Source: a virus
Taxonomy: Duplodnaviria; Caudoviricetes
Length of the DNA stretch: 43,279 nt
Direction: 5' to 3' (one strand)
IMG/VR virus record: IMGVR_UViG_3300011102_000065
Location: 1-43,279 of that record
Shown: positions 1 through 43,279 of the stretch, piece after piece
Numbering within the stretch: the stretch's first letter is position 1
Layout: each line of letters opens with the position of its first letter
Translations under genes and position numbers: made by a program
Notes under the pieces: model-generated
Databases searched by the model: none
Told to the model about the DNA's origin: nothing
What the model saw: only the letters and a program-made list of their open reading frames with translations

Positions 1-123
1 CTTCGCCAGTCTCTGCGAGATGGCGCAGTGTTCGAGCAGCCTCTTTGGGCGTAATCTCCGACCAAAACTTGCCCGCATCCAAAGCGCTCGGCGTGAACAG
101 CTTGCCAGCCGTTTCCCAATCAA
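1..123. repeat. Terminal direct repeat, copy 1 (assembly overlap of a circular contig)
   Basis: 1-123 is identical to 43157-43279, and a coding frame runs through the join. Confidence 0.95.
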
Positions 124-343
124 GTCCCAGCACTTCAGCCGCTTCGTTGAACTCGTAATCAAATACGTCCTCGAACTTCTTATCCGAGAACATGCAGATA
201 GCGTGCCCAGCGATGCATGATGGCGAGCCACACGGATTGAAGTATCTCGACATCGTGAAGTGCGGCCCAATCTCGTCCATGTCATCGTTGTGAGGCAGCT
301 TCTCGATGTGCTCTGCGAGTGCAAGAATGCGTTCTTTATTCAT
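1..343 (-). CDS. Hypothetical early protein (122 aa), 5' part; continues across the junction to a stop at 43131
   Basis: Manual translation MNKERILALAEHIEKLP...CGSPSCIAGHA...ITPKEAARTLRHLAETGEVKWFDKLI*. AGGAG RBS upstream; 343+26 nt = 123 codons in frame across the join. Confidence 0.85.
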   Translation of the reverse strand, partial: MNKERILALAEHIEKLPHNDDMDEIGPHFTMSRYFNPCGSPSCIAGHAICMFSDKKFEDVFDYEFNEAAEVLGLDWETAGKLFTPSALDAGKFWSEITPKEAARTLRHLAETGE

Positions 344-453
344 GTCATCATCTCCTGTACACATGTGATGTGTGCAGCAGGTTTCGCGGGCCGTCTGCTG
401 CACACGTGTACGGCCAATGTGGTTACATGACACGCTCCATGCGTTCTCATCAT
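340..453 (-). CDS. Possible 37-aa leader ORF (MMRTHGACH...QEMMT), ATGA-coupled to the next gene
   Basis: GAGGT RBS just after promoter P1; the stop overlaps the next ATG. Could instead be a structured non-coding leader (hairpin at 370-405). Confidence 0.3.
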   Translation of the reverse strand: MMRTHGACHVTTLAVHVCSRRPAKPAAHITCVQEMMT

Positions 454-470
454 CACCAAATTACCTCTAA

Positions 471-499
471 AGTATATCATAAGGTAGCACCTATGTCAA
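471..499 (-). promoter_or_regulatory. Sigma70 promoter P1: TTGACA-17-TATACT with extended -10 TG
   Basis: Minus strand reads TTGACA taggtgctaccttatga TATACT, upstream of the leftward early genes. Confidence 0.85.
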
Positions 500-519
500 A
501 CCCAGTACGGCATATGCCT

Positions 520-529
520 TACACGTGTG
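520..529. promoter_or_regulatory. Palindromic box (TACACGTGTG) 20 bp upstream of the P1 -35
   Basis: Same position relative to -35 as at P2, P3 and P4. Confidence 0.7.
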
Positions 530-664
530 CACAAAACTAGAAAGTAATCCCCCCGCCGTGATTTTGCGTGTGCGTGCACGAGTACGGACGTGCAGAAACA
601 CGACAAAACGAATTTTGGGTGCACGAGTAGTGAGGGGCATCGACGGCGGGCACAGGGACACATC

Positions 665-678
665 TGTACACGTGTACA
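665..678. repeat. Perfect 14-bp palindrome TGTACACGTGTACA, type copy of the genome-wide motif
   Basis: The exact 12-mer GTACACGTGTAC is also at 14047, 29006, 35961 and 38638, with many 1-2 mismatch variants. Confidence 0.9.
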
Positions 679-702
679 CACGTGCTCAGCTGGAATTTAG
701 AC

Positions 703-738
703 AAAAAAAAAGCCCCACGGCTTTGTGAGCCATGGGGC
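703..738 (-). terminator. Rho-independent terminator after gene 758-1576
   Basis: GCCCCAUGGCU-CACAA-AGCCGUGGGGC followed by U9 on the minus strand. Confidence 0.9.
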
Positions 739-757
739 AAGGTGTTGTCGGCGTATG

Positions 758-1576
758 TTAGGCTGCGGCGGAACGCTTCGCAGGCACGTTGAACGTTTCG
801 TCGATCCAAGCCTTCACGTCCGTGAAGTCGATCATGCCTCGGTCGTCTGCGAATTTCATTGCAAACACTTCGCGCAGCGTCACCTCAAGGGATTGCTCCA
901 CAGTGTCGTCAAATTCGTCGATGGGCTTGCGCTTGCCGTCCGACGCAAGGCTGGACAGCACGGCAGCCAGAGACTTCGAAGCGTCCGCAATGACGTTGGC
1001 CGCAGGGTTCTTAGCACGCTCCGGCTTGTCCTTGGACGGCTTGCCAAGACGTTCGCGAATAAGCTTATCGCCACGGCCAGCAATCTGATTGCATGAGAAT
1101 GTCTCATTGACATACTCGCCATCGTCTTCTGGATCCGGCATCTTTGCCTTGAGCGCGCCAGTGCCAATCTTGTTTGTGTTGATGCTCTTGCATCCAGCCT
1201 CTCGGAGCCAGAAGACAGACTTCAAAGCACGTTCGAACATGATACGGGCAGCGCGAGCCTTGCGGTTCAAACCTTCCAGCGTGAATGCATCGGCCGTAGT
1301 ACGTTCCTTTGCAGGCTTGTCCTTGATCGACTGCATGTGCGCCAGAACCTTGTCAAAGTCGTCGCTCACCTCGGCAAGCATGTCGTCGATGATCGCCGTC
1401 TTGTCAGCGCCGCTCTTGCTGAACACGTTGGCAATCGCAGCGCTGGAATACGTTGCTTCAGAAGCGAACATTGCCACAACAAGTTCAGCCTGCCGATTGC
1501 CTTCTGTCGTCGCGTCACGCATGACGCCAGAGATGATGTTGGCAATCGGGGAAACGTTGCGAAGGTTGTTAGTCAT
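758..1576 (-). CDS. Hypothetical protein (272 aa) in a stand-alone transcription unit
   Basis: Long ORF with GAGGA RBS, its own promoter (P2) and terminator; no motif recognised. Confidence 0.85.
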   Translation of the reverse strand: MTNNLRNVSPIANIISGVMRDATTEGNRQAELVVAMFASEATYSSAAIANVFSKSGADKTAIIDDMLAEVSDDFDKVLAHMQSIKDKPAKERTTADAFTLEGLNRKARAARIMFERALKSVFWLREAGCKSINTNKIGTGALKAKMPDPEDDGEYVNETFSCNQIAGRGDKLIRERLGKPSKDKPERAKNPAANVIADASKSLAAVLSSLASDGKRKPIDEFDDTVEQSLEVTLREVFAMKFADDRGMIDFTDVKAWIDETFNVPAKRSAAA

Positions 1577-1625
1577 GTCTCATTCCTCACAGTTCGAATG
1601 CATGGTCATCAGTGACCATGCACAA

Positions 1626-1655
1626 ACCATAACACCATATGAGAACACGTGTCAA
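1626..1655 (-). promoter_or_regulatory. Sigma70 promoter P2: TTGACA-18-TATGGT
   Basis: Minus strand reads TTGACA cgtgttctcatatggtgt TATGGT. ACACGTGT overlaps the -35, and TACATGTA lies 20 bp upstream (1676). Confidence 0.7.
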
Positions 1656-2156
1656 GTCACATTCTGCATATGCCGTACATGTATGAACATGTTCGCGAAC
1701 TGTCCTTCACGTGCCGTCACATTCGCACATGTGTGCAGCGCATTCATGCACGTGCTGGGCAGTGACTGATCGTGTCGGACAGTGACTGGCAGCTGAACAT
1801 ATGTACAGGTTTTTCCAAAGTGATGCATGTGGCGAAGGGATGCGCCACCTCCCAGTCACTTGCACGCTCGATCACGTCGTCGTCAACACGAATGCAAATC
1901 GCAACCCCCCTATCCCCCCGCAAATGCAAAAGCGCGGGTGTTGTGTATGCGCGTGCACGTGGGAGTGAGCCACGTCCTCCCACAATCCTCCCCCTCCTTT
2001 ACGACAATGCACACACGTACACGCAGCACAAACATCCGTGCACATACCAAGGTAGCTCATGCGCGTGTACTTATGTGTAGTATATGAGAGTGGTGCGAAT
2101 ACTTAGAAGTGTTGGGGAGTGGGTGGGAGAAGAGGTGTAGATAGTAGATAGAAGAT

Positions 2157-2251
2157 AAAAGAAGGCCCGCGCACTCCTTCGGAGCACGCGGGCTAAGCTC
2201 GGGAGGAAGAAGGGACAGGAGTCGTGGTGACAGTGGAGTAGGTCAAGGTGT
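2157..2251 (-). ncRNA. Putative suhB/MmgR (alpha-r8)-like small RNA with an anti-SD motif; 5' end uncertain
   Basis: CUUCCUCCC-gagcuua, then a 13-bp stem whose G-U pairs fix the minus strand, then UUCUUUU. No ORF to terminate. Candidate -10 TATACT at 2258-2263, or TTGACA at 2311-2316. Confidence 0.55.
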
Positions 2252-2309
2252 CACCATAGTATATGACCCCGTGGCCCTTCCCGACCGAGGGTACTGTTGT
2301 ATATTTATA

Positions 2310-2338
2310 TTGTCAATATATTTATATGGTTGTATACT
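2310..2338 (+). promoter_or_regulatory. Rightward (structural operon) sigma70 promoter TTGTCA-17-TATACT
   Basis: AT-rich block with direct repeat TATATTTATAT (2300-2310, 2317-2327), upstream of the first rightward gene. Confidence 0.65.
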
Positions 2339-2392
2339 ACCTATTCCTACAACCTCTGATTTCTCCTTTATATATAGGGGCTCGTGCGGTCA

Positions 2393-2422
2393 TTGACGCG
2401 GCCTCACACATGTGCGCATACT
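2393..2422 (+). promoter_or_regulatory. Second rightward promoter TTGACG-18-CATACT with a motif copy in the spacer
   Basis: Spacer contains CACACATGTGC; GTGCATGCACATGT (2427-2440) covers the predicted start site. Confidence 0.55.
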
Positions 2423-2477
2423 GTTGGTGCATGCACATGTCGGCGCTGCTTCGGCATGATTTATGGAGACTCCTAAA

Positions 2478-2873
2478 ATGGCTACCTACAGTGGGCTGTG
2501 GAACAACGAGTACGGTGAGAGCTACTCGCTGCTCGGTTCCAACGTGAACATCGGCAACGGTCATACTGCGCTGTCTCGTGTGTTCGCAAATCGTCTGTAC
2601 TCCCGTGGTGCGCTTCGTGAACTGCTGAGTGAACTGCTTGGTGCTTCTGTTGGTGCGACTGCTGTGTCTTCGCATAAGCGCATCAAGGCGGAGCGTGATC
2701 TCGAAGCGAACGTGCTTGGCGGCAAGCGTACCATTGAGACGTTCATCGGCGTTAATCGTCCGACGACTGCGGATGATGTCGCTCTGTTTGACAAAGCGCT
2801 GCATCTGTCGTCTGCACCGAGTTACGTTGGTGATCGCTCCGGCAATGGTGGCGGCGGAAAGCTTGGGTGGTAA
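2478..2873 (+). CDS. Hypothetical protein, first gene of the structural arm (131 aa)
   Basis: GGAG RBS before ATG 2478; ends DRSGNGGGGKLGW. Confidence 0.8.
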   Translation: MATYSGLWNNEYGESYSLLGSNVNIGNGHTALSRVFANRLYSRGALRELLSELLGASVGATAVSSHKRIKAERDLEANVLGGKRTIETFIGVNRPTTADDVALFDKALHLSSAPSYVGDRSGNGGGGKLGW

Positions 2874-2875
2874 TC

Positions 2876-3811
2876 ATGCTGACGACAACTCCTGATCGTG
2901 CCCAGGCGATTGTCGCAGAAGCTCGGAGGCGTCTTGCTGAAATGGGAGGCAAGGCGTCTCAGCTTCCTGCGATGATCCAGCGCGTCACGCAAGAATATGA
3001 GCTATACGACCAGCAAGCGCAGATGTCGGATGGCGGTCATCCACACAACTACCAGATGCCGAACAACATGGATGCATACATCGATGAAGTTCTGCAAATG
3101 TCTGGTATGAAGCCGAAGCCGACCAAGTCTGCTGCTTCTTCACGTGCATCGTCTGATGCGTCTGCAAACCATCCGTCGCCGCCGCGCCGTCCCGCTGCGG
3201 AGGAACCGAAAGGTGAGACTGCTGTTGCAGAGGAAAGCAGTGATGGCGCTACACCGACTACGGAAGGTGGCGGTATCACTGGTAGTGATCTTGCTACTGC
3301 GGCTGGCCTTGTTGGCGGTACTGCTCTATTTTATCATTTGCTGCGTGGAGCCGGACGGACGCCGCAACAGGCGGAAGCTGATGCGCCGCGAACGCCTGTC
3401 GATGAGATGATCGACGCGATTGACGGCAATGATGGAAGCACATCTCGCGCTGTTGCAGTGCGTGGTACTACTGAGCCTGCAAGCGTCGATGCGCCTGGTG
3501 TTGTAAGCGCCGATGCACCTGATCCTCAGAGCCGCATTGATCAGGCATTCGCTATCGATGCTGAGGCACGTAGGGCACTTCCTCCTCCGCAGCGTGCAAT
3601 TCCTGACAAGTCTGCGAACTTCGAAAACACTGCACGTGCTGTTGCGGAAGCGTCTGATCCTGCCGATGCGGTTCGTCGTCTGCGCGAACTTGGTATGGAA
3701 CTGACACAGGATCAGGTTGACGCAATTGCGCGTGACTTCAAGACGCTGAAGGAGCGTGCGGCAAGCGTTGTAGGCCGCGCTGCGGGTGGTGCTGTTCGAA
3801 GGGCGATGTAA
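2876..3811 (+). CDS. Hypothetical Ala/Pro-rich protein (311 aa)
   Basis: Long ORF tightly packed with its neighbours, low-complexity middle, one Gly/Ala-rich hydrophobic segment. Confidence 0.8.
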   Translation: MLTTTPDRAQAIVAEARRRLAEMGGKASQLPAMIQRVTQEYELYDQQAQMSDGGHPHNYQMPNNMDAYIDEVLQMSGMKPKPTKSAASSRASSDASANHPSPPRRPAAEEPKGETAVAEESSDGATPTTEGGGITGSDLATAAGLVGGTALFYHLLRGAGRTPQQAEADAPRTPVDEMIDAIDGNDGSTSRAVAVRGTTEPASVDAPGVVSADAPDPQSRIDQAFAIDAEARRALPPPQRAIPDKSANFENTARAVAEASDPADAVRRLRELGMELTQDQVDAIARDFKTLKERAASVVGRAAGGAVRRAM

Positions 3812-4452
3812 TGCAGATCGTCAAGGGCGAGCCGCTTCGGTTGCCAGACGGAACGATGGTGCTGCCGGAAGCTGATCCAGACTCCGGCAGCAAAGTTGTT
3901 ACTGTGTCTGAGCAGCAAGAAGCGCAGACACGACAAGAGATTGAAAGAGAGTTGACAGATCTCTTGAACAATCCGATGACGAATGAGTTCTCGCAGACGT
4001 ACAAGCGCACTCTTGCAGATGTTGACGTCGAGTTTGCTCGTATGAACGTCATCATGCTCGTGCTGGCGTACACAATGTGGGGCCTCGATTCGTATGCGAT
4101 CAGTCAGTTGCTGAATGTGCGTACCGAACAGGTCGAAGCACTTAAGTCGTCTGACTTGTACAGCAAGACCAGCCAAGAACTGATTGAAGCAATTCGATAC
4201 GCTGAGGCTGCAACTGTACATGGGTACATCGCATCGAAGTCGCTTGCGGCTGCTCGTGTCGTTGCTGCTTCGCTTACAAGTCCTAGCGGCGATCTTCGTC
4301 TCGCTGCTGCCAAAGACATCCTCGATCGTGGCGGGTTCCGTCCTGCTGATCGTGTTGAGCACGTGATGAAGTTCGAGGATGAGCTGCGCATTCGTTACGT
4401 GCAAGACACGACGGATGTGCCTACCATTGATCTTGCTGCGGAGGAACTGTGA
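3811..4452 (+). CDS. Putative terminase small subunit
   Basis: Just upstream of TerL; HTH-like segment (LDSYAISQLLNVRTEQV) and RLAAAKDILDRGG motif typical of TerS-like proteins. Confidence 0.65.
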   Translation: MQIVKGEPLRLPDGTMVLPEADPDSGSKVVTVSEQQEAQTRQEIERELTDLLNNPMTNEFSQTYKRTLADVDVEFARMNVIMLVLAYTMWGLDSYAISQLLNVRTEQVEALKSSDLYSKTSQELIEAIRYAEAATVHGYIASKSLAAARVVAASLTSPSGDLRLAAAKDILDRGGFRPADRVEHVMKFEDELRIRYVQDTTDVPTIDLAAEEL

Positions 4453-4556
4453 TGGCGACGACTACTGACAAGTCTGGTAACGGTACGACCGTTCCCGACG
4501 AACACCTCAAGTCCAAGCTTGAAGAAATCGCTGACAACACGAAGCCGCAGGAGTAA
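4452..4556 (+). CDS. 34-aa microprotein MATTTDKSGNGTTVPDEHLKSKLEEIADNTKPQE
   Basis: TGATG overlap with the TerS stop, GAGGA RBS; fills the gap before TerL. Confidence 0.6.
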   Translation: MATTTDKSGNGTTVPDEHLKSKLEEIADNTKPQE

Positions 4557-4558
4557 TC

Positions 4559-6163
4559 GTGGCTGAGTATCGAATCATCCCCGGTAGCGTGCAGGATCGT
4601 TTCGGCAAGCTACGGACGAAGGTTCAAATTTTCGGCGGTGGCTACGGCAACGGCAAGACTGCTGCTGCCGTAGTCCAAAAAGCTTTGCACGTTGCCAAGT
4701 ACTATCCGGGAGCGAACATCCTGATTGCTCGCTCCACGTATCCGAAGCTGAATGACACAATCCGCAAGGAATTCTTGAAGTGGTGTCCGAAGGCTTGGAT
4801 TAAGTCGTTCCCATTGTCGAAGAATTCCGACAACACGTGTACGCTCACGAATGGAACGACGATCAACTTTCGGTACATCGCCCAGCAAGGTAAGTCAGCA
4901 AGTGCGGAAGATGGCGGACAGACCACATCAAACCTGCTGTCGGCCACGTACGATTTGATCATCGTTGACCAGTTGGAAGACCCGGAGATTACTGAGAAGG
5001 ACTTCAACGACCTTCTCGGTCGTCTTCGTGGTAACGCTCGTTACACCGGCAATGATCCAACGATGCCGCTCACCGGACCACGTTGGTTCATCGCGTGTGT
5101 CAACCCGACACGGAATTGGGTGTATCGGAAGCTGGTTGCTCCGTTGAAGAAGTACGAAGAACACGGTGTGATTGATCCGGCGCTTCTGTGTCTTCGTGAG
5201 CCTGCCGAACTTCCGAACGGACAACCGAACCCGCGAGCGGACGAGCCGATCCTCGACGCAGAAGGTAGGCCGCAGTTGCTCATCTCGCTTGTCGAAGGAT
5301 CGACGTACACGAATGCGCACAACCTCGGTGCAGACTTCATCGCCACACTTGAGAGTGCGTATCGTGGACAGTCCCGTGATCGGTTCCTGTACGGTAAGTG
5401 GGCTGCATACGAAGGTCTCGTGCATCCTGAGTTCGACGAGATTAATAACTGCATCCCACGTGAAGAGATGCTACACTATTACCAGATGATGCTTGGGCAA
5501 GGCATCGTCCCACGCTTCATCGAGGGATACGACTTCGGCATCGTCGAGCCGTGCTGCTACCTGATTGCGTTCGTTGATCGCTTCAAGAACGTGTTCATTG
5601 TCGATGGCTTCTACAAGCCGGAACAGGACTTCGATCTTGAAGAGCAGAAGAAACGCATTTGGGAGATACGGAACGAGCTTGGATGTGAAGACGAGTACAT
5701 CGAAGCCGACCCGTCTGTGTTCAAGCGTACGCAGGTCGTCAAGAATGCTGTCGGCATCAAGACGATTGCAGCGCTCATGAAGGAAGGCACGTACGGTGTG
5801 CGTATGCGTCCAGCAGACAACGAAGTTCTGCGAGGCATTGCGAAGGTCAACATGTACCTCACGCCGAACGATCTTCATCGCCATCCTATTCGAGGAGATC
5901 GTGGCGCACCGCATCTGTACATTGCGACCGAACTTACAGATGTGATCAACGAGTTCACGTCGTATTACTGGAAGGTCGACACAGACGGTTCACGTATCGA
6001 CAGTCCGATCGACAAGAACGATCACGCGATGAACACGATTAAATACATGCTCGCTCGTGAGCCCGATCTTGCAACGCGAGTAAAGCATGCACCGTCAACG
6101 GCTCATCTTACGATGTGGCGTGAGATGCCGGATAATATGAAGAGGTCACGTCGCCATGGCTAA
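4559..6163 (+). CDS. Terminase large subunit
   Basis: Walker A GGYGNGKT, Walker B LIIVDQLED, coupling motif CVNP, RNase H-like nuclease GYDFG / ADPS / NDHAM. Confidence 0.93.
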   Translation: MAEYRIIPGSVQDRFGKLRTKVQIFGGGYGNGKTAAAVVQKALHVAKYYPGANILIARSTYPKLNDTIRKEFLKWCPKAWIKSFPLSKNSDNTCTLTNGTTINFRYIAQQGKSASAEDGGQTTSNLLSATYDLIIVDQLEDPEITEKDFNDLLGRLRGNARYTGNDPTMPLTGPRWFIACVNPTRNWVYRKLVAPLKKYEEHGVIDPALLCLREPAELPNGQPNPRADEPILDAEGRPQLLISLVEGSTYTNAHNLGADFIATLESAYRGQSRDRFLYGKWAAYEGLVHPEFDEINNCIPREEMLHYYQMMLGQGIVPRFIEGYDFGIVEPCCYLIAFVDRFKNVFIVDGFYKPEQDFDLEEQKKRIWEIRNELGCEDEYIEADPSVFKRTQVVKNAVGIKTIAALMKEGTYGVRMRPADNEVLRGIAKVNMYLTPNDLHRHPIRGDRGAPHLYIATELTDVINEFTSYYWKVDTDGSRIDSPIDKNDHAMNTIKYMLAREPDLATRVKHAPSTAHLTMWREMPDNMKRSRRHG

Positions 6164-8366
6164 CGATATCGACAAGCAGATTGACGTCGTTGACGGCACG
6201 ATCACGCAGGAAGAAGCAAACGCACCTGAGTACTCGCGTGTGTATCAGGTGTACGAGAACACTCGCATCCCTGTCTCAAAGTCCATGGGCAAGCTATGGA
6301 AGACACGTTGGCAGGAGTGCAAGAAGCTTCGTGAGCATAACGGCGATGATGATCGTTGGGATGAGGCTATCAGGTACTACCAGAATGACCAAGGCGGTCG
6401 GTCTGGCAAGAAGTCTCGTCTGAACGAGCTCGGTTCCGGTAAGGCACATGAGTTTAAGTACGGCAGTGAGAACATTGTGTTTGCGAACGTGTCTGCGCTT
6501 GTGCCAGCTACGTACGCAAAGAACCCGGATATTGAGATCACTTCCGTCAAGCCTGAGAACGAGCCACAAGCTGAGCTATACGAGAAGCTGATCGATGAGT
6601 TGTTCCGTCGCAAGATCACTCCCGGCATCAACTTGAAGCCGAGGATGCGTCGTGCTGTCGTGACCACTACGCTCACCAACGTCTGCTATCTGGAACTGTC
6701 GTATGTCCGCAAAGAAGATAGTAGCGAACAGGCGATTCAAGAGATCGAAGCCCTGTCAAAGGAATTGGCAGAGGCAAAGAAGATTGAAGACATTCGAGAG
6801 ATCGAAGGAAAGCTACAGGCACTGGAACATAAAGTATCGTTCCTGTCCGCCTCCGGTCCTCGACTGCGTGTTCGTCTGCCTCACATGGTATACATTGACC
6901 CGAACTTTGAGGACGGCGACATTTGCAGTGCCGATTACATCATGATCGGTGACTACGTGCGTACGGACTTCCTTCGTGCTATGTACGGTCGCAAGAACGA
7001 CAAGGGCGACTGGATGAGCATCTATAAGCCCACGCACGTGTTGTCTGGTAATGTGGACTCGCAAGGGCACGACGACGAGATCAACAACTTCACGCTCTTG
7101 GAAGACGGAGCCGAACACGAGAAGTACGGCTACCGCAGCAAAGAAGAGTTCGATCACAACTGCCGTACGCTGTGCTGGTACGTGTGGGACAAGACCACTC
7201 GTCGTGTACTCATGTTCAATGACGCTGACTGGTCGTGGCCGATTTGGGTGTGGGACGATCCGTACAACCTGTCTCGTTTCTATCCGATCTTCCCACTCAT
7301 GTACTATACCGATCCGTGCACGTCGTTCGGTAAGTCGGAGGTCATGTACTACCTCGACCAGCAGGACGAGATCAATGAGATCAACAACGAACGTGCTCGT
7401 ATGCGGCATTGGGCGTTGTCGAAGGTCTTCGTCAACACGAACAATGTGAAGGATGCAACGAAGATCGAAAAGTTCTTGCGTGAGGATAGCGAGAGCCTTG
7501 TGTTCGGTCTCGAAATCCCAGATGGCAAGAAGCTGAGTGACATGATTGGAGCATTCCCCGCTCCGTCAACTCAGTTCGAGCAGCTGTTCGACACACGTCC
7601 TGTGCTTGAGAGCATCAACCGGCTCAGCTCAGTTACGCCGATCCTACAGAACGTGCAGTTCAAGACGAACACGACAAACCGAGCAATCGAGTCGTATGAG
7701 TCCAGCACGCAGATGCGTCTTGACGAGAAGATCGACGCTATCGAAGACCTTCTCGGTGATCTTGGTCGCGCATTGCTTGAGATGTGTGTCCAGTTCATGA
7801 CGCGGGATGAAGTTTATAATCTGCTTGGGCGTGAGTTCGTTGACAAGCGCGGTGGTTGGGTGGAAGCTCAAGACGTTGCTGCGTTCAATCGAGAGTTCAA
7901 CTTCTCGATTGTTGGCGGATCGACGCTCAAGCCGACAGCGAAGGTCAAGAAGGAGCAGGCTGTTCAGCTTGGACAGATTCTTGGACAGTTCGCCAACGCA
8001 AGTCCGATGCTTGTCATCGTCATGCTCAAGATGCTTGCACGTGCGTTCAGCGACGACGTGGTTATCACTCCAGACGAGTGGAACATGATTGTCGAAGGCA
8101 CGCAGATGCAGATGCAGCGTGGCGGTCCCGGCCAAGGTGGTGGAGGACAGCCTCAGCAGGGACAGGCTCAGCAGCCGCAACAGCAGCCGCAGGGCGATAA
8201 CGGTAATATGGCCGCCGTGATGGAACAAGTTGAAAGCATCATTGATCGGCTGCCGAACGAAGCAAAGCAATTCCTTGGTGCGGGTATCGCTCGTGGTATT
8301 CCGCTCAAGCAACTTGTGCAGCAACTGACTCAGGCTGCACAACAGCAACAGCAGCGTCCACAGTGA
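6156..8366 (+). CDS. Portal protein
   Basis: 736 aa directly after TerL, helical, with a Q-rich C-terminal tail as in podovirus portals. Confidence 0.85.
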   Translation: MANDIDKQIDVVDGTITQEEANAPEYSRVYQVYENTRIPVSKSMGKLWKTRWQECKKLREHNGDDDRWDEAIRYYQNDQGGRSGKKSRLNELGSGKAHEFKYGSENIVFANVSALVPATYAKNPDIEITSVKPENEPQAELYEKLIDELFRRKITPGINLKPRMRRAVVTTTLTNVCYLELSYVRKEDSSEQAIQEIEALSKELAEAKKIEDIREIEGKLQALEHKVSFLSASGPRLRVRLPHMVYIDPNFEDGDICSADYIMIGDYVRTDFLRAMYGRKNDKGDWMSIYKPTHVLSGNVDSQGHDDEINNFTLLEDGAEHEKYGYRSKEEFDHNCRTLCWYVWDKTTRRVLMFNDADWSWPIWVWDDPYNLSRFYPIFPLMYYTDPCTSFGKSEVMYYLDQQDEINEINNERARMRHWALSKVFVNTNNVKDATKIEKFLREDSESLVFGLEIPDGKKLSDMIGAFPAPSTQFEQLFDTRPVLESINRLSSVTPILQNVQFKTNTTNRAIESYESSTQMRLDEKIDAIEDLLGDLGRALLEMCVQFMTRDEVYNLLGREFVDKRGGWVEAQDVAAFNREFNFSIVGGSTLKPTAKVKKEQAVQLGQILGQFANASPMLVIVMLKMLARAFSDDVVITPDEWNMIVEGTQMQMQRGGPGQGGGGQPQQGQAQQPQQQPQGDNGNMAAVMEQVESIIDRLPNEAKQFLGAGIARGIPLKQLVQQLTQAAQQQQQRPQ

Positions 8367-8398
8367 CGTTGTGAGTCGAACCCGTAAGGAGACTTCTT

Positions 8399-9508
8399 AT
8401 GACTATGTCCACCGACGATACCGAACTCGACAAGTACATTAACGATCTTGCCGACATCAAGGATGATCCCGATCCCGGAACCGCTGCCGATGATACGGTG
8501 GATGATAACGATGAGCCGGATGCAGGAGACGGCGCAGGAAGCGGCCAGCCTAACGAGCAGAATGTTGGCACGGATCAGCAAGATCAAGGTGCCGATCCTA
8601 ACGTTGGTGGGCAGAAGCAGAAAGACAATGGCAAGAAGGGTCAACAGCCCGGCAAAGGCAAGAAAGCTACAGGACAGGACGAACTGCGTCCTCTTGGTGA
8701 CGGAGTCTTTGCGAACAGTCGAGGTGACATCGTAGATCAGTCTGGAAAGCTGATCGCACAGAACGGCTTTGCTGCACGCATGTACCAGACTAACCGTCGG
8801 CTGCGTGCACAGCTTGACGAACGTACGAACGATCTGCTCCGCATCCAGCAGCAGGTCGGTGAGGTACGTGCTCTCTCATCGTCGATCCAGCAGTATGGGC
8901 TGTCAAACGACGAGGCCGCGAAGGCGCTCGATATGGCTGGGCGCATGAAGCGCGGGGACGTGTTAGGTGTTGCCAAGGACATCCTTGCGATGATCGCCGC
9001 GCAAGGATATAATGTCACTGACTTGCTTGGTAGTGAGGTTGGCGATAGCCTCGAACTCCGCGCTGTCAAGCAAATGCTTGATGAACGTCTTGCTCCGATC
9101 ACCCGACAGGAGCAGGATAGGCGGCAACAAGAGTATGCTGCGGAACAAGGCCGACAGGCTTATGAGCGCTTCGTCGCAGAGAACGAATACGCTGACATTC
9201 ATGCTGGCGATATCGTGCAAATCATGCAGCGTGAGCATGTCACGCCGCAGGTTGCGTACAACAGGCTAATGCAGTTCGCGAGTATCAATCGTCTGGACTT
9301 CTCAAAGCCTCTTGGTCCGCAGGTCGTTGCACGTATCCAAGAGCAGCAGCGACGTCAGCAACAGCCGAACAACCGGCAACAGCAGAAACCCATGCCTAAT
9401 GGAGCAGCAACCCGCACTAGCGGAGCCGTCCCCACAATGCCGCTTGCAGGAGCGGATGATGACTGGGGTACAATCATTTCTGAGGTTCAACGAACGCTTG
9501 GCAACTAA
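8399..9508 (+). CDS. Capsid scaffolding protein
   Basis: Lies between portal and capsid; acidic disordered N-terminus and coiled coils. Confidence 0.7.
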   Translation: MTMSTDDTELDKYINDLADIKDDPDPGTAADDTVDDNDEPDAGDGAGSGQPNEQNVGTDQQDQGADPNVGGQKQKDNGKKGQQPGKGKKATGQDELRPLGDGVFANSRGDIVDQSGKLIAQNGFAARMYQTNRRLRAQLDERTNDLLRIQQQVGEVRALSSSIQQYGLSNDEAAKALDMAGRMKRGDVLGVAKDILAMIAAQGYNVTDLLGSEVGDSLELRAVKQMLDERLAPITRQEQDRRQQEYAAEQGRQAYERFVAENEYADIHAGDIVQIMQREHVTPQVAYNRLMQFASINRLDFSKPLGPQVVARIQEQQRRQQQPNNRQQQKPMPNGAATRTSGAVPTMPLAGADDDWGTIISEVQRTLGN

Positions 9509-9538
9509 TGGGCGTTGCCAAAACAGGAGCGTAAGGTA

Positions 9539-10489
9539 ATGGCACTCGATACTGTGCTGCATGCAACGCTCGAACGTTCGCGGAAGAAGCTCATCATGGC
9601 TTCCCTGAAGTCGAATGCTTTCATGGCGTGGGCTTTTTCTACGAAGCGTGTCGAGGTGGAGGATGGTGGTTACAACATCACCAATCCTCTTACGGTCGGA
9701 CGAAATCCGAACGTCACTTCGTTCTCGTACTATGACTCTCTGCCGGTCGCACAGACTGACGAATTCACGACTGTTGAGTATCGTTGGTCTCGTGTTGGCG
9801 GTACGGTCATCATCTCCGATCAGGAGCAGGACGAGAACAAGGGACAGTCGCAGATTTTCAAGATTCTCAAAGCCAAGATGGAAGTCTTGGAAGAGAGCAT
9901 CAAGGAAAAGTTTTCGTCCTATCTCTACGGTGCTGGTGCGGGTAAGGATCCGTACGGCCTCGAAGCGCTCATTCCCGATGATCCTACTACGGGAACACTT
10001 GGCGGCATCAATCGTGCTACCGAGTCGCAGTGGCGTACGTCGGCGTATGACTTCGGTGCTGGCGGCATCACGTCGTCTAACATCGAAGAGGCGTTCGACG
10101 ACATTCTGATGGACCTCACGATCAAGGGCGAGAAGCCTGATCTCATTCTCGCTGGGCGTGATATCTATCGGAAGTACCGGGCGGCTGTGCGAGACAAGCT
10201 CGTCATCAACCTTGGTGAACTCAAGGCCGGTAAGGGCATGGTTGACCTCGGTTTTGGCGGGATTGCGCACGACAAAATCCCGATCGTGTACGACGAGGAT
10301 TGCCCCGTCAACAAGGCGTACTTCATCAACAGCAAGTATCTGCGGCTTCACATGCTCAAGGGCGTGAACATGAAGACGAAGGAACTTGCTGCTCCGTGGG
10401 ATACGGATGCCATCGGTCGTCGCGTCATCTGGCAGGGTCAGTTCTGCCTGTGGCGTGCTTACCGTACGCATGCCGTGCTAATCTCGTAA
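9539..10489 (+). CDS. Major capsid protein
   Basis: About 316 aa after the scaffold, strong codon bias, capsid-like segments (GTLGGINRATESQWR; AYFINSKYLRL). Start moved to ATG 9539. Confidence 0.85.
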   Translation: MALDTVLHATLERSRKKLIMASLKSNAFMAWAFSTKRVEVEDGGYNITNPLTVGRNPNVTSFSYYDSLPVAQTDEFTTVEYRWSRVGGTVIISDQEQDENKGQSQIFKILKAKMEVLEESIKEKFSSYLYGAGAGKDPYGLEALIPDDPTTGTLGGINRATESQWRTSAYDFGAGGITSSNIEEAFDDILMDLTIKGEKPDLILAGRDIYRKYRAAVRDKLVINLGELKAGKGMVDLGFGGIAHDKIPIVYDEDCPVNKAYFINSKYLRLHMLKGVNMKTKELAAPWDTDAIGRRVIWQGQFCLWRAYRTHAVLIS

Positions 10490-10499
10490 GGGGGCGCAT

Positions 10500-10805
10500 A
10501 TGACTACTCGAATTGCTGCTCCTAATCGGCCGCGCATCGTTCCGGCATTCATGGTGCAGAAGCTCGAAGGTCAGGTTGAACGCACGATGATTGTGTTCGA
10601 CAAGGAAGGTCGCAAGATGGAAAAGACCGTCAAGGTCGATGCCGGATATCTTGTGTCGTTCCCGACCAAGGGCCACAGCATCCGAGTGAAGGACGCGAAC
10701 GAACTCAAGCGGCTTGGCTTCGACAAGACGATCCCGCTTGTCGATGACAGCGCAGACAACGACGATGTGGTTGGTGAACTCGCCAATCCCGTCGCTGTTG
10801 TGTAA
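10500..10805 (+). CDS. Hypothetical head-associated protein (101 aa)
   Basis: GAGGGG RBS; follows the capsid gene. Confidence 0.75.
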   Translation: MTTRIAAPNRPRIVPAFMVQKLEGQVERTMIVFDKEGRKMEKTVKVDAGYLVSFPTKGHSIRVKDANELKRLGFDKTIPLVDDSADNDDVVGELANPVAVV

Positions 10806-10816
10806 GGAGAGGTACG

Positions 10817-11479
10817 ATGACGGCAAAGGGTGATTTCTTCCCTCGTCGTATCAACGATCACGTTCCGAACATGCAGTACGCTGCTGATGTTCGGTTCGGT
10901 GGCGTCGGTACGATTGTCATCCCCGCTCCCCGCTCTGCTGCAACGCTTGTTGCGGCTCTCAGTGGTAGTGTTGGCGTCACATATGTGAACCTCGAACTTG
11001 ATGGCAAGTTCGGACGTAACGTGACTGTGACGGCTTCGGCTGCTACTGGCGGGGCGAGTGGTGTGACGGTTCGCGGCAAGGACTATCTCGGCCAGCCTAT
11101 GGTTGAGTTTATCGCTGTTGCGAACGCTGACGGCACGACTCCTAAGGCGGGTAAGAAGGCGTTCAAGTACATCGATAGTCTCGAAGTTACTGATGCGACT
11201 ACTGGTGCTACTTTCGCCATCGCTGAAGGCAACGTGCTCGGACTTCCGTACAAGTCTCAGAAGCTCATCAGTGAGCTTGTGAACAAGGAAGTCCCTGCGA
11301 ACGCTGGCACGCTTGTTGACGGCATCGCGACTGGTGCGTCGCAGAGCACTACGAGTGACGATCCTCGTGGCACGTACGCACCTCACTCGTCTGTAGTTCC
11401 GAACGGCTCGCGTGAGTATGAGCTTACCATCATGCACGATAACAGCAATCTGCATGGTGATGCTCACTACTTCGCGTAA
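10817..11479 (+). CDS. Putative capsid decoration / structural protein (220 aa)
   Basis: AGGAGAGG RBS; Thr/Ala/Gly-rich beta-type composition; lies before the post-capsid hairpin. Confidence 0.6.
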   Translation: MTAKGDFFPRRINDHVPNMQYAADVRFGGVGTIVIPAPRSAATLVAALSGSVGVTYVNLELDGKFGRNVTVTASAATGGASGVTVRGKDYLGQPMVEFIAVANADGTTPKAGKKAFKYIDSLEVTDATTGATFAIAEGNVLGLPYKSQKLISELVNKEVPANAGTLVDGIATGASQSTTSDDPRGTYAPHSSVVPNGSREYELTIMHDNSNLHGDAHYFA

Positions 11480-11501
11480 GCCGCGACAAACACAGTGAGT
11501 A

Positions 11502-11534
11502 GTGTGGGTGCGTTCTTCTTGAGCGCACCCACAC
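11502..11534 (+). terminator. Long hairpin after the head genes (attenuator or mRNA-stabilising structure)
   Basis: GTGTGGGTGCGTTC-ttctt-GAGCGCACCCACAC; no strong U tract. Confidence 0.6.
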
Positions 11535-11552
11535 CTGTATCAGGAGCAGAAG

Positions 11553-12203
11553 ATGGCCACGATCAAGCAGCTTATTGAGCGCATCGAGACACGTTTGTTC
11601 ATGGTCGCTGGCCTAGACGTGCAAATTCACGCAGAAGGTCAGATTGAGGAGATGCTGCGTGGCGTCTATAACTCGCTCTTTGATGACTTCTGGTATCCTG
11701 AGTTTACGCTATTTCACACAGCGCAACTCAATGGTACGACTGGCGAAGTGAACGAAGACCTGTCTAATAAAATTCTTCGCTTCAAGGATATTCACACCGT
11801 GTACTGGGATGAGGAAGAAGATCCCCTCCCGCGTCTGACTCCCGGCGCGTCGCTGAGTCGAGTCCGCACACGGTGCATCATGCCATCTGGCAATCCGCAG
11901 TCTGTGTTCAAGCTGTACCCAACCGACGAGACTGGGCCTGTGCACATCTGGTATCGAACGCGCATCGCAGATGATGTGTGGGAGAACCAAAAGTACGACA
12001 CGGTCATCAACATGGATGACGAAGTGCTCATGCTCGGTGTCGTATACGAATTTCTCGTGATGGACGACAGCAACGCTACGGCTGCACAAGAGTACAAAGC
12101 GAAGTATCAGCTTCGGCAGAAGCAGATACGTGATGCTCAGTGGGATATTCCGATCAACAAGCGCAAGCTTGAGCGCGATGGTCCGCTCACTCGTTGGGAA
12201 TAA
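11553..12203 (+). CDS. Head-tail adaptor (tail tubular A-like)
   Basis: 216 aa; position and helical N- and C-termini typical of podovirus adaptors; AGGAG RBS. Confidence 0.65.
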   Translation: MATIKQLIERIETRLFMVAGLDVQIHAEGQIEEMLRGVYNSLFDDFWYPEFTLFHTAQLNGTTGEVNEDLSNKILRFKDIHTVYWDEEEDPLPRLTPGASLSRVRTRCIMPSGNPQSVFKLYPTDETGPVHIWYRTRIADDVWENQKYDTVINMDDEVLMLGVVYEFLVMDDSNATAAQEYKAKYQLRQKQIRDAQWDIPINKRKLERDGPLTRWE

Positions 12204-12206
12204 AGC

Positions 12207-14552
12207 ATGGCTAGATCCCGGCTCGATAGCACGACAATTCGCGACTTCGGTGGCGGCTGGAACGTGAGTGACAGTGATCTCAACTTGAACTCACGCTACC
12301 AACCGATCAGTGACAACGTTGTGCGCGGAATTGATGGCTCATTGACTGTTCGGCACGGAATGAGCCTTCATGCCGACTTCAAAACAGGCACAGAGACTGT
12401 GCGTGAAGGATCGCACACGTTTAGTGTTGTGACCGGTAGTGCGCACGTTGATATCGTAGTGACTGGTCATGGGCTTTCCTCGGGTGATCACGTTACTGTG
12501 GTCGGTGCTGTGGCTATCGGCGGGATTCCTGCTAGCGATATCAATCGAACACATTCGGTTCTGGTGATCGACGCTGATACGCTGCGTGTGTACACACGTA
12601 CACTAGCGACGTCTACGGACTCCGCGTCGGTGGTCACGAAGCTCACGCTCGACGACCATCTGCTTGCTGGCAACATCATCCACAATCAGTACTTCAACCG
12701 CCGATTGCTCCTGTTCACGGATATCGGTGAGGTTGGCACTGCGGATGATAGCGGTAACATCGAACGCATTTGGGGCACAGCAGAAGCGGAAGCGCTAACG
12801 CCGGGGCTCGTTCCCACACGTTGGTGCGATCACTGGTCGAGTACGACATTCAAATCTACCGTGATCGCGTGCAACGGATACGACAAAGACAAGCCGATCC
12901 AAATCAAGGACGACTTCACTGTCGAATTCCTTGTGGACAAGGCGACTAACTCTAACGCGGCTGTGCCTCGTGCAGATTATGTCGTGGCGCTGCAAGGATA
13001 CGTCGTGTTCATTCGTACTGAGTACGGCGACCCGTTCGTCGAAATTAGTGCGAGGGGAACTGATGGCACGTTCACACGTGATACCAATCCCGCAGATGCT
13101 GTCGAAGTTGACTTGTCAATGATCACGGCGTCTGTGGAGCCTGTTTTGCTCGGTGCCGCACCTATTCGTGAGAAGTTGTACACAGCGTTCTATGATGCTG
13201 GCATGATCGGTGCACTCGGCATCTATGACAACAACGGCAAGCACACACCAGACTTTAGTGACACGATTTCTGAGAACGGAACCGTGTCGCATCGCACGAT
13301 GGTTCCGCTCGGTAACGACGTCTTCATGTGTGACTACGCTGGCGTGCCTTCGGTCACGATCTCGCAACAGTCTGGTATCTATGTTCCTGTGCGGCTGTCT
13401 GAGCTAATCGCTCCGGCTATTCAGGCGCACTTGAGTGCTCTGACTGCTGACACGCTACGTACGAAGGCGTTCGCTGTGTTCAATCGCAACGACCGCACGT
13501 ACATGTTGTTCCTGCCGATCTATGAGGAAGTCGCTCGTACAGCGCTTGAAGATCCGTTCATCTTCAACGACGATCTTCGTGCAAAGAACTGGGCCATCGT
13601 CCGCGCACCAGAGCATCGTCTGTTCGCGCAGTCGAACATTGTCGTCTCAGGTGCTACGGACATTGGCGATCTACCTGCGTCGAGCATCAACGGGCGTCGT
13701 CGTGTTGTCAGTGTGATCGACAAGGATACGTTCGTCATCGAGCTTGGCGGTGCTCCTACGTCAACCGACACTACGTCTGGTGGTGGGAACAGCGTTACGA
13801 TCACGCCTGTGAATGATGAGACACTTGTGTACGTGTTCGAGTACAACAAGGAATTTAAAATTCGTAGGTGGACACGTTATCGTGGATGGAACTTCGATTG
13901 CGCATGCTCGTCGCAACGTGGCAAGGTCTTCATGGCGAAGGGCCTCAAGGTCTACCGCATGGGAGACAACGAAGTTCCGTTGCACGCTGACTTCGTCAAT
14001 GACTACGACCATCGCGTGTGGAAAAACTCGACGCTGTACGAGGCCGGTACACGTGTACGAGACACTGATGGCACTGTCTACCGGGCACTTGTGACGCACA
14101 CAAGTGATGCTACAGGCACGTTCCGTGACTATCGGGATGCGCACCTAAATGATTGGGAAGTGTATCCCGGTGAGCCGATCAATTGGGAAGTCGAGACACC
14201 ATGGTCGGACATGCGCACACGTGGGCGCAACAAGATCAACAAGTATATCAGCATCGACAGCGAAGGTTATGACCGCTTCACTGTTAGTGCGTTCGTCAAC
14301 AAGATCAGGAACAAGCCGACAACGAACGAACTCATCCCATATCGATCGCTCGACTTCCAAGCAGGCGACACCGGTGGTTGGGGCATACAGAACTCAGGTA
14401 ACTGGGGTGGCGGCAGGCGCACACGCGAAGAAAAGGTGTGGCCGTTTTCTGTGCGTGGCAAGCTCATTCGCTGGCGCTATTCCGGTAGCACAACGAAGCG
14501 TGTTCGCATCATCTCGCACACAATGTACTACATGCTAGGAAACATCCGATGA
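12207..14552 (+). CDS. Tail nozzle / hub (tail tubular B- or P22 gp10-like) with inserted modules
   Basis: Starts RDFGGGWN; beta-propeller-like composition; 781 aa after the adaptor. Confidence 0.7.
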   Translation: MARSRLDSTTIRDFGGGWNVSDSDLNLNSRYQPISDNVVRGIDGSLTVRHGMSLHADFKTGTETVREGSHTFSVVTGSAHVDIVVTGHGLSSGDHVTVVGAVAIGGIPASDINRTHSVLVIDADTLRVYTRTLATSTDSASVVTKLTLDDHLLAGNIIHNQYFNRRLLLFTDIGEVGTADDSGNIERIWGTAEAEALTPGLVPTRWCDHWSSTTFKSTVIACNGYDKDKPIQIKDDFTVEFLVDKATNSNAAVPRADYVVALQGYVVFIRTEYGDPFVEISARGTDGTFTRDTNPADAVEVDLSMITASVEPVLLGAAPIREKLYTAFYDAGMIGALGIYDNNGKHTPDFSDTISENGTVSHRTMVPLGNDVFMCDYAGVPSVTISQQSGIYVPVRLSELIAPAIQAHLSALTADTLRTKAFAVFNRNDRTYMLFLPIYEEVARTALEDPFIFNDDLRAKNWAIVRAPEHRLFAQSNIVVSGATDIGDLPASSINGRRRVVSVIDKDTFVIELGGAPTSTDTTSGGGNSVTITPVNDETLVYVFEYNKEFKIRRWTRYRGWNFDCACSSQRGKVFMAKGLKVYRMGDNEVPLHADFVNDYDHRVWKNSTLYEAGTRVRDTDGTVYRALVTHTSDATGTFRDYRDAHLNDWEVYPGEPINWEVETPWSDMRTRGRNKINKYISIDSEGYDRFTVSAFVNKIRNKPTTNELIPYRSLDFQAGDTGGWGIQNSGNWGGGRRTREEKVWPFSVRGKLIRWRYSGSTTKRVRIISHTMYYMLGNIR

Positions 14553-16114
14553 CTGGCACGATCAAGCGCACTACAACGCATTATAATATGCGTATCCCGA
14601 TCTTTGACGCGCCGGGATGGGGTCGAGAGCTCGAACGCAATCTCGACATCCTAGACGCCGTTGTCTTCGCTTCAACAAACTTTTCGCTTGTGAAAGGTTT
14701 GTGGACGAATTCAACGCTGTACGACGTCGGTGATCGTGTGGTGGATGAAGACACCAACACGATTTGGGAATGCTTGGTTCAGCACACAAGCCCTGCGACC
14801 GGCTCGTTCGAAGACGCTCGCACAGCTAACCCTACGTATTGGCAGATCGTTTCGACGATTGTGCAGAACCGTGGTGTATGGCAGCCGGGCACGTCATATA
14901 AGTACAACGACTTTGTCGAATTTGGCAACAAAGTCGCTGTTACGGTTGTGCCTACGTATACGTCTGGCGCATCGTTCGACGATGATGTTGCGAACAACAA
15001 TCTGCATGTCGTGATCGATCTTGATCCGCAAGTTTCTGCGGCGTCTGCCAGTGCTGGGGCTGCTGCGGCTTCCGCTTCTGCGGCTCAAACAAGTGAGATA
15101 AATGCTGCGAGCAGTGCTAGTGCTGCTTCTGTGAGTGCGGGCAATGCTAGCGCTAGTGCTGGTGCTGCTGCGTCGTCTGCTAGTGCTGCTTCTGTAAGCG
15201 CTTCGAACGCTGCATCCAGTGCCTCGCAAGCTGCGTCGTCCAAGTCCGACGCAGAGGCGGCTAAGACTGCCTCAGAGTCGGCGCGGGATCAGGCTCAGAC
15301 GTATCGCAACGAGGCCCTCAATTTCCGAAATGAGGCGGAAGGCTTCAAGGATGACGCCGAAGCAGCCGCAGCAGCAGCAGCGACGTTCGATCCAGACAAC
15401 TTCTACACCAAGACTGCGGCTAATGGCTTGTTCTTCCCGAAGACCGGCGGCGCCCTGACCGGCCCTTTGGTGGCTATCAAGGATCTGGTCGCTCAGGCTA
15501 CGTCCGGCGACAACGCGCATGTCTGGCTGCGGAACGCCGATGGAAAGGCTCGCGGCCTCTTGTATTGGGACCGCAACACGGGCGTTGTCGTCCTGCGTGT
15601 CTATACCGATGACGGAAACGGAAACGACATCGCCGCCGGAAGCCTCGTGCTCACTGCCAACGGCACGATGACCTTCAATGGCAACACGGTCTATCACGCC
15701 GGTCACAAGGCGACTGCGGACCAGTTCCGCTCAGGCACAGCGAACACGATCCTGACCTCGGATAACGTCTGGGCGGCGGCTGGCTATGTCGGCCTGTCCG
15801 GTGCCGTGGGCTTGACGCTCGCGGCAGGCACTTACACGCCTAACTTCAATGCAGGCATCAACTTCTACAACGTGCTCGGCGGCAACATCACGATCGGCAA
15901 CCCGACGAATACCAAACCAGGCCAGACCGGCTTGATCGTCCTTCAACAGGACGGGACAGGCGGCAGGACGGTAGCGTTCGGATCGGCATGGAAGTTCGCC
16001 AACAACACCGTGCCGCCGATGAACACTAGCAACTCCCGAGTCAACGTTATCGCCTATCAGGTGCTGCACAGCGGGTTCGTGATCGGCTCCATCATTGCGG
16101 GGCTCGTGCCATGA
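14549..16114 (+). CDS. Tail fibre protein
   Basis: N-terminal W-x4-Y-x2-[GN]D-x-V modules, Ser/Ala stalk, KTGGALTG fibre motif, C-terminal LQQDGTGGRTVAF domain. Confidence 0.85.
   Translation: MTGTIKRTTTHYNMRIPIFDAPGWGRELERNLDILDAVVFASTNFSLVKGLWTNSTLYDVGDRVVDEDTNTIWECLVQHTSPATGSFEDARTANPTYWQIVSTIVQNRGVWQPGTSYKYNDFVEFGNKVAVTVVPTYTSGASFDDDVANNNLHVVIDLDPQVSAASASAGAAAASASAAQTSEINAASSASAASVSAGNASASAGAAASSASAASVSASNAASSASQAASSKSDAEAAKTASESARDQAQTYRNEALNFRNEAEGFKDDAEAAAAAAATFDPDNFYTKTAANGLFFPKTGGALTGPLVAIKDLVAQATSGDNAHVWLRNADGKARGLLYWDRNTGVVVLRVYTDDGNGNDIAAGSLVLTANGTMTFNGNTVYHAGHKATADQFRSGTANTILTSDNVWAAAGYVGLSGAVGLTLAAGTYTPNFNAGINFYNVLGGNITIGNPTNTKPGQTGLIVLQQDGTGGRTVAFGSAWKFANNTVPPMNTSNSRVNVIAYQVLHSGFVIGSIIAGLVP
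15037..15260 (+). repeat. Ser/Ala low-complexity repeats in the tail fibre stalk
   Basis: AASSASAASVSA recurs with a 21-aa (63-bp) period. Confidence 0.7.
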
Positions 16115-16755
16115 TTCCCGGTCTTGTCAATGCTTTGCTAGTCGTTGGCAATGTCGTGCCGGGTTCAGCCGACTACACAACTCCCGGCACCTATTCTTTC
16201 GTAGTCCCGAACTACAACACACTACGTCGTCGTGTTTGGGGCGCGGGAGGTTCTGGTAGTGCGACTTGGGCAGGCACCAGTTACGACGGTGCCAACGGTG
16301 GCCCATCGTCTTGCGGAACCGTGTCATCTGGCGGTGGACAAGGTGGTCGTCGTTATGCCGACGGAGTCTTCGGTGCTGGCGGTGCCGGTGGCTCAGGCAT
16401 GACCGCTAACGGTGGGAATGGTGGTGCTGGCTATAACTATACTGGCGGCCCCGGTGGTAGCTCACCTAACGGTGGTGCGGGCACGCCCGGTACATCAGGA
16501 CAAGGCGTCTGGTCTCAGAACGGCGGCTATCCCGGCGGCGGATCGGGTGGCGTTGTTGGTTATGGCGTTGCGGCGGGTGGCGGCGGCGGCGCAGGCGGCT
16601 ATTCGGACATCACGGTCTCGGTGGGATCACCCGGCGCACCCGTTCCGGGAGAAACGCTGACTGTTGTGGTCGGTACTGGCGGCACTCCGATCTCCGATGG
16701 TTGGGAACAGTCCGGCCAAGGCGGGCACGGTCGCGTTATCATTGATTGGAGCTGA
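16111..16755 (+). CDS. Glycine-rich tail fibre tip / receptor-binding accessory protein
   Basis: YTTPGTYSFVVP...VWGAGGSG...GGGGGAGGY...TVVVGTGG...GGHGRVIIDW glycine-rich domain. Confidence 0.75.
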   Translation: MIPGLVNALLVVGNVVPGSADYTTPGTYSFVVPNYNTLRRRVWGAGGSGSATWAGTSYDGANGGPSSCGTVSSGGGQGGRRYADGVFGAGGAGGSGMTANGGNGGAGYNYTGGPGGSSPNGGAGTPGTSGQGVWSQNGGYPGGGSGGVVGYGVAAGGGGGAGGYSDITVSVGSPGAPVPGETLTVVVGTGGTPISDGWEQSGQGGHGRVIIDWS

Positions 16756-16757
16756 CG

Positions 16758-17276
16758 ATGGCACTTGCAATCCTGAGAAACGGCGTATGGGAGCGATGGG
16801 ACGGCTGGCTTAACGAGGCGCAGCACAACGTGTACGATGTTGAGCGTTGCTGGTCGCCGTCCGATTTAGAAGACGCAGGACTCGCCGTGATTCTACCGGC
16901 GATCATTCCGCCCGGTAAGGTAGCCGTTGGCGAACCATTCCTTGTGGACGACAACGGCGCACCACGTGAGGCGTACACACTCGAAGATGTGCCGCCACCA
17001 CCGCCGCCGACACTTGATGACTACAGACAAGCAGTGCAGGCACACATTGACGTTACGGCACAGCAGCGTCAGTACGACAGTGGCTACACGTGTGCCTCCT
17101 ACGTCAGCTCGACTAACCCGCTATGGGCGTCTGAAGCGTTGGCGTTTGTGGCGTGGCGAGATGCTGTTTGGGAATATGCATTCACCGAACTCGACAAAGT
17201 ACAGAACGATCAACGACCTGTGCCGACTATTGAGGACTTCATAAATGAACTTCCTGCCATGGTGTGGCCTGCGTAA
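16758..17276 (+). CDS. Tail fibre assembly-associated protein (DUF4376-like)
   Basis: AVQAHID..AQQRQYDS...WASEALAFVAWRDAVW...ELPAMVWP pattern seen in genes after fibre genes. Confidence 0.65.
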   Translation: MALAILRNGVWERWDGWLNEAQHNVYDVERCWSPSDLEDAGLAVILPAIIPPGKVAVGEPFLVDDNGAPREAYTLEDVPPPPPPTLDDYRQAVQAHIDVTAQQRQYDSGYTCASYVSSTNPLWASEALAFVAWRDAVWEYAFTELDKVQNDQRPVPTIEDFINELPAMVWPA

Positions 17277-17282
17277 CTGGGG

Positions 17283-18047
17283 ATGAGCATGTCTGACAAG
17301 TATTACGTATACCGCCCGCTGCTTGACTTGATCGCAAACACGGAAGGCACACAGCGTCGTCGCAACTACAATGAGACACTCGCTTACGGTGCGTACACCG
17401 GTGGCGATGTTAATCTCGTCGAGATGACGCTTCGTGAGATCGACGAGCTACAGACGAAGATGCTCAAGCATCCGAAGAACAAGTTCCGCTCGTCTGCGCT
17501 CGGACGGTATCAGATCGTACGCACGACGCTCCGAGAGATCAAGCAGGCACTCAACCTGCCGGATGATGCGTTGTTTGACGCCGATATGCAGGATCGCATG
17601 GCGTGTTATCTGCTTGGCAAGCGCGGCATCGACAAGTACCTCTCCGGTCGTCTGAAAGAGGACACGCTCATCAACAACCTTGCTCAGGAATGGGCATCGC
17701 TTCCGACGACAGAGAACAAGGGATACTACGACGGTCAGCGTGCTCACACGTCTGTGGATATGGTTCGTTCCACGCTTGCTCTTGTGAAGCGTCGTCACGA
17801 AGAAGAGCAGCCAAAGCAGGTCGTTGTTCCTGATCCCGGCGAGTTGTCGAAGCATCCGATGCATTCCAAGACTGTGTGGCAGTGGATCACGACGTCAATT
17901 CTTGTGCCCCTGCTTGCTACGGTCAATCATCCGTACGTTCAGGGGCTCATCATCTTCATCGTCGCTATGCTGGCCTTGTATGCGATCAAGCGTCGTTTCG
18001 ATCTTTACAAGGAAGCCTCCGCGTTGCTGGAAAAGTACGATGCTTAA
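17283..18047 (+). CDS. Endolysin (lambda R/GH104-like lysozyme fold) with C-terminal hydrophobic segments
   Basis: LLDLIANTEG (catalytic Glu), SSALGRYQI, EWASLP; two hydrophobic stretches near the C-terminus. Confidence 0.85.
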   Translation: MSMSDKYYVYRPLLDLIANTEGTQRRRNYNETLAYGAYTGGDVNLVEMTLREIDELQTKMLKHPKNKFRSSALGRYQIVRTTLREIKQALNLPDDALFDADMQDRMACYLLGKRGIDKYLSGRLKEDTLINNLAQEWASLPTTENKGYYDGQRAHTSVDMVRSTLALVKRRHEEEQPKQVVVPDPGELSKHPMHSKTVWQWITTSILVPLLATVNHPYVQGLIIFIVAMLALYAIKRRFDLYKEASALLEKYDA

Positions 18048-18306
18048 GTACGTGTACATATGTGCGGGTGTGTGCGCTGGCATACTTGTCAGCGCATTCC
18101 CCTCGTACCTGCTGGGCTACAACTCTGGCAAGCGTGTAGCTCAGATTGAACAACTTAAGGCTGACGTCGATGCACGTATCAAGCGTGAGGGCATTAACAA
18201 TGACGTACGCAGCATGGATCGTTATGCCATTTGCATTGATCTTGGCGGGATGCCAGACCAGTGCGACGAATTGCGCAGGATGGAACAAGCCGCCGAAACC
18301 AAATGA
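18040..18306 (+). CDS. i-spanin (Rz-like)
   Basis: Start at ATG 18040 (MLKYVYICAGVCAGILVSAF); N-terminal TM plus coiled coil; overlaps a lipoprotein ORF. Confidence 0.75.
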   Translation: MLKYVYICAGVCAGILVSAFPSYLLGYNSGKRVAQIEQLKADVDARIKREGINNDVRSMDRYAICIDLGGMPDQCDELRRMEQAAETK

Positions 18307-18397
18307 TCCTGTCTACCTCTCTCGTGTTGAGGAAGAAGTTGCTCGGTACTTGGTAGCCACAGATCGGTTCGGCATTCAACAGAAGTGTTGGAAATGA
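18200..18397 (+). CDS. o-spanin (Rz1-like lipoprotein)
   Basis: MTYAAWIVMPFALILAG/C lipobox, Pro-rich mature part, overlapping the i-spanin in another frame. Confidence 0.8.
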   Translation: MTYAAWIVMPFALILAGCQTSATNCAGWNKPPKPNDPVYLSRVEEEVARYLVATDRFGIQQKCWK

Positions 18398-18870
18398 GCA
18401 AGCATCCGCAATTCCGTGTTGAGGAACTGACACGAGTCGATCAGGTTGTCGAAATCTTCGAGATGGCGAAGAAGTTCGCTGAGGAAGTCCTGCTCGACGA
18501 GTATATCGACTTCGACACACTCGCGTTGTCTTGTGCACGTGTGCGTGATGACGTTGAGCGCAAGTATCTCAACGTGTTCATTGTGTACGATCGGAAGGAA
18601 CCTGTTGGATTCCTCGTAGGTGTTACCACTCCTTGCTTCCATAGGCCGTGCATTGTGGCCGAGCAAAAACTGTGGTATGTTAAGCCTGAGCGCCGTAATG
18701 CTCATGCAGCCATGCATCTTGTTAGAGCCTACGAACGATGGGCTCGTCTCAACGGCGCAACACAAATCTACACCGGCACGGCAAACACGCCGTTCACCGA
18801 GAGAACTTCCAAGTTTCTTGAACGACTGGGATATGCGCGTACTGGTACGCTGCATGTAAAGGAGATTTAG
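18394..18870 (+). CDS. GNAT-family acetyltransferase in the virion morphogenesis block
   Basis: EPVGFLVG...LWYVKPERRN...ERWARLNGA...FLERLGY GNAT motifs. Confidence 0.85.
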   Translation: MSKHPQFRVEELTRVDQVVEIFEMAKKFAEEVLLDEYIDFDTLALSCARVRDDVERKYLNVFIVYDRKEPVGFLVGVTTPCFHRPCIVAEQKLWYVKPERRNAHAAMHLVRAYERWARLNGATQIYTGTANTPFTERTSKFLERLGYARTGTLHVKEI

Positions 18871-18871
18871 T

Positions 18872-20050
18872 ATGATCCCGGCATTTCTTGCGGATCGAGA
18901 GAACCGGAAGCGCCGCGGTGAGCTGGACGAAGAGAACCGCGTTGGTGTGATGGACGGTTATCAGTATGACTTGTTCATGCCTGATGACGATGATCTCGAT
19001 GATGTAGATGACGATGACGAAGAGGGCATCGTCTACGAGTCCAAGGGCTCTAGTCCACCGCCGCCGCCTGATCCGATGGCGGAAGCGCGTGCGCAGATGG
19101 CGCTTGAGGAGTCTCGTCGTGCTGCCGAAGCTGCTCGTGAACGAGAGCGGCTGGAACGGGAGGCACGAGAGCGGCAGGAGCGCATTGATAAGGCACGTGG
19201 GCTACAGCAGCAGGCATACCAGACTGCGCTCGGCTATCTCGATCAGCAGATTGGTGCACGCGGCTTCGATCAAGGGCTCGTCAACCAGTACGGTCTGCTC
19301 GACCTGTACACGAATGCGCTTGATCAGGTGCGCATGGGCATCGCGGAAGATGATCTTACGCCGATGAATGCGTACAACACACGTACGCTGTTCAATGATG
19401 CGTATAATACTGCCGTTGGTACGTATCGCGGCGATCTCACGCGACAGTTGAATCAGCTTGCGCCGGAAGACTTCGGTTATACGACGTTCGCTGACTCGGC
19501 AGATGATAGCATTCTGCAAGCCATCCTCGATAATGCACGAAGCGATGCGCTTGCTCAGATTGACGCAGCACGTGCCCGTGGGCAGCTGAATGATGTCGGC
19601 TATCAGCGTGCTCTGGCGCAACTCGACAAGCAGAAGGAAGCCGCTTGGGGCGACCTGCAAGACCTCGGCCTTGGCGTGCTGTCCGGTTATCGTGATCAGC
19701 TCGGCTCGATGCGCGAAGACATGCTTGGTCGTATTAGCAATGCTGGCTTCGACAATCCGCTGTCGTTCGATGCGTTCAGCAATCGTCTCTCGCAGACAAT
19801 CAACGATCTTACCGGACGCATGCAGGGCGATATTTATCGTGCCACGCAGGGCCAGTCGTTCTTTGATCCGTCCAGCATCATCTCTGGTGCGGGCGCGTTG
19901 CAGGGCTACTACAACCCCGCATCGGCGCAGCCACGTGCAGCGGGTGTTGGTGCTGGCGCAACCAGCGACAACCCACTGCTCATGGCATTCACCGACGACG
20001 CGAAGAAGCAGCAGCAGACGACTTCGGCAGGTAGCGGCGGAGTGTTCTAA
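18872..20050 (+). CDS. Ejection / internal virion protein 1 (P22 gp7-like leader)
   Basis: MIPAF...RKRRGE...YES-KGSSPPPPPDP N-terminus; Q/A-rich helical body; follows the GNAT. Confidence 0.65.
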   Translation: MIPAFLADRENRKRRGELDEENRVGVMDGYQYDLFMPDDDDLDDVDDDDEEGIVYESKGSSPPPPPDPMAEARAQMALEESRRAAEAARERERLEREARERQERIDKARGLQQQAYQTALGYLDQQIGARGFDQGLVNQYGLLDLYTNALDQVRMGIAEDDLTPMNAYNTRTLFNDAYNTAVGTYRGDLTRQLNQLAPEDFGYTTFADSADDSILQAILDNARSDALAQIDAARARGQLNDVGYQRALAQLDKQKEAAWGDLQDLGLGVLSGYRDQLGSMREDMLGRISNAGFDNPLSFDAFSNRLSQTINDLTGRMQGDIYRATQGQSFFDPSSIISGAGALQGYYNPASAQPRAAGVGAGATSDNPLLMAFTDDAKKQQQTTSAGSGGVF

Positions 20051-21093
20051 TGGACCCGTTCAGCATCATCGGCGCTCTCGCGGGTGCTGGTGGCAGCATT
20101 GCAAGTGCTCTGATCGGCGCCAACGCAGGTGACAACGCTGCGGCGTGGAACTACGCCATTAACCTGATGAACCTCCAAGCGCAGAAGCGTCAGCAGCGTG
20201 AGTTGCTGGAATACGCTGATAGCGTTCGGAAGGATCAGAAGCTCGGCGCAACAGACGCACTTGGCAACCGCACATACTTCAAGGAGGGTGTGGGCTGGAT
20301 TTCGGAGTTGTCGCCGGAACAGCAAGCCCTCTACGATTACTTCTTCAAGCAGGAGCTACCCGAACGTCGGTCGCAGTTCCAGCGTCAGGCGGAACACAGC
20401 CGAGACAATTCGGAACAAGCTTTCAACCTGCTTGATGAGTTCAAACGTGTGCGCCGCGATACGCCGATGGAGGCAGCCAGCAAGCTGTATCTGTCGGCTA
20501 CTCGTGGAGCATCCGATGCATCGCGTGACGTGGCGGAGGCAGCACTTAGGCATGCCACGCGGACTGGCAACAGCAACATCGGTGACATTATCAATCAGAT
20601 CGGTAAGGCATCGATGGAGCAGCGTGCCAATGCACGACTGAACGCTGATATTCAGGCTGAGGATTACGTCAATCAGAAGTACGCTACTACACGTAGCGGA
20701 CTTGCTCAGCTGTATCAGATGTTCTTGAATGCGGCAGGGCAGCCGTTGGCCCCGTCGTACGATCCTTCGGGCATCCCGCAGAGCATGAACAGTCTGATGA
20801 ACGTGTTCAGCAATCAGGCTCAGCAGGGCAACTCGATGGGCTTCAATGCACGAGGACAGCCCGCACCGCAGATGGATTACGTGCAGCCGAATTACTCGTG
20901 GGCGAACGCTGCTGGTGCGATTGGTCAGTCGCTTGCTGGTCTCGGATCACGACTTGGCGGTATGCGTCAACAGGATCAGATGAATGACCTGATGCGCATG
21001 TACATCACAAGCGGCGGCCAATTCGATCTTGGCGGAGGTGGTCTGTTCGGTCGTACCGCAGACCGCGTTCGTGCTGGGGGAGGGATTTACTAA
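20050..21093 (+). CDS. Ejection / internal virion protein 2
   Basis: Gly/Ala-rich hydrophobic N-terminus (MDPFSIIGALAGAGGSIAS), Q-rich helices. Confidence 0.7.
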   Translation: MDPFSIIGALAGAGGSIASALIGANAGDNAAAWNYAINLMNLQAQKRQQRELLEYADSVRKDQKLGATDALGNRTYFKEGVGWISELSPEQQALYDYFFKQELPERRSQFQRQAEHSRDNSEQAFNLLDEFKRVRRDTPMEAASKLYLSATRGASDASRDVAEAALRHATRTGNSNIGDIINQIGKASMEQRANARLNADIQAEDYVNQKYATTRSGLAQLYQMFLNAAGQPLAPSYDPSGIPQSMNSLMNVFSNQAQQGNSMGFNARGQPAPQMDYVQPNYSWANAAGAIGQSLAGLGSRLGGMRQQDQMNDLMRMYITSGGQFDLGGGGLFGRTADRVRAGGGIY

Positions 21094-21941
21094 TGTCGAG
21101 GATGCCGCAGATTGGCCGCGACCCCTTCCGCGCAGCCGAAGATTACAACCGCCAGATGACGAGTCTTGGCGCACAAGGCGAACAGGCCGCACAGAACGCG
21201 CTCATGCAGATGTTCGTGACGGAAGCCGCGCGCCAAGCTCCTTGGTCTAATTTGCCCGTCGATCTCGCCAAGCAGAACAACGCTGCACGGAACTCGTTCA
21301 ATAATTCCGTGGCGCTTTCGAATTACAAGGCGGGGCTGCCTTTGCCGCAGAACAAGATCACGAAGATGATTTGGGACACGGCAAAGAACATGGGCGTCGA
21401 TCCAATTCTTGCGCTCACGATCGCTGACATTGAGACCGGTGGCCGGTTCGATCCGAACGCGAAGAATCCTAAGTCATCGGCATATGGACTGTTCCAGCAG
21501 ATTGATGCGAATTGGGAACAGTACGGACAGGGATATGATCGACGGAACCCGCAGCACCAGACGCAGGCAGGTATTGCGTACATGCGTGACGTGATCGACA
21601 CAATCTATCAGTCTGGACAGGAACCGACTCCGGGACTTGTGTACTTCGGTTATCAGCAGGGACCGGGAGCGCTTGCGAAGGTTCTTGCTAATCCGAATGC
21701 GCCTGTCGAACAGGTTCTTGGTGTGGACGCTGCACGTCTGAACGGTGCTCGACGTGGCGAGAGTGCGATGAACTTTCTTCGTCGTTGGAGCAGCAAGGCC
21801 GAACAGCGCTACGCTCAGCACAAAGCTGTCCGGTCTCGTCAGCAGGACGATGACGACTCCAAGACGACGCTTATCTACGGCAATAAGAAGTTCAACCTGA
21901 ACGACTACTCCGGCGAAGAGGACGACGAGGATGCCTCGTGA
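21093..21941 (+). CDS. Internal virion protein with soluble lytic transglycosylase (SLT) domain
   Basis: GVDPILALTIADIETGGRFDPNAKNPKSSAYGLFQ is an SLT motif with catalytic Glu. Confidence 0.85.
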   Translation: MSRMPQIGRDPFRAAEDYNRQMTSLGAQGEQAAQNALMQMFVTEAARQAPWSNLPVDLAKQNNAARNSFNNSVALSNYKAGLPLPQNKITKMIWDTAKNMGVDPILALTIADIETGGRFDPNAKNPKSSAYGLFQQIDANWEQYGQGYDRRNPQHQTQAGIAYMRDVIDTIYQSGQEPTPGLVYFGYQQGPGALAKVLANPNAPVEQVLGVDAARLNGARRGESAMNFLRRWSSKAEQRYAQHKAVRSRQQDDDDSKTTLIYGNKKFNLNDYSGEEDDEDAS

Positions 21942-24900
21942 AGTCACACGTGAGCAGTTCATTCAAATCACTGGCATGACGCCGGAAGAGTTTGAACGCA
22001 AGCACGCAGACCGAGTGTCGCCGTTGCAGCAGCCTCAGCCCAAAACTGAGGCTGCATCTGCGCGTGCACCTAAACTTCCCGAAGCATCTTCGCCAAAGGA
22101 CGAGCCATATCGTAGCGACTATCGCCGTACGATTGAGGAAAGCGGACAGAAGCTCACACCGCTCCAAGAAGTGGTTGACTTCGTACGCGCACCGACTGAG
22201 CGCCTACAGAAGAACGTGATCGCTGGCGTACTGTCGATGCCGTCATCTGTGGCTGGCGCTGTTGATCTTGTTCGCAAAGGTGTCCCGGCAGTTGGCCGAG
22301 CCGTCATGAGCGATAGTGACGACTCGTTTTTGGATCGTGTCGGTGATGAATTCATGCAATCTATTCTGCCTCCTGAAGGGCTGAAAGCTCTTGAGGAAGT
22401 GCAGCTTCGTGCATTAGGCAAATATAAACTCAAGAACCCGAATGCGACTGAGCAGGATGTAGAGAACTTCCTTAAGAAGTATGCTGAGAGTGACGAGTTC
22501 TACAACGAAACACTGAAGCAACTTCCTGCTGGTCTCCGCATCTCTCAGGAAGGACAGAATTGGGCTAACAAGACTGTTGGTCTCGATAAGCGAGCAGACA
22601 AGATGACTGCTGGCGACGAGGCCATGCAAATCTTTGGTAGTTCGCTGGTCGGCCTGCCTGCTGGCACGGTGGCGAAGCTCACGAAGCCTGTTGTGAAGGC
22701 AATCGGTACACGTGTTGCGGACAACATCGCCACGAAAGTTGCTGCACGAGCTATTGAAGCGCTGACTCCGATGACACTTCCGCTCACTCCGGGCAACGTT
22801 GCACTCAATACCGCAGTTGGTATTGGCGTCAACGAGGCTCTTCGTGGGCTGCAAGGTGAGCAGACGCTGATCGACTACCAGAACCTGTACAATCCTGAGA
22901 AGCTTCCACCTCCCGACACGTTGGCGGCGGCAACAGGGTTGTCTGCGGCTGCGCTGTTCGGTCTGCCTGCGATCAGCCGAATTGCTCGTCGAGAGGCTGA
23001 GGAAGCAACGTCAGCAGCGGTGCGCAACATCGGACAGAGCGCAGGACCGACACTGGAAGAACAGAGCGGACGACTGCAACCGCAGCTTTCGCCGGTGACT
23101 GGGCTTATCGATCAGAATGCGCCTGTCAAGAAAGCAGCGAACTTGTTCAAATCGCCCGACGACACAGAGACTGTGCCGCTGCTCGATGCTGCTATGTCGT
23201 CTGCTTCGGTTGTCAACCGTGTTGAGTACGAAAACAACGCGCTCAACTACGGTATTCTGGAAGGGCTCGACAAGCCGACAGTGCCGTTCACTGTAATCCA
23301 AGCACAGTTTGACAGGCTCGATCCTGCTACGAAGGATTTGCTTGACAAATATGTCTATGCTGTGCAGCGCAAGCAGGATGCCACAATTTATGAGCAGTCG
23401 CTCATTAAACAAGTGCAGCAGGCTCAGACGGACTTGGCTACGGCTCGCATGACGGGCCATCGTGGTCGTATTCAAGAGGCCGAGAAGAAACTTGTCGAGG
23501 TTCAGCAGAAGTACACAGCATTCCAAAACGATGATCCATCAACTCGCAGTTCGATGGTCAACTGGTCTCGTGCTGATGTTGATGATTTCATTCGGGCAGG
23601 CGAGCAGAATCCCGCAGTCAAGCAGATTGCGGATGCCATGCGCCGTATCTCGAATGATCTCGTCGACTTCATGCACAAGAACGGTGTGATCAGTAGTGAA
23701 GAAGCCGCTCGTCGGTTGCGTACACGTGACCTGTACGTGCCATTGCAGGAACGCGCTCATCCAAAAGCAACTGGCCTGCGTCGTCGAGCACTTCTGTTCA
23801 AGGATCGTGTGGCTGGCGCACTCAAGTCGAGTGATCCTGATCAAGGCTTCTTCATCAGCACGACACCGCGTGACGTGTCTGGTAGCGGCGCAAAGGTTAA
23901 CAACCCGAAGACGGCAATCATTGCGCTCCAAGAAGGAATAATGGATGCCGTTCGGTCTGTTGCCGCGAATAACACACGTCGTGATGTGATCGACAGGCTC
24001 GCAGCGCTGCCCGGCGCTCGTGGTACGTTGCTTCGTCCGTACGAGTTCAATCTCGGCAACGGTCGTACGACTACGTCTATCAGTCCTGAGCAGTATGCGG
24101 TTATCTATCCGCGAGGCGTCAAGAACGAAGACGACTACGTCAAAATCTTCCGCAACGGTAAGATTGAGTTGTGGGAGTTCAGTGACAAGTCGATTACGCA
24201 GAGCCTCAAGTTCGCTCCGATCTCTACGGTGCCGATCTTCAATGCGACACGCAAATTCTGGCAGCAGATGACTACGGGACTTGGTGCTCCGTGGTTCACT
24301 GTTCGTGCGTTCTTGTGGGATGTGCCGCTAGCACAGACGACGAAGAATGCTGGCCGCTCGCTTGGTCTCATGGATACGCTTGCTCGGCGGCTTGCTGAGG
24401 GCACGTCGCTGCAAGGGCCGGTGAATACGGTATTCGATTACGGCATTCCAGGTCTGAACATTCTTGATGCTGGCGCTGCGACATTTGCTGCGATCCCGTA
24501 TCAGCTTGGTCTTCGTGCAGCACGAGCTGTCGGTGACAAGATTGCAACGGATTTGGCTACGAACAGTGGCCTGTTCAGCGCAATTGCACAGAGCGGACCA
24601 CGTGGGGCTGAGTTTGTTCGTGGTGTTGGCACGTTCATGGCTACTGCGTTCGATCAGAGTGCGCTTGGCGTCATGTCTCGTAACATGAGTACGTCATTGT
24701 CGCACCTGAACGACGTGTCACGCATCCGAGACGACTACGCACAAGCTGCGACGAAGTATACCGGGCCTCTGAAGACGCTTTTCGAAATGTATAAGGCGAT
24801 GGCCGAGAGTATACACATGTCCACTCGCACCGCGTTCTTCGCCAGCAACTACGGAAGGCTCAAGGCTAAGTACGGAGATGACATTCCTGCAAGTGAGATC

Positions 24901-26316
24901 AAAAAACTCGTGCAGGAGACACGCAATCTGACTGGTGACATGTCTCGCCAGTCGAATTCTCCGTTCATTCAGAAGCTGACGAGCGTAATTCCGTATTCGA
25001 ATGCAACAATTCAGGGCACGAGGCACATTCTGAGCGCTGCACTGCCTGAAATTGCAGCACGAGGCATCAACGCTGCCGGCGGGAACGTGCTTTCAGACCG
25101 AAATACGCGGTTCTGGTCGCAGTTCACTGGCGGTGTGTTGCTTCCCGTGCTCGGATCGGCCGCAGTTTTGTCGAATTGGGAGGGCGCAGAGGATTATTGG
25201 TACAATCTCACGCCGAAATGGAAGCAGATGACGTTCATTCCGGTGCCGAATGTCGAGGCGCTGGAATACTTGTACCAAAATGGGCAGCTTCCTAAGTTCG
25301 ATCCGAAATATCTCAACGAAATTCCGCTGTCGCCTGAGTTCGCGTTGGTACTTGAGCCGGTGAAGGCGGCACTGCGAGCGATGGGATTGTATGGCGGCGC
25401 TCCGACGCGGGTTCCGCAGCAATTCTCGCAGCAAGTCAAGGATGTGCTGGATCAGATTACAGATTTCAGCACTCCACCGATTTTGTCTGCGTTCTTCGCA
25501 ATGAACGGTAAGCGGCTGGACCTGCATGGCATGCTGACAGGCAACGGTATTCAGGATGTGCGTAACATCCCGACCGGTGGTGCCAATGCAGACATGATGA
25601 CGACGAACAGCGACATTTCGCAGACTGTGTACAACACAATTGGAGCGCTTGCTGGCACCGCTGTGCAACTGGTGATGCAGTCGTGGAATGTGTTCGACAT
25701 TTCCAAGAAGGAGTCCGACAACTTCTGGAAGGCTGCGAGCGATGCACTCGATACGGCGAGCTTCGAAGTCAAGCGTCGGTTCCCACAGATCGACGTGCCC
25801 GGATTGTTCAAAGCACGTCAGCGGTATTACCAGTCCACGCCAGAGGCAGAGTATGTGTACCGAGTTGAGGAAGCGCTTGAGCCTGTCATCGGAAGCGGTA
25901 GGCAAGTATCTGTAGAGCGGGATAGCAGTGGTCGTGCTAAGCGTCAGGCTGAGCTTGGGCTGATCCCTGCACAGAAACTACAGGACCAGAACCTGCGTAG
26001 TATCGCTACGGTGATCTACAATAATCTGTCTCGTAAGGGGCCGTATAAAGAAGCAAAAGAAGCAGCATCAGAACTCCGAGCAGACATGGCTGCACTCGAA
26101 GCTGCGCGATATAAAGTCAAGGACGACGTGTACAACGCACGCCGGAACGACATGATCGCGCAGATACAACAGCACACACGTGTACAATCGCAAGTGCTAC
26201 AGAAGCTTGAGAGGCAACTACAGCAGGCGATTGGGAGAAGGTTCCTGCAACAGTACGGGAAGCCGTTCTCCTTTGAGACGTTCGCGGAACTGGTTAGGAG
26301 GGACGTAGCACAATGA
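21931..26316 (+). CDS. Large ejection / internal virion protein (1461 aa)
   Basis: Largest ORF, last of the ejection cluster, helical Ala-rich; position analogous to T7/P22 gp16. Confidence 0.75.
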   Translation: MPREVTREQFIQITGMTPEEFERKHADRVSPLQQPQPKTEAASARAPKLPEASSPKDEPYRSDYRRTIEESGQKLTPLQEVVDFVRAPTERLQKNVIAGVLSMPSSVAGAVDLVRKGVPAVGRAVMSDSDDSFLDRVGDEFMQSILPPEGLKALEEVQLRALGKYKLKNPNATEQDVENFLKKYAESDEFYNETLKQLPAGLRISQEGQNWANKTVGLDKRADKMTAGDEAMQIFGSSLVGLPAGTVAKLTKPVVKAIGTRVADNIATKVAARAIEALTPMTLPLTPGNVALNTAVGIGVNEALRGLQGEQTLIDYQNLYNPEKLPPPDTLAAATGLSAAALFGLPAISRIARREAEEATSAAVRNIGQSAGPTLEEQSGRLQPQLSPVTGLIDQNAPVKKAANLFKSPDDTETVPLLDAAMSSASVVNRVEYENNALNYGILEGLDKPTVPFTVIQAQFDRLDPATKDLLDKYVYAVQRKQDATIYEQSLIKQVQQAQTDLATARMTGHRGRIQEAEKKLVEVQQKYTAFQNDDPSTRSSMVNWSRADVDDFIRAGEQNPAVKQIADAMRRISNDLVDFMHKNGVISSEEAARRLRTRDLYVPLQERAHPKATGLRRRALLFKDRVAGALKSSDPDQGFFISTTPRDVSGSGAKVNNPKTAIIALQEGIMDAVRSVAANNTRRDVIDRLAALPGARGTLLRPYEFNLGNGRTTTSISPEQYAVIYPRGVKNEDDYVKIFRNGKIELWEFSDKSITQSLKFAPISTVPIFNATRKFWQQMTTGLGAPWFTVRAFLWDVPLAQTTKNAGRSLGLMDTLARRLAEGTSLQGPVNTVFDYGIPGLNILDAGAATFAAIPYQLGLRAARAVGDKIATDLATNSGLFSAIAQSGPRGAEFVRGVGTFMATAFDQSALGVMSRNMSTSLSHLNDVSRIRDDYAQAATKYTGPLKTLFEMYKAMAESIHMSTRTAFFASNYGRLKAKYGDDIPASEIKKLVQETRNLTGDMSRQSNSPFIQKLTSVIPYSNATIQGTRHILSAALPEIAARGINAAGGNVLSDRNTRFWSQFTGGVLLPVLGSAAVLSNWEGAEDYWYNLTPKWKQMTFIPVPNVEALEYLYQNGQLPKFDPKYLNEIPLSPEFALVLEPVKAALRAMGLYGGAPTRVPQQFSQQVKDVLDQITDFSTPPILSAFFAMNGKRLDLHGMLTGNGIQDVRNIPTGGANADMMTTNSDISQTVYNTIGALAGTAVQLVMQSWNVFDISKKESDNFWKAASDALDTASFEVKRRFPQIDVPGLFKARQRYYQSTPEAEYVYRVEEALEPVIGSGRQVSVERDSSGRAKRQAELGLIPAQKLQDQNLRSIATVIYNNLSRKGPYKEAKEAASELRADMAALEAARYKVKDDVYNARRNDMIAQIQQHTRVQSQVLQKLERQLQQAIGRRFLQQYGKPFSFETFAELVRRDVAQ

Positions 26317-26615
26317 CTGTTCGGGGACGCACAGAGTGGCAGAAGCTTGTTGACGCCAAACTCAGCGATCATGAGCGTCGGCTCAACGAACATGAGAAGA
26401 CCTCAGCCGTGTTCCAAGCACTTCAAGAAGAGCAGCGGAAGTACCTGAACGACAGGTTCAACCGCGTGCAGGACAACATCACACAAACAAAAGCGGACTT
26501 GACGAAGGATGTCCATTCGATCAAGTCCGCAGTTAATCGTGTAGTGTTGATGATCATCTCAGCAGTTGTGCTGGCGATCGTCAACTTCATTATCAATGGT
26601 GGTCTCAAGGTCTGA
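26313..26615 (+). CDS. Coiled-coil protein with a C-terminal TM helix (XhlA-like holin candidate)
   Basis: AGGAGG RBS; coiled coil followed by VVLMIISAVVLAIVNFII. Confidence 0.55.
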   Translation: MTVRGRTEWQKLVDAKLSDHERRLNEHEKTSAVFQALQEEQRKYLNDRFNRVQDNITQTKADLTKDVHSIKSAVNRVVLMIISAVVLAIVNFIINGGLKV

Positions 26616-26805
26616 GACAAGGAAGGCGTCGTACGCAGTCAGGACAGTAATGTTCCCACTCGCCTGTGTCGTCGCTCTTCCTCATGTACCAACCTTCGCG
26701 CTTGCACTCGTCCTTCAACTCGTCGAAAGACAGGTACTCTTCTGAGGTGTCACCGCAAGCGTCACACTCGTAAGCGTGCAGTTTGTGCGAACTGATGTTG
26801 GCCAT
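26605..26805 (-). CDS. Small Zn-finger protein (CxxC...CxxC)
   Basis: MANISSH...ECDACG...EGW...HYCPDC; GGAGAG RBS before ATG 26805. Confidence 0.7.
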   Translation of the reverse strand: MANISSHKLHAYECDACGDTSEEYLSFDELKDECKREGWYMRKSDDTGEWEHYCPDCVRRLPCLRP

Positions 26806-26831
26806 CTGACGATCTCTCCACATCCACCTAA

Positions 26832-26868
26832 GCACGCCGGGTCGCTTAGAAACAGCGGTCCGGCGTGT
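26832..26868 (+). terminator. Hairpin at the convergence of the two arms (probable late-operon terminator)
   Basis: 15-bp stem whose G-U pairs form only on the + strand; weak U tract. Confidence 0.55.
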
Positions 26869-26883
26869 TGTATTGCATGAAGA

Positions 26884-27147
26884 CTACGAAGCAGTCTTCG
26901 CACCTTTCAGCTTCTTCTCGATGATGTCAGCGATGACAGCAACATCGCTGATTTCCGTGACCTGTGCCTCCGTCAACATCTCGCTGATTTGAGTGACGTT
27001 CTTGCTGCGAACATCAGCGACCGTGAGGATGAGCACTTGTCCTCCGATGATCGTGTTCTCGGTCTTGAGCTTGACCAAGAAGCCTCGGTTCGCCAAGTTG
27101 ACGACAAGTGCTCCAACGTTAGCCGCGAACGGCGACGTAACTACCAT
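26884..27147 (-). CDS. Hypothetical protein (87 aa)
   Basis: GGAGGG RBS; overlaps the upstream stop. Confidence 0.7.
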   Translation of the reverse strand: MVVTSPFAANVGALVVNLANRGFLVKLKTENTIIGGQVLILTVADVRSKNVTQISEMLTEAQVTEISDVAVIADIIEKKLKGAKTAS

Positions 27148-27716
27148 TTCTTCCCTCCTTCCTTGACGCGGTTCTCTGGCTTGTGGTCAGCACGATTGCG
27201 GTTGTACTCTCGCTTCTCTTGAACCGCGCCCCACAAATCGTAATCATGCATGCGGCAGTAGTCAATAACAAGCGTGAGGATGCGGCTGGCGTAATACTCG
27301 TGTTCGGTTTGTGCGAAGTTTCTGCCGTTATACATGATATGCGTATTGTACAGGGCCACAATCTGTACACAGATGTCCATAAGTTGCTGGCCGACATTAT
27401 CCAAGAGGATCGGATACGGTTTGTGGATTGTGAGAGCCCACCTCTCGTGACCAGCAAGGTCAAGTAGTCTGATGACCACATCTGCCATCTCAACCTCCGC
27501 CATCTTACGATGCGGAAGTTTGTCGTCCATGAGTCCCTTGCGCTCCCCTTCCATGGCCTCCGCAACCTCGGAGATTAGGAGCATGCACAACTCGCCCATG
27601 TTACGCGAGACAGGCGCACCCGTTGCAGGGTCATGCCACCACGTAGCGTTCTCCTTATGCACTTCTGCGGCCAAGCTGTTGATGTCCAGCGGCGCTTTGG
27701 TAGGATCATATGCCAT
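27141..27716 (-). CDS. MazG-like all-alpha NTP pyrophosphohydrolase
   Basis: SEVAEAME...EVEMADVVIRLLD and C-terminal DLWGAVQEKREYNRNR motifs. Confidence 0.75.
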   Translation of the reverse strand: MAYDPTKAPLDINSLAAEVHKENATWWHDPATGAPVSRNMGELCMLLISEVAEAMEGERKGLMDDKLPHRKMAEVEMADVVIRLLDLAGHERWALTIHKPYPILLDNVGQQLMDICVQIVALYNTHIMYNGRNFAQTEHEYYASRILTLVIDYCRMHDYDLWGAVQEKREYNRNRADHKPENRVKEGGKKW

Positions 27717-27746
27717 GGTTGTGCTCCTTCACACATGTACACCCAC

Positions 27747-30272
27747 TCACGATGCGCACTCCACCTCTACCGGCTTCAACGTGCTCCAACGGATGATGCC
27801 CTTGTCATCGGGATAACCCATCTTCGTCTCAGCGGGGATGATGAGTGGGCGGATTTTTCCGTCCATCCCAAGAATGTTGATAGGTGCCTCGGCGTACTTC
27901 TTCATGATCGACAAGCACAGCTTGACCTTGTGCCTGGGTGCCAGACAAATGAGCGCATCGTGGATGTTGAGCCACATGCGAGCATCAGCGGGCCACCTCG
28001 GATCACTTTCCGACTGATAAATAACTCGCACAACGTGGTCGCCAAGGGTTGACTGCGGCTTGAACGCGACTATACTTTCCAAAGCCTCCGGCGAGAGACG
28101 TTCCAGAACGATGAACCGCCTACCGAACGCATTATAAAGGGTCTTGGTACGACGCACTTCGTCTTCCAGAGCGGCCCACCACTTTTGAAGTTCAGGAGTG
28201 ATCCGATGGTACGCCCTGTAAGCATTCGTAGCCTCCGTCAGAGAAAGGCCAGTCGTACTCGACAGACGATCCGGCTGCATCCGGTAGTTCAGCCCGTGTC
28301 GGCACCGCTTCGCGATGAACCGAAGCGTGACGTCTCGATCTCGTTTGCCTTCGGGGATCACATGTCCCTTGCTGGCATCGTAGCGGTCGAAGGTCGGAAC
28401 CTCGTCATACGGGATACCGAACATTTCGGACGCCAGCGCACGGTGAGCATCGAAACCGCCATCCGTACGGGCCTTCTCAAACTGCTCCATCCATGATTCG
28501 ATGACAGCAAACCAACCGACTAGGCGTGCTTCGGCCTGAGCCATGTCGAAGTAGCCTAGTCCATAGCCGGGGTCCGCGATGTACATCTCGTATGCGCGTT
28601 CCGGCTGGTTCTGTAGGTTCATGCCCGTCTGTTCGCCATCGGAGTTCCTCCACAGCATACCGCTCGACGAGAGGCGGCCTGGGGCGGACTGAACCCCTGT
28701 CTGGTTGTAGGTGCACCTCAGCCTCCCATCGTCGTCTATGGCGGTCGTGACATACGTGGAGTAGAACTTCTGCTCCTTCGTGTACTCGTCGAGTGCCCGC
28801 AACACCTTGCGCTTTTCTTCCGTTGTCGCAGGATGTGCGTACATACGTGCACGGTTCTCTGCGTCCGTCTGTGTGCCTCGACCGACGAGACGGAGCTTCG
28901 TGAACAGAAGCTCGCTCATCTGCTTCGGGGACTTTGGATTAGGCTCGTAGTCCTCGATGCCAGTGACTTCCTGCACGATCTTGTGGAAGTCTTCAAGAAG
29001 TTGGTGTACACGTGTACCGATTCTGTCCTTGAGTTCGTTTCGCACCTCCTGATCCACAAGCACGCCACCGACGACCATACGCAACAGGTGTGGCTGTGCT
29101 CTCATCACATGTCCAAAGAAGAATTCATCGAGCTTCTGTTGCTTGAGCTCGCTGACTACAGCAGTCGCAACTGCATGCGTATTGCAGCAGTCTTGTCCGT
29201 TGTATCGCCAGAAGCTATCGATGTCACCACCTTCTCGCCACTCATCTTTCTCGTCCTTGTAGAACGGACGAGTTGTGTACTGCGTAGTGAGGTATCCAAG
29301 ACTGTGCGGCAGCTGAGGATACAGCACATGGTGGGCAAGCATCGTGTCACACCAAATTGGTGGGACATAAATCTTGTCCTTGTACCACAACCAAGACGAG
29401 TCGAACATGTTGTTCTGCGCAACCATACGATCATGGATGCGTCTGACCATTTGTTGAAAGCGCAGTCTCAGCTTGATCTCTTGCTCAAGCGTGTATCGGT
29501 TCTCAGATAGCGTACGGAAGTTGATGCACATCGCTTCGATGTCGTTGTCAGCGAGACCGATGCACGCAGTCTCGTTGGCAATGACTTCGATATCGTACGC
29601 AACGTGACTGGACGAGTCTTCCATACGCTTCATCCAATCCATCGCGTCGTCAAACGACGGATTGATGTGCGTGCTCAAAGGCTTCTGTGACCAATTGCCG
29701 TCGAGCACCTTCTTGAGCTTAGCAAGATCAAACGTGAACGTGAGTTCGAGCTTCGGCTCACGCAGGATCATCGCAGGATTATACGTGCAAACAGTCGTAA
29801 CACGAGTACCAATTCCTTTATTGCGTTCGGAAGGCAGCAGTACACTACCCCGCCAGTTAGTAATTCCTGTGTGTCCTGTGATCGCTTCCAACGACATGTT
29901 TCCGAGGACAAGCACGTACTTGAGGTTGGGGAGTTGTGAAAGTTCCCATTGGAGCAACGACTTCCAAACCTCGAATTCGTGTTTGTTGATCGGCATTCGC
30001 TTGTCATTGCCGAAGCTCACTTGTCGTTTGGCTACGTTGGTGACGTAGACGTTGCGTCTGTCTATGCCGTACTTCCGCAACACTTCCCACAGTTTAGCAC
30101 CGCTACCTCCAACAAGAGGACGGCCTGTCTCTACCTCACGATCGCCGGGAGCCTCAGCAACGACTGCAAGCTCCGCATGAAAGGCTCCATCTGAAGCACA
30201 CTGCACCTCTAACCCTGCGGTACGTGCTTGCTTGATGAATGCTTCTTTCAATTCTGCGGTTGAGTTGATCAT
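27747..30272 (-). CDS. polA: Family A DNA polymerase with N-terminal UDG family 4-like domain and 3'-5' exonuclease
   Basis: UDG-like AEAPG..E...GRPLVG..G / YVTN; ExoI YDIE, ExoII NNMFD, ExoIII YNGQD; PGRLSS; motif A DMAQAEAR, motif B RFIAKRCRHGLNY, motif C IHDA. Confidence 0.93.
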   Translation of the reverse strand: MINSTAELKEAFIKQARTAGLEVQCASDGAFHAELAVVAEAPGDREVETGRPLVGGSGAKLWEVLRKYGIDRRNVYVTNVAKRQVSFGNDKRMPINKHEFEVWKSLLQWELSQLPNLKYVLVLGNMSLEAITGHTGITNWRGSVLLPSERNKGIGTRVTTVCTYNPAMILREPKLELTFTFDLAKLKKVLDGNWSQKPLSTHINPSFDDAMDWMKRMEDSSSHVAYDIEVIANETACIGLADNDIEAMCINFRTLSENRYTLEQEIKLRLRFQQMVRRIHDRMVAQNNMFDSSWLWYKDKIYVPPIWCDTMLAHHVLYPQLPHSLGYLTTQYTTRPFYKDEKDEWREGGDIDSFWRYNGQDCCNTHAVATAVVSELKQQKLDEFFFGHVMRAQPHLLRMVVGGVLVDQEVRNELKDRIGTRVHQLLEDFHKIVQEVTGIEDYEPNPKSPKQMSELLFTKLRLVGRGTQTDAENRARMYAHPATTEEKRKVLRALDEYTKEQKFYSTYVTTAIDDDGRLRCTYNQTGVQSAPGRLSSSGMLWRNSDGEQTGMNLQNQPERAYEMYIADPGYGLGYFDMAQAEARLVGWFAVIESWMEQFEKARTDGGFDAHRALASEMFGIPYDEVPTFDRYDASKGHVIPEGKRDRDVTLRFIAKRCRHGLNYRMQPDRLSSTTGLSLTEATNAYRAYHRITPELQKWWAALEDEVRRTKTLYNAFGRRFIVLERLSPEALESIVAFKPQSTLGDHVVRVIYQSESDPRWPADARMWLNIHDALICLAPRHKVKLCLSIMKKYAEAPINILGMDGKIRPLIIPAETKMGYPDDKGIIRWSTLKPVEVECAS

Positions 30273-30463
30273 TTCTTCTGTGCCCTCCGGGATTGGTTGC
30301 GCTCATTAATCTCGCGCATGTGTCCGAAGTATGCATCGTCAAGTGACTGCATCGCTGGCCCCCTATCGAGGCCAGCAACACGTAGTGCGTCATACAGTCT
30401 CATGTATGCCGCAGCGACTTCGTCATTTTCCACCTTGAACGGCGTTTGCGAGTTCTTGGACAT
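30269..30463 (-). CDS. Hypothetical protein (64 aa)
   Basis: ATGA-coupled to polA; AGGAG upstream. Confidence 0.65.
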   Translation of the reverse strand: MSKNSQTPFKVENDEVAAAYMRLYDALRVAGLDRGPAMQSLDDAYFGHMREINERNQSRRAQKK

Positions 30464-30755
30464 AGTCGAGCTGAGACTCCTGCGTCATGCGACTGGTGAT
30501 CACACGCATACGATAGCCGAAGAATTCAACCTTCTCCGCATCGTACGCACCATTGTCATAGCCTGCCTTGCGCATGCCCTTTCGTGCAGCACAGCGTCGC
30601 CAGATGGCCTTGAACGCATTGCCCTCCGCAAAGTCCATACCAAGGGCTTCGATGATATCAATGCACTCAGCCGTGTACGGCTCGCCGCCACTGACTGGCT
30701 GTGCAATGTACACTTTGTAGTAGCTGACACTACCGCCGGTATATTCTTCGCTCAT
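30423..30755 (-). CDS. DUF3310-like protein (related to T7 gp1.7-type nucleotide kinases)
   Basis: ECIDIIEALGMDFAEGNAFKAIWR...DAEK pattern. Confidence 0.6.
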   Translation of the reverse strand: MSEEYTGGSVSYYKVYIAQPVSGGEPYTAECIDIIEALGMDFAEGNAFKAIWRRCAARKGMRKAGYDNGAYDAEKVEFFGYRMRVITSRMTQESQLDYVQELANAVQGGK

Positions 30756-32131
30756 TGCTTCACCCTGAAAACACTGGTTTGGATGGACTTCTGATCAGCG
30801 ATCACGAATGCTCTCTTGCGTGCACGTGTGACTGCTGTGTAGAAGTTCTGGCGAGATTGCACAAACAGTGCTGACTTGTTGAGGACGTAGCAAATCTGTT
30901 GGAATTCACTCCCCTGACACTTGTGAGTTGTGAGTGCAAACGCGAGATCGATATCGCGCATAGGAGACACATCAATCACGGTATCCTTCTGCGCCCAATA
31001 CTCTTGGTACACAAGAGGCACTTCGACAATGCGGTCTCCGAAGTCGATATCCATCCCGCCATCAGGATAGATGTGCGTGATGATGCCTGTCTCTCCGTTG
31101 AGCATCTGCTTCGTAGGAGGACATGGGATATACGACGACACAATCGGCACCATGTCCTGTGTCCATTCCTCGAACCGCTCGAAGTATGGACGCATATCAT
31201 ACGTGTTCGATGTGCAAACGACCTTGTCACCAACGCCAACAGTCAGTTCATCCTTGTCCCACTTGTGTCGCTCAAGCGGAATGGAGTGTGTAGGATTTGG
31301 GTTGAGGATCGTACGCAGCATGGCATTGAGCCGCTGTGTTCCGATCCAAGACTTCCTTGTCGGCGTGATGATTTGGTTCTCGATCTTGCCGTAGTCGATG
31401 CCACGGTCAAGCATCTCACGCACGTGCATACGCAGCACGTCAAGAGGACGATCCGAGATACGAATGTAAAAGTCTCCTTGATCCTCGTTGATAGGAGGCG
31501 TGTGACCCTTGCGGATTTTGTCTGCGGCTGCAAGCACACAGCTACCTTCGCCCTGCCTGTACACACGTTGAAGGATCACGCTGTCTGGACGCTCAATCAA
31601 CTTCTGAAACGGAGTCTTCTCAGTCTTGCCGCTGCGATCAGTGACACGATACTCTTCTATCGGAGGAAGCTGGTGAATGTCACCAAAAGCACGAATGCAA
31701 CCGCCGCTAGGAAGAGCAGCAAGGAGGTTGTTGTGTAGCTCATGATTCACCATCGCATACTCGTCAACGATGATCACGCGCTGCGTAAGAGGATTGGTCC
31801 GATCACGCTTCGGCTTCGTTACGTCGAGCGGCTTACCAGTCTTTTCATCGCGCTCACCGGGACGATTGTATTCGAGCAACTTGTGGATCGTGATTGCATC
31901 GATGCCAGTCGCTTCCTTGATACGCCTAGCAGCCTTGCCAGTCGGAGCAGCGAGTGCCACAGACACATGTCGTGCCGCAAAGAATTCGTGGATGAGCCGG
32001 ATGATGGTTGTCTTACCGGAACCTGCTGCACCACTTACTGACACGAGACGCTTCTGCAAATCACAGCACATCTCGACTGCCTTCTGCTGGTCTGCATCAA
32101 GTTCGATATCTGTGTTGATCCGAATATCCAT
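30752..32131 (-). CDS. RecD/Dda-like SF1B DNA helicase
   Basis: GAAGSGKTT, APTGKAA, IIVDE, GDIHQLPPI, VYRQ, ALTTHKCQGSEF, YTAVTRAR; start moved to ATG 32131. Confidence 0.92.
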   Translation of the reverse strand: MDIRINTDIELDADQQKAVEMCCDLQKRLVSVSGAAGSGKTTIIRLIHEFFAARHVSVALAAPTGKAARRIKEATGIDAITIHKLLEYNRPGERDEKTGKPLDVTKPKRDRTNPLTQRVIIVDEYAMVNHELHNNLLAALPSGGCIRAFGDIHQLPPIEEYRVTDRSGKTEKTPFQKLIERPDSVILQRVYRQGEGSCVLAAADKIRKGHTPPINEDQGDFYIRISDRPLDVLRMHVREMLDRGIDYGKIENQIITPTRKSWIGTQRLNAMLRTILNPNPTHSIPLERHKWDKDELTVGVGDKVVCTSNTYDMRPYFERFEEWTQDMVPIVSSYIPCPPTKQMLNGETGIITHIYPDGGMDIDFGDRIVEVPLVYQEYWAQKDTVIDVSPMRDIDLAFALTTHKCQGSEFQQICYVLNKSALFVQSRQNFYTAVTRARKRAFVIADQKSIQTSVFRVKQ

Positions 32132-32157
32132 TTTGCTCTCCGGTCTAAAACGCAAGA

Positions 32158-32195
32158 AACCCCTAGCAGCCGTCGGAAAGAAGCTGCTAGGGGTT
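32158..32195 (-). terminator. Terminator-like hairpin after the RHH gene
   Basis: 13-bp stem AACCCCTAGCAGC / GCTGCTAGGGGTT followed by UCUUGCGUUUU on the minus strand. Confidence 0.65.
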
Positions 32196-32227
32196 CTATG
32201 CGAGGGAAGTACATCAAGCCTGTGAGG

Positions 32228-32500
32228 TCACTTGCTGCGCTTCGCCTCGTATTCTTTGTGCTGTCGGAGGATGTCGAGTGCGACGTTGTATGCACACCAA
32301 GACATAAACGCAGAACGAGACATGCCTAGGAGTGACGCCGCCTCGTCAACCGCTTCCAGCACATGAGGCTGTAGGCGAATAGAACGAGTAGGCTGTTGGT
32401 CACGTGGCGAGGACGATCCACGAGGGACAACGCTCGGCATGGGACGAACGATTGTGACCGTCTCTCTCACGTGTGCGTTGAATTCGGGATCGTATGCCAC
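32228..32500 (-). CDS. Ribbon-helix-helix (CopG/Arc-like) DNA-binding protein
   Basis: TRSIRL (beta strand) QPHVLEAVDEAASLLG (helix A) MSRSAFMSW (helix B; G-x-S-R-S turn). GTG start with AGGAGG RBS. Confidence 0.75.
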   Translation of the reverse strand: MAYDPEFNAHVRETVTIVRPMPSVVPRGSSSPRDQQPTRSIRLQPHVLEAVDEAASLLGMSRSAFMSWCAYNVALDILRQHKEYEAKRSK

Positions 32501-32515
32501 GTGATCCTCCTTGCC

Positions 32516-32746
32516 TTACTTGACGAGGAAACGCTGATACTTGAGATCGCGGTCCGCATCGACGGCAGCAAGAACCTCCTCGGCGGAACGAGTGACGAGC
32601 GCAATGTTGAGCGTCTGGTCCTCGTTCACAGTGTACGCGATGTACGCCGGACGCGGGGCGCGCTGCTTCTCCAGACGCTCCTCATACGCGGCGAGCTCCT
32701 CAGGCGTCATATTCGAAGTGTCCTTCCGGGTCTTACGGGCAGCCAT
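32516..32746 (-). CDS. Hypothetical protein (76 aa)
   Basis: AGGAG RBS; strongly biased codons. Confidence 0.75.
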   Translation of the reverse strand: MAARKTRKDTSNMTPEELAAYEERLEKQRAPRPAYIAYTVNEDQTLNIALVTRSAEEVLAAVDADRDLKYQRFLVK

Positions 32747-32785
32747 GTCTATCTCCTATGGTTGGCTGGTTTCAGAGAGCAAGTG

Positions 32786-32825
32786 AAAAGTAGCACAGGG
32801 GTCACACTTTGGCAACCCCTATGCT
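32786..32825 (-). terminator. Terminator after the SSB-like gene
   Basis: AGCAUAGGGGU...ACCCCUGUGCU followed by ACUUUUC on the minus strand. Confidence 0.6.
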
Positions 32826-32839
32826 GTGGAAAAGTCGAA

Positions 32840-33259
32840 TTACTTGGGCTCGACCTTCTTGAAGCGCTCCCGCTCGATGCCCTCAAACTCGTCGGGCTCG
32901 ATGGTGATGATCGCGCTCTTGCCGATCCAGTCATTGACATCGAGACGAGACGACATGGCGGCACCAATGGCCTCACAGAACTTCTTCATACGGAAGCGAG
33001 CAGCCTTCGTGTCTTCGGCGCTCACGTACGCATGTACGTCCTTGCCATCCGGGAACGACTCAGCATCCTCGTAGTCAGCCGGGAAGTCCTCCGGCATGAT
33101 ACGGAACGTGACATCGACACGCTTCTTGCCGGACGACTGCGACGTGCCGACTTCCGCAGCGACGATTTTCGCAGGATAGTCGCCAGCCGGAAGAGCAACC
33201 GGAGCCTCAGCGTCAGCAATGTCGGTCGTATAGTCGAGGATGCTACCAAGTTCACTCAT
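32840..33259 (-). CDS. DUF669-like single-stranded DNA-binding protein
   Basis: LPAGDYPAKIVAAEVGTSQSSGK...KKFCEAIG...WIGKSAII OB-fold-like pattern, next to the AAA ATPase. Confidence 0.7.
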   Translation of the reverse strand: MSELGSILDYTTDIADAEAPVALPAGDYPAKIVAAEVGTSQSSGKKRVDVTFRIMPEDFPADYEDAESFPDGKDVHAYVSAEDTKAARFRMKKFCEAIGAAMSSRLDVNDWIGKSAIITIEPDEFEGIERERFKKVEPK

Positions 33260-33364
33260 GATTATCTCCTGCATGCATATGGAGTGAGGTGGCTACTTTA
33301 CACATGTACAAGGTACTACACAAGCCACTAAATGTAGTACCCTGCAACGAGATGCCCCCCATAA

Positions 33365-34186
33365 CTAGGTCGGCATATCGATCTTGTTGAAGTCTGCTGC
33401 ACGCCAACGTTCAAACCACGTGTCGATGCGCATAGACTTGTTCTTTTCGTCATCCCAATTGTCGGGATCGAACTTCCAGACGAACTCCGTCTTGTCCGTG
33501 ACCTTGAACATGCGAGACTTGGCAGGATCACGCATGCGGGACTTGCGACAGATGATGACCTTCTCGTTCTTGGACGTCTCAAACATCGGCCACACTTCAT
33601 TGATGCGCAGCGATGCCTGAGATGGAAGCTGTCCACCGAGAGACATGGTGTACCCAAGAAGAGCACCGTCATCATTCGTCTGCGGCGGTCCTTCATGGGC
33701 GATGAAGCACACGTGTTTATTCGCTTTCGCTGTGATCTGCAACACGTTGCGGATCAGATTGATTGCGAGGTTGTTACGTGCCATGTACGCACCGGGAGAC
33801 GGGCGTTCAATGGTTGCACCCTTCGTCACTTCGATACCACGAGCAAGCGTACGCTCGGTTACCGACGTAAGGCTGTCGAAGATGTACGTGTCGAAGTGAT
33901 CGAGTGTCTTCTCAATGCCGAACGGATCACGATCCTTGAGCCGAGAAAAGAACGCATCATCCTTACCAGCTAGATCGAAGACGCGCACCTCACCACTAGT
34001 GATGAGTTTCTTCGGCACAGACGCGGGACCATCAGGATCGAAGTTAATCAGCGCTTTCCTGCCTGGCATCGTGCATGCCAGCGTCGTCTTACCAAGTCCT
34101 GCTGGTGCCCAAATCAGGCATGACAAGCGCTCAACTGGTGTGTCTGCCGCTGCGACACCACCAATCATGATATCAGCGTTACTCAT
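33365..34186 (-). CDS. AAA_24 / Sak4-like ATPase (recombinase)
   Basis: Walker A APAGLGKT, Walker B YIFDSLT, FIAHE; start moved to ATG 34186. Confidence 0.8.
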   Translation of the reverse strand: MSNADIMIGGVAAADTPVERLSCLIWAPAGLGKTTLACTMPGRKALINFDPDGPASVPKKLITSGEVRVFDLAGKDDAFFSRLKDRDPFGIEKTLDHFDTYIFDSLTSVTERTLARGIEVTKGATIERPSPGAYMARNNLAINLIRNVLQITAKANKHVCFIAHEGPPQTNDDGALLGYTMSLGGQLPSQASLRINEVWPMFETSKNEKVIICRKSRMRDPAKSRMFKVTDKTEFVWKFDPDNWDDEKNKSMRIDTWFERWRAADFNKIDMPT

Positions 34187-35324
34187 CTGTAAACTCCCCT
34201 GCGGTGTGGAGAGGACTCCACTCTTGTACATCCATCTCTTCGAACATCTGCTTACGTTCTTCTGGATCGGCTGCACAAAGAGGAATGAAGGAACACGGAC
34301 GGAAGTATCTGTTACATGAGTGAGTGTACATAGGTGCATCGGTTGGCTGATGCACGTACTGCTCATGCAACATTGCTGTATGCAGTAGCCAAGAGAACCA
34401 TTCTTGCAGCTGCCACAGCTTGCGCTTGACGACAACGCGAGACAAGCCGTTGATCGTGTACGCTTTCGGCAGAGGCAAGCACGTGCCAAGCATCAGCGCT
34501 TGTGTGATTTGCTTGCCGAGCATCGCAGACAACGCAATCATGTAGCCAGTCGGCTGGTGATTGGTCTCCCACGACATTTCCCAAGCATCGCCAAGTCGGG
34601 ACGCCGTCTTGTTTTCGTGTACGCGAAGTTCCTGTTTGTCTCGATCGACGTAGTGGATGCCGTCTGCCTTACCGATGAAACGGATGAGTGCGGTGTTGTA
34701 ATTGCACTTACCACGTTCGTACGTGATGTGGATGACTACATCGACAGGGATTTCTACGCCTAAGAAGTCCTCACCATCCCAATATGGGAGCTGTGACTTC
34801 CAGTCGTACTTATCCATGTACGCGATACACATCTCTTCTATGTTGGTGATTGTCCGTCGTTTGTCTCCGGGATCATCGTAAAATCCACAGTTATATAGAG
34901 CCGTGAGCGAGAATTGTTGGCATCGAGTTCGATAATCTTCTCGTTCATCAACCTCTGCAAGCATTTCGCGAAAGCGTCTTTCGCCAAAGATACGTGTTCC
35001 GTTCGAAACAAACGCAGCCTCGATACGTTCTTGTGGTGCGTCGTAGAATACCGATCCGTATTCGCGATACGAATAGAGTCTATGCGCAGCGAAGACTTCA
35101 TGTGCCGCACCTCCCGCCTCCAGCGCCATGGAGCGGCCCATGCCACCCATAAACTTGTGATGTGTGTAGCGCACGATGCCCCACAGTGGACACGTGTTGA
35201 TGGCTACGAGCTTCGTGTTGTCGAACGTGGGAAGTTGGTCAATTGGTGGGCCGAACCAGTCACGAAACTTATGTGACGAGTACTGGTGTGAAGGGACCAC
35301 CTCTACCTTGGTGATCCTCATCAT
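34179..35324 (-). CDS. PD-(D/E)XK exonuclease, Cas4/AddB-like with a probable Fe-S staple
   Basis: N-terminal TCP, GKADG...HENKT, QPTGY, and C-terminal C-x6-C-x5-C. Confidence 0.8.
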   Translation of the reverse strand: MMRITKVEVVPSHQYSSHKFRDWFGPPIDQLPTFDNTKLVAINTCPLWGIVRYTHHKFMGGMGRSMALEAGGAAHEVFAAHRLYSYREYGSVFYDAPQERIEAAFVSNGTRIFGERRFREMLAEVDEREDYRTRCQQFSLTALYNCGFYDDPGDKRRTITNIEEMCIAYMDKYDWKSQLPYWDGEDFLGVEIPVDVVIHITYERGKCNYNTALIRFIGKADGIHYVDRDKQELRVHENKTASRLGDAWEMSWETNHQPTGYMIALSAMLGKQITQALMLGTCLPLPKAYTINGLSRVVVKRKLWQLQEWFSWLLHTAMLHEQYVHQPTDAPMYTHSCNRYFRPCSFIPLCAADPEERKQMFEEMDVQEWSPLHTAGEFTDE

Positions 35325-35587
35325 TCTTCCTTGTCAAGCGCGTTCGTATTCGGCCCAAGCAACTCAGCTTCGGCAGGGTTTTGCATTCCTTCGATGGTGT
35401 CTTTCATGCGACCGGCAACAGCGACGACGCCTTGCATGCTGTTCACCAACTCGTCGAAGTATGTTGCTAGCTCACGCAAGTCACGCTGCTGCTGAATGAT
35501 CTTCTCATTCATTGCTTCCATGCAGTAGACAGCGCCGCGCTCGAAGCCCATAGCCTTGACGCGCTCACGGATTTCACGAGTTTTCAT
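35321..35587 (-). CDS. Hypothetical coiled-coil protein (88 aa)
   Basis: AGGT RBS; ATGA overlap with the nuclease gene. Confidence 0.7.
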   Translation of the reverse strand: MKTREIRERVKAMGFERGAVYCMEAMNEKIIQQQRDLRELATYFDELVNSMQGVVAVAGRMKDTIEGMQNPAEAELLGPNTNALDKEE

Positions 35588-35615
35588 GTCACTACCTATT
35601 CAAGCGTGAAGACTA

Positions 35616-35948
35616 TCACAAGAATTCCATGCCAGCCTGAAGACGAAGACCACGAAGCTCCGCAATCTGATGCTCAAGTTTCTCAAGTGCTTTGTCAGAT
35701 GCGTTGAGCGTCTTGATAATCTGTTCGCACTTCTTTTCGATCTTGGCACGGACCTTGTCTTGAGCGAGCTTATCCTTCTCAGCCTTTGTCTGCTTGTAGA
35801 TCAGGTACATGTTCATCCGACGAGTGCGGATAGCTGAGACGAGTGCGTCAAGTTCCTCGTCCGTCATCGCCTCGATGTCTTTCATCGTGATGAACTCAGG
35901 CACAGTCGGCTTTCGCTGACCTTCGAGCCTGACCACGTTGTCGGTCAT
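35616..35948 (-). CDS. Hypothetical coiled-coil protein (110 aa)
   Basis: Start MTDNVVRLEG at 35948; AGGAG RBS preceded by GTACACGTGTAC. Confidence 0.75.
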   Translation of the reverse strand: MTDNVVRLEGQRKPTVPEFITMKDIEAMTDEELDALVSAIRTRRMNMYLIYKQTKAEKDKLAQDKVRAKIEKKCEQIIKTLNASDKALEKLEHQIAELRGLRLQAGMEFL

Positions 35949-36152
35949 CCATAAGCTCCTGTACACGTGTACGGATGTTGTGTTTGGGAAGCACATGTGT
36001 GCAGCAGGAAGGAATAAGAATGATCGCACACACGGAAAGTCAGATACGTGATCACATCGGTGTATCGTGTGCAAGGGCACACGATCTATACATATGTGCA
36101 GAGCACATAAGAATATATGTATATATCTCCTTGTCCTCTTACTACTCGTAAG

Positions 36153-36181
36153 AGTATAACAACAAAACACATTGCTGTCAA
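36153..36181 (-). promoter_or_regulatory. Sigma70 promoter P3: TTGACA-17-TATACT (replication/recombination operon)
   Basis: Minus strand reads TTGACA gcaatgtgttttgttgt TATACT; box TGTACTCGTGTACA at 36200-36213. Confidence 0.88.
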
Positions 36182-36249
36182 GTCACATCTTCGTGTGTCT
36201 GTACTCGTGTACATAAGTCATGCCAAGGTGCTGCTTACAGAGGCGCACA

Positions 36250-36275
36250 CCGACCTGCACACGTGTACAGGTCGG
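36250..36275. repeat. Inverted repeat with the palindromic motif at its apex
   Basis: CCGACCTG-CACACGTGTA-CAGGTCGG; no U tract. Confidence 0.7.
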
Positions 36276-36301
36276 CGCGCTTGTGGTGTCACCTAGGCTG
36301 A

Positions 36302-36595
36302 TTAGTACGGAATCTCATCATCAATGATCGGCGTCTGCTCTTCGTCGATAGCCTTGGCCTTGTCTTCGTACGTGATCGCGGGCAGAACAGACGCAGTCTC
36401 CAACGACGTCATAATCTTCTGTCGATGACGTTCGAGCAAACCATTGGCTACGAGCTTGAGTTCATGAATTGCACGCTCATCCAACTGAATCATCGTCGAC
36501 GCACTGGTCTCGTCATCATCGACGGTGATGTAGCCAGACGGAAGGCTGTGAAAACTATACTGCGACATAGCCACTGCTCTAAGAAACGTTGCCAT
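36302..36595 (-). CDS. Hypothetical protein ending in an SSB-like acidic tip (DDEIPY)
   Basis: GGAGG RBS; the C-terminus resembles the DDDIPF interaction tail of bacterial SSB. Confidence 0.7.
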   Translation of the reverse strand: MATFLRAVAMSQYSFHSLPSGYITVDDDETSASTMIQLDERAIHELKLVANGLLERHRQKIMTSLETASVLPAITYEDKAKAIDEEQTPIIDDEIPY

Positions 36596-36619
36596 GTTAG
36601 TTCCTCCATTGTACTCGTG

Positions 36620-37561
36620 TTACGCAGCAAGCTGGAACAGCGTGTCCCGATCCTGCATGATGCGACGAACCTGCTGCTCTCGGCTGAACAAGGTTGCTGC
36701 GGTGTGATCGTTGCCAGTATTGCGTACGCCAAACTGTCCTTCGGCATGCGAAGAGTAGTATGTCATCGCAGAGAACACGGCCCACAACGTGCGACCACGT
36801 GAAGCAGCTTCGATGAGATACTGCCGATGCAGTCGCGCACCAAGTCGCTCACCGAAGCGATCTTCGAACCACTTCTGCACGTGATCGTCGTCGAGAACCT
36901 TGCGCCGTCCGAGTTCTTCGAACAGCTCACGGTTCTTCCAGAACACTTGTACGCTGCTTTCGACAGCCTGAGAGAACTTCGAGAGTTCGAGCCCCTTCGT
37001 GTGCTTGGCATACGTACTTATGTAATCACCGATCACAATACCGTTCGTGCAGAAGAAGTCGATGGCACCCGCGAGCAGCTTGATCGCACCCGTACCAAAG
37101 CCGTTCTGAATGACGATGCGAAATGCGATCTTCTCACGCTCCGGCGATGCGAATGCGATGTTCGGGAACACGTATTCACGGAAGCACATGGCACCGAAGT
37201 ACGACACCTTGTCACGAACGAGCATCGTCTTGAAGTCATCCGCATCGAGCGTCTTGAGCATCGCACCGTGGATCGTCTCAAACAGCTCGTCGTTCTGCAC
37301 GACCTTGTACGTATCACGCACAACGTTGAGCGTGACAGGTGCGCCTTCCCAAACACGTACAAGCGCCTTGTACTTCGTGTTACTATATTCCGTCCCGTCG
37401 CGGCCTTTGTAGTACAGTGGACGCTCATACGCGGTGAACGCGAGCGGGGAATGCTGTGCGAGGTGAGCGAAATCGTCGTCCCCTTGCACATGTGTGAAGC
37501 CGCGAAGTGCAGCGTTGCCAGCGGGAACAGGGTTAGATGGCGGCATTGTAATCAGCGTCAT
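36620..37561 (-). CDS. DUF932-family protein
   Basis: YKVVQNDELF...QNGFG...FFCTNGIV...KHT...RTLWAVFSAMTYYSSH pattern. Confidence 0.75.
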   Translation of the reverse strand: MTLITMPPSNPVPAGNAALRGFTHVQGDDDFAHLAQHSPLAFTAYERPLYYKGRDGTEYSNTKYKALVRVWEGAPVTLNVVRDTYKVVQNDELFETIHGAMLKTLDADDFKTMLVRDKVSYFGAMCFREYVFPNIAFASPEREKIAFRIVIQNGFGTGAIKLLAGAIDFFCTNGIVIGDYISTYAKHTKGLELSKFSQAVESSVQVFWKNRELFEELGRRKVLDDDHVQKWFEDRFGERLGARLHRQYLIEAASRGRTLWAVFSAMTYYSSHAEGQFGVRNTGNDHTAATLFSREQQVRRIMQDRDTLFQLAA

Positions 37562-37929
37562 CTTAGTTCTCCGTCTCTTCCTCGACGTAGAAGGTTTCTG
37601 AGAGTTTCGAGTTCAGCAACGGTGTAACTCATGATGAGTTCCCTCGTCGCTGTGACTACGCTTTTGTCGTTGGGAACGACGCGACTTGCGTAATCAGCAT
37701 GATCGTCGCTGATCGTCAAGCACACTCGGTTGTTGTTCAGAAGTTCGATGGTGAACGTGAAGTCAGCATCGAGGATTTCTTGTGCACGTTGGAGCAGTGC
37801 TTCATCGTACGAAGGATCGATCGTCCACGATGTTTCCTTAGCTCCGTGCGGTCGAATGTATTGCACGAAAGGAATTGCGCGGATGACCTTTCGATTGTTG
37901 AGTCCTTCAAAGGACTTGGGCTTGTTCAT
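37558..37929 (-). CDS. Hypothetical protein (123 aa)
   Basis: ATGA overlaps at both ends; start MNKPKS at 37929. Confidence 0.7.
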   Translation of the reverse strand: MNKPKSFEGLNNRKVIRAIPFVQYIRPHGAKETSWTIDPSYDEALLQRAQEILDADFTFTIELLNNNRVCLTISDDHADYASRVVPNDKSVVTATRELIMSYTVAELETLRNLLRRGRDGELR

Positions 37930-38381
37930 AGCTCCACTACCTGCCAAGATTGAGAGGGATCACGACGAAGCGTGCAGCTTTCGATGAGCGCATCCACTTC
38001 GGTTGCGTCCATCTTGTAATCACGCATGAGCCGAACCTTGAGCGTCGCCACATCAAAGTACGATGCACCGTTCTTGATATCGACGTTCAGCGTGTAGTGG
38101 TCGGACTCCACGAGTGCACACGTGTTCGCAACGCGGCTCTTGGATACGTCATCCACGACCTTCTTGAGCTTCGACAGCTGCACATCAGTGAGTTGCTTGT
38201 TGAGTTCCTTCTTCGCGTTATCACGGCGCTTCTTGAAGTATGACTCTCCAAGCGTCGCGACATAGTATTCATGCAGGTACGGCACGATCGGATCCTGCGA
38301 TTGCGGGCACGCATGACCGTTCGTGTTACCGACCTTGTCGAGCGACGCAAACAACGCTTGTTTCACCGTCTTTGTGGACAT
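37926..38381 (-). CDS. Hypothetical protein (151 aa)
   Basis: AAGGA RBS; genome-typical codons. Confidence 0.75.
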   Translation of the reverse strand: MSTKTVKQALFASLDKVGNTNGHACPQSQDPIVPYLHEYYVATLGESYFKKRRDNAKKELNKQLTDVQLSKLKKVVDDVSKSRVANTCALVESDHYTLNVDIKNGASYFDVATLKVRLMRDYKMDATEVDALIESCTLRRDPSQSWQVVEL

Positions 38382-38577
38382 ACTTATATCCTTTCCCGTC
38401 TTTCTCGCATTGATCGATCATCTCCACACGCGCGGTGGCTCTCTCGCGCCTGTCGAGGTCTGCAACACTGTACTCGTGTGAAGATTTGTTGTTCATCCAT
38501 GCGACGAGGATGAACACAGCATAGATAAGAACCGTGATGACTATCTCAGGGTCCGGCACGTAATCGGGGTCTCTCAC
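38326..38577 (-). CDS. Small membrane protein (83 aa), first gene after P4
   Basis: AGGAGG RBS, GTG start, TM segment IVITVLIYAVFILVAW. Confidence 0.65.
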   Translation of the reverse strand: MRDPDYVPDPEIVITVLIYAVFILVAWMNNKSSHEYSVADLDRRERATARVEMIDQCEKDGKGYKYVHKDGETSVVCVARQGR

Positions 38578-38589
38578 GATTACCTCCTA

Positions 38590-38618
38590 AGTATATCATA
38601 GCGTGACACCTTGGTCAA
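38590..38618 (-). promoter_or_regulatory. Sigma70 promoter P4: TTGACC-17-TATACT with extended -10 TG
   Basis: Minus strand reads TTGACC aaggtgtcacgctatga TATACT; box GTACACGTGTACA at 38638-38650. Confidence 0.85.
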
Positions 38619-38654
38619 GTTGTGTAAGCGATACGCCGTACACGTGTACACAAG

Positions 38655-38945
38655 TTAATTGCGTGTTGCGGTGGCGTCGTGCTGCTGCTCTTCCCACAGA
38701 AGCTGCCTGAATATGTTGTACGAAAGGATTGCAGCTTCATTCATTGTGTGCATGTTATGCAGTACGGTAGCAGGGAAGCGTGTGAGTACCACACCGTCCT
38801 CATCCTCGTCACCGATTTCCGCATTGCGCATACTCGCAACGAGCAGGATCACATGTGTGACGTCAGGATCGTCCTCGTGACGCTTGAGCTGTTCACGAAG
38901 GAAGTCAAAGAACTCGGCCTTCGTTTCCACCTTGACATGGTCCAT
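38655..38945 (-). CDS. Hypothetical acidic protein (96 aa)
   Basis: Tightly packed ORF with RBS. Confidence 0.7.
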   Translation of the reverse strand: MDHVKVETKAEFFDFLREQLKRHEDDPDVTHVILLVASMRNAEIGDEDEDGVVLTRFPATVLHNMHTMNEAAILSYNIFRQLLWEEQQHDATATRN

Positions 38946-38947
38946 TG

Positions 38948-39406
38948 TTATCCCTTTCTTCTCCGCTCTTCACGGATCACCTTGCCAACACCACTGTACG
39001 AGATGTTGACATCAAATTCCTCGTTGATGCGAGCAGCGATGGCACGATACGTCATGCCCATTTTATGGTAACGACGCATTTGTCGGACCATCTCTCGCGT
39101 GTATCCCCATCTGTCTCGTACGTACTTGTCGTCCTCATTTTGTCCTTGCGTACCGAGTTCGAGGTGAGTTGGGTTACAGCACAGAGGATTGTCACATTTG
39201 TGACGTACCTTCTGTCCCTCTGGAATTTCTCCGTTGAATATCTCCCAAACAACTCGGTACGCAAGTTTACGCTCGCCATCAATCGTGATGTAGCCACGCC
39301 CATCACGACCGCCTTTGTGTCCTGTCCACTCCCAGCAGACTTCTGGATCGTTGCCGTGGGTGTCGATAAATCGGAACACATCGGCTGGCTGGTTTTTTCT
39401 TCCCAT
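38948..39406 (-). CDS. HNH (His-Me finger) endonuclease with C-terminal HTH
   Basis: CWEWTG...GYI...IPEG..VRHKCDNPLCCNPTHLELGTQGQN; C-terminal GMTYRAIAAR...ISYSGVGKV. Confidence 0.88.
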   Translation of the reverse strand: MGRKNQPADVFRFIDTHGNDPEVCWEWTGHKGGRDGRGYITIDGERKLAYRVVWEIFNGEIPEGQKVRHKCDNPLCCNPTHLELGTQGQNEDDKYVRDRWGYTREMVRQMRRYHKMGMTYRAIAARINEEFDVNISYSGVGKVIREERRRKG

Positions 39407-39453
39407 TACATATCCTTTGCTCTCGGATTAGGGGAGCAGCGTTGCCAGCGGGA

Positions 39454-39693
39454 TCAGTTGCGAGGAAGACGTGTCTGGTTCCACACAACAACGACGCCGA
39501 TGATGGCGATAGCAGCAACGGCAATGATGCTCAAAGATGTGACTATGTAATCGTACGCCGTCCACTGAAGATCGGTGACGCGCTTATTGCAGAGGTCGTA
39601 CACACGTGTGTAGCCCCAAAACTTCTCTTCGATCACACAGCCAAGAACAGGAATCCCTTTCATGACTTCTACTCCGATGATACTCTTAATCAT
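39454..39693 (-). CDS. Small membrane protein (79 aa)
   Basis: C-terminal TM segment IVTSLSIIAVAAIAIIGVVVVW. Confidence 0.6.
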   Translation of the reverse strand: MIKSIIGVEVMKGIPVLGCVIEEKFWGYTRVYDLCNKRVTDLQWTAYDYIVTSLSIIAVAAIAIIGVVVVWNQTRLPRN

Positions 39694-39973
39694 CGATCCA
39701 CGTCACGAACATGACGGTGTTGGACTGACGAGGACGAAACTCGTACGAGACTCTGTGGTCGTAGGTTACGCCTTTCACACCAGTCAAGCCCACGGCTGCC
39801 TTTGCTCGGCGCATAAGCTCACGCTGGTACACACGGTTAGCTTTGGCGTAGCCAGACGAGCCGTCATATCCGTAATGATCCAGTTCCGGCATGACGATAA
39901 TAGCCTGCCGAAGCCATGAGTAATTTGCTTCACCACCAAACGTGTCTGTGTATTCAACCAGATATTTCGCCAT
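39686..39973 (-). CDS. Hypothetical phage protein (95 aa)
   Basis: EYTDTFGGEANYSW motif, recalled from small phage proteins; GGAGAG RBS before ATG 39973. Confidence 0.75.
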   Translation of the reverse strand: MAKYLVEYTDTFGGEANYSWLRQAIIVMPELDHYGYDGSSGYAKANRVYQRELMRRAKAAVGLTGVKGVTYDHRVSYEFRPRQSNTVMFVTWIDD

Positions 39974-39995
39974 GGTATCACTCTCCAAGTTACAG

Positions 39996-40247
39996 TCACT
40001 CGCTTAACAGGTCAGCTATTCGAGCCTCGCATGCGACGTCTAGATATCTTTCTCCACCGTGTTTGGTCTTGATGTAAGCCGAGCCAGCATTACCGTATTG
40101 AGCGACAAAGACCCGATACCACCGACCATCGTCGAGCTTGATCATGAGGCTAGTCGGTATGCGCCAACCATATCTTGAGCGGTAGGGTTTAGCTGTCACA
40201 TACCTACGCTCGGCTCCAATAATTGCGGTCTCGTCGAGGTAAATCAT
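39996..40247 (-). CDS. Hypothetical phage protein (83 aa)
   Basis: YGWRIPTSLMIKL..RWYRVFVAQYGNAGSAYI; GGAG RBS. Confidence 0.75.
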   Translation of the reverse strand: MIYLDETAIIGAERRYVTAKPYRSRYGWRIPTSLMIKLDDGRWYRVFVAQYGNAGSAYIKTKHGGERYLDVACEARIADLLSE

Positions 40248-40279
40248 GGTGTGATCTCCATCAGTGCCTTGTACACATG

Positions 40280-40630
40280 TTATGGATCATAGCCCCGAGC
40301 CATGCGTGAACATGAGTTCATGATTGTACCACTGAAAAAGTCATTCCATATGTGATGTGGATATGCCTCGTAAAAATACGCCAGCTCGTAGTGTGTGAAC
40401 CGGCTTGTCTCACCGTACTTGTCCAGTGTCGTACCGTTCGAGATGTTGGCTCGAAGGTTCAGTTTGGTGTGGTGCTCGATGGCTTTTTCGAACAGCCCCA
40501 CGCCAAACTGCTTGTCGGCTCTTTCCTTATCTGCAAGCACGTCTTCGGGTGCTGCATCCATGGCTTCGGCCAGTGTTACAATTTTCTTGGTGGTTCCTTT
40601 GGTGCCGGTCATGGTCGTGCCGCTCGCCAT
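40280..40630 (-). CDS. Hypothetical protein (116 aa)
   Basis: AGGAGG RBS before ATG 40630. Confidence 0.65.
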   Translation of the reverse strand: MASGTTMTGTKGTTKKIVTLAEAMDAAPEDVLADKERADKQFGVGLFEKAIEHHTKLNLRANISNGTTLDKYGETSRFTHYELAYFYEAYPHHIWNDFFSGTIMNSCSRMARGYDP

Positions 40631-40632
40631 GA

Positions 40633-41010
40633 TCAATCCTCCTGCAATTCGTAGTAGCGCGACGTTGCACCATAGTTTTTCAGGTGCTGTTCTAGCGTAG
40701 TCATGTACCGCCAACCCTTACCGCACCACTCCGGCGGTGTTTCGGCAAGAGCGGCTTTCACATCTTCTGCGGTGCGAAGGCTCTCAGGCGAACGCGACAA
40801 GCGCCAACCCGTGCCACTTTCGTGCGACGGCGGTCCATAGTTACCGCTCAGGCTGGGACCGAGCGTCGAAAAACTGAATGATATGACGCGAGAGCCATCG
40901 TCATTCGTGATGAGTCCGTATTCGCGGTTCTCGGCAAGGAAAACTCGGAATCCCAATGCCTTGATGCGCTTTGCAAAGGCTACGGCTTGGGATTGGTGGA
41001 TGTTGTTCAT
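40633..41010 (-). CDS. Hypothetical protein (125 aa)
   Basis: AAGGA RBS; packed in the early cluster. Confidence 0.75.
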   Translation of the reverse strand: MNNIHQSQAVAFAKRIKALGFRVFLAENREYGLITNDDGSRVISFSFSTLGPSLSGNYGPPSHESGTGWRLSRSPESLRTAEDVKAALAETPPEWCGKGWRYMTTLEQHLKNYGATSRYYELQED

Positions 41011-41022
41011 CGTTCGTTTCCT

Positions 41023-41244
41023 TTACTCTAGTATCTCGTCTATGGCCTGCATTGCGCCGTCGAGCCTTGCACGCTGAGTAACGCACACGCCGTCCTTAAC
41101 CACGTCCCAAACTTCTGGATGGCGATGGTAAATCAGATACCCTCGGTATTTTCTTGGGGCGCGGTCGGTGCTGTAAAACTCTGGTCCGTATTCGGGGCGA
41201 CCAGGCTTGTGCCAAGGGTTGCGGTAGGTTGTCGTGTTGGTCAT
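41023..41244 (-). CDS. Hypothetical protein (73 aa)
   Basis: Packed in the early cluster; shares its start-region sequence with the upstream gene. Confidence 0.7.
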   Translation of the reverse strand: MTNTTTYRNPWHKPGRPEYGPEFYSTDRAPRKYRGYLIYHRHPEVWDVVKDGVCVTQRARLDGAMQAIDEILE

Positions 41245-41283
41245 CGTCGGGTCTCTTTATTGTCGCTGCACTTAGCTCTTCGC

Positions 41284-41871
41284 TCAGTCGGGGATGGTCG
41301 GCTCGGTGTTGTAAGCATTTCGCAACGGCATGACCAAACCAAGTGCGTCGGCGTAGTCAGAGAATGTAACGACGGACGGTCCACCCAGCCCATTGTACGT
41401 GTGTACAAGCTCGCCAAGATCAGCAAGTTTGGCTGCTTTGCGCAAACGCACGAAGTAATCAGGATTGAATGCAGCGGGCTCGTTGGTTGGAGAGTGCGGC
41501 ACCACTACACGCCAGTTGGGGAACGGTGTGCCAATCGGTTGGAACGGTATACGTGTTCTGTCAGGCGTCGTGATTTGTAGCCAACCATCCGTCATGACAT
41601 TAAGCTCTGCCTCATCAGAACCGCGTGTTGGTGCCTTGAGTACCGTGATCTTATCAGATGGGATGGTCCAAGAACCGATCAGGTCATTGACGGCGGTGCG
41701 TCGGATGGCAATGAGCGCACTACCATCTGTTGCGACGTAGGTGGTGTGGTGACGGTCTGTCGTGACGTTCACGCCTTGCAAGTGCGGACGTGCCATCTTA
41801 GCTTTTGCGCTCTCCGCAAAAAGCACAGCAGCAGCGAGTGTACGCATGTGCAGCGTGGCGTTGTTAGTCAT
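41284..41871 (-). CDS. Truncated DNA polymerase III beta-clamp-like protein (195 aa)
   Basis: AVLFA...RPHLQGVNV...YVATDGSAL...IP...GTPFPNWRVVVP...AFNPDYF parallels DnaN motifs (R..LnGv, vATDGhRL, g.FP.y..viP, gfN..Y). Confidence 0.7.
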   Translation of the reverse strand: MTNNATLHMRTLAAAVLFAESAKAKMARPHLQGVNVTTDRHHTTYVATDGSALIAIRRTAVNDLIGSWTIPSDKITVLKAPTRGSDEAELNVMTDGWLQITTPDRTRIPFQPIGTPFPNWRVVVPHSPTNEPAAFNPDYFVRLRKAAKLADLGELVHTYNGLGGPSVVTFSDYADALGLVMPLRNAYNTEPTIPD

Positions 41872-41885
41872 CGTCGTGTCTCCAA

Positions 41886-41972
41886 TTATGCGATGACGAT
41901 CATCCAGATTACGATGGAGGAGAGGAAAGCTGCGAGCGCGACAAGCTCGCTCAGGTATTCAGCAGGACGCAT
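41886..41972 (-). CDS. 28-aa single-TM peptide MRPAEYLSELVALAAFLSSIVIWMIVIA
   Basis: GAGGT RBS; fills the intergenic gap. Confidence 0.55.
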   Translation of the reverse strand: MRPAEYLSELVALAAFLSSIVIWMIVIA

Positions 41973-41977
41973 GGTTG

Positions 41978-42166
41978 TTACCTCGGAAGAGTGCTCACAC
42001 CGCGCTTCGCGGTCATCTGAGTTGCGTCGTATGTCGAACCAGCAGCGTATCGTTCTATTGCGTGTTGCGGGCTCCTCCCAAACTCCACGCCGATCACACG
42101 GTCGTTGACGATGATCCGATAGGCTTCCATGTTCTGTTGGGCCTTGCGCTCTTCGTCGTTCATCAT
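41978..42166 (-). CDS. Hypothetical protein (62 aa)
   Basis: AGGAGG RBS; ATGA overlap. Confidence 0.65.
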   Translation of the reverse strand: MMNDEERKAQQNMEAYRIIVNDRVIGVEFGRSPQHAIERYAAGSTYDATQMTAKRGVSTLPR

Positions 42167-42396
42167 GTGTCAGCCTCCTTCACGACAAACTCGTCGTCAC
42201 ACGTGTACGCATCGTCACGAGTAACACGAGTAACTTTGCCGTTAGGCTCGATGTTGAGATAGGTGCCTTGCCACTGCGAGTAGTCTTTGGCACGCGATTT
42301 GAGAGCGATCCACACATGTACGCAACCTCCATGCAAAACAACTGCATGGAGGCGCGTTCCTAGTGGGATGCCGATGATGTCAGTTTTGCAACTCAC
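42163..42396 (-). CDS. Hypothetical protein (about 77 aa, start uncertain)
   Basis: Open frame filling the gap; GTG start assumed. Confidence 0.5.
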   Translation of the reverse strand: MSCKTDIIGIPLGTRLHAVVLHGGCVHVWIALKSRAKDYSQWQGTYLNIEPNGKVTRVTRDDAYTCDDEFVVKEADT

Positions 42397-42874
42397 TCTG
42401 GGCGATCCGAATGTGTTCGTGCATAGCTTCCGAGAAAATCGCCTTGCTGAGCTGGGCGAGCTCGTCGCATCGCATAAGCATGACGTCATTCGACAAAGAT
42501 ACGCCGAGAGCACGAGAAGTCGCGAGCAAGGACTTTTCGTCACCAGTTTCTGGTGCCTGCTTGCGTACGGTATTCACGGCGACAGTCAAATGACTTGTCA
42601 CGAACATCTGGATGCCCACCGCGAACGTGGCCGAAGCAACTATAGCATGAGCATTGTTCCGGCCTGAGTCCGAAGCCATCTTGCTCATGTACTTAGCAAT
42701 GAGCATGCGGAGGTCACACAGAAAATCCGTGATGTCGATGTCAGAATCGACTTGGTGAACGATACGCGTCAGTTCCTTGTGATGATGCGCCAGCAGGCCA
42801 GGCCAAAGAGCCTCGATATCAGAAAGGAACTTGGCAGCACGGGCGCTGTTCTCAGCTTCTTCAAGACTAAACAT
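42380..42874 (-). CDS. Hypothetical protein (164 aa)
   Basis: Start MFSLEE after GGAG RBS, which follows a motif copy at 42894-42904. Confidence 0.7.
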   Translation of the reverse strand: MFSLEEAENSARAAKFLSDIEALWPGLLAHHHKELTRIVHQVDSDIDITDFLCDLRMLIAKYMSKMASDSGRNNAHAIVASATFAVGIQMFVTSHLTVAVNTVRKQAPETGDEKSLLATSRALGVSLSNDVMLMRCDELAQLSKAIFSEAMHEHIRIAQSELQN

Positions 42875-42903
42875 CTTTCTCATCTCCAGCAGGTGTACAC
42901 GTG

Positions 42904-43113
42904 TTACGCAAGACGGATGTAGTACCAACCAGTACTACCACGAGCCAGCATCCGATCACGCAACAACGTGTCGATATCCCGAGCCCAACGCCCCTTGTTC
43001 TTGTTGATGCGCTCTTCCATGGCGTCGATTGCGGGATGCACAGGATCCTTCTGCTTGTTGTACACGCTGCGAGCATGCATGACACACGAGTGCGCAGTGC
43101 CGTGAAACTTCAT
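42904..43113 (-). CDS. Hypothetical protein (69 aa)
   Basis: Start MKFHG at 43113 with GAGG RBS. Confidence 0.6.
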   Translation of the reverse strand: MKFHGTAHSCVMHARSVYNKQKDPVHPAIDAMEERINKNKGRWARDIDTLLRDRMLARGSTGWYYIRLA

Positions 43114-43156
43114 TGCCTCGATCCCCGAAATTAGATGAGCTTGTCGAACCACTTGA

Positions 43157-43279
43157 CTTCGCCAGTCTCTGCGAGATGGCGCAGTGTTCGAGCAGCCTCT
43201 TTGGGCGTAATCTCCGACCAAAACTTGCCCGCATCCAAAGCGCTCGGCGTGAACAGCTTGCCAGCCGTTTCCCAATCAA
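43157..43279. repeat. Terminal direct repeat, copy 2 (assembly overlap)
   Basis: Identical to 1-123. Confidence 0.95.

Follow-up and report, generated by a model that had tools for sequence, protein, structure and literature searches.

The closest published case to the repeats considered here is that of the 17-bp dyad repeats in the Cluster O mycobacteriophages, Corndog and its relatives (PMC4351075). The DNA analysed here, referred to as the window, is the complete genome (43,279 nucleotides) of an uncultured, podovirus-like phage. According to that account, Cluster O has in common with the window a set of dispersed palindromes in a phage without a recognised integrase, copies that are partly intergenic and partly genic and are denser in the leftward early arm, a function left unexplained, and a dimeric protein proposed as the binder. 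The general traits of this class, namely many palindromic copies in and between genes, kept in relatives of a phage with no integrase recognised, are all found in the window. The window's palindrome is 12 bp long with a pyrimidine-purine (YR) centre and is more degenerate, with 15 copies at one mismatch or fewer, whereas Cluster O is described as having 34 invariant copies (PMC4351075). All four predicted promoters of the window have a site at a fixed upstream position, whereas most Cluster O sites are reported to lie off promoters and a transcriptional role is doubted there (PMC4351075). Furthermore, the sequence varies by lineage in the window's family and the candidate reader gene is flanked by sites, unlike in Cluster O as described (PMC4351075). 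The two motifs differ, and the phages are not homologous (cultured matches listed for the window reach at most ~32% identity).

The sequence-only reading had likened the motif to Cluster A stoperators and Cluster K start-associated sequences (SAS). Stoperators are also numerous throughout the genome, genic as well as intergenic, and possibly block transcription, but the published descriptions have them asymmetric, oriented with transcription and bound by the lysogeny repressor (PMC4351075, PMC3203893). The analogy fails because stoperators are asymmetric, whereas the window's motif is a perfect palindrome; in addition, no integrase or known repressor was recognised among the ORFs of this genome that could be assigned. 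As in the SAS/ESAS of Cluster K, some copies abut a ribosome-binding site (RBS), but SAS are described as asymmetric with the Shine-Dalgarno sequence inside (PMC3203893), whereas here it lies outside the palindrome and start-adjacent sites are a minority. A start codon follows within 45 nt for only one of the 15 sites with at most one mismatch, for six of the 47 with at most two, and for 9 of 60 family-wide, whereas SAS almost always precede a start codon directly. The operators of the mycobacteriophage BPs repressor are likewise 12-bp palindromes, present at several promoters of the one phage and accompanied by degenerate half sites nearby; BPs, however, is temperate and has a defined repressor, and the window's sites are upstream of the -35 box (PMC4557955).

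The palindrome and its distribution

The phage belongs to a widespread, uncultured family, with 530 matches to its capsid gene in IMG/VR. When the terminase, capsid and polymerase were compared by tblastn with 50,697 phage records, identity was only ~22-32% among the matches listed, and no cultured phage was found with more than ~32% identity to the terminase or capsid or, among the matches listed, to the polymerase. Neither a tRNA nor a match to an Rfam family was found in the genome. No integrase or CI-like repressor was recognised (54 ORFs in PHROGs, 30 in Pfam), nor a primase or recombinase among the 54 ORFs in PHROGs, many ORFs being without assignment. A genome scan revealed one contig of the family binned with an uncultured Thioalkalispiraceae genome, too weak a basis for host assignment. 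In a search of mainly open-access literature, the family and its motifs were nowhere described, and six of its 12-mers were absent from the phage and bacterial-regulation papers searched.

The motif is GTACA-YR-TGTAC. The register proposed from the sequence alone, TGTAC-N4-GTACA, could not be upheld, since its 14-mer occurs five times (665, 4215, 12589, 36200 and 41394) but coincides with an exact 12-mer at just one of these places. The five reported copies of the exact 12-mer GTACACGTGTAC are all present, with no others (Table 1). Counted on both strands, GTACACGTGTAC is seen 10 times, compared to 0.022 expected from an order-2 and 0.30 from an order-5 Markov model. Within coding DNA there are two copies, compared to none in 300 synonymous-codon shuffles; the corresponding figures for ACACGTGTAC and ACACGTGT are 8 versus 0.39 and 11 versus 2.3. 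The intergenic density of the 8-, 10- and 12-mer is 8-19 times the coding density. Thus the suspected enrichment survives both Markov and synonymous-codon nulls and has an intergenic bias. Enrichment of the core, ACA-YR-TGT, depends on its centre: 12-fold for CG, 7-fold for TA and 5-fold for CA/TG, compared to 0-1.4-fold for seven other centres. The core, which is a CANNTG, requires a central pyrimidine-purine step.

The motif had also been thought to punctuate gene boundaries genome-wide in the order stop, motif, RBS. The quoted junction and RBS-adjacent variants, as well as the inverted repeat at 36250-36275, were located where they had been placed, but the pattern is far from general. Of the 33 leftward starts, only 6 have a site with at most two mismatches in the 45 nt before them (7 if three mismatches are allowed), and of the 23 rightward starts none has; two of the five exact copies are within long genes. 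Nor do variants directly follow a stop codon, as had been stated; TAA overlaps their first bases.

Table 1. Palindromic sites, predicted promoters and genes referred to in the text
Feature	Position	Strand	Remarks
Exact palindrome	38638..38649		ends 19 nt upstream of P38618 -35 box
Predicted sigma70-type promoter P38618 (TTGACC-17-TATACT)	38590..38618	-	consensus match only
Site, 1 mismatch	36201..36212		19 nt upstream of P36181; close strains alter only two central bases
Predicted promoter P36181 (TTGACA-17-TATACT)	36153..36181	-	consensus match
Site, 1 mismatch	36257..36268		tip of longer hairpin 36240-36285; perfect consensus in 4/4 close strains
Exact palindrome	35961..35972		abuts RBS of ORF 35616-35948
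Weaker sites	35991 and 36088		in leader also holding 35961..35972
Site, 2 mismatches	519..530		19 nt upstream of P499
Predicted promoter P499 (TTGACA-17-TATACT)	471..499	-	consensus match
Two sites in leader downstream of P499	357..411		357: 2 mismatches, abuts RBS; 400: 1 mismatch
Exact palindrome (666) and overlapping variant (674)	666..685		just downstream of gp1 terminator
Predicted intrinsic terminator after gp1	703..738	-	hairpin plus T run
gp1, first early gene, 272 aa	758..1576	-	candidate reader of sites
Predicted gp1 promoter P1655 (TTGACA-18-TATGGT)	1626..1655	-	consensus match
Degenerate site, 3 mismatches, one half intact	1675..1686		19 nt upstream of P1655
Further sites near P1655	1725 and 1795
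Exact palindrome in late gene 12207-14552	14047..14058		codons G-T-R-V
Exact palindrome in DNA polymerase gene	29006..29017		4/4 fourfold-degenerate positions kept in L088
Junction site, 2 mismatches	27729..27740		before ORF 27141-27716
Intergenic site, 1 mismatch	33298..33309		upstream of SSB-like gene
Junction variant, 3 mismatches	36611..36622		overlaps stop codon of DUF932 gene
Junction site, 2 mismatches	40271..40282		overlaps a stop codon
Junction site, 2 mismatches	42895..42906		overlaps a stop codon
AtaR/TacA-like ribbon-helix-helix (RHH) protein	32228..32500	-	weighed as reader, judged less likely
Small basic protein beside RHH gene	32516-32746

Promoter geometry and conservation

At each of the four intergenic sigma70-type promoters predicted in the early region, a site ends exactly 19 nt before the -35 box (TTGAC), with 0, 1, 2 and 3 mismatches at P38618, P36181, P499 and P1655, respectively. 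The site centre is thus at about -60.5, if the -35 box is taken to start at -35. The spacing of 19 nt to TTGAC recurs in a relative (L320), and 13 site-promoter distances from 10 lineages cluster in a phase of 10-11 bp (maximum R 0.65, permutation p 0.011). This is the arrangement of class I-type upstream regulator sites, which are centred near -61 or farther out by an integral number of helical turns, and the class I CRP sites at -61.5 are likewise upstream of the -35 box in helical phase (PMC3445967). The four promoters lie within 5.2 kb on the circular map; all are near consensus and were called by consensus match only. Their regions resemble one another in sequence, so the shared spacing may derive partly from duplication. 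Many promoters of relatives have no nearby site, and the promoter scan recognised none in three strong-palindrome lineages (G055-G057). Of the sequence-only reading, the idea of a multi-site operator stands in kind, as the evidence points to protein-bound DNA sites, but their constant placement ahead of the -35 box had been missed.

A private palindrome is found in 19 of 51 family records, including one doubtful case, the low-complexity TATATA-N-TATATA of G016, which passes the threshold. These counts exclude G028, G029 and G033 because they lack the family capsid gene, and they are not independent, owing to near-duplicate records (G017/G019; G056/G062/G069). The palindromes are 11-15 bp long, are of at least 12 kinds and shift by small steps along the phage tree, and the motif-by-genome matrix is near diagonal. 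A low-GC clade has neither gp1 nor the palindrome family, a loss that counts as one event.

Among four close strains, 1 of 45 arm positions varies, with a change towards consensus, as do 2 of 10 positions in site centres and 26 of 254 other positions; no indel separates a site from its -35 box. The test covers 309 nt of one short region, with the outer 30 nt at each end unscored, and is modest (Fisher p 0.095, binomial p 0.048). The silent-position conservation in the polymerase gene of L088 compares to a background of 0.33; in 8 other aligned relatives this stretch differs in amino acids.

Because the palindromes of relatives differ while the promoter position is fixed, it is likely that a DNA-binding regulator of the phage docks at these sites. 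We consider it likely that the GTACA-YR-TGTAC palindromes are bound as double-stranded DNA by a dimeric regulator which the phage encodes, probably gp1, and which, placed at about -60.5 in every early promoter, would act on the host sigma70 RNA polymerase. Taken as a whole, this reading has about an even chance of being right.

Competing explanations

The sites might instead be occupied by a phage protein that handles the genome (in DNA entry, compaction, start of replication or packaging), their clustering near gp1 marking the genome end and not transcription control. The clustering is in the divergent control region, where, judging from gene orientation, the termini probably lie. Sites also occur within late genes, in G007 the early arm has one about every 2 kb and the late arm one about every 9 kb, and the lack of a recognised primase among the 54 ORFs fits as well. 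Such a role is nevertheless unlikely, since it leaves unexplained both the exact spacing at four promoters as far apart as 5.2 kb and the helical phasing in relatives.

Short palindromes are what RHH dimers bind, and the RHH protein is the sole recognisable transcription factor in the genome. The small basic protein next to it adjoins the SSB gene in most genomes clustered. That either of them is the reader is quite improbable, however. The RHH gene was undetected, and its usual slot lacks it, in six palindrome-rich records (G006, G007, G017, G019, G057 and G062), whereas nine low-GC records have it but no palindromes; moreover, G014 and G022 have one common palindrome but a different RHH recognition strand. 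On this presence/absence pattern the RHH protein was rejected as a general reader. The small basic protein occurs also where palindromes are absent.

A host transcription factor, of the CRP/FNR type for example, could have been recruited, the sites differing as relatives infect different hosts. The -60.5 position matches that of class I CRP sites (PMC3445967), and half of the gp1-positive records have no strong palindromes. We nonetheless regard recruitment as quite unlikely, because at least 12 palindromes drifting stepwise on the phage tree are better explained by a reader that is encoded by the phage and itself drifts than by a small number of unchanging host motifs. The absence of the six 12-mers from the papers searched also speaks against it.

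RNA hairpins controlling translation or processing beside ribosome-binding sites are very unlikely to be the general explanation. Of the 60 intergenic sites in 10 genomes, 9 are followed by a start codon at a distance of 8-17 nt, compared to 3.7 expected (p 0.007); pairing is possible between sites 357 and 400, and the repeat at 36250-36275 takes only G-U-compatible changes on the transcribed strand. This repeat, however, is the only site that the explanation suits. Isolated junction sites fold at just -0.6 to -8.9 kcal/mol, 51 of the 60 intergenic sites are not RBS-adjacent, promoter-upstream sites fall outside the transcripts of their own promoters, and 519 and 666 fall past the gp1 terminator.

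A by-product of purine-pyrimidine alternation bias or restriction-site avoidance is extremely improbable and already largely refuted: alternating runs of at least 14 nt are in excess in coding DNA (17 versus 5.8) and the genome lacks 10 of the 64 six-base palindromes, but such bias cannot yield fixed promoter spacing or conservation at saturated silent sites, and the palindromes of relatives, such as TTAATCGATTAA and TTACATTGTAA, do not alternate. Recombination points for shuffling small early genes, another earlier suggestion, are hardly credible: Cluster O phages are reported to recombine at repeats of this sort (PMC4351075) and one gene-loss joint (39973-40261) ends 10 nt from site 40271, but none of three gene losses in close strains, a small sample, runs from site to site (37541/37570-37926/37936, 39973-40261 and 41957-42162), and no recombinase was recognised among the 54 ORFs.

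gp1 as the candidate reader

The case for gp1 as the phage-encoded regulator comes from the placement of sites around its gene and from the low-GC clade that has neither gp1 nor palindromes, and makes it probably the reader. A site lies within 300 nt upstream of gp1 in 11 of 13 genomes (4.7 expected), and sites flank the gene on both sides in 9 of the 13 (1.8 expected), both values being corrected for intergenic room. No strong palindrome family was found in 14 of 28 gp1-positive records. Motif similarity tracks the gp1 tree, but it tracks the structural-gene tree too, and thus gp1 is not singled out.

The gp1 of the window is slightly acidic (pI 5.7), and its structure model is confident but has no recognised fold. 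A known DNA-binding domain was not found by Foldseek, VIA-align, PDB sequence profile or Pfam. Foldseek gave nothing significant in the PDB or BFVD, nor did the sequence profile or Pfam; the best VIA-align scores, also not significant, were Z 7.3 for the whole protein, a generic helical hairpin, and 4.0 for the domain. The ESM Atlas leads are DUF3102 (0.80), Streptomyces phage repressor c (0.79) and TrcR (0.75), all under its bar.

If gp1 is the reader, host polymerase would transcribe gp1 first, from its own promoter, and gp1 would then occupy the upstream sites of the early promoters, including that of its own gene. Bound gp1 would be on the polymerase-facing side of the helix, where contact with the C-terminal domain of the alpha subunit would be possible; such contact is suggested by the spacing only. 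The protein p4 of phage phi29 binds upstream of -35 in phase, contacts the alpha subunit, and activates or represses. The searches revealed no resemblance of gp1, in sequence or in fold, to either CRP or p4. Contact with the alpha subunit is described for a factor at -61.5 (PMC3445967) and, according to another report, upstream contact can repress (PMC11806353). Damping or shut-off of early transcription, with the polymerase held, is modestly favoured over activation because the promoters are already near consensus. Sites in leaders and within genes may serve as added roadblocks or looping points. As the specificity of the reader drifts, the sites of each lineage would drift alongside.

Palindromes of the Cluster O kind in integrase-less phages were previously described without a reader or function. 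The present family offers a testable case: the promoter geometry is fixed, a candidate protein can be named, and nature provides at least 12 protein-site pairs of differing sequence. Were gp1 the reader, it would represent a new family of proteins that bind specific DNA sequences and a naturally occurring series of orthogonal regulators, and would show how a widespread uncultured family times early transcription without its own RNA polymerase.

None of the 25 Pfam families listed for gp1 is an HLH family, but bHLH chains make up 9 of the 36 best structural matches to the gp1 domain (Z 3.0-3.6, rmsd 3.2-5.0, 51-64 residues), below the tool's bar. It is a long shot that gp1 is a dimerising helix-(beta insert)-helix module that reads the E-box-like CANNTG core as eukaryotic bHLH factors do, controls bacterial RNA polymerase from -60.5 and has its specificity retuned in each lineage. 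If so, a class of factors known from eukaryotes would have a counterpart, gp1, in a bacterial virus.

The palindromic site and its conservation

The exact 12-mer GTACACGTGTAC occurs five times, at positions 666, 14047, 29006, 35961 and 38638, as had been noted from the sequence alone. The count is far above Markov expectation, and in coding DNA it also exceeds that of synonymous-codon shuffles. The suspected intergenic bias was borne out, the motif density being 8-19 times higher between genes, a compartment that comprises 7% of the DNA. The register given in the sequence-only reading, TGTAC-N4-GTACA, was incorrect: ACA-YR-TGT is the core that is enriched, and a comparison of its centers in the window showed that only pyrimidine-purine centers are enriched. 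The window contains 15 sites with at most one mismatch (8 intergenic) and 47 with at most two (20 intergenic). The stop-motif-RBS layout does not hold as a genome-wide rule: of the 33 leftward starts 6 show it, and no start among the 23 rightward ones does.

Selection on the site DNA was examined in four close strains, from four different studies, that cover positions 35935-36305. Among the five sites in this stretch, 1 of 45 scored arm positions varies, and with this change all four strains match the consensus perfectly. The 10 center positions include two that vary, both by transitions. Outside the sites, 26 of 254 positions vary (binomial p 0.048, Fisher p 0.095). The bases between the site and the -35 box change in these strains; the spacing is constant. 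In L088, the record of a relative, all four fourfold-degenerate positions at the site within the polymerase gene are kept against an overall background of 33% of 287 such positions (4 of 4 by chance, ~0.012), and the eight further relatives in the alignment at this place encode different residues. The site within the late gene 12207-14552 is not conserved in its original place among the relatives compared. L102 has lost it and has a perfect site slightly downstream, L101 retains half of it, and G014 carries a variant nearer to its own motif. The motif is a real, selected, multi-copy DNA site, very probably one that is recognized by a protein at the DNA level.

The closest case in the published material consulted is the 17-bp dyad repeat of Cluster O mycobacteriophages. 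In the portion of that account dealing with the repeats, the authors proposed dimeric binders; the location of most sites at a distance from promoters made them doubt a role in transcription (PMC4351075). The analogy drawn earlier to stoperators and start-associated sequences falls short, because the window sites differ from these, as described in parts of the two accounts, in symmetry and position (PMC4351075, PMC3203893). A literature search found no published description of this phage family or of its palindrome motifs.

RNA hairpins and recombination

An RNA hairpin had been suggested as another function of the motif. On comparative sequence grounds, the inverted repeat at 36250-36275 behaves as one; two arm changes in the close strains retain G-U pairs on the transcribed strand. 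The remaining isolated sites fold weakly. Sites abutting an RBS are more frequent than chance would give (9 of 60 vs 3.7 expected), and a roadblock at the gene start would fit this excess, which is partly unexplained. Recombination at the sites is not supported by the close-strain alignment, in which none of three gene-loss events runs between sites.

Perfect or near-perfect intergenic hairpins with stems of 14-19 bp are present in the replication arm at 32130-32230, 32745-32840, 33255-33365 and 36215-36305, and are possibly terminators or RNase III sites. A structured leader of ~200 nt (35949-36146) carries three sites. It has no Rfam match, and none of the variants listed for the four strains falls within 36077-36158.

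Promoters and candidate binding proteins

A scan for intergenic TTGAC-(16-18)-TAnnnT predicted four promoters in the window, at 499, 1655, 36181 and 38618, all leftward. In each case a site, with 2, 3, 1 and 0 mismatches, respectively, ends exactly 19 nt 5' of the -35 box, placing its center at about -60.5. The promoter regions are similar to each other, and thus the shared spacing may be partly inherited. In L320, a relative with the same palindrome type and a gp1 that is 39% identical to that of the window, a degenerate copy is likewise 19 nt from the -35 box. The centers in other lineages are at -58.5, -67.5, -68.5, -70.5 (twice), -80 (twice), -82.5, -90.5, -96.5, -101.5 and -110.5. With the window entered once, the 13 values fall in a 10-11 bp phase (permutation p 0.011). 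Among the relatives, many promoters lack any site within 75 nt.

According to the relevant portion of one report, CRP at -61.5 touches the alpha subunit and contact from upstream can also repress (PMC3445967); part of another describes how polymerase stabilization can have opposite effects, activation at weak promoters and repression at strong ones (PMC11806353). Three of the four promoters also have a second, weaker GGCATATGCC-like palindrome (500-518, 1656-1674 and 38619-38637). Its center is 11 bp from the -60.5 site in the downstream direction, and it may be a tandem site.

The chances are about even that gp1, the product of the first leftward gene (758-1576, minus strand), is the protein that reads the sites and acts on early promoters. 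The gene has its own predicted promoter and terminator. Its family is divergent (260-400 aa), with two subgroups joined at E 2e-8 and a third joined weakly, at E 1e-3. Of the 19 palindrome-rich records, 14 have a detected gp1 and four are without the gp1 region; in the last one, the gp1 position is taken by a 364-aa gene with no match. The low-GC clade, which has neither gp1 nor palindromes, counts as one event, and gp1 is also found in 14 records without a strong palindrome family. The strongest link of gp1 to the sites is its position. Of 13 genomes, 11 have a site in the 300 nt upstream of gp1 (4.7 expected) and 9 have sites on both flanks of the gene (1.8 expected), the expected values being corrected for intergenic room; 7 of 443 other genes are flanked on both sides. 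The flanking could also reflect the whole control region.

In the confident structure model of gp1 (pLDDT 92), the N-terminal part is helical and is followed by a long helix (residues 94-126), three strands and another helix (162-177); a linker then leads to a C-terminal domain, which is also helical. None of the structure, profile or family searches named a fold. Chains that we take to be bHLH proteins make up 9 of the first 36 matches to residues 90-185, with Z of 3.0-3.6, under the tool's bar. This likeness is a lead, because the site core is CANNTG, but not a result. The gp1 of G015 (L183:5920-7128) has an extra N-terminal part with a weak DnaJ match (E 0.0025, under the cut-off).

The AtaR/TacA-like ribbon-helix-helix (RHH) protein (32228-32500, minus strand), widespread in the family, is a less likely reader: six palindrome-rich records covering its usual slot showed no such gene, and nine low-GC records that lack palindromes have it.

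The genome and the palindromes of its relatives

The genome is 43,279 bases long, with a GC content of 54% and a 123-nt overlap of its ends. Its two arms diverge at ~1577-2477. The rightward arm encodes terminase, portal, capsid, tail-fiber and lysis proteins, and the leftward arm contains many small genes as well as those for DUF932, an exonuclease, a Sak4-like protein, SSB, the RHH protein, a RecD-like helicase and a UDG-fused family A polymerase. The latter two occupy 27747-32131. Genes for an integrase, an RNA polymerase or a primase were not recognized in the window. Many relatives have a gene of 370-425 aa 3' of the polymerase, which the window lacks. Close strains are without the small early gene 37558-37929 in 4 of 4 runs and without 39996-40247 in 1 of 4. 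The gene set suggests a podovirus-like virion. Cultured phages, among the matches listed, are only ~22-32% identical to the terminase, capsid and polymerase of the window; a related capsid protein is encoded in 530 IMG/VR stretches. L361, a 26-kb family contig binned within a genome titled uncultured Thioalkalispiraceae, is probably a co-binned phage and gives a weak hint of the host. Six-base palindromes are strongly avoided genome-wide (10 of 64 are absent), a pattern as in restriction avoidance. CC/GG is avoided too (ratio 0.67, whole window), whereas CACGTG and TGTACA are enriched.

A palindrome family was found in 19 of 51 family records, window included and many of them partial (corrected p <0.001); the remaining 32 have no strong one.

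Examples of lineage palindromes in records of related phages
Palindrome	Record
TTAATCGATTAA	G002
CAACGTACGTTG	G004
TTACA-W-TGTAA	G007
TAACACGTGTTA	G014
CCAAC-N4-GTTGG	G015
TTATACGTATAA	G017, G019
TGACA-YR-TGTCA	G024
TATAC-N3-GTATA	G055-G057, G062
GTATA-N5-TATAC	G006

Counts of 10 motifs in 25 records give a near-diagonal matrix, although the diagonal is circular because the motifs were chosen per genome. Off the diagonal, no count exceeds 1 unless the records have a motif in common. Small stepwise changes of the motif follow the structural-gene tree.

In G007 (L218-L220) the distance between sites is ~2 kb in the early arm and ~9-10 kb in the late one. Five of these sites are directly 5' of an RBS. 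DUF932-bearing phages of another family (G028, G029 and G033; L226-L231, L240) have private intergenic palindromes, GGTCCG-N4-CGGACC, GTAACG-N-CGTTAC and AGCT-N7-AGCT.

Follow-up and report, generated by a model that had tools for sequence, protein, structure and literature searches.

How does a phage time the expression of its genes when it appears to encode no RNA polymerase, sigma factor or CI-type repressor? In phages without their own polymerase or such a repressor, gene timing is mostly unexplained, and the window, the whole stretch of 43,279 nucleotides of an uncultured phage analyzed here, poses the question: as had been proposed for this DNA, neither RNA polymerase nor sigma factor nor CI was found among the 54 ORFs scanned against PHROGs. 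The initial annotation also proposed that a palindromic box, phased exactly 20 nt upstream of the −35 of four leftward σ70 promoters, could be read by one DNA-binding protein that boosts leftward transcription and holds late transcription off. We find the palindrome genome-wide and near predicted early promoters, in a layout that many relatives repeat, each with a palindrome of its own. A phage regulator therefore likely binds it, and this regulator more likely turns the early genes down than up.

The box is a 12-bp palindrome with the consensus GTACA-NN-TGTAC, and 16 close copies are dispersed over the whole 43-kb genome. Its core ACACGTGT occurs 19 times against 1.6 expected, compared to two occurrences of the reversed control. 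Ten of the copies are in coding DNA, where 300 synonymous shuffles gave a mean of 1.3 (maximum 5), and synonymous codons pick the core at 10 of the 18 places at which the protein permits it. The coding-region sites include the following:

14047–14058, unstranded: perfect box inside a late gene
4216, 12590, 29006, 33026, 36941 and 41395: further coding-region boxes

This genome-wide spread had been overlooked, and the box is not promoter-specific.

The four strings with a 20-nt gap lie exactly where they had been reported (494–529, 1650–1685, 36176–36211 and 38613–38648), and our promoter scanner recovered all four of the predicted leftward σ70 promoters, at 10–11/12 with TG. The early promoters and the boxes around them are:

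471–499, minus strand: P1, predicted σ70 promoter, TTGACA-17-TATACT, TG
519–530, unstranded: box at −60.5 of P1, 2 mismatches
400–411, unstranded: box at +59.5 of P1, 1 mismatch; counterpart (+58.5) retained in relative L277
574–585, unstranded: second upstream box of P1, at −115.5, 2 mismatches
666–677, unstranded: perfect box between the terminator of ORF 758–1576 and P1
712–738, minus strand: terminator-like hairpin ending the first-gene unit
1626–1655, minus strand: P2, predicted promoter of the first early gene
1675–1686, unstranded: degenerate box of P2 at the common offset; promoter-proximal half perfect, other half with 3 mismatches
1795–1806, unstranded: box farther upstream of P2, 1 mismatch
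36153–36181, minus strand: P3, predicted promoter of the replication operon
36201–36212, unstranded: box at −60.5 of P3, 1 mismatch
36088–36099, unstranded: box at +53.5 of P3 with 2 mismatches; distance to the −60.5 box, 113 bp
36257–36268, unstranded: box at −116.5 of P3 with 1 mismatch; apical in a 16-bp stem
35961–35972, unstranded: perfect box directly before the ribosome-binding site of the gene that comes first after P3
38590–38618, minus strand: predicted promoter P4, duplicating the P1 cassette
38638–38649, unstranded: perfect box at −60.5 of P4

If the start site is placed according to the −10, the box centre is at −60.5 at three of the four predicted promoters. The boxes of P1, P3 and P4 match the consensus well (2, 1 and 0 mismatches, respectively), but that of P2 has 3; because 200 places in the genome match at up to 3 mismatches, the P2 box is indistinguishable from background, as are the variants within 2393–2422 (best, 3 mismatches). 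At P2 a perfect 8-bp core (1645–1652) overlaps the −35, the 12-mer there having 3 mismatches. One offset common to three promoters exceeds what chance would produce (P = 0.0013) with this number of upstream sites. The flanks of P1 and P4 are identical at 37 of 64 positions (58%, P = 7.5e-8) and those of P1 and P2 at 52%, compared to 18/64 for P1/P3 and 19/64 for P3/P4; if the duplicates P1 and P4 are counted as a single event, the probability of the shared offset becomes 0.021. The constant 20-nt gap characterizes the studied lineage and was probably spread in part via copying of a promoter cassette.

The proposed repression of late transcription was placed at a rightward promoter for which there is a better candidate nearby:

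2310–2338, plus strand: better candidate late promoter, TTGTCA-17-TATACT, 10/12; in four relatives the first late gene is preceded by the same form
2393–2422, plus strand: rightward promoter of the initial annotation, 9/12; best internal box variant with 3 mismatches

In none of the six relatives for which a late promoter was called does a box with 2 or fewer mismatches cover it; the repressing geometry suggested for 2393–2422 is not supported.

The phage belongs to a family with 530 capsid matches in IMG/VR, whose best cultured match in a phage collection is 29%; the literature searched (mostly open-access main texts) gave no account of this family or of the motif. With promoter-upstream DNA masked for motif derivation, 21 of the 44 family genomes used have an over-represented lineage-specific palindrome of 5-N2-5, sometimes 5-N1-5, geometry, built from about nine half-sites, such as CAACA in G033 and TTAAT in G038. 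The perfect motif in long ORFs exceeds the shuffle mean in 13/13 genomes, and in 10 of these 13 it is unmatched by any of 100 shuffles. No significant motif is present in 7 of the 19 near-complete genomes with a recognized first gene, and the CAACA and TTACA motifs recur across different first-gene groups.

Positions were counted in one genome per lineage (34 predicted promoters, sites at 1 mismatch or fewer). In windows that were set once the site positions had been seen, own-motif sites number 8 at −71 to −54 (0.48 expected) and 14 at +37 to +95 (1.58 expected), while the promoter core from −53 to +36 has 1 (2.41 expected); the two flanking windows yield 0.0 and 0.0 when motifs of other lineages are used. 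Measured against other intergenic DNA, the upstream window again has 8 sites for 1.1 expected (P = 2e-5; two of the eight are those of the studied genome) and the core is depleted (P = 0.026). The same two peaks, at about −62 and about +55, appear under a looser promoter rule. The site density of promoter flanks is 4–7 times that of other intergenic DNA, the upstream value of 13.1/kb not being clearly higher than that of further-upstream non-coding DNA (7.3/kb), and more boxes are found downstream of +1 than upstream. With the upstream enrichment seen in relatives too, one DNA-binding protein probably does read the box.

The exact offset, on the other hand, is not conserved: none of 43 promoters in relatives has a site at −60.5, and the upstream centres (16 sites, 12 lineages) range from −54.5 to −126.5, with a Rayleigh p of 0.20–0.23 for helical phase. 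An IMG/VR-wide scan for the core, gap and promoter gave 67 matches, 4 of them at the gap of the studied genome and none of these 4 flanked by a family protein; the family-linked matches have gaps of 15 and 31, and one further match, weak and linked through HNH only, has a gap of 20. In L277 the equivalent of P1 retains the +58.5 box and merely a half-site at −60.5. Only 2 of the 34 promoters are flanked on both sides by sites with 1 mismatch or fewer. For nine bracketing pairs at up to 2 mismatches the distances are 113, 119, 134, 157.5, 113, 122, 113, 111 and 142 bp, not all in phase, where a GalR-type loop calls for two operators flanking the promoter at about 103, 113, 123 or 133 bp. Promoters of the first gene have an upstream site in 7/8 cases and a downstream site in 0/8, compared to 6/26 and 13/26 for the other promoters (Fisher 0.002 and 0.013), an asymmetry that may stem from more free DNA upstream of that gene.

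We give an even chance to the explanation that the box is an operator bound by a dimeric protein which the phage encodes and which damps the predicted host-σ70 early promoters by flanking them on both sides. A phage protein rather than a host protein would bind the box; from the upstream site it could repress via polymerase contact or a short loop, and from the downstream and coding sites it would act as a roadblock. The reader may be the product of the first early gene, which would spare its own promoter, where sites are present upstream only. Half-sites of phage repressor operators vary between lineages, as they do here. A counterpoint to repression is that the boxes avoid the promoter core, which classical repressors overlap. 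Also counting against this explanation are the genomes that have a recognized first gene and no significant motif, the recurrence of CAACA and TTACA across first-gene groups, the small number of promoters bracketed on both sides and the varying pair distances.

An activator of class I, which from −60.5 would recruit RNA polymerase via the α-CTD and boost leftward transcription, possibly as a dual regulator that blocks from downstream sites, appears unlikely to us. It would fit the centre at −60.5 of three promoters, the fact that −71 to −54 is the densest class of sites, and the sites at −70.5 in G026, −73.5 in L282 and −62.5 in the G033 clade; P3 and P4, moreover, hold the same offset despite a flank identity of just 19/64. 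CRP acts near −61.5, −71.5, −82.5 and −92.5, and an extended −10 relaxes this spacing rule (PMC4132738), so that loose spacing is compatible with such an activator, 29 of the 34 promoters having TG. However, judged by sequence, the promoters are near-consensus rather than weak in their core, and would have little to gain from recruitment; the centres at −54.5, −56.5 and −67.5 fall out of phase; the 14 downstream sites and the coding sites are left unexplained; and the late-promoter half of the switch is not supported. A centre near −60 does not by itself imply activation, since E. coli GalR represses from OE/OI at −60.5/+53.5, 113 bp apart (PMC4693257). Of the early/late activator switch, a shared reader is probable in view of the upstream enrichment, while the switch itself is only partly supported because the offset is not conserved and the boxes do not cover the late promoter.

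Could the sites serve the genome rather than its promoters? A parS- or NBS-like protein that organizes, protects or positions the genome, for which promoter flanks are mere free DNA and the shared gap a result of cassette copying, is in our view improbable. The CACGTG core resembles parS, selection for sites extends to late genes (0.3/kb), and the flank identities of P1 with P4 and P2 would suit copying, for which PeSL-type cassette shuffling offers a precedent (PMC2839356). Its difficulties are the 4–7-fold density of promoter flanks and the lack of any recognized ParB-like protein in the PHROGs scan of 54 ORFs and the Pfam scan of small early proteins.

A transcription factor or nucleoid protein of the host, with the motif varying as hosts vary, is more improbable still. 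The same half-site reappears in distant phage clades, the motif-free members include those without GANTC depletion, which hints at other hosts, and no phage protein co-varies with the motif; but about nine half-sites in one phage family are more than a conserved host regulator usually shows. As to the host, the single family match at 73%, among three loci in genome contigs, is a MAG contig.

We regard it as highly improbable that the boxes act as RNA, with copies in leaders pairing into stems for processing or translation control. The P1 leader (z = −2.2), the P3 leader (z = −2.4) and the stem at 36240–36300 (z = −4.2) fold, and there is a modest excess of sites 20–29 nt before start codons; the equivalent L277 leader does not fold (z = +1.7), however, and no predicted transcript covers the sites upstream of first-gene promoters.

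Which protein, then, might read the box as an operator? Three candidates are considered:

758–1576, minus strand: first early gene, 272 aa, with its own promoter and terminator; candidate reader
38948–39406, minus strand: family-wide HNH protein with an HTH-like C-terminal tail; second candidate reader
32228–32500, minus strand: ribbon-helix-helix protein, missing from 5 of 13 motif-bearing near-complete genomes; weaker candidate reader

The first early gene is the best candidate. Its family of 98 members has no Pfam or PHROG family apart from three stray Pfam matches, and the protein has no match below E 0.018 among PDB sequences and none among cultured phages; searches for close relatives gave none in viral contigs and 1 in metagenomes, and 19 homologues of the ORF are counted as close. 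The predicted structure is confident (pLDDT 92), Foldseek with the whole-chain model returned nothing at E ≤ 0.001, and the best VIA Z (7.3–7.5) is to plain helical hairpins. A relationship to the phiC31 repressor c found no support in profile comparison (hhalign E 0.12–0.18), and an Atlas lead for a cognate repressor (0.78–0.79) was at chance level.

No candidate protein co-varies with the motif in Mantel tests of eight protein sets (HNH 0.07; RHH 0.29, p = 0.07), the first-gene family being too divergent for this test; the sole set to reach p = 0.008, about 0.06 after correction, is an SSB-like protein, whose signal is likely kinship. No shared regulator emerged from a Pfam scan of 98 small early proteins encoded by the window and by relatives, which gave a single LuxR-type HTH, in G004.

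In its fullest form, which we consider doubtful, our proposal is that in a large family of uncultured and apparently virulent podoviruses a master regulator of unrecognized fold, the first early gene product, reads a private, fast-evolving 12-bp operator: its own promoter would be kept on from the upstream site, other early promoters would be looped or blocked from −60/+55 pairs, and the genome would be coated at codon-written sites. With no RNA polymerase, sigma factor or CI involved, this would serve as a timer and as an immunity code specific to the lineage. The family supplies operator variants and candidate readers in naturally matched sets, so that reporter and gel-shift tests can reveal the reader and the sign of control without the phage. 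If true, a new-fold reader with swappable 12-bp specificity would be a useful orthogonal regulator.

Among known systems, CRP class I promoters share a site centre near −61 or −71 (PMC4132738), but the promoters studied here are near-consensus, do not keep the phase across lineages and have many downstream sites. T4-type PeSL cassettes (PMC2839356) are strong early promoters in modular form, present several times in a genome and open to copying there, to which the repeated promoters studied here may correspond; they carry a terminator stem-loop and not a lineage-specific operator recurring in genes. P3 has the two positions of GalR OE/OI, −60.5 and +53.5, as given in PMC4693257; pairs, however, occur at some promoters only and at varying distances, and no LacI-family protein was recognized in the studied phage.

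Further parallels are found among phages with dispersed operators, two of whose traits are present here: many copies in and between genes, and a lineage-specific operator sequence. The stoperators of mycobacteriophages L5/D29 and the C1 operators of phage P1 are asymmetric and overlap promoters or gene junctions. In both systems one phage protein has numerous operators scattered close to promoters and inside transcripts, as is proposed here; our boxes differ in that they are palindromic, keep clear of the core and are retained in genes through synonymous codon choice. For D29, PMC12266134 describes operators dispersed over the genome.

The same palindrome scan applied to phiC31 recovers a 15-copy palindrome of the same geometry. 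We take it to be the dispersed inverted repeats (CIRs) of repressor c. phiC31 is temperate and has an integrase, and its site is longer and nearly invariant; in the studied phage no integrase or partition gene was recognized among the 54 ORFs compared to PHROGs, many of them unannotated. The likeness lies in about 15 copies over a 41-kb genome, the 5-N2-5 geometry, the CACGTG core and a stand-alone early gene as the candidate reader.

The following features of the window enter the analysis:

471..499 (-), predicted sigma70 promoter P1
1626..1655 (-), predicted sigma70 promoter P2
36153..36181 (-), predicted sigma70 promoter P3
38590..38618 (-), predicted sigma70 promoter P4
758-1576 (-), first gene, an ORF of 272 aa behind P2
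32228..32500 (-), ribbon-helix-helix protein (RHH)
38948-39406 (-), HNH protein with an HTH-like tail (HNH-HTH)

At P1 to P4, the four strings described in the initial annotation, and their 20-nt gap, are exact in the sequence. The actual unit is a 12-bp palindrome, GTACA-NN-TGTAC. The window has 5 perfect copies of it, and the count rises to 16 when one mismatch is allowed, to 56 with two and to 200 with three. Of the box claimed for all four promoters, three copies hold, centered at -60.5 with 0 (P4), 1 (P3) and 2 (P1) mismatches, while that at P2 has 3. One offset common to three promoters has P = 0.0013, or P = 0.021 when the duplicated P1/P4 cassettes are counted once. Among the matches listed, likeness between approximately 90%-alike strains upstream of P2 ends at 1679-1689, exactly where the box lies; with the loose end of run X2, this box would become a 1-mismatch site.

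Other elements lie near these promoters. Upstream of P3, directly past the stop of ORF 36302-36595, a 16-bp stem (36245-36280, z = -4.2) carries a box at its apex. At P4, an AGGAGG ribosome site directly follows the -10 (38577-38590), and a P4 transcript would therefore start within it; the 83-aa ORF at this site would need read-through from upstream. In an unrelated phage group (L208, L218, L219, L222, L227, L231, L233, L248, L257, L261 and L272), two TTGAC elements stand in a conserved tandem, and the 8-bp box core of the window phage overlaps the first of them.

In the whole window ACACGTGT occurs 19 times vs. 1.6 expected. In coding DNA (46 coding sequences) it is found 10 times, compared to a mean of 1.3 in 300 synonymous shuffles, and it is used at 10 of 18 places that the proteins permit. 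Because the box is genome-wide and also lies in genes, a promoter-only reading is incomplete. Overall we regard the feature as real and about half of its initial interpretation as correct.

We searched a family set of 44 contigs including the window (G054 excluded as non-family), masking 130 bp upstream of every predicted promoter. A 5-N1/2-5 palindrome was over-represented in 22 of the 44 genomes at corrected p < 0.05, and 21 were used (G003, an AT run, was excluded); the window motif was set to GTACA, which tied with an AT run. The half-sites across the family are GTACA, TAACA, TGACA, CAACA, CTACA, TTACA, TTATA, CAACG and TTAAT, and G002 has a looser related motif in 21 copies. Within long ORFs, perfect copies of the motif are more numerous than the mean of synonymous shuffles in 13/13 lineage representatives, and no shuffle reached the observed number in 10/13. 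The contig G040 as a whole has several 3-N5-3 inverted pairs in strong excess, perhaps a repeat array.

Positions were compared at 34 predicted promoters of 12 lineages, using own-motif sites at ≤1 mismatch and the expectation from genome density (G013 was excluded, since its sole promoter call lies inside the polymerase gene). In windows set after the site positions had been seen, there were 8 sites vs. 0.48 expected at -71..-54 (2 of the 8 from the window phage), 14 vs. 1.58 at +37..+95, 8 vs. 1.71 at -135..-72, and 1 vs. 2.41 in the promoter core; foreign motifs in the two flanking windows numbered 0. Site density per kb is 13.1 upstream, 7.3 in non-coding DNA further upstream, 7.0 downstream, 0.33 in the core, 1.83 in other intergenic DNA and 0.3-0.5 in coding DNA. 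Both peaks reappeared under a looser promoter rule. As a control, 16 motif-free genomes were put through 450 promoter-by-motif trials, which yielded no upstream match and 4 downstream ones. The expected conservation of the 20-nt spacing did not hold: no box lies at -60.5 in the relatives' promoters (0/43). Upstream centers fall at -54.5, -56.5, -58.5, -62.5, -67.5, -70.5, -80 and farther out, and helical phasing among them is not significant; -62.5 recurs at two promoters of one clade with similar flanks. Among relatives that have a P1 equivalent, the nearest one (L277) keeps the box at +58.5 and has one half-site at the -60.5 offset.

The two-fold site differs in sequence between lineages at constant geometry, which suggests that it is read by a dimeric phage protein. 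A center near -60 had been taken as the class I activator position. According to a passage of PMC4132738, CRP does activate from near -61.5, with spacing relaxed by an extended -10, but GalR, in a passage of PMC4693257, is a repressor at -60.5, either by itself or in a loop with +53.5; position alone does not fix the sign of control. We favor damping of the predicted early promoters by the putative reader, because these promoters are near-consensus, more sites lie downstream than upstream, and the coding sites, where the protein would act as a roadblock, do not fit an activator. Against damping, few promoters have both an upstream and a downstream site, pair distances are in phase only in part, and downstream sites are no tighter than the position range used for them permits (SD 12.8 relative to +1). 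First-gene promoters have an upstream site in 7/8 cases and a downstream site in 0/8, compared to 6/26 and 13/26 for other promoters, P2 of the window being the exception. Such upstream-only sites are expected if the first-gene product spares its own promoter.

Among the 13 near-complete motif genomes, RHH is encoded in 8, HNH-HTH in 13 and the first-gene family, by profile, in 12, the thirteenth having an ORF of comparable size in this position. Each of the three is also present in genomes that lack a motif. The first gene forms a unit of its own and its product is often basic (median pI 8.8, 100 homologues); it belongs to a family of three groups, two of them clearly homologous (hhalign 96%), and its product has a confident fold prediction without a known match. 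Since none of these candidates was found to co-vary with the motif, the first gene is only a lead, and we consider it rather more doubtful than likely as the reader. HNH-HTH occupies the same place in 22/23 near-complete relatives, unlike a mobile homing endonuclease, and is possibly domesticated.

Box variants over the rightward promoter 2393-2422, earlier read as repressing sites, have 3 mismatches and amount to background. A better candidate is 2310-2338; in 4 relatives, a promoter of this form also precedes the first late gene. Sixteen motif genomes had DNA before the first late gene and a promoter was called in 7; no box covers the called late promoter in relatives (0/6). The AT-rich palindromic stretch at 2280-2345, in the divergent region and containing 2310-2338, might instead serve as an origin or in packaging.

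The window comprises a complete phage record of IMG/VR, which has direct terminal repeats (123-nt overlap). Terminase, portal, capsid and tail genes run rightward; family A polymerase, helicase, Sak4-like, exonuclease and many small early genes run leftward. At its N-terminus, the polymerase (27747-30272, -) has a uracil-DNA glycosylase domain (Pfam UDG, E 6e-16). As initially noted, no RNA polymerase, sigma factor or CI was recognized in the 54 ORFs scanned, nor was an integrase. Capsid identity to cultured phages is ≤29%; IMG/VR has 530 capsid matches, the best 80 of 530 at 71-95%. L274, a relative with 73% capsid identity, lies in a MAG labeled Thioalkalispiraceae, where it may be mis-binned. 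We infer an alphaproteobacterial host, because GANTC is depleted in the window (64 vs. 160 expected) and is, in a passage of PMC7139368, the CcrM site of Alphaproteobacteria. Over whole contigs, GANTC is missing from G011 and G013 (0 vs. 115 and 37 expected); it is not depleted in G008, G009 and G012.

Our literature search found no published description of this family's motif. In phiC31, P1 and L5, dispersed operators form regulons. Dispersed operators are also described for D29 in a passage of PMC12266134. In the window phage neither a homologous repressor nor a sign of lysogeny was found, and we do not assign it to their class. Its boxes would operate in the manner of these dispersed-operator systems of phiC31, P1 and L5/D29, and the same scan recovered the 15-copy palindrome of phiC31, whose geometry is that of the window phage.
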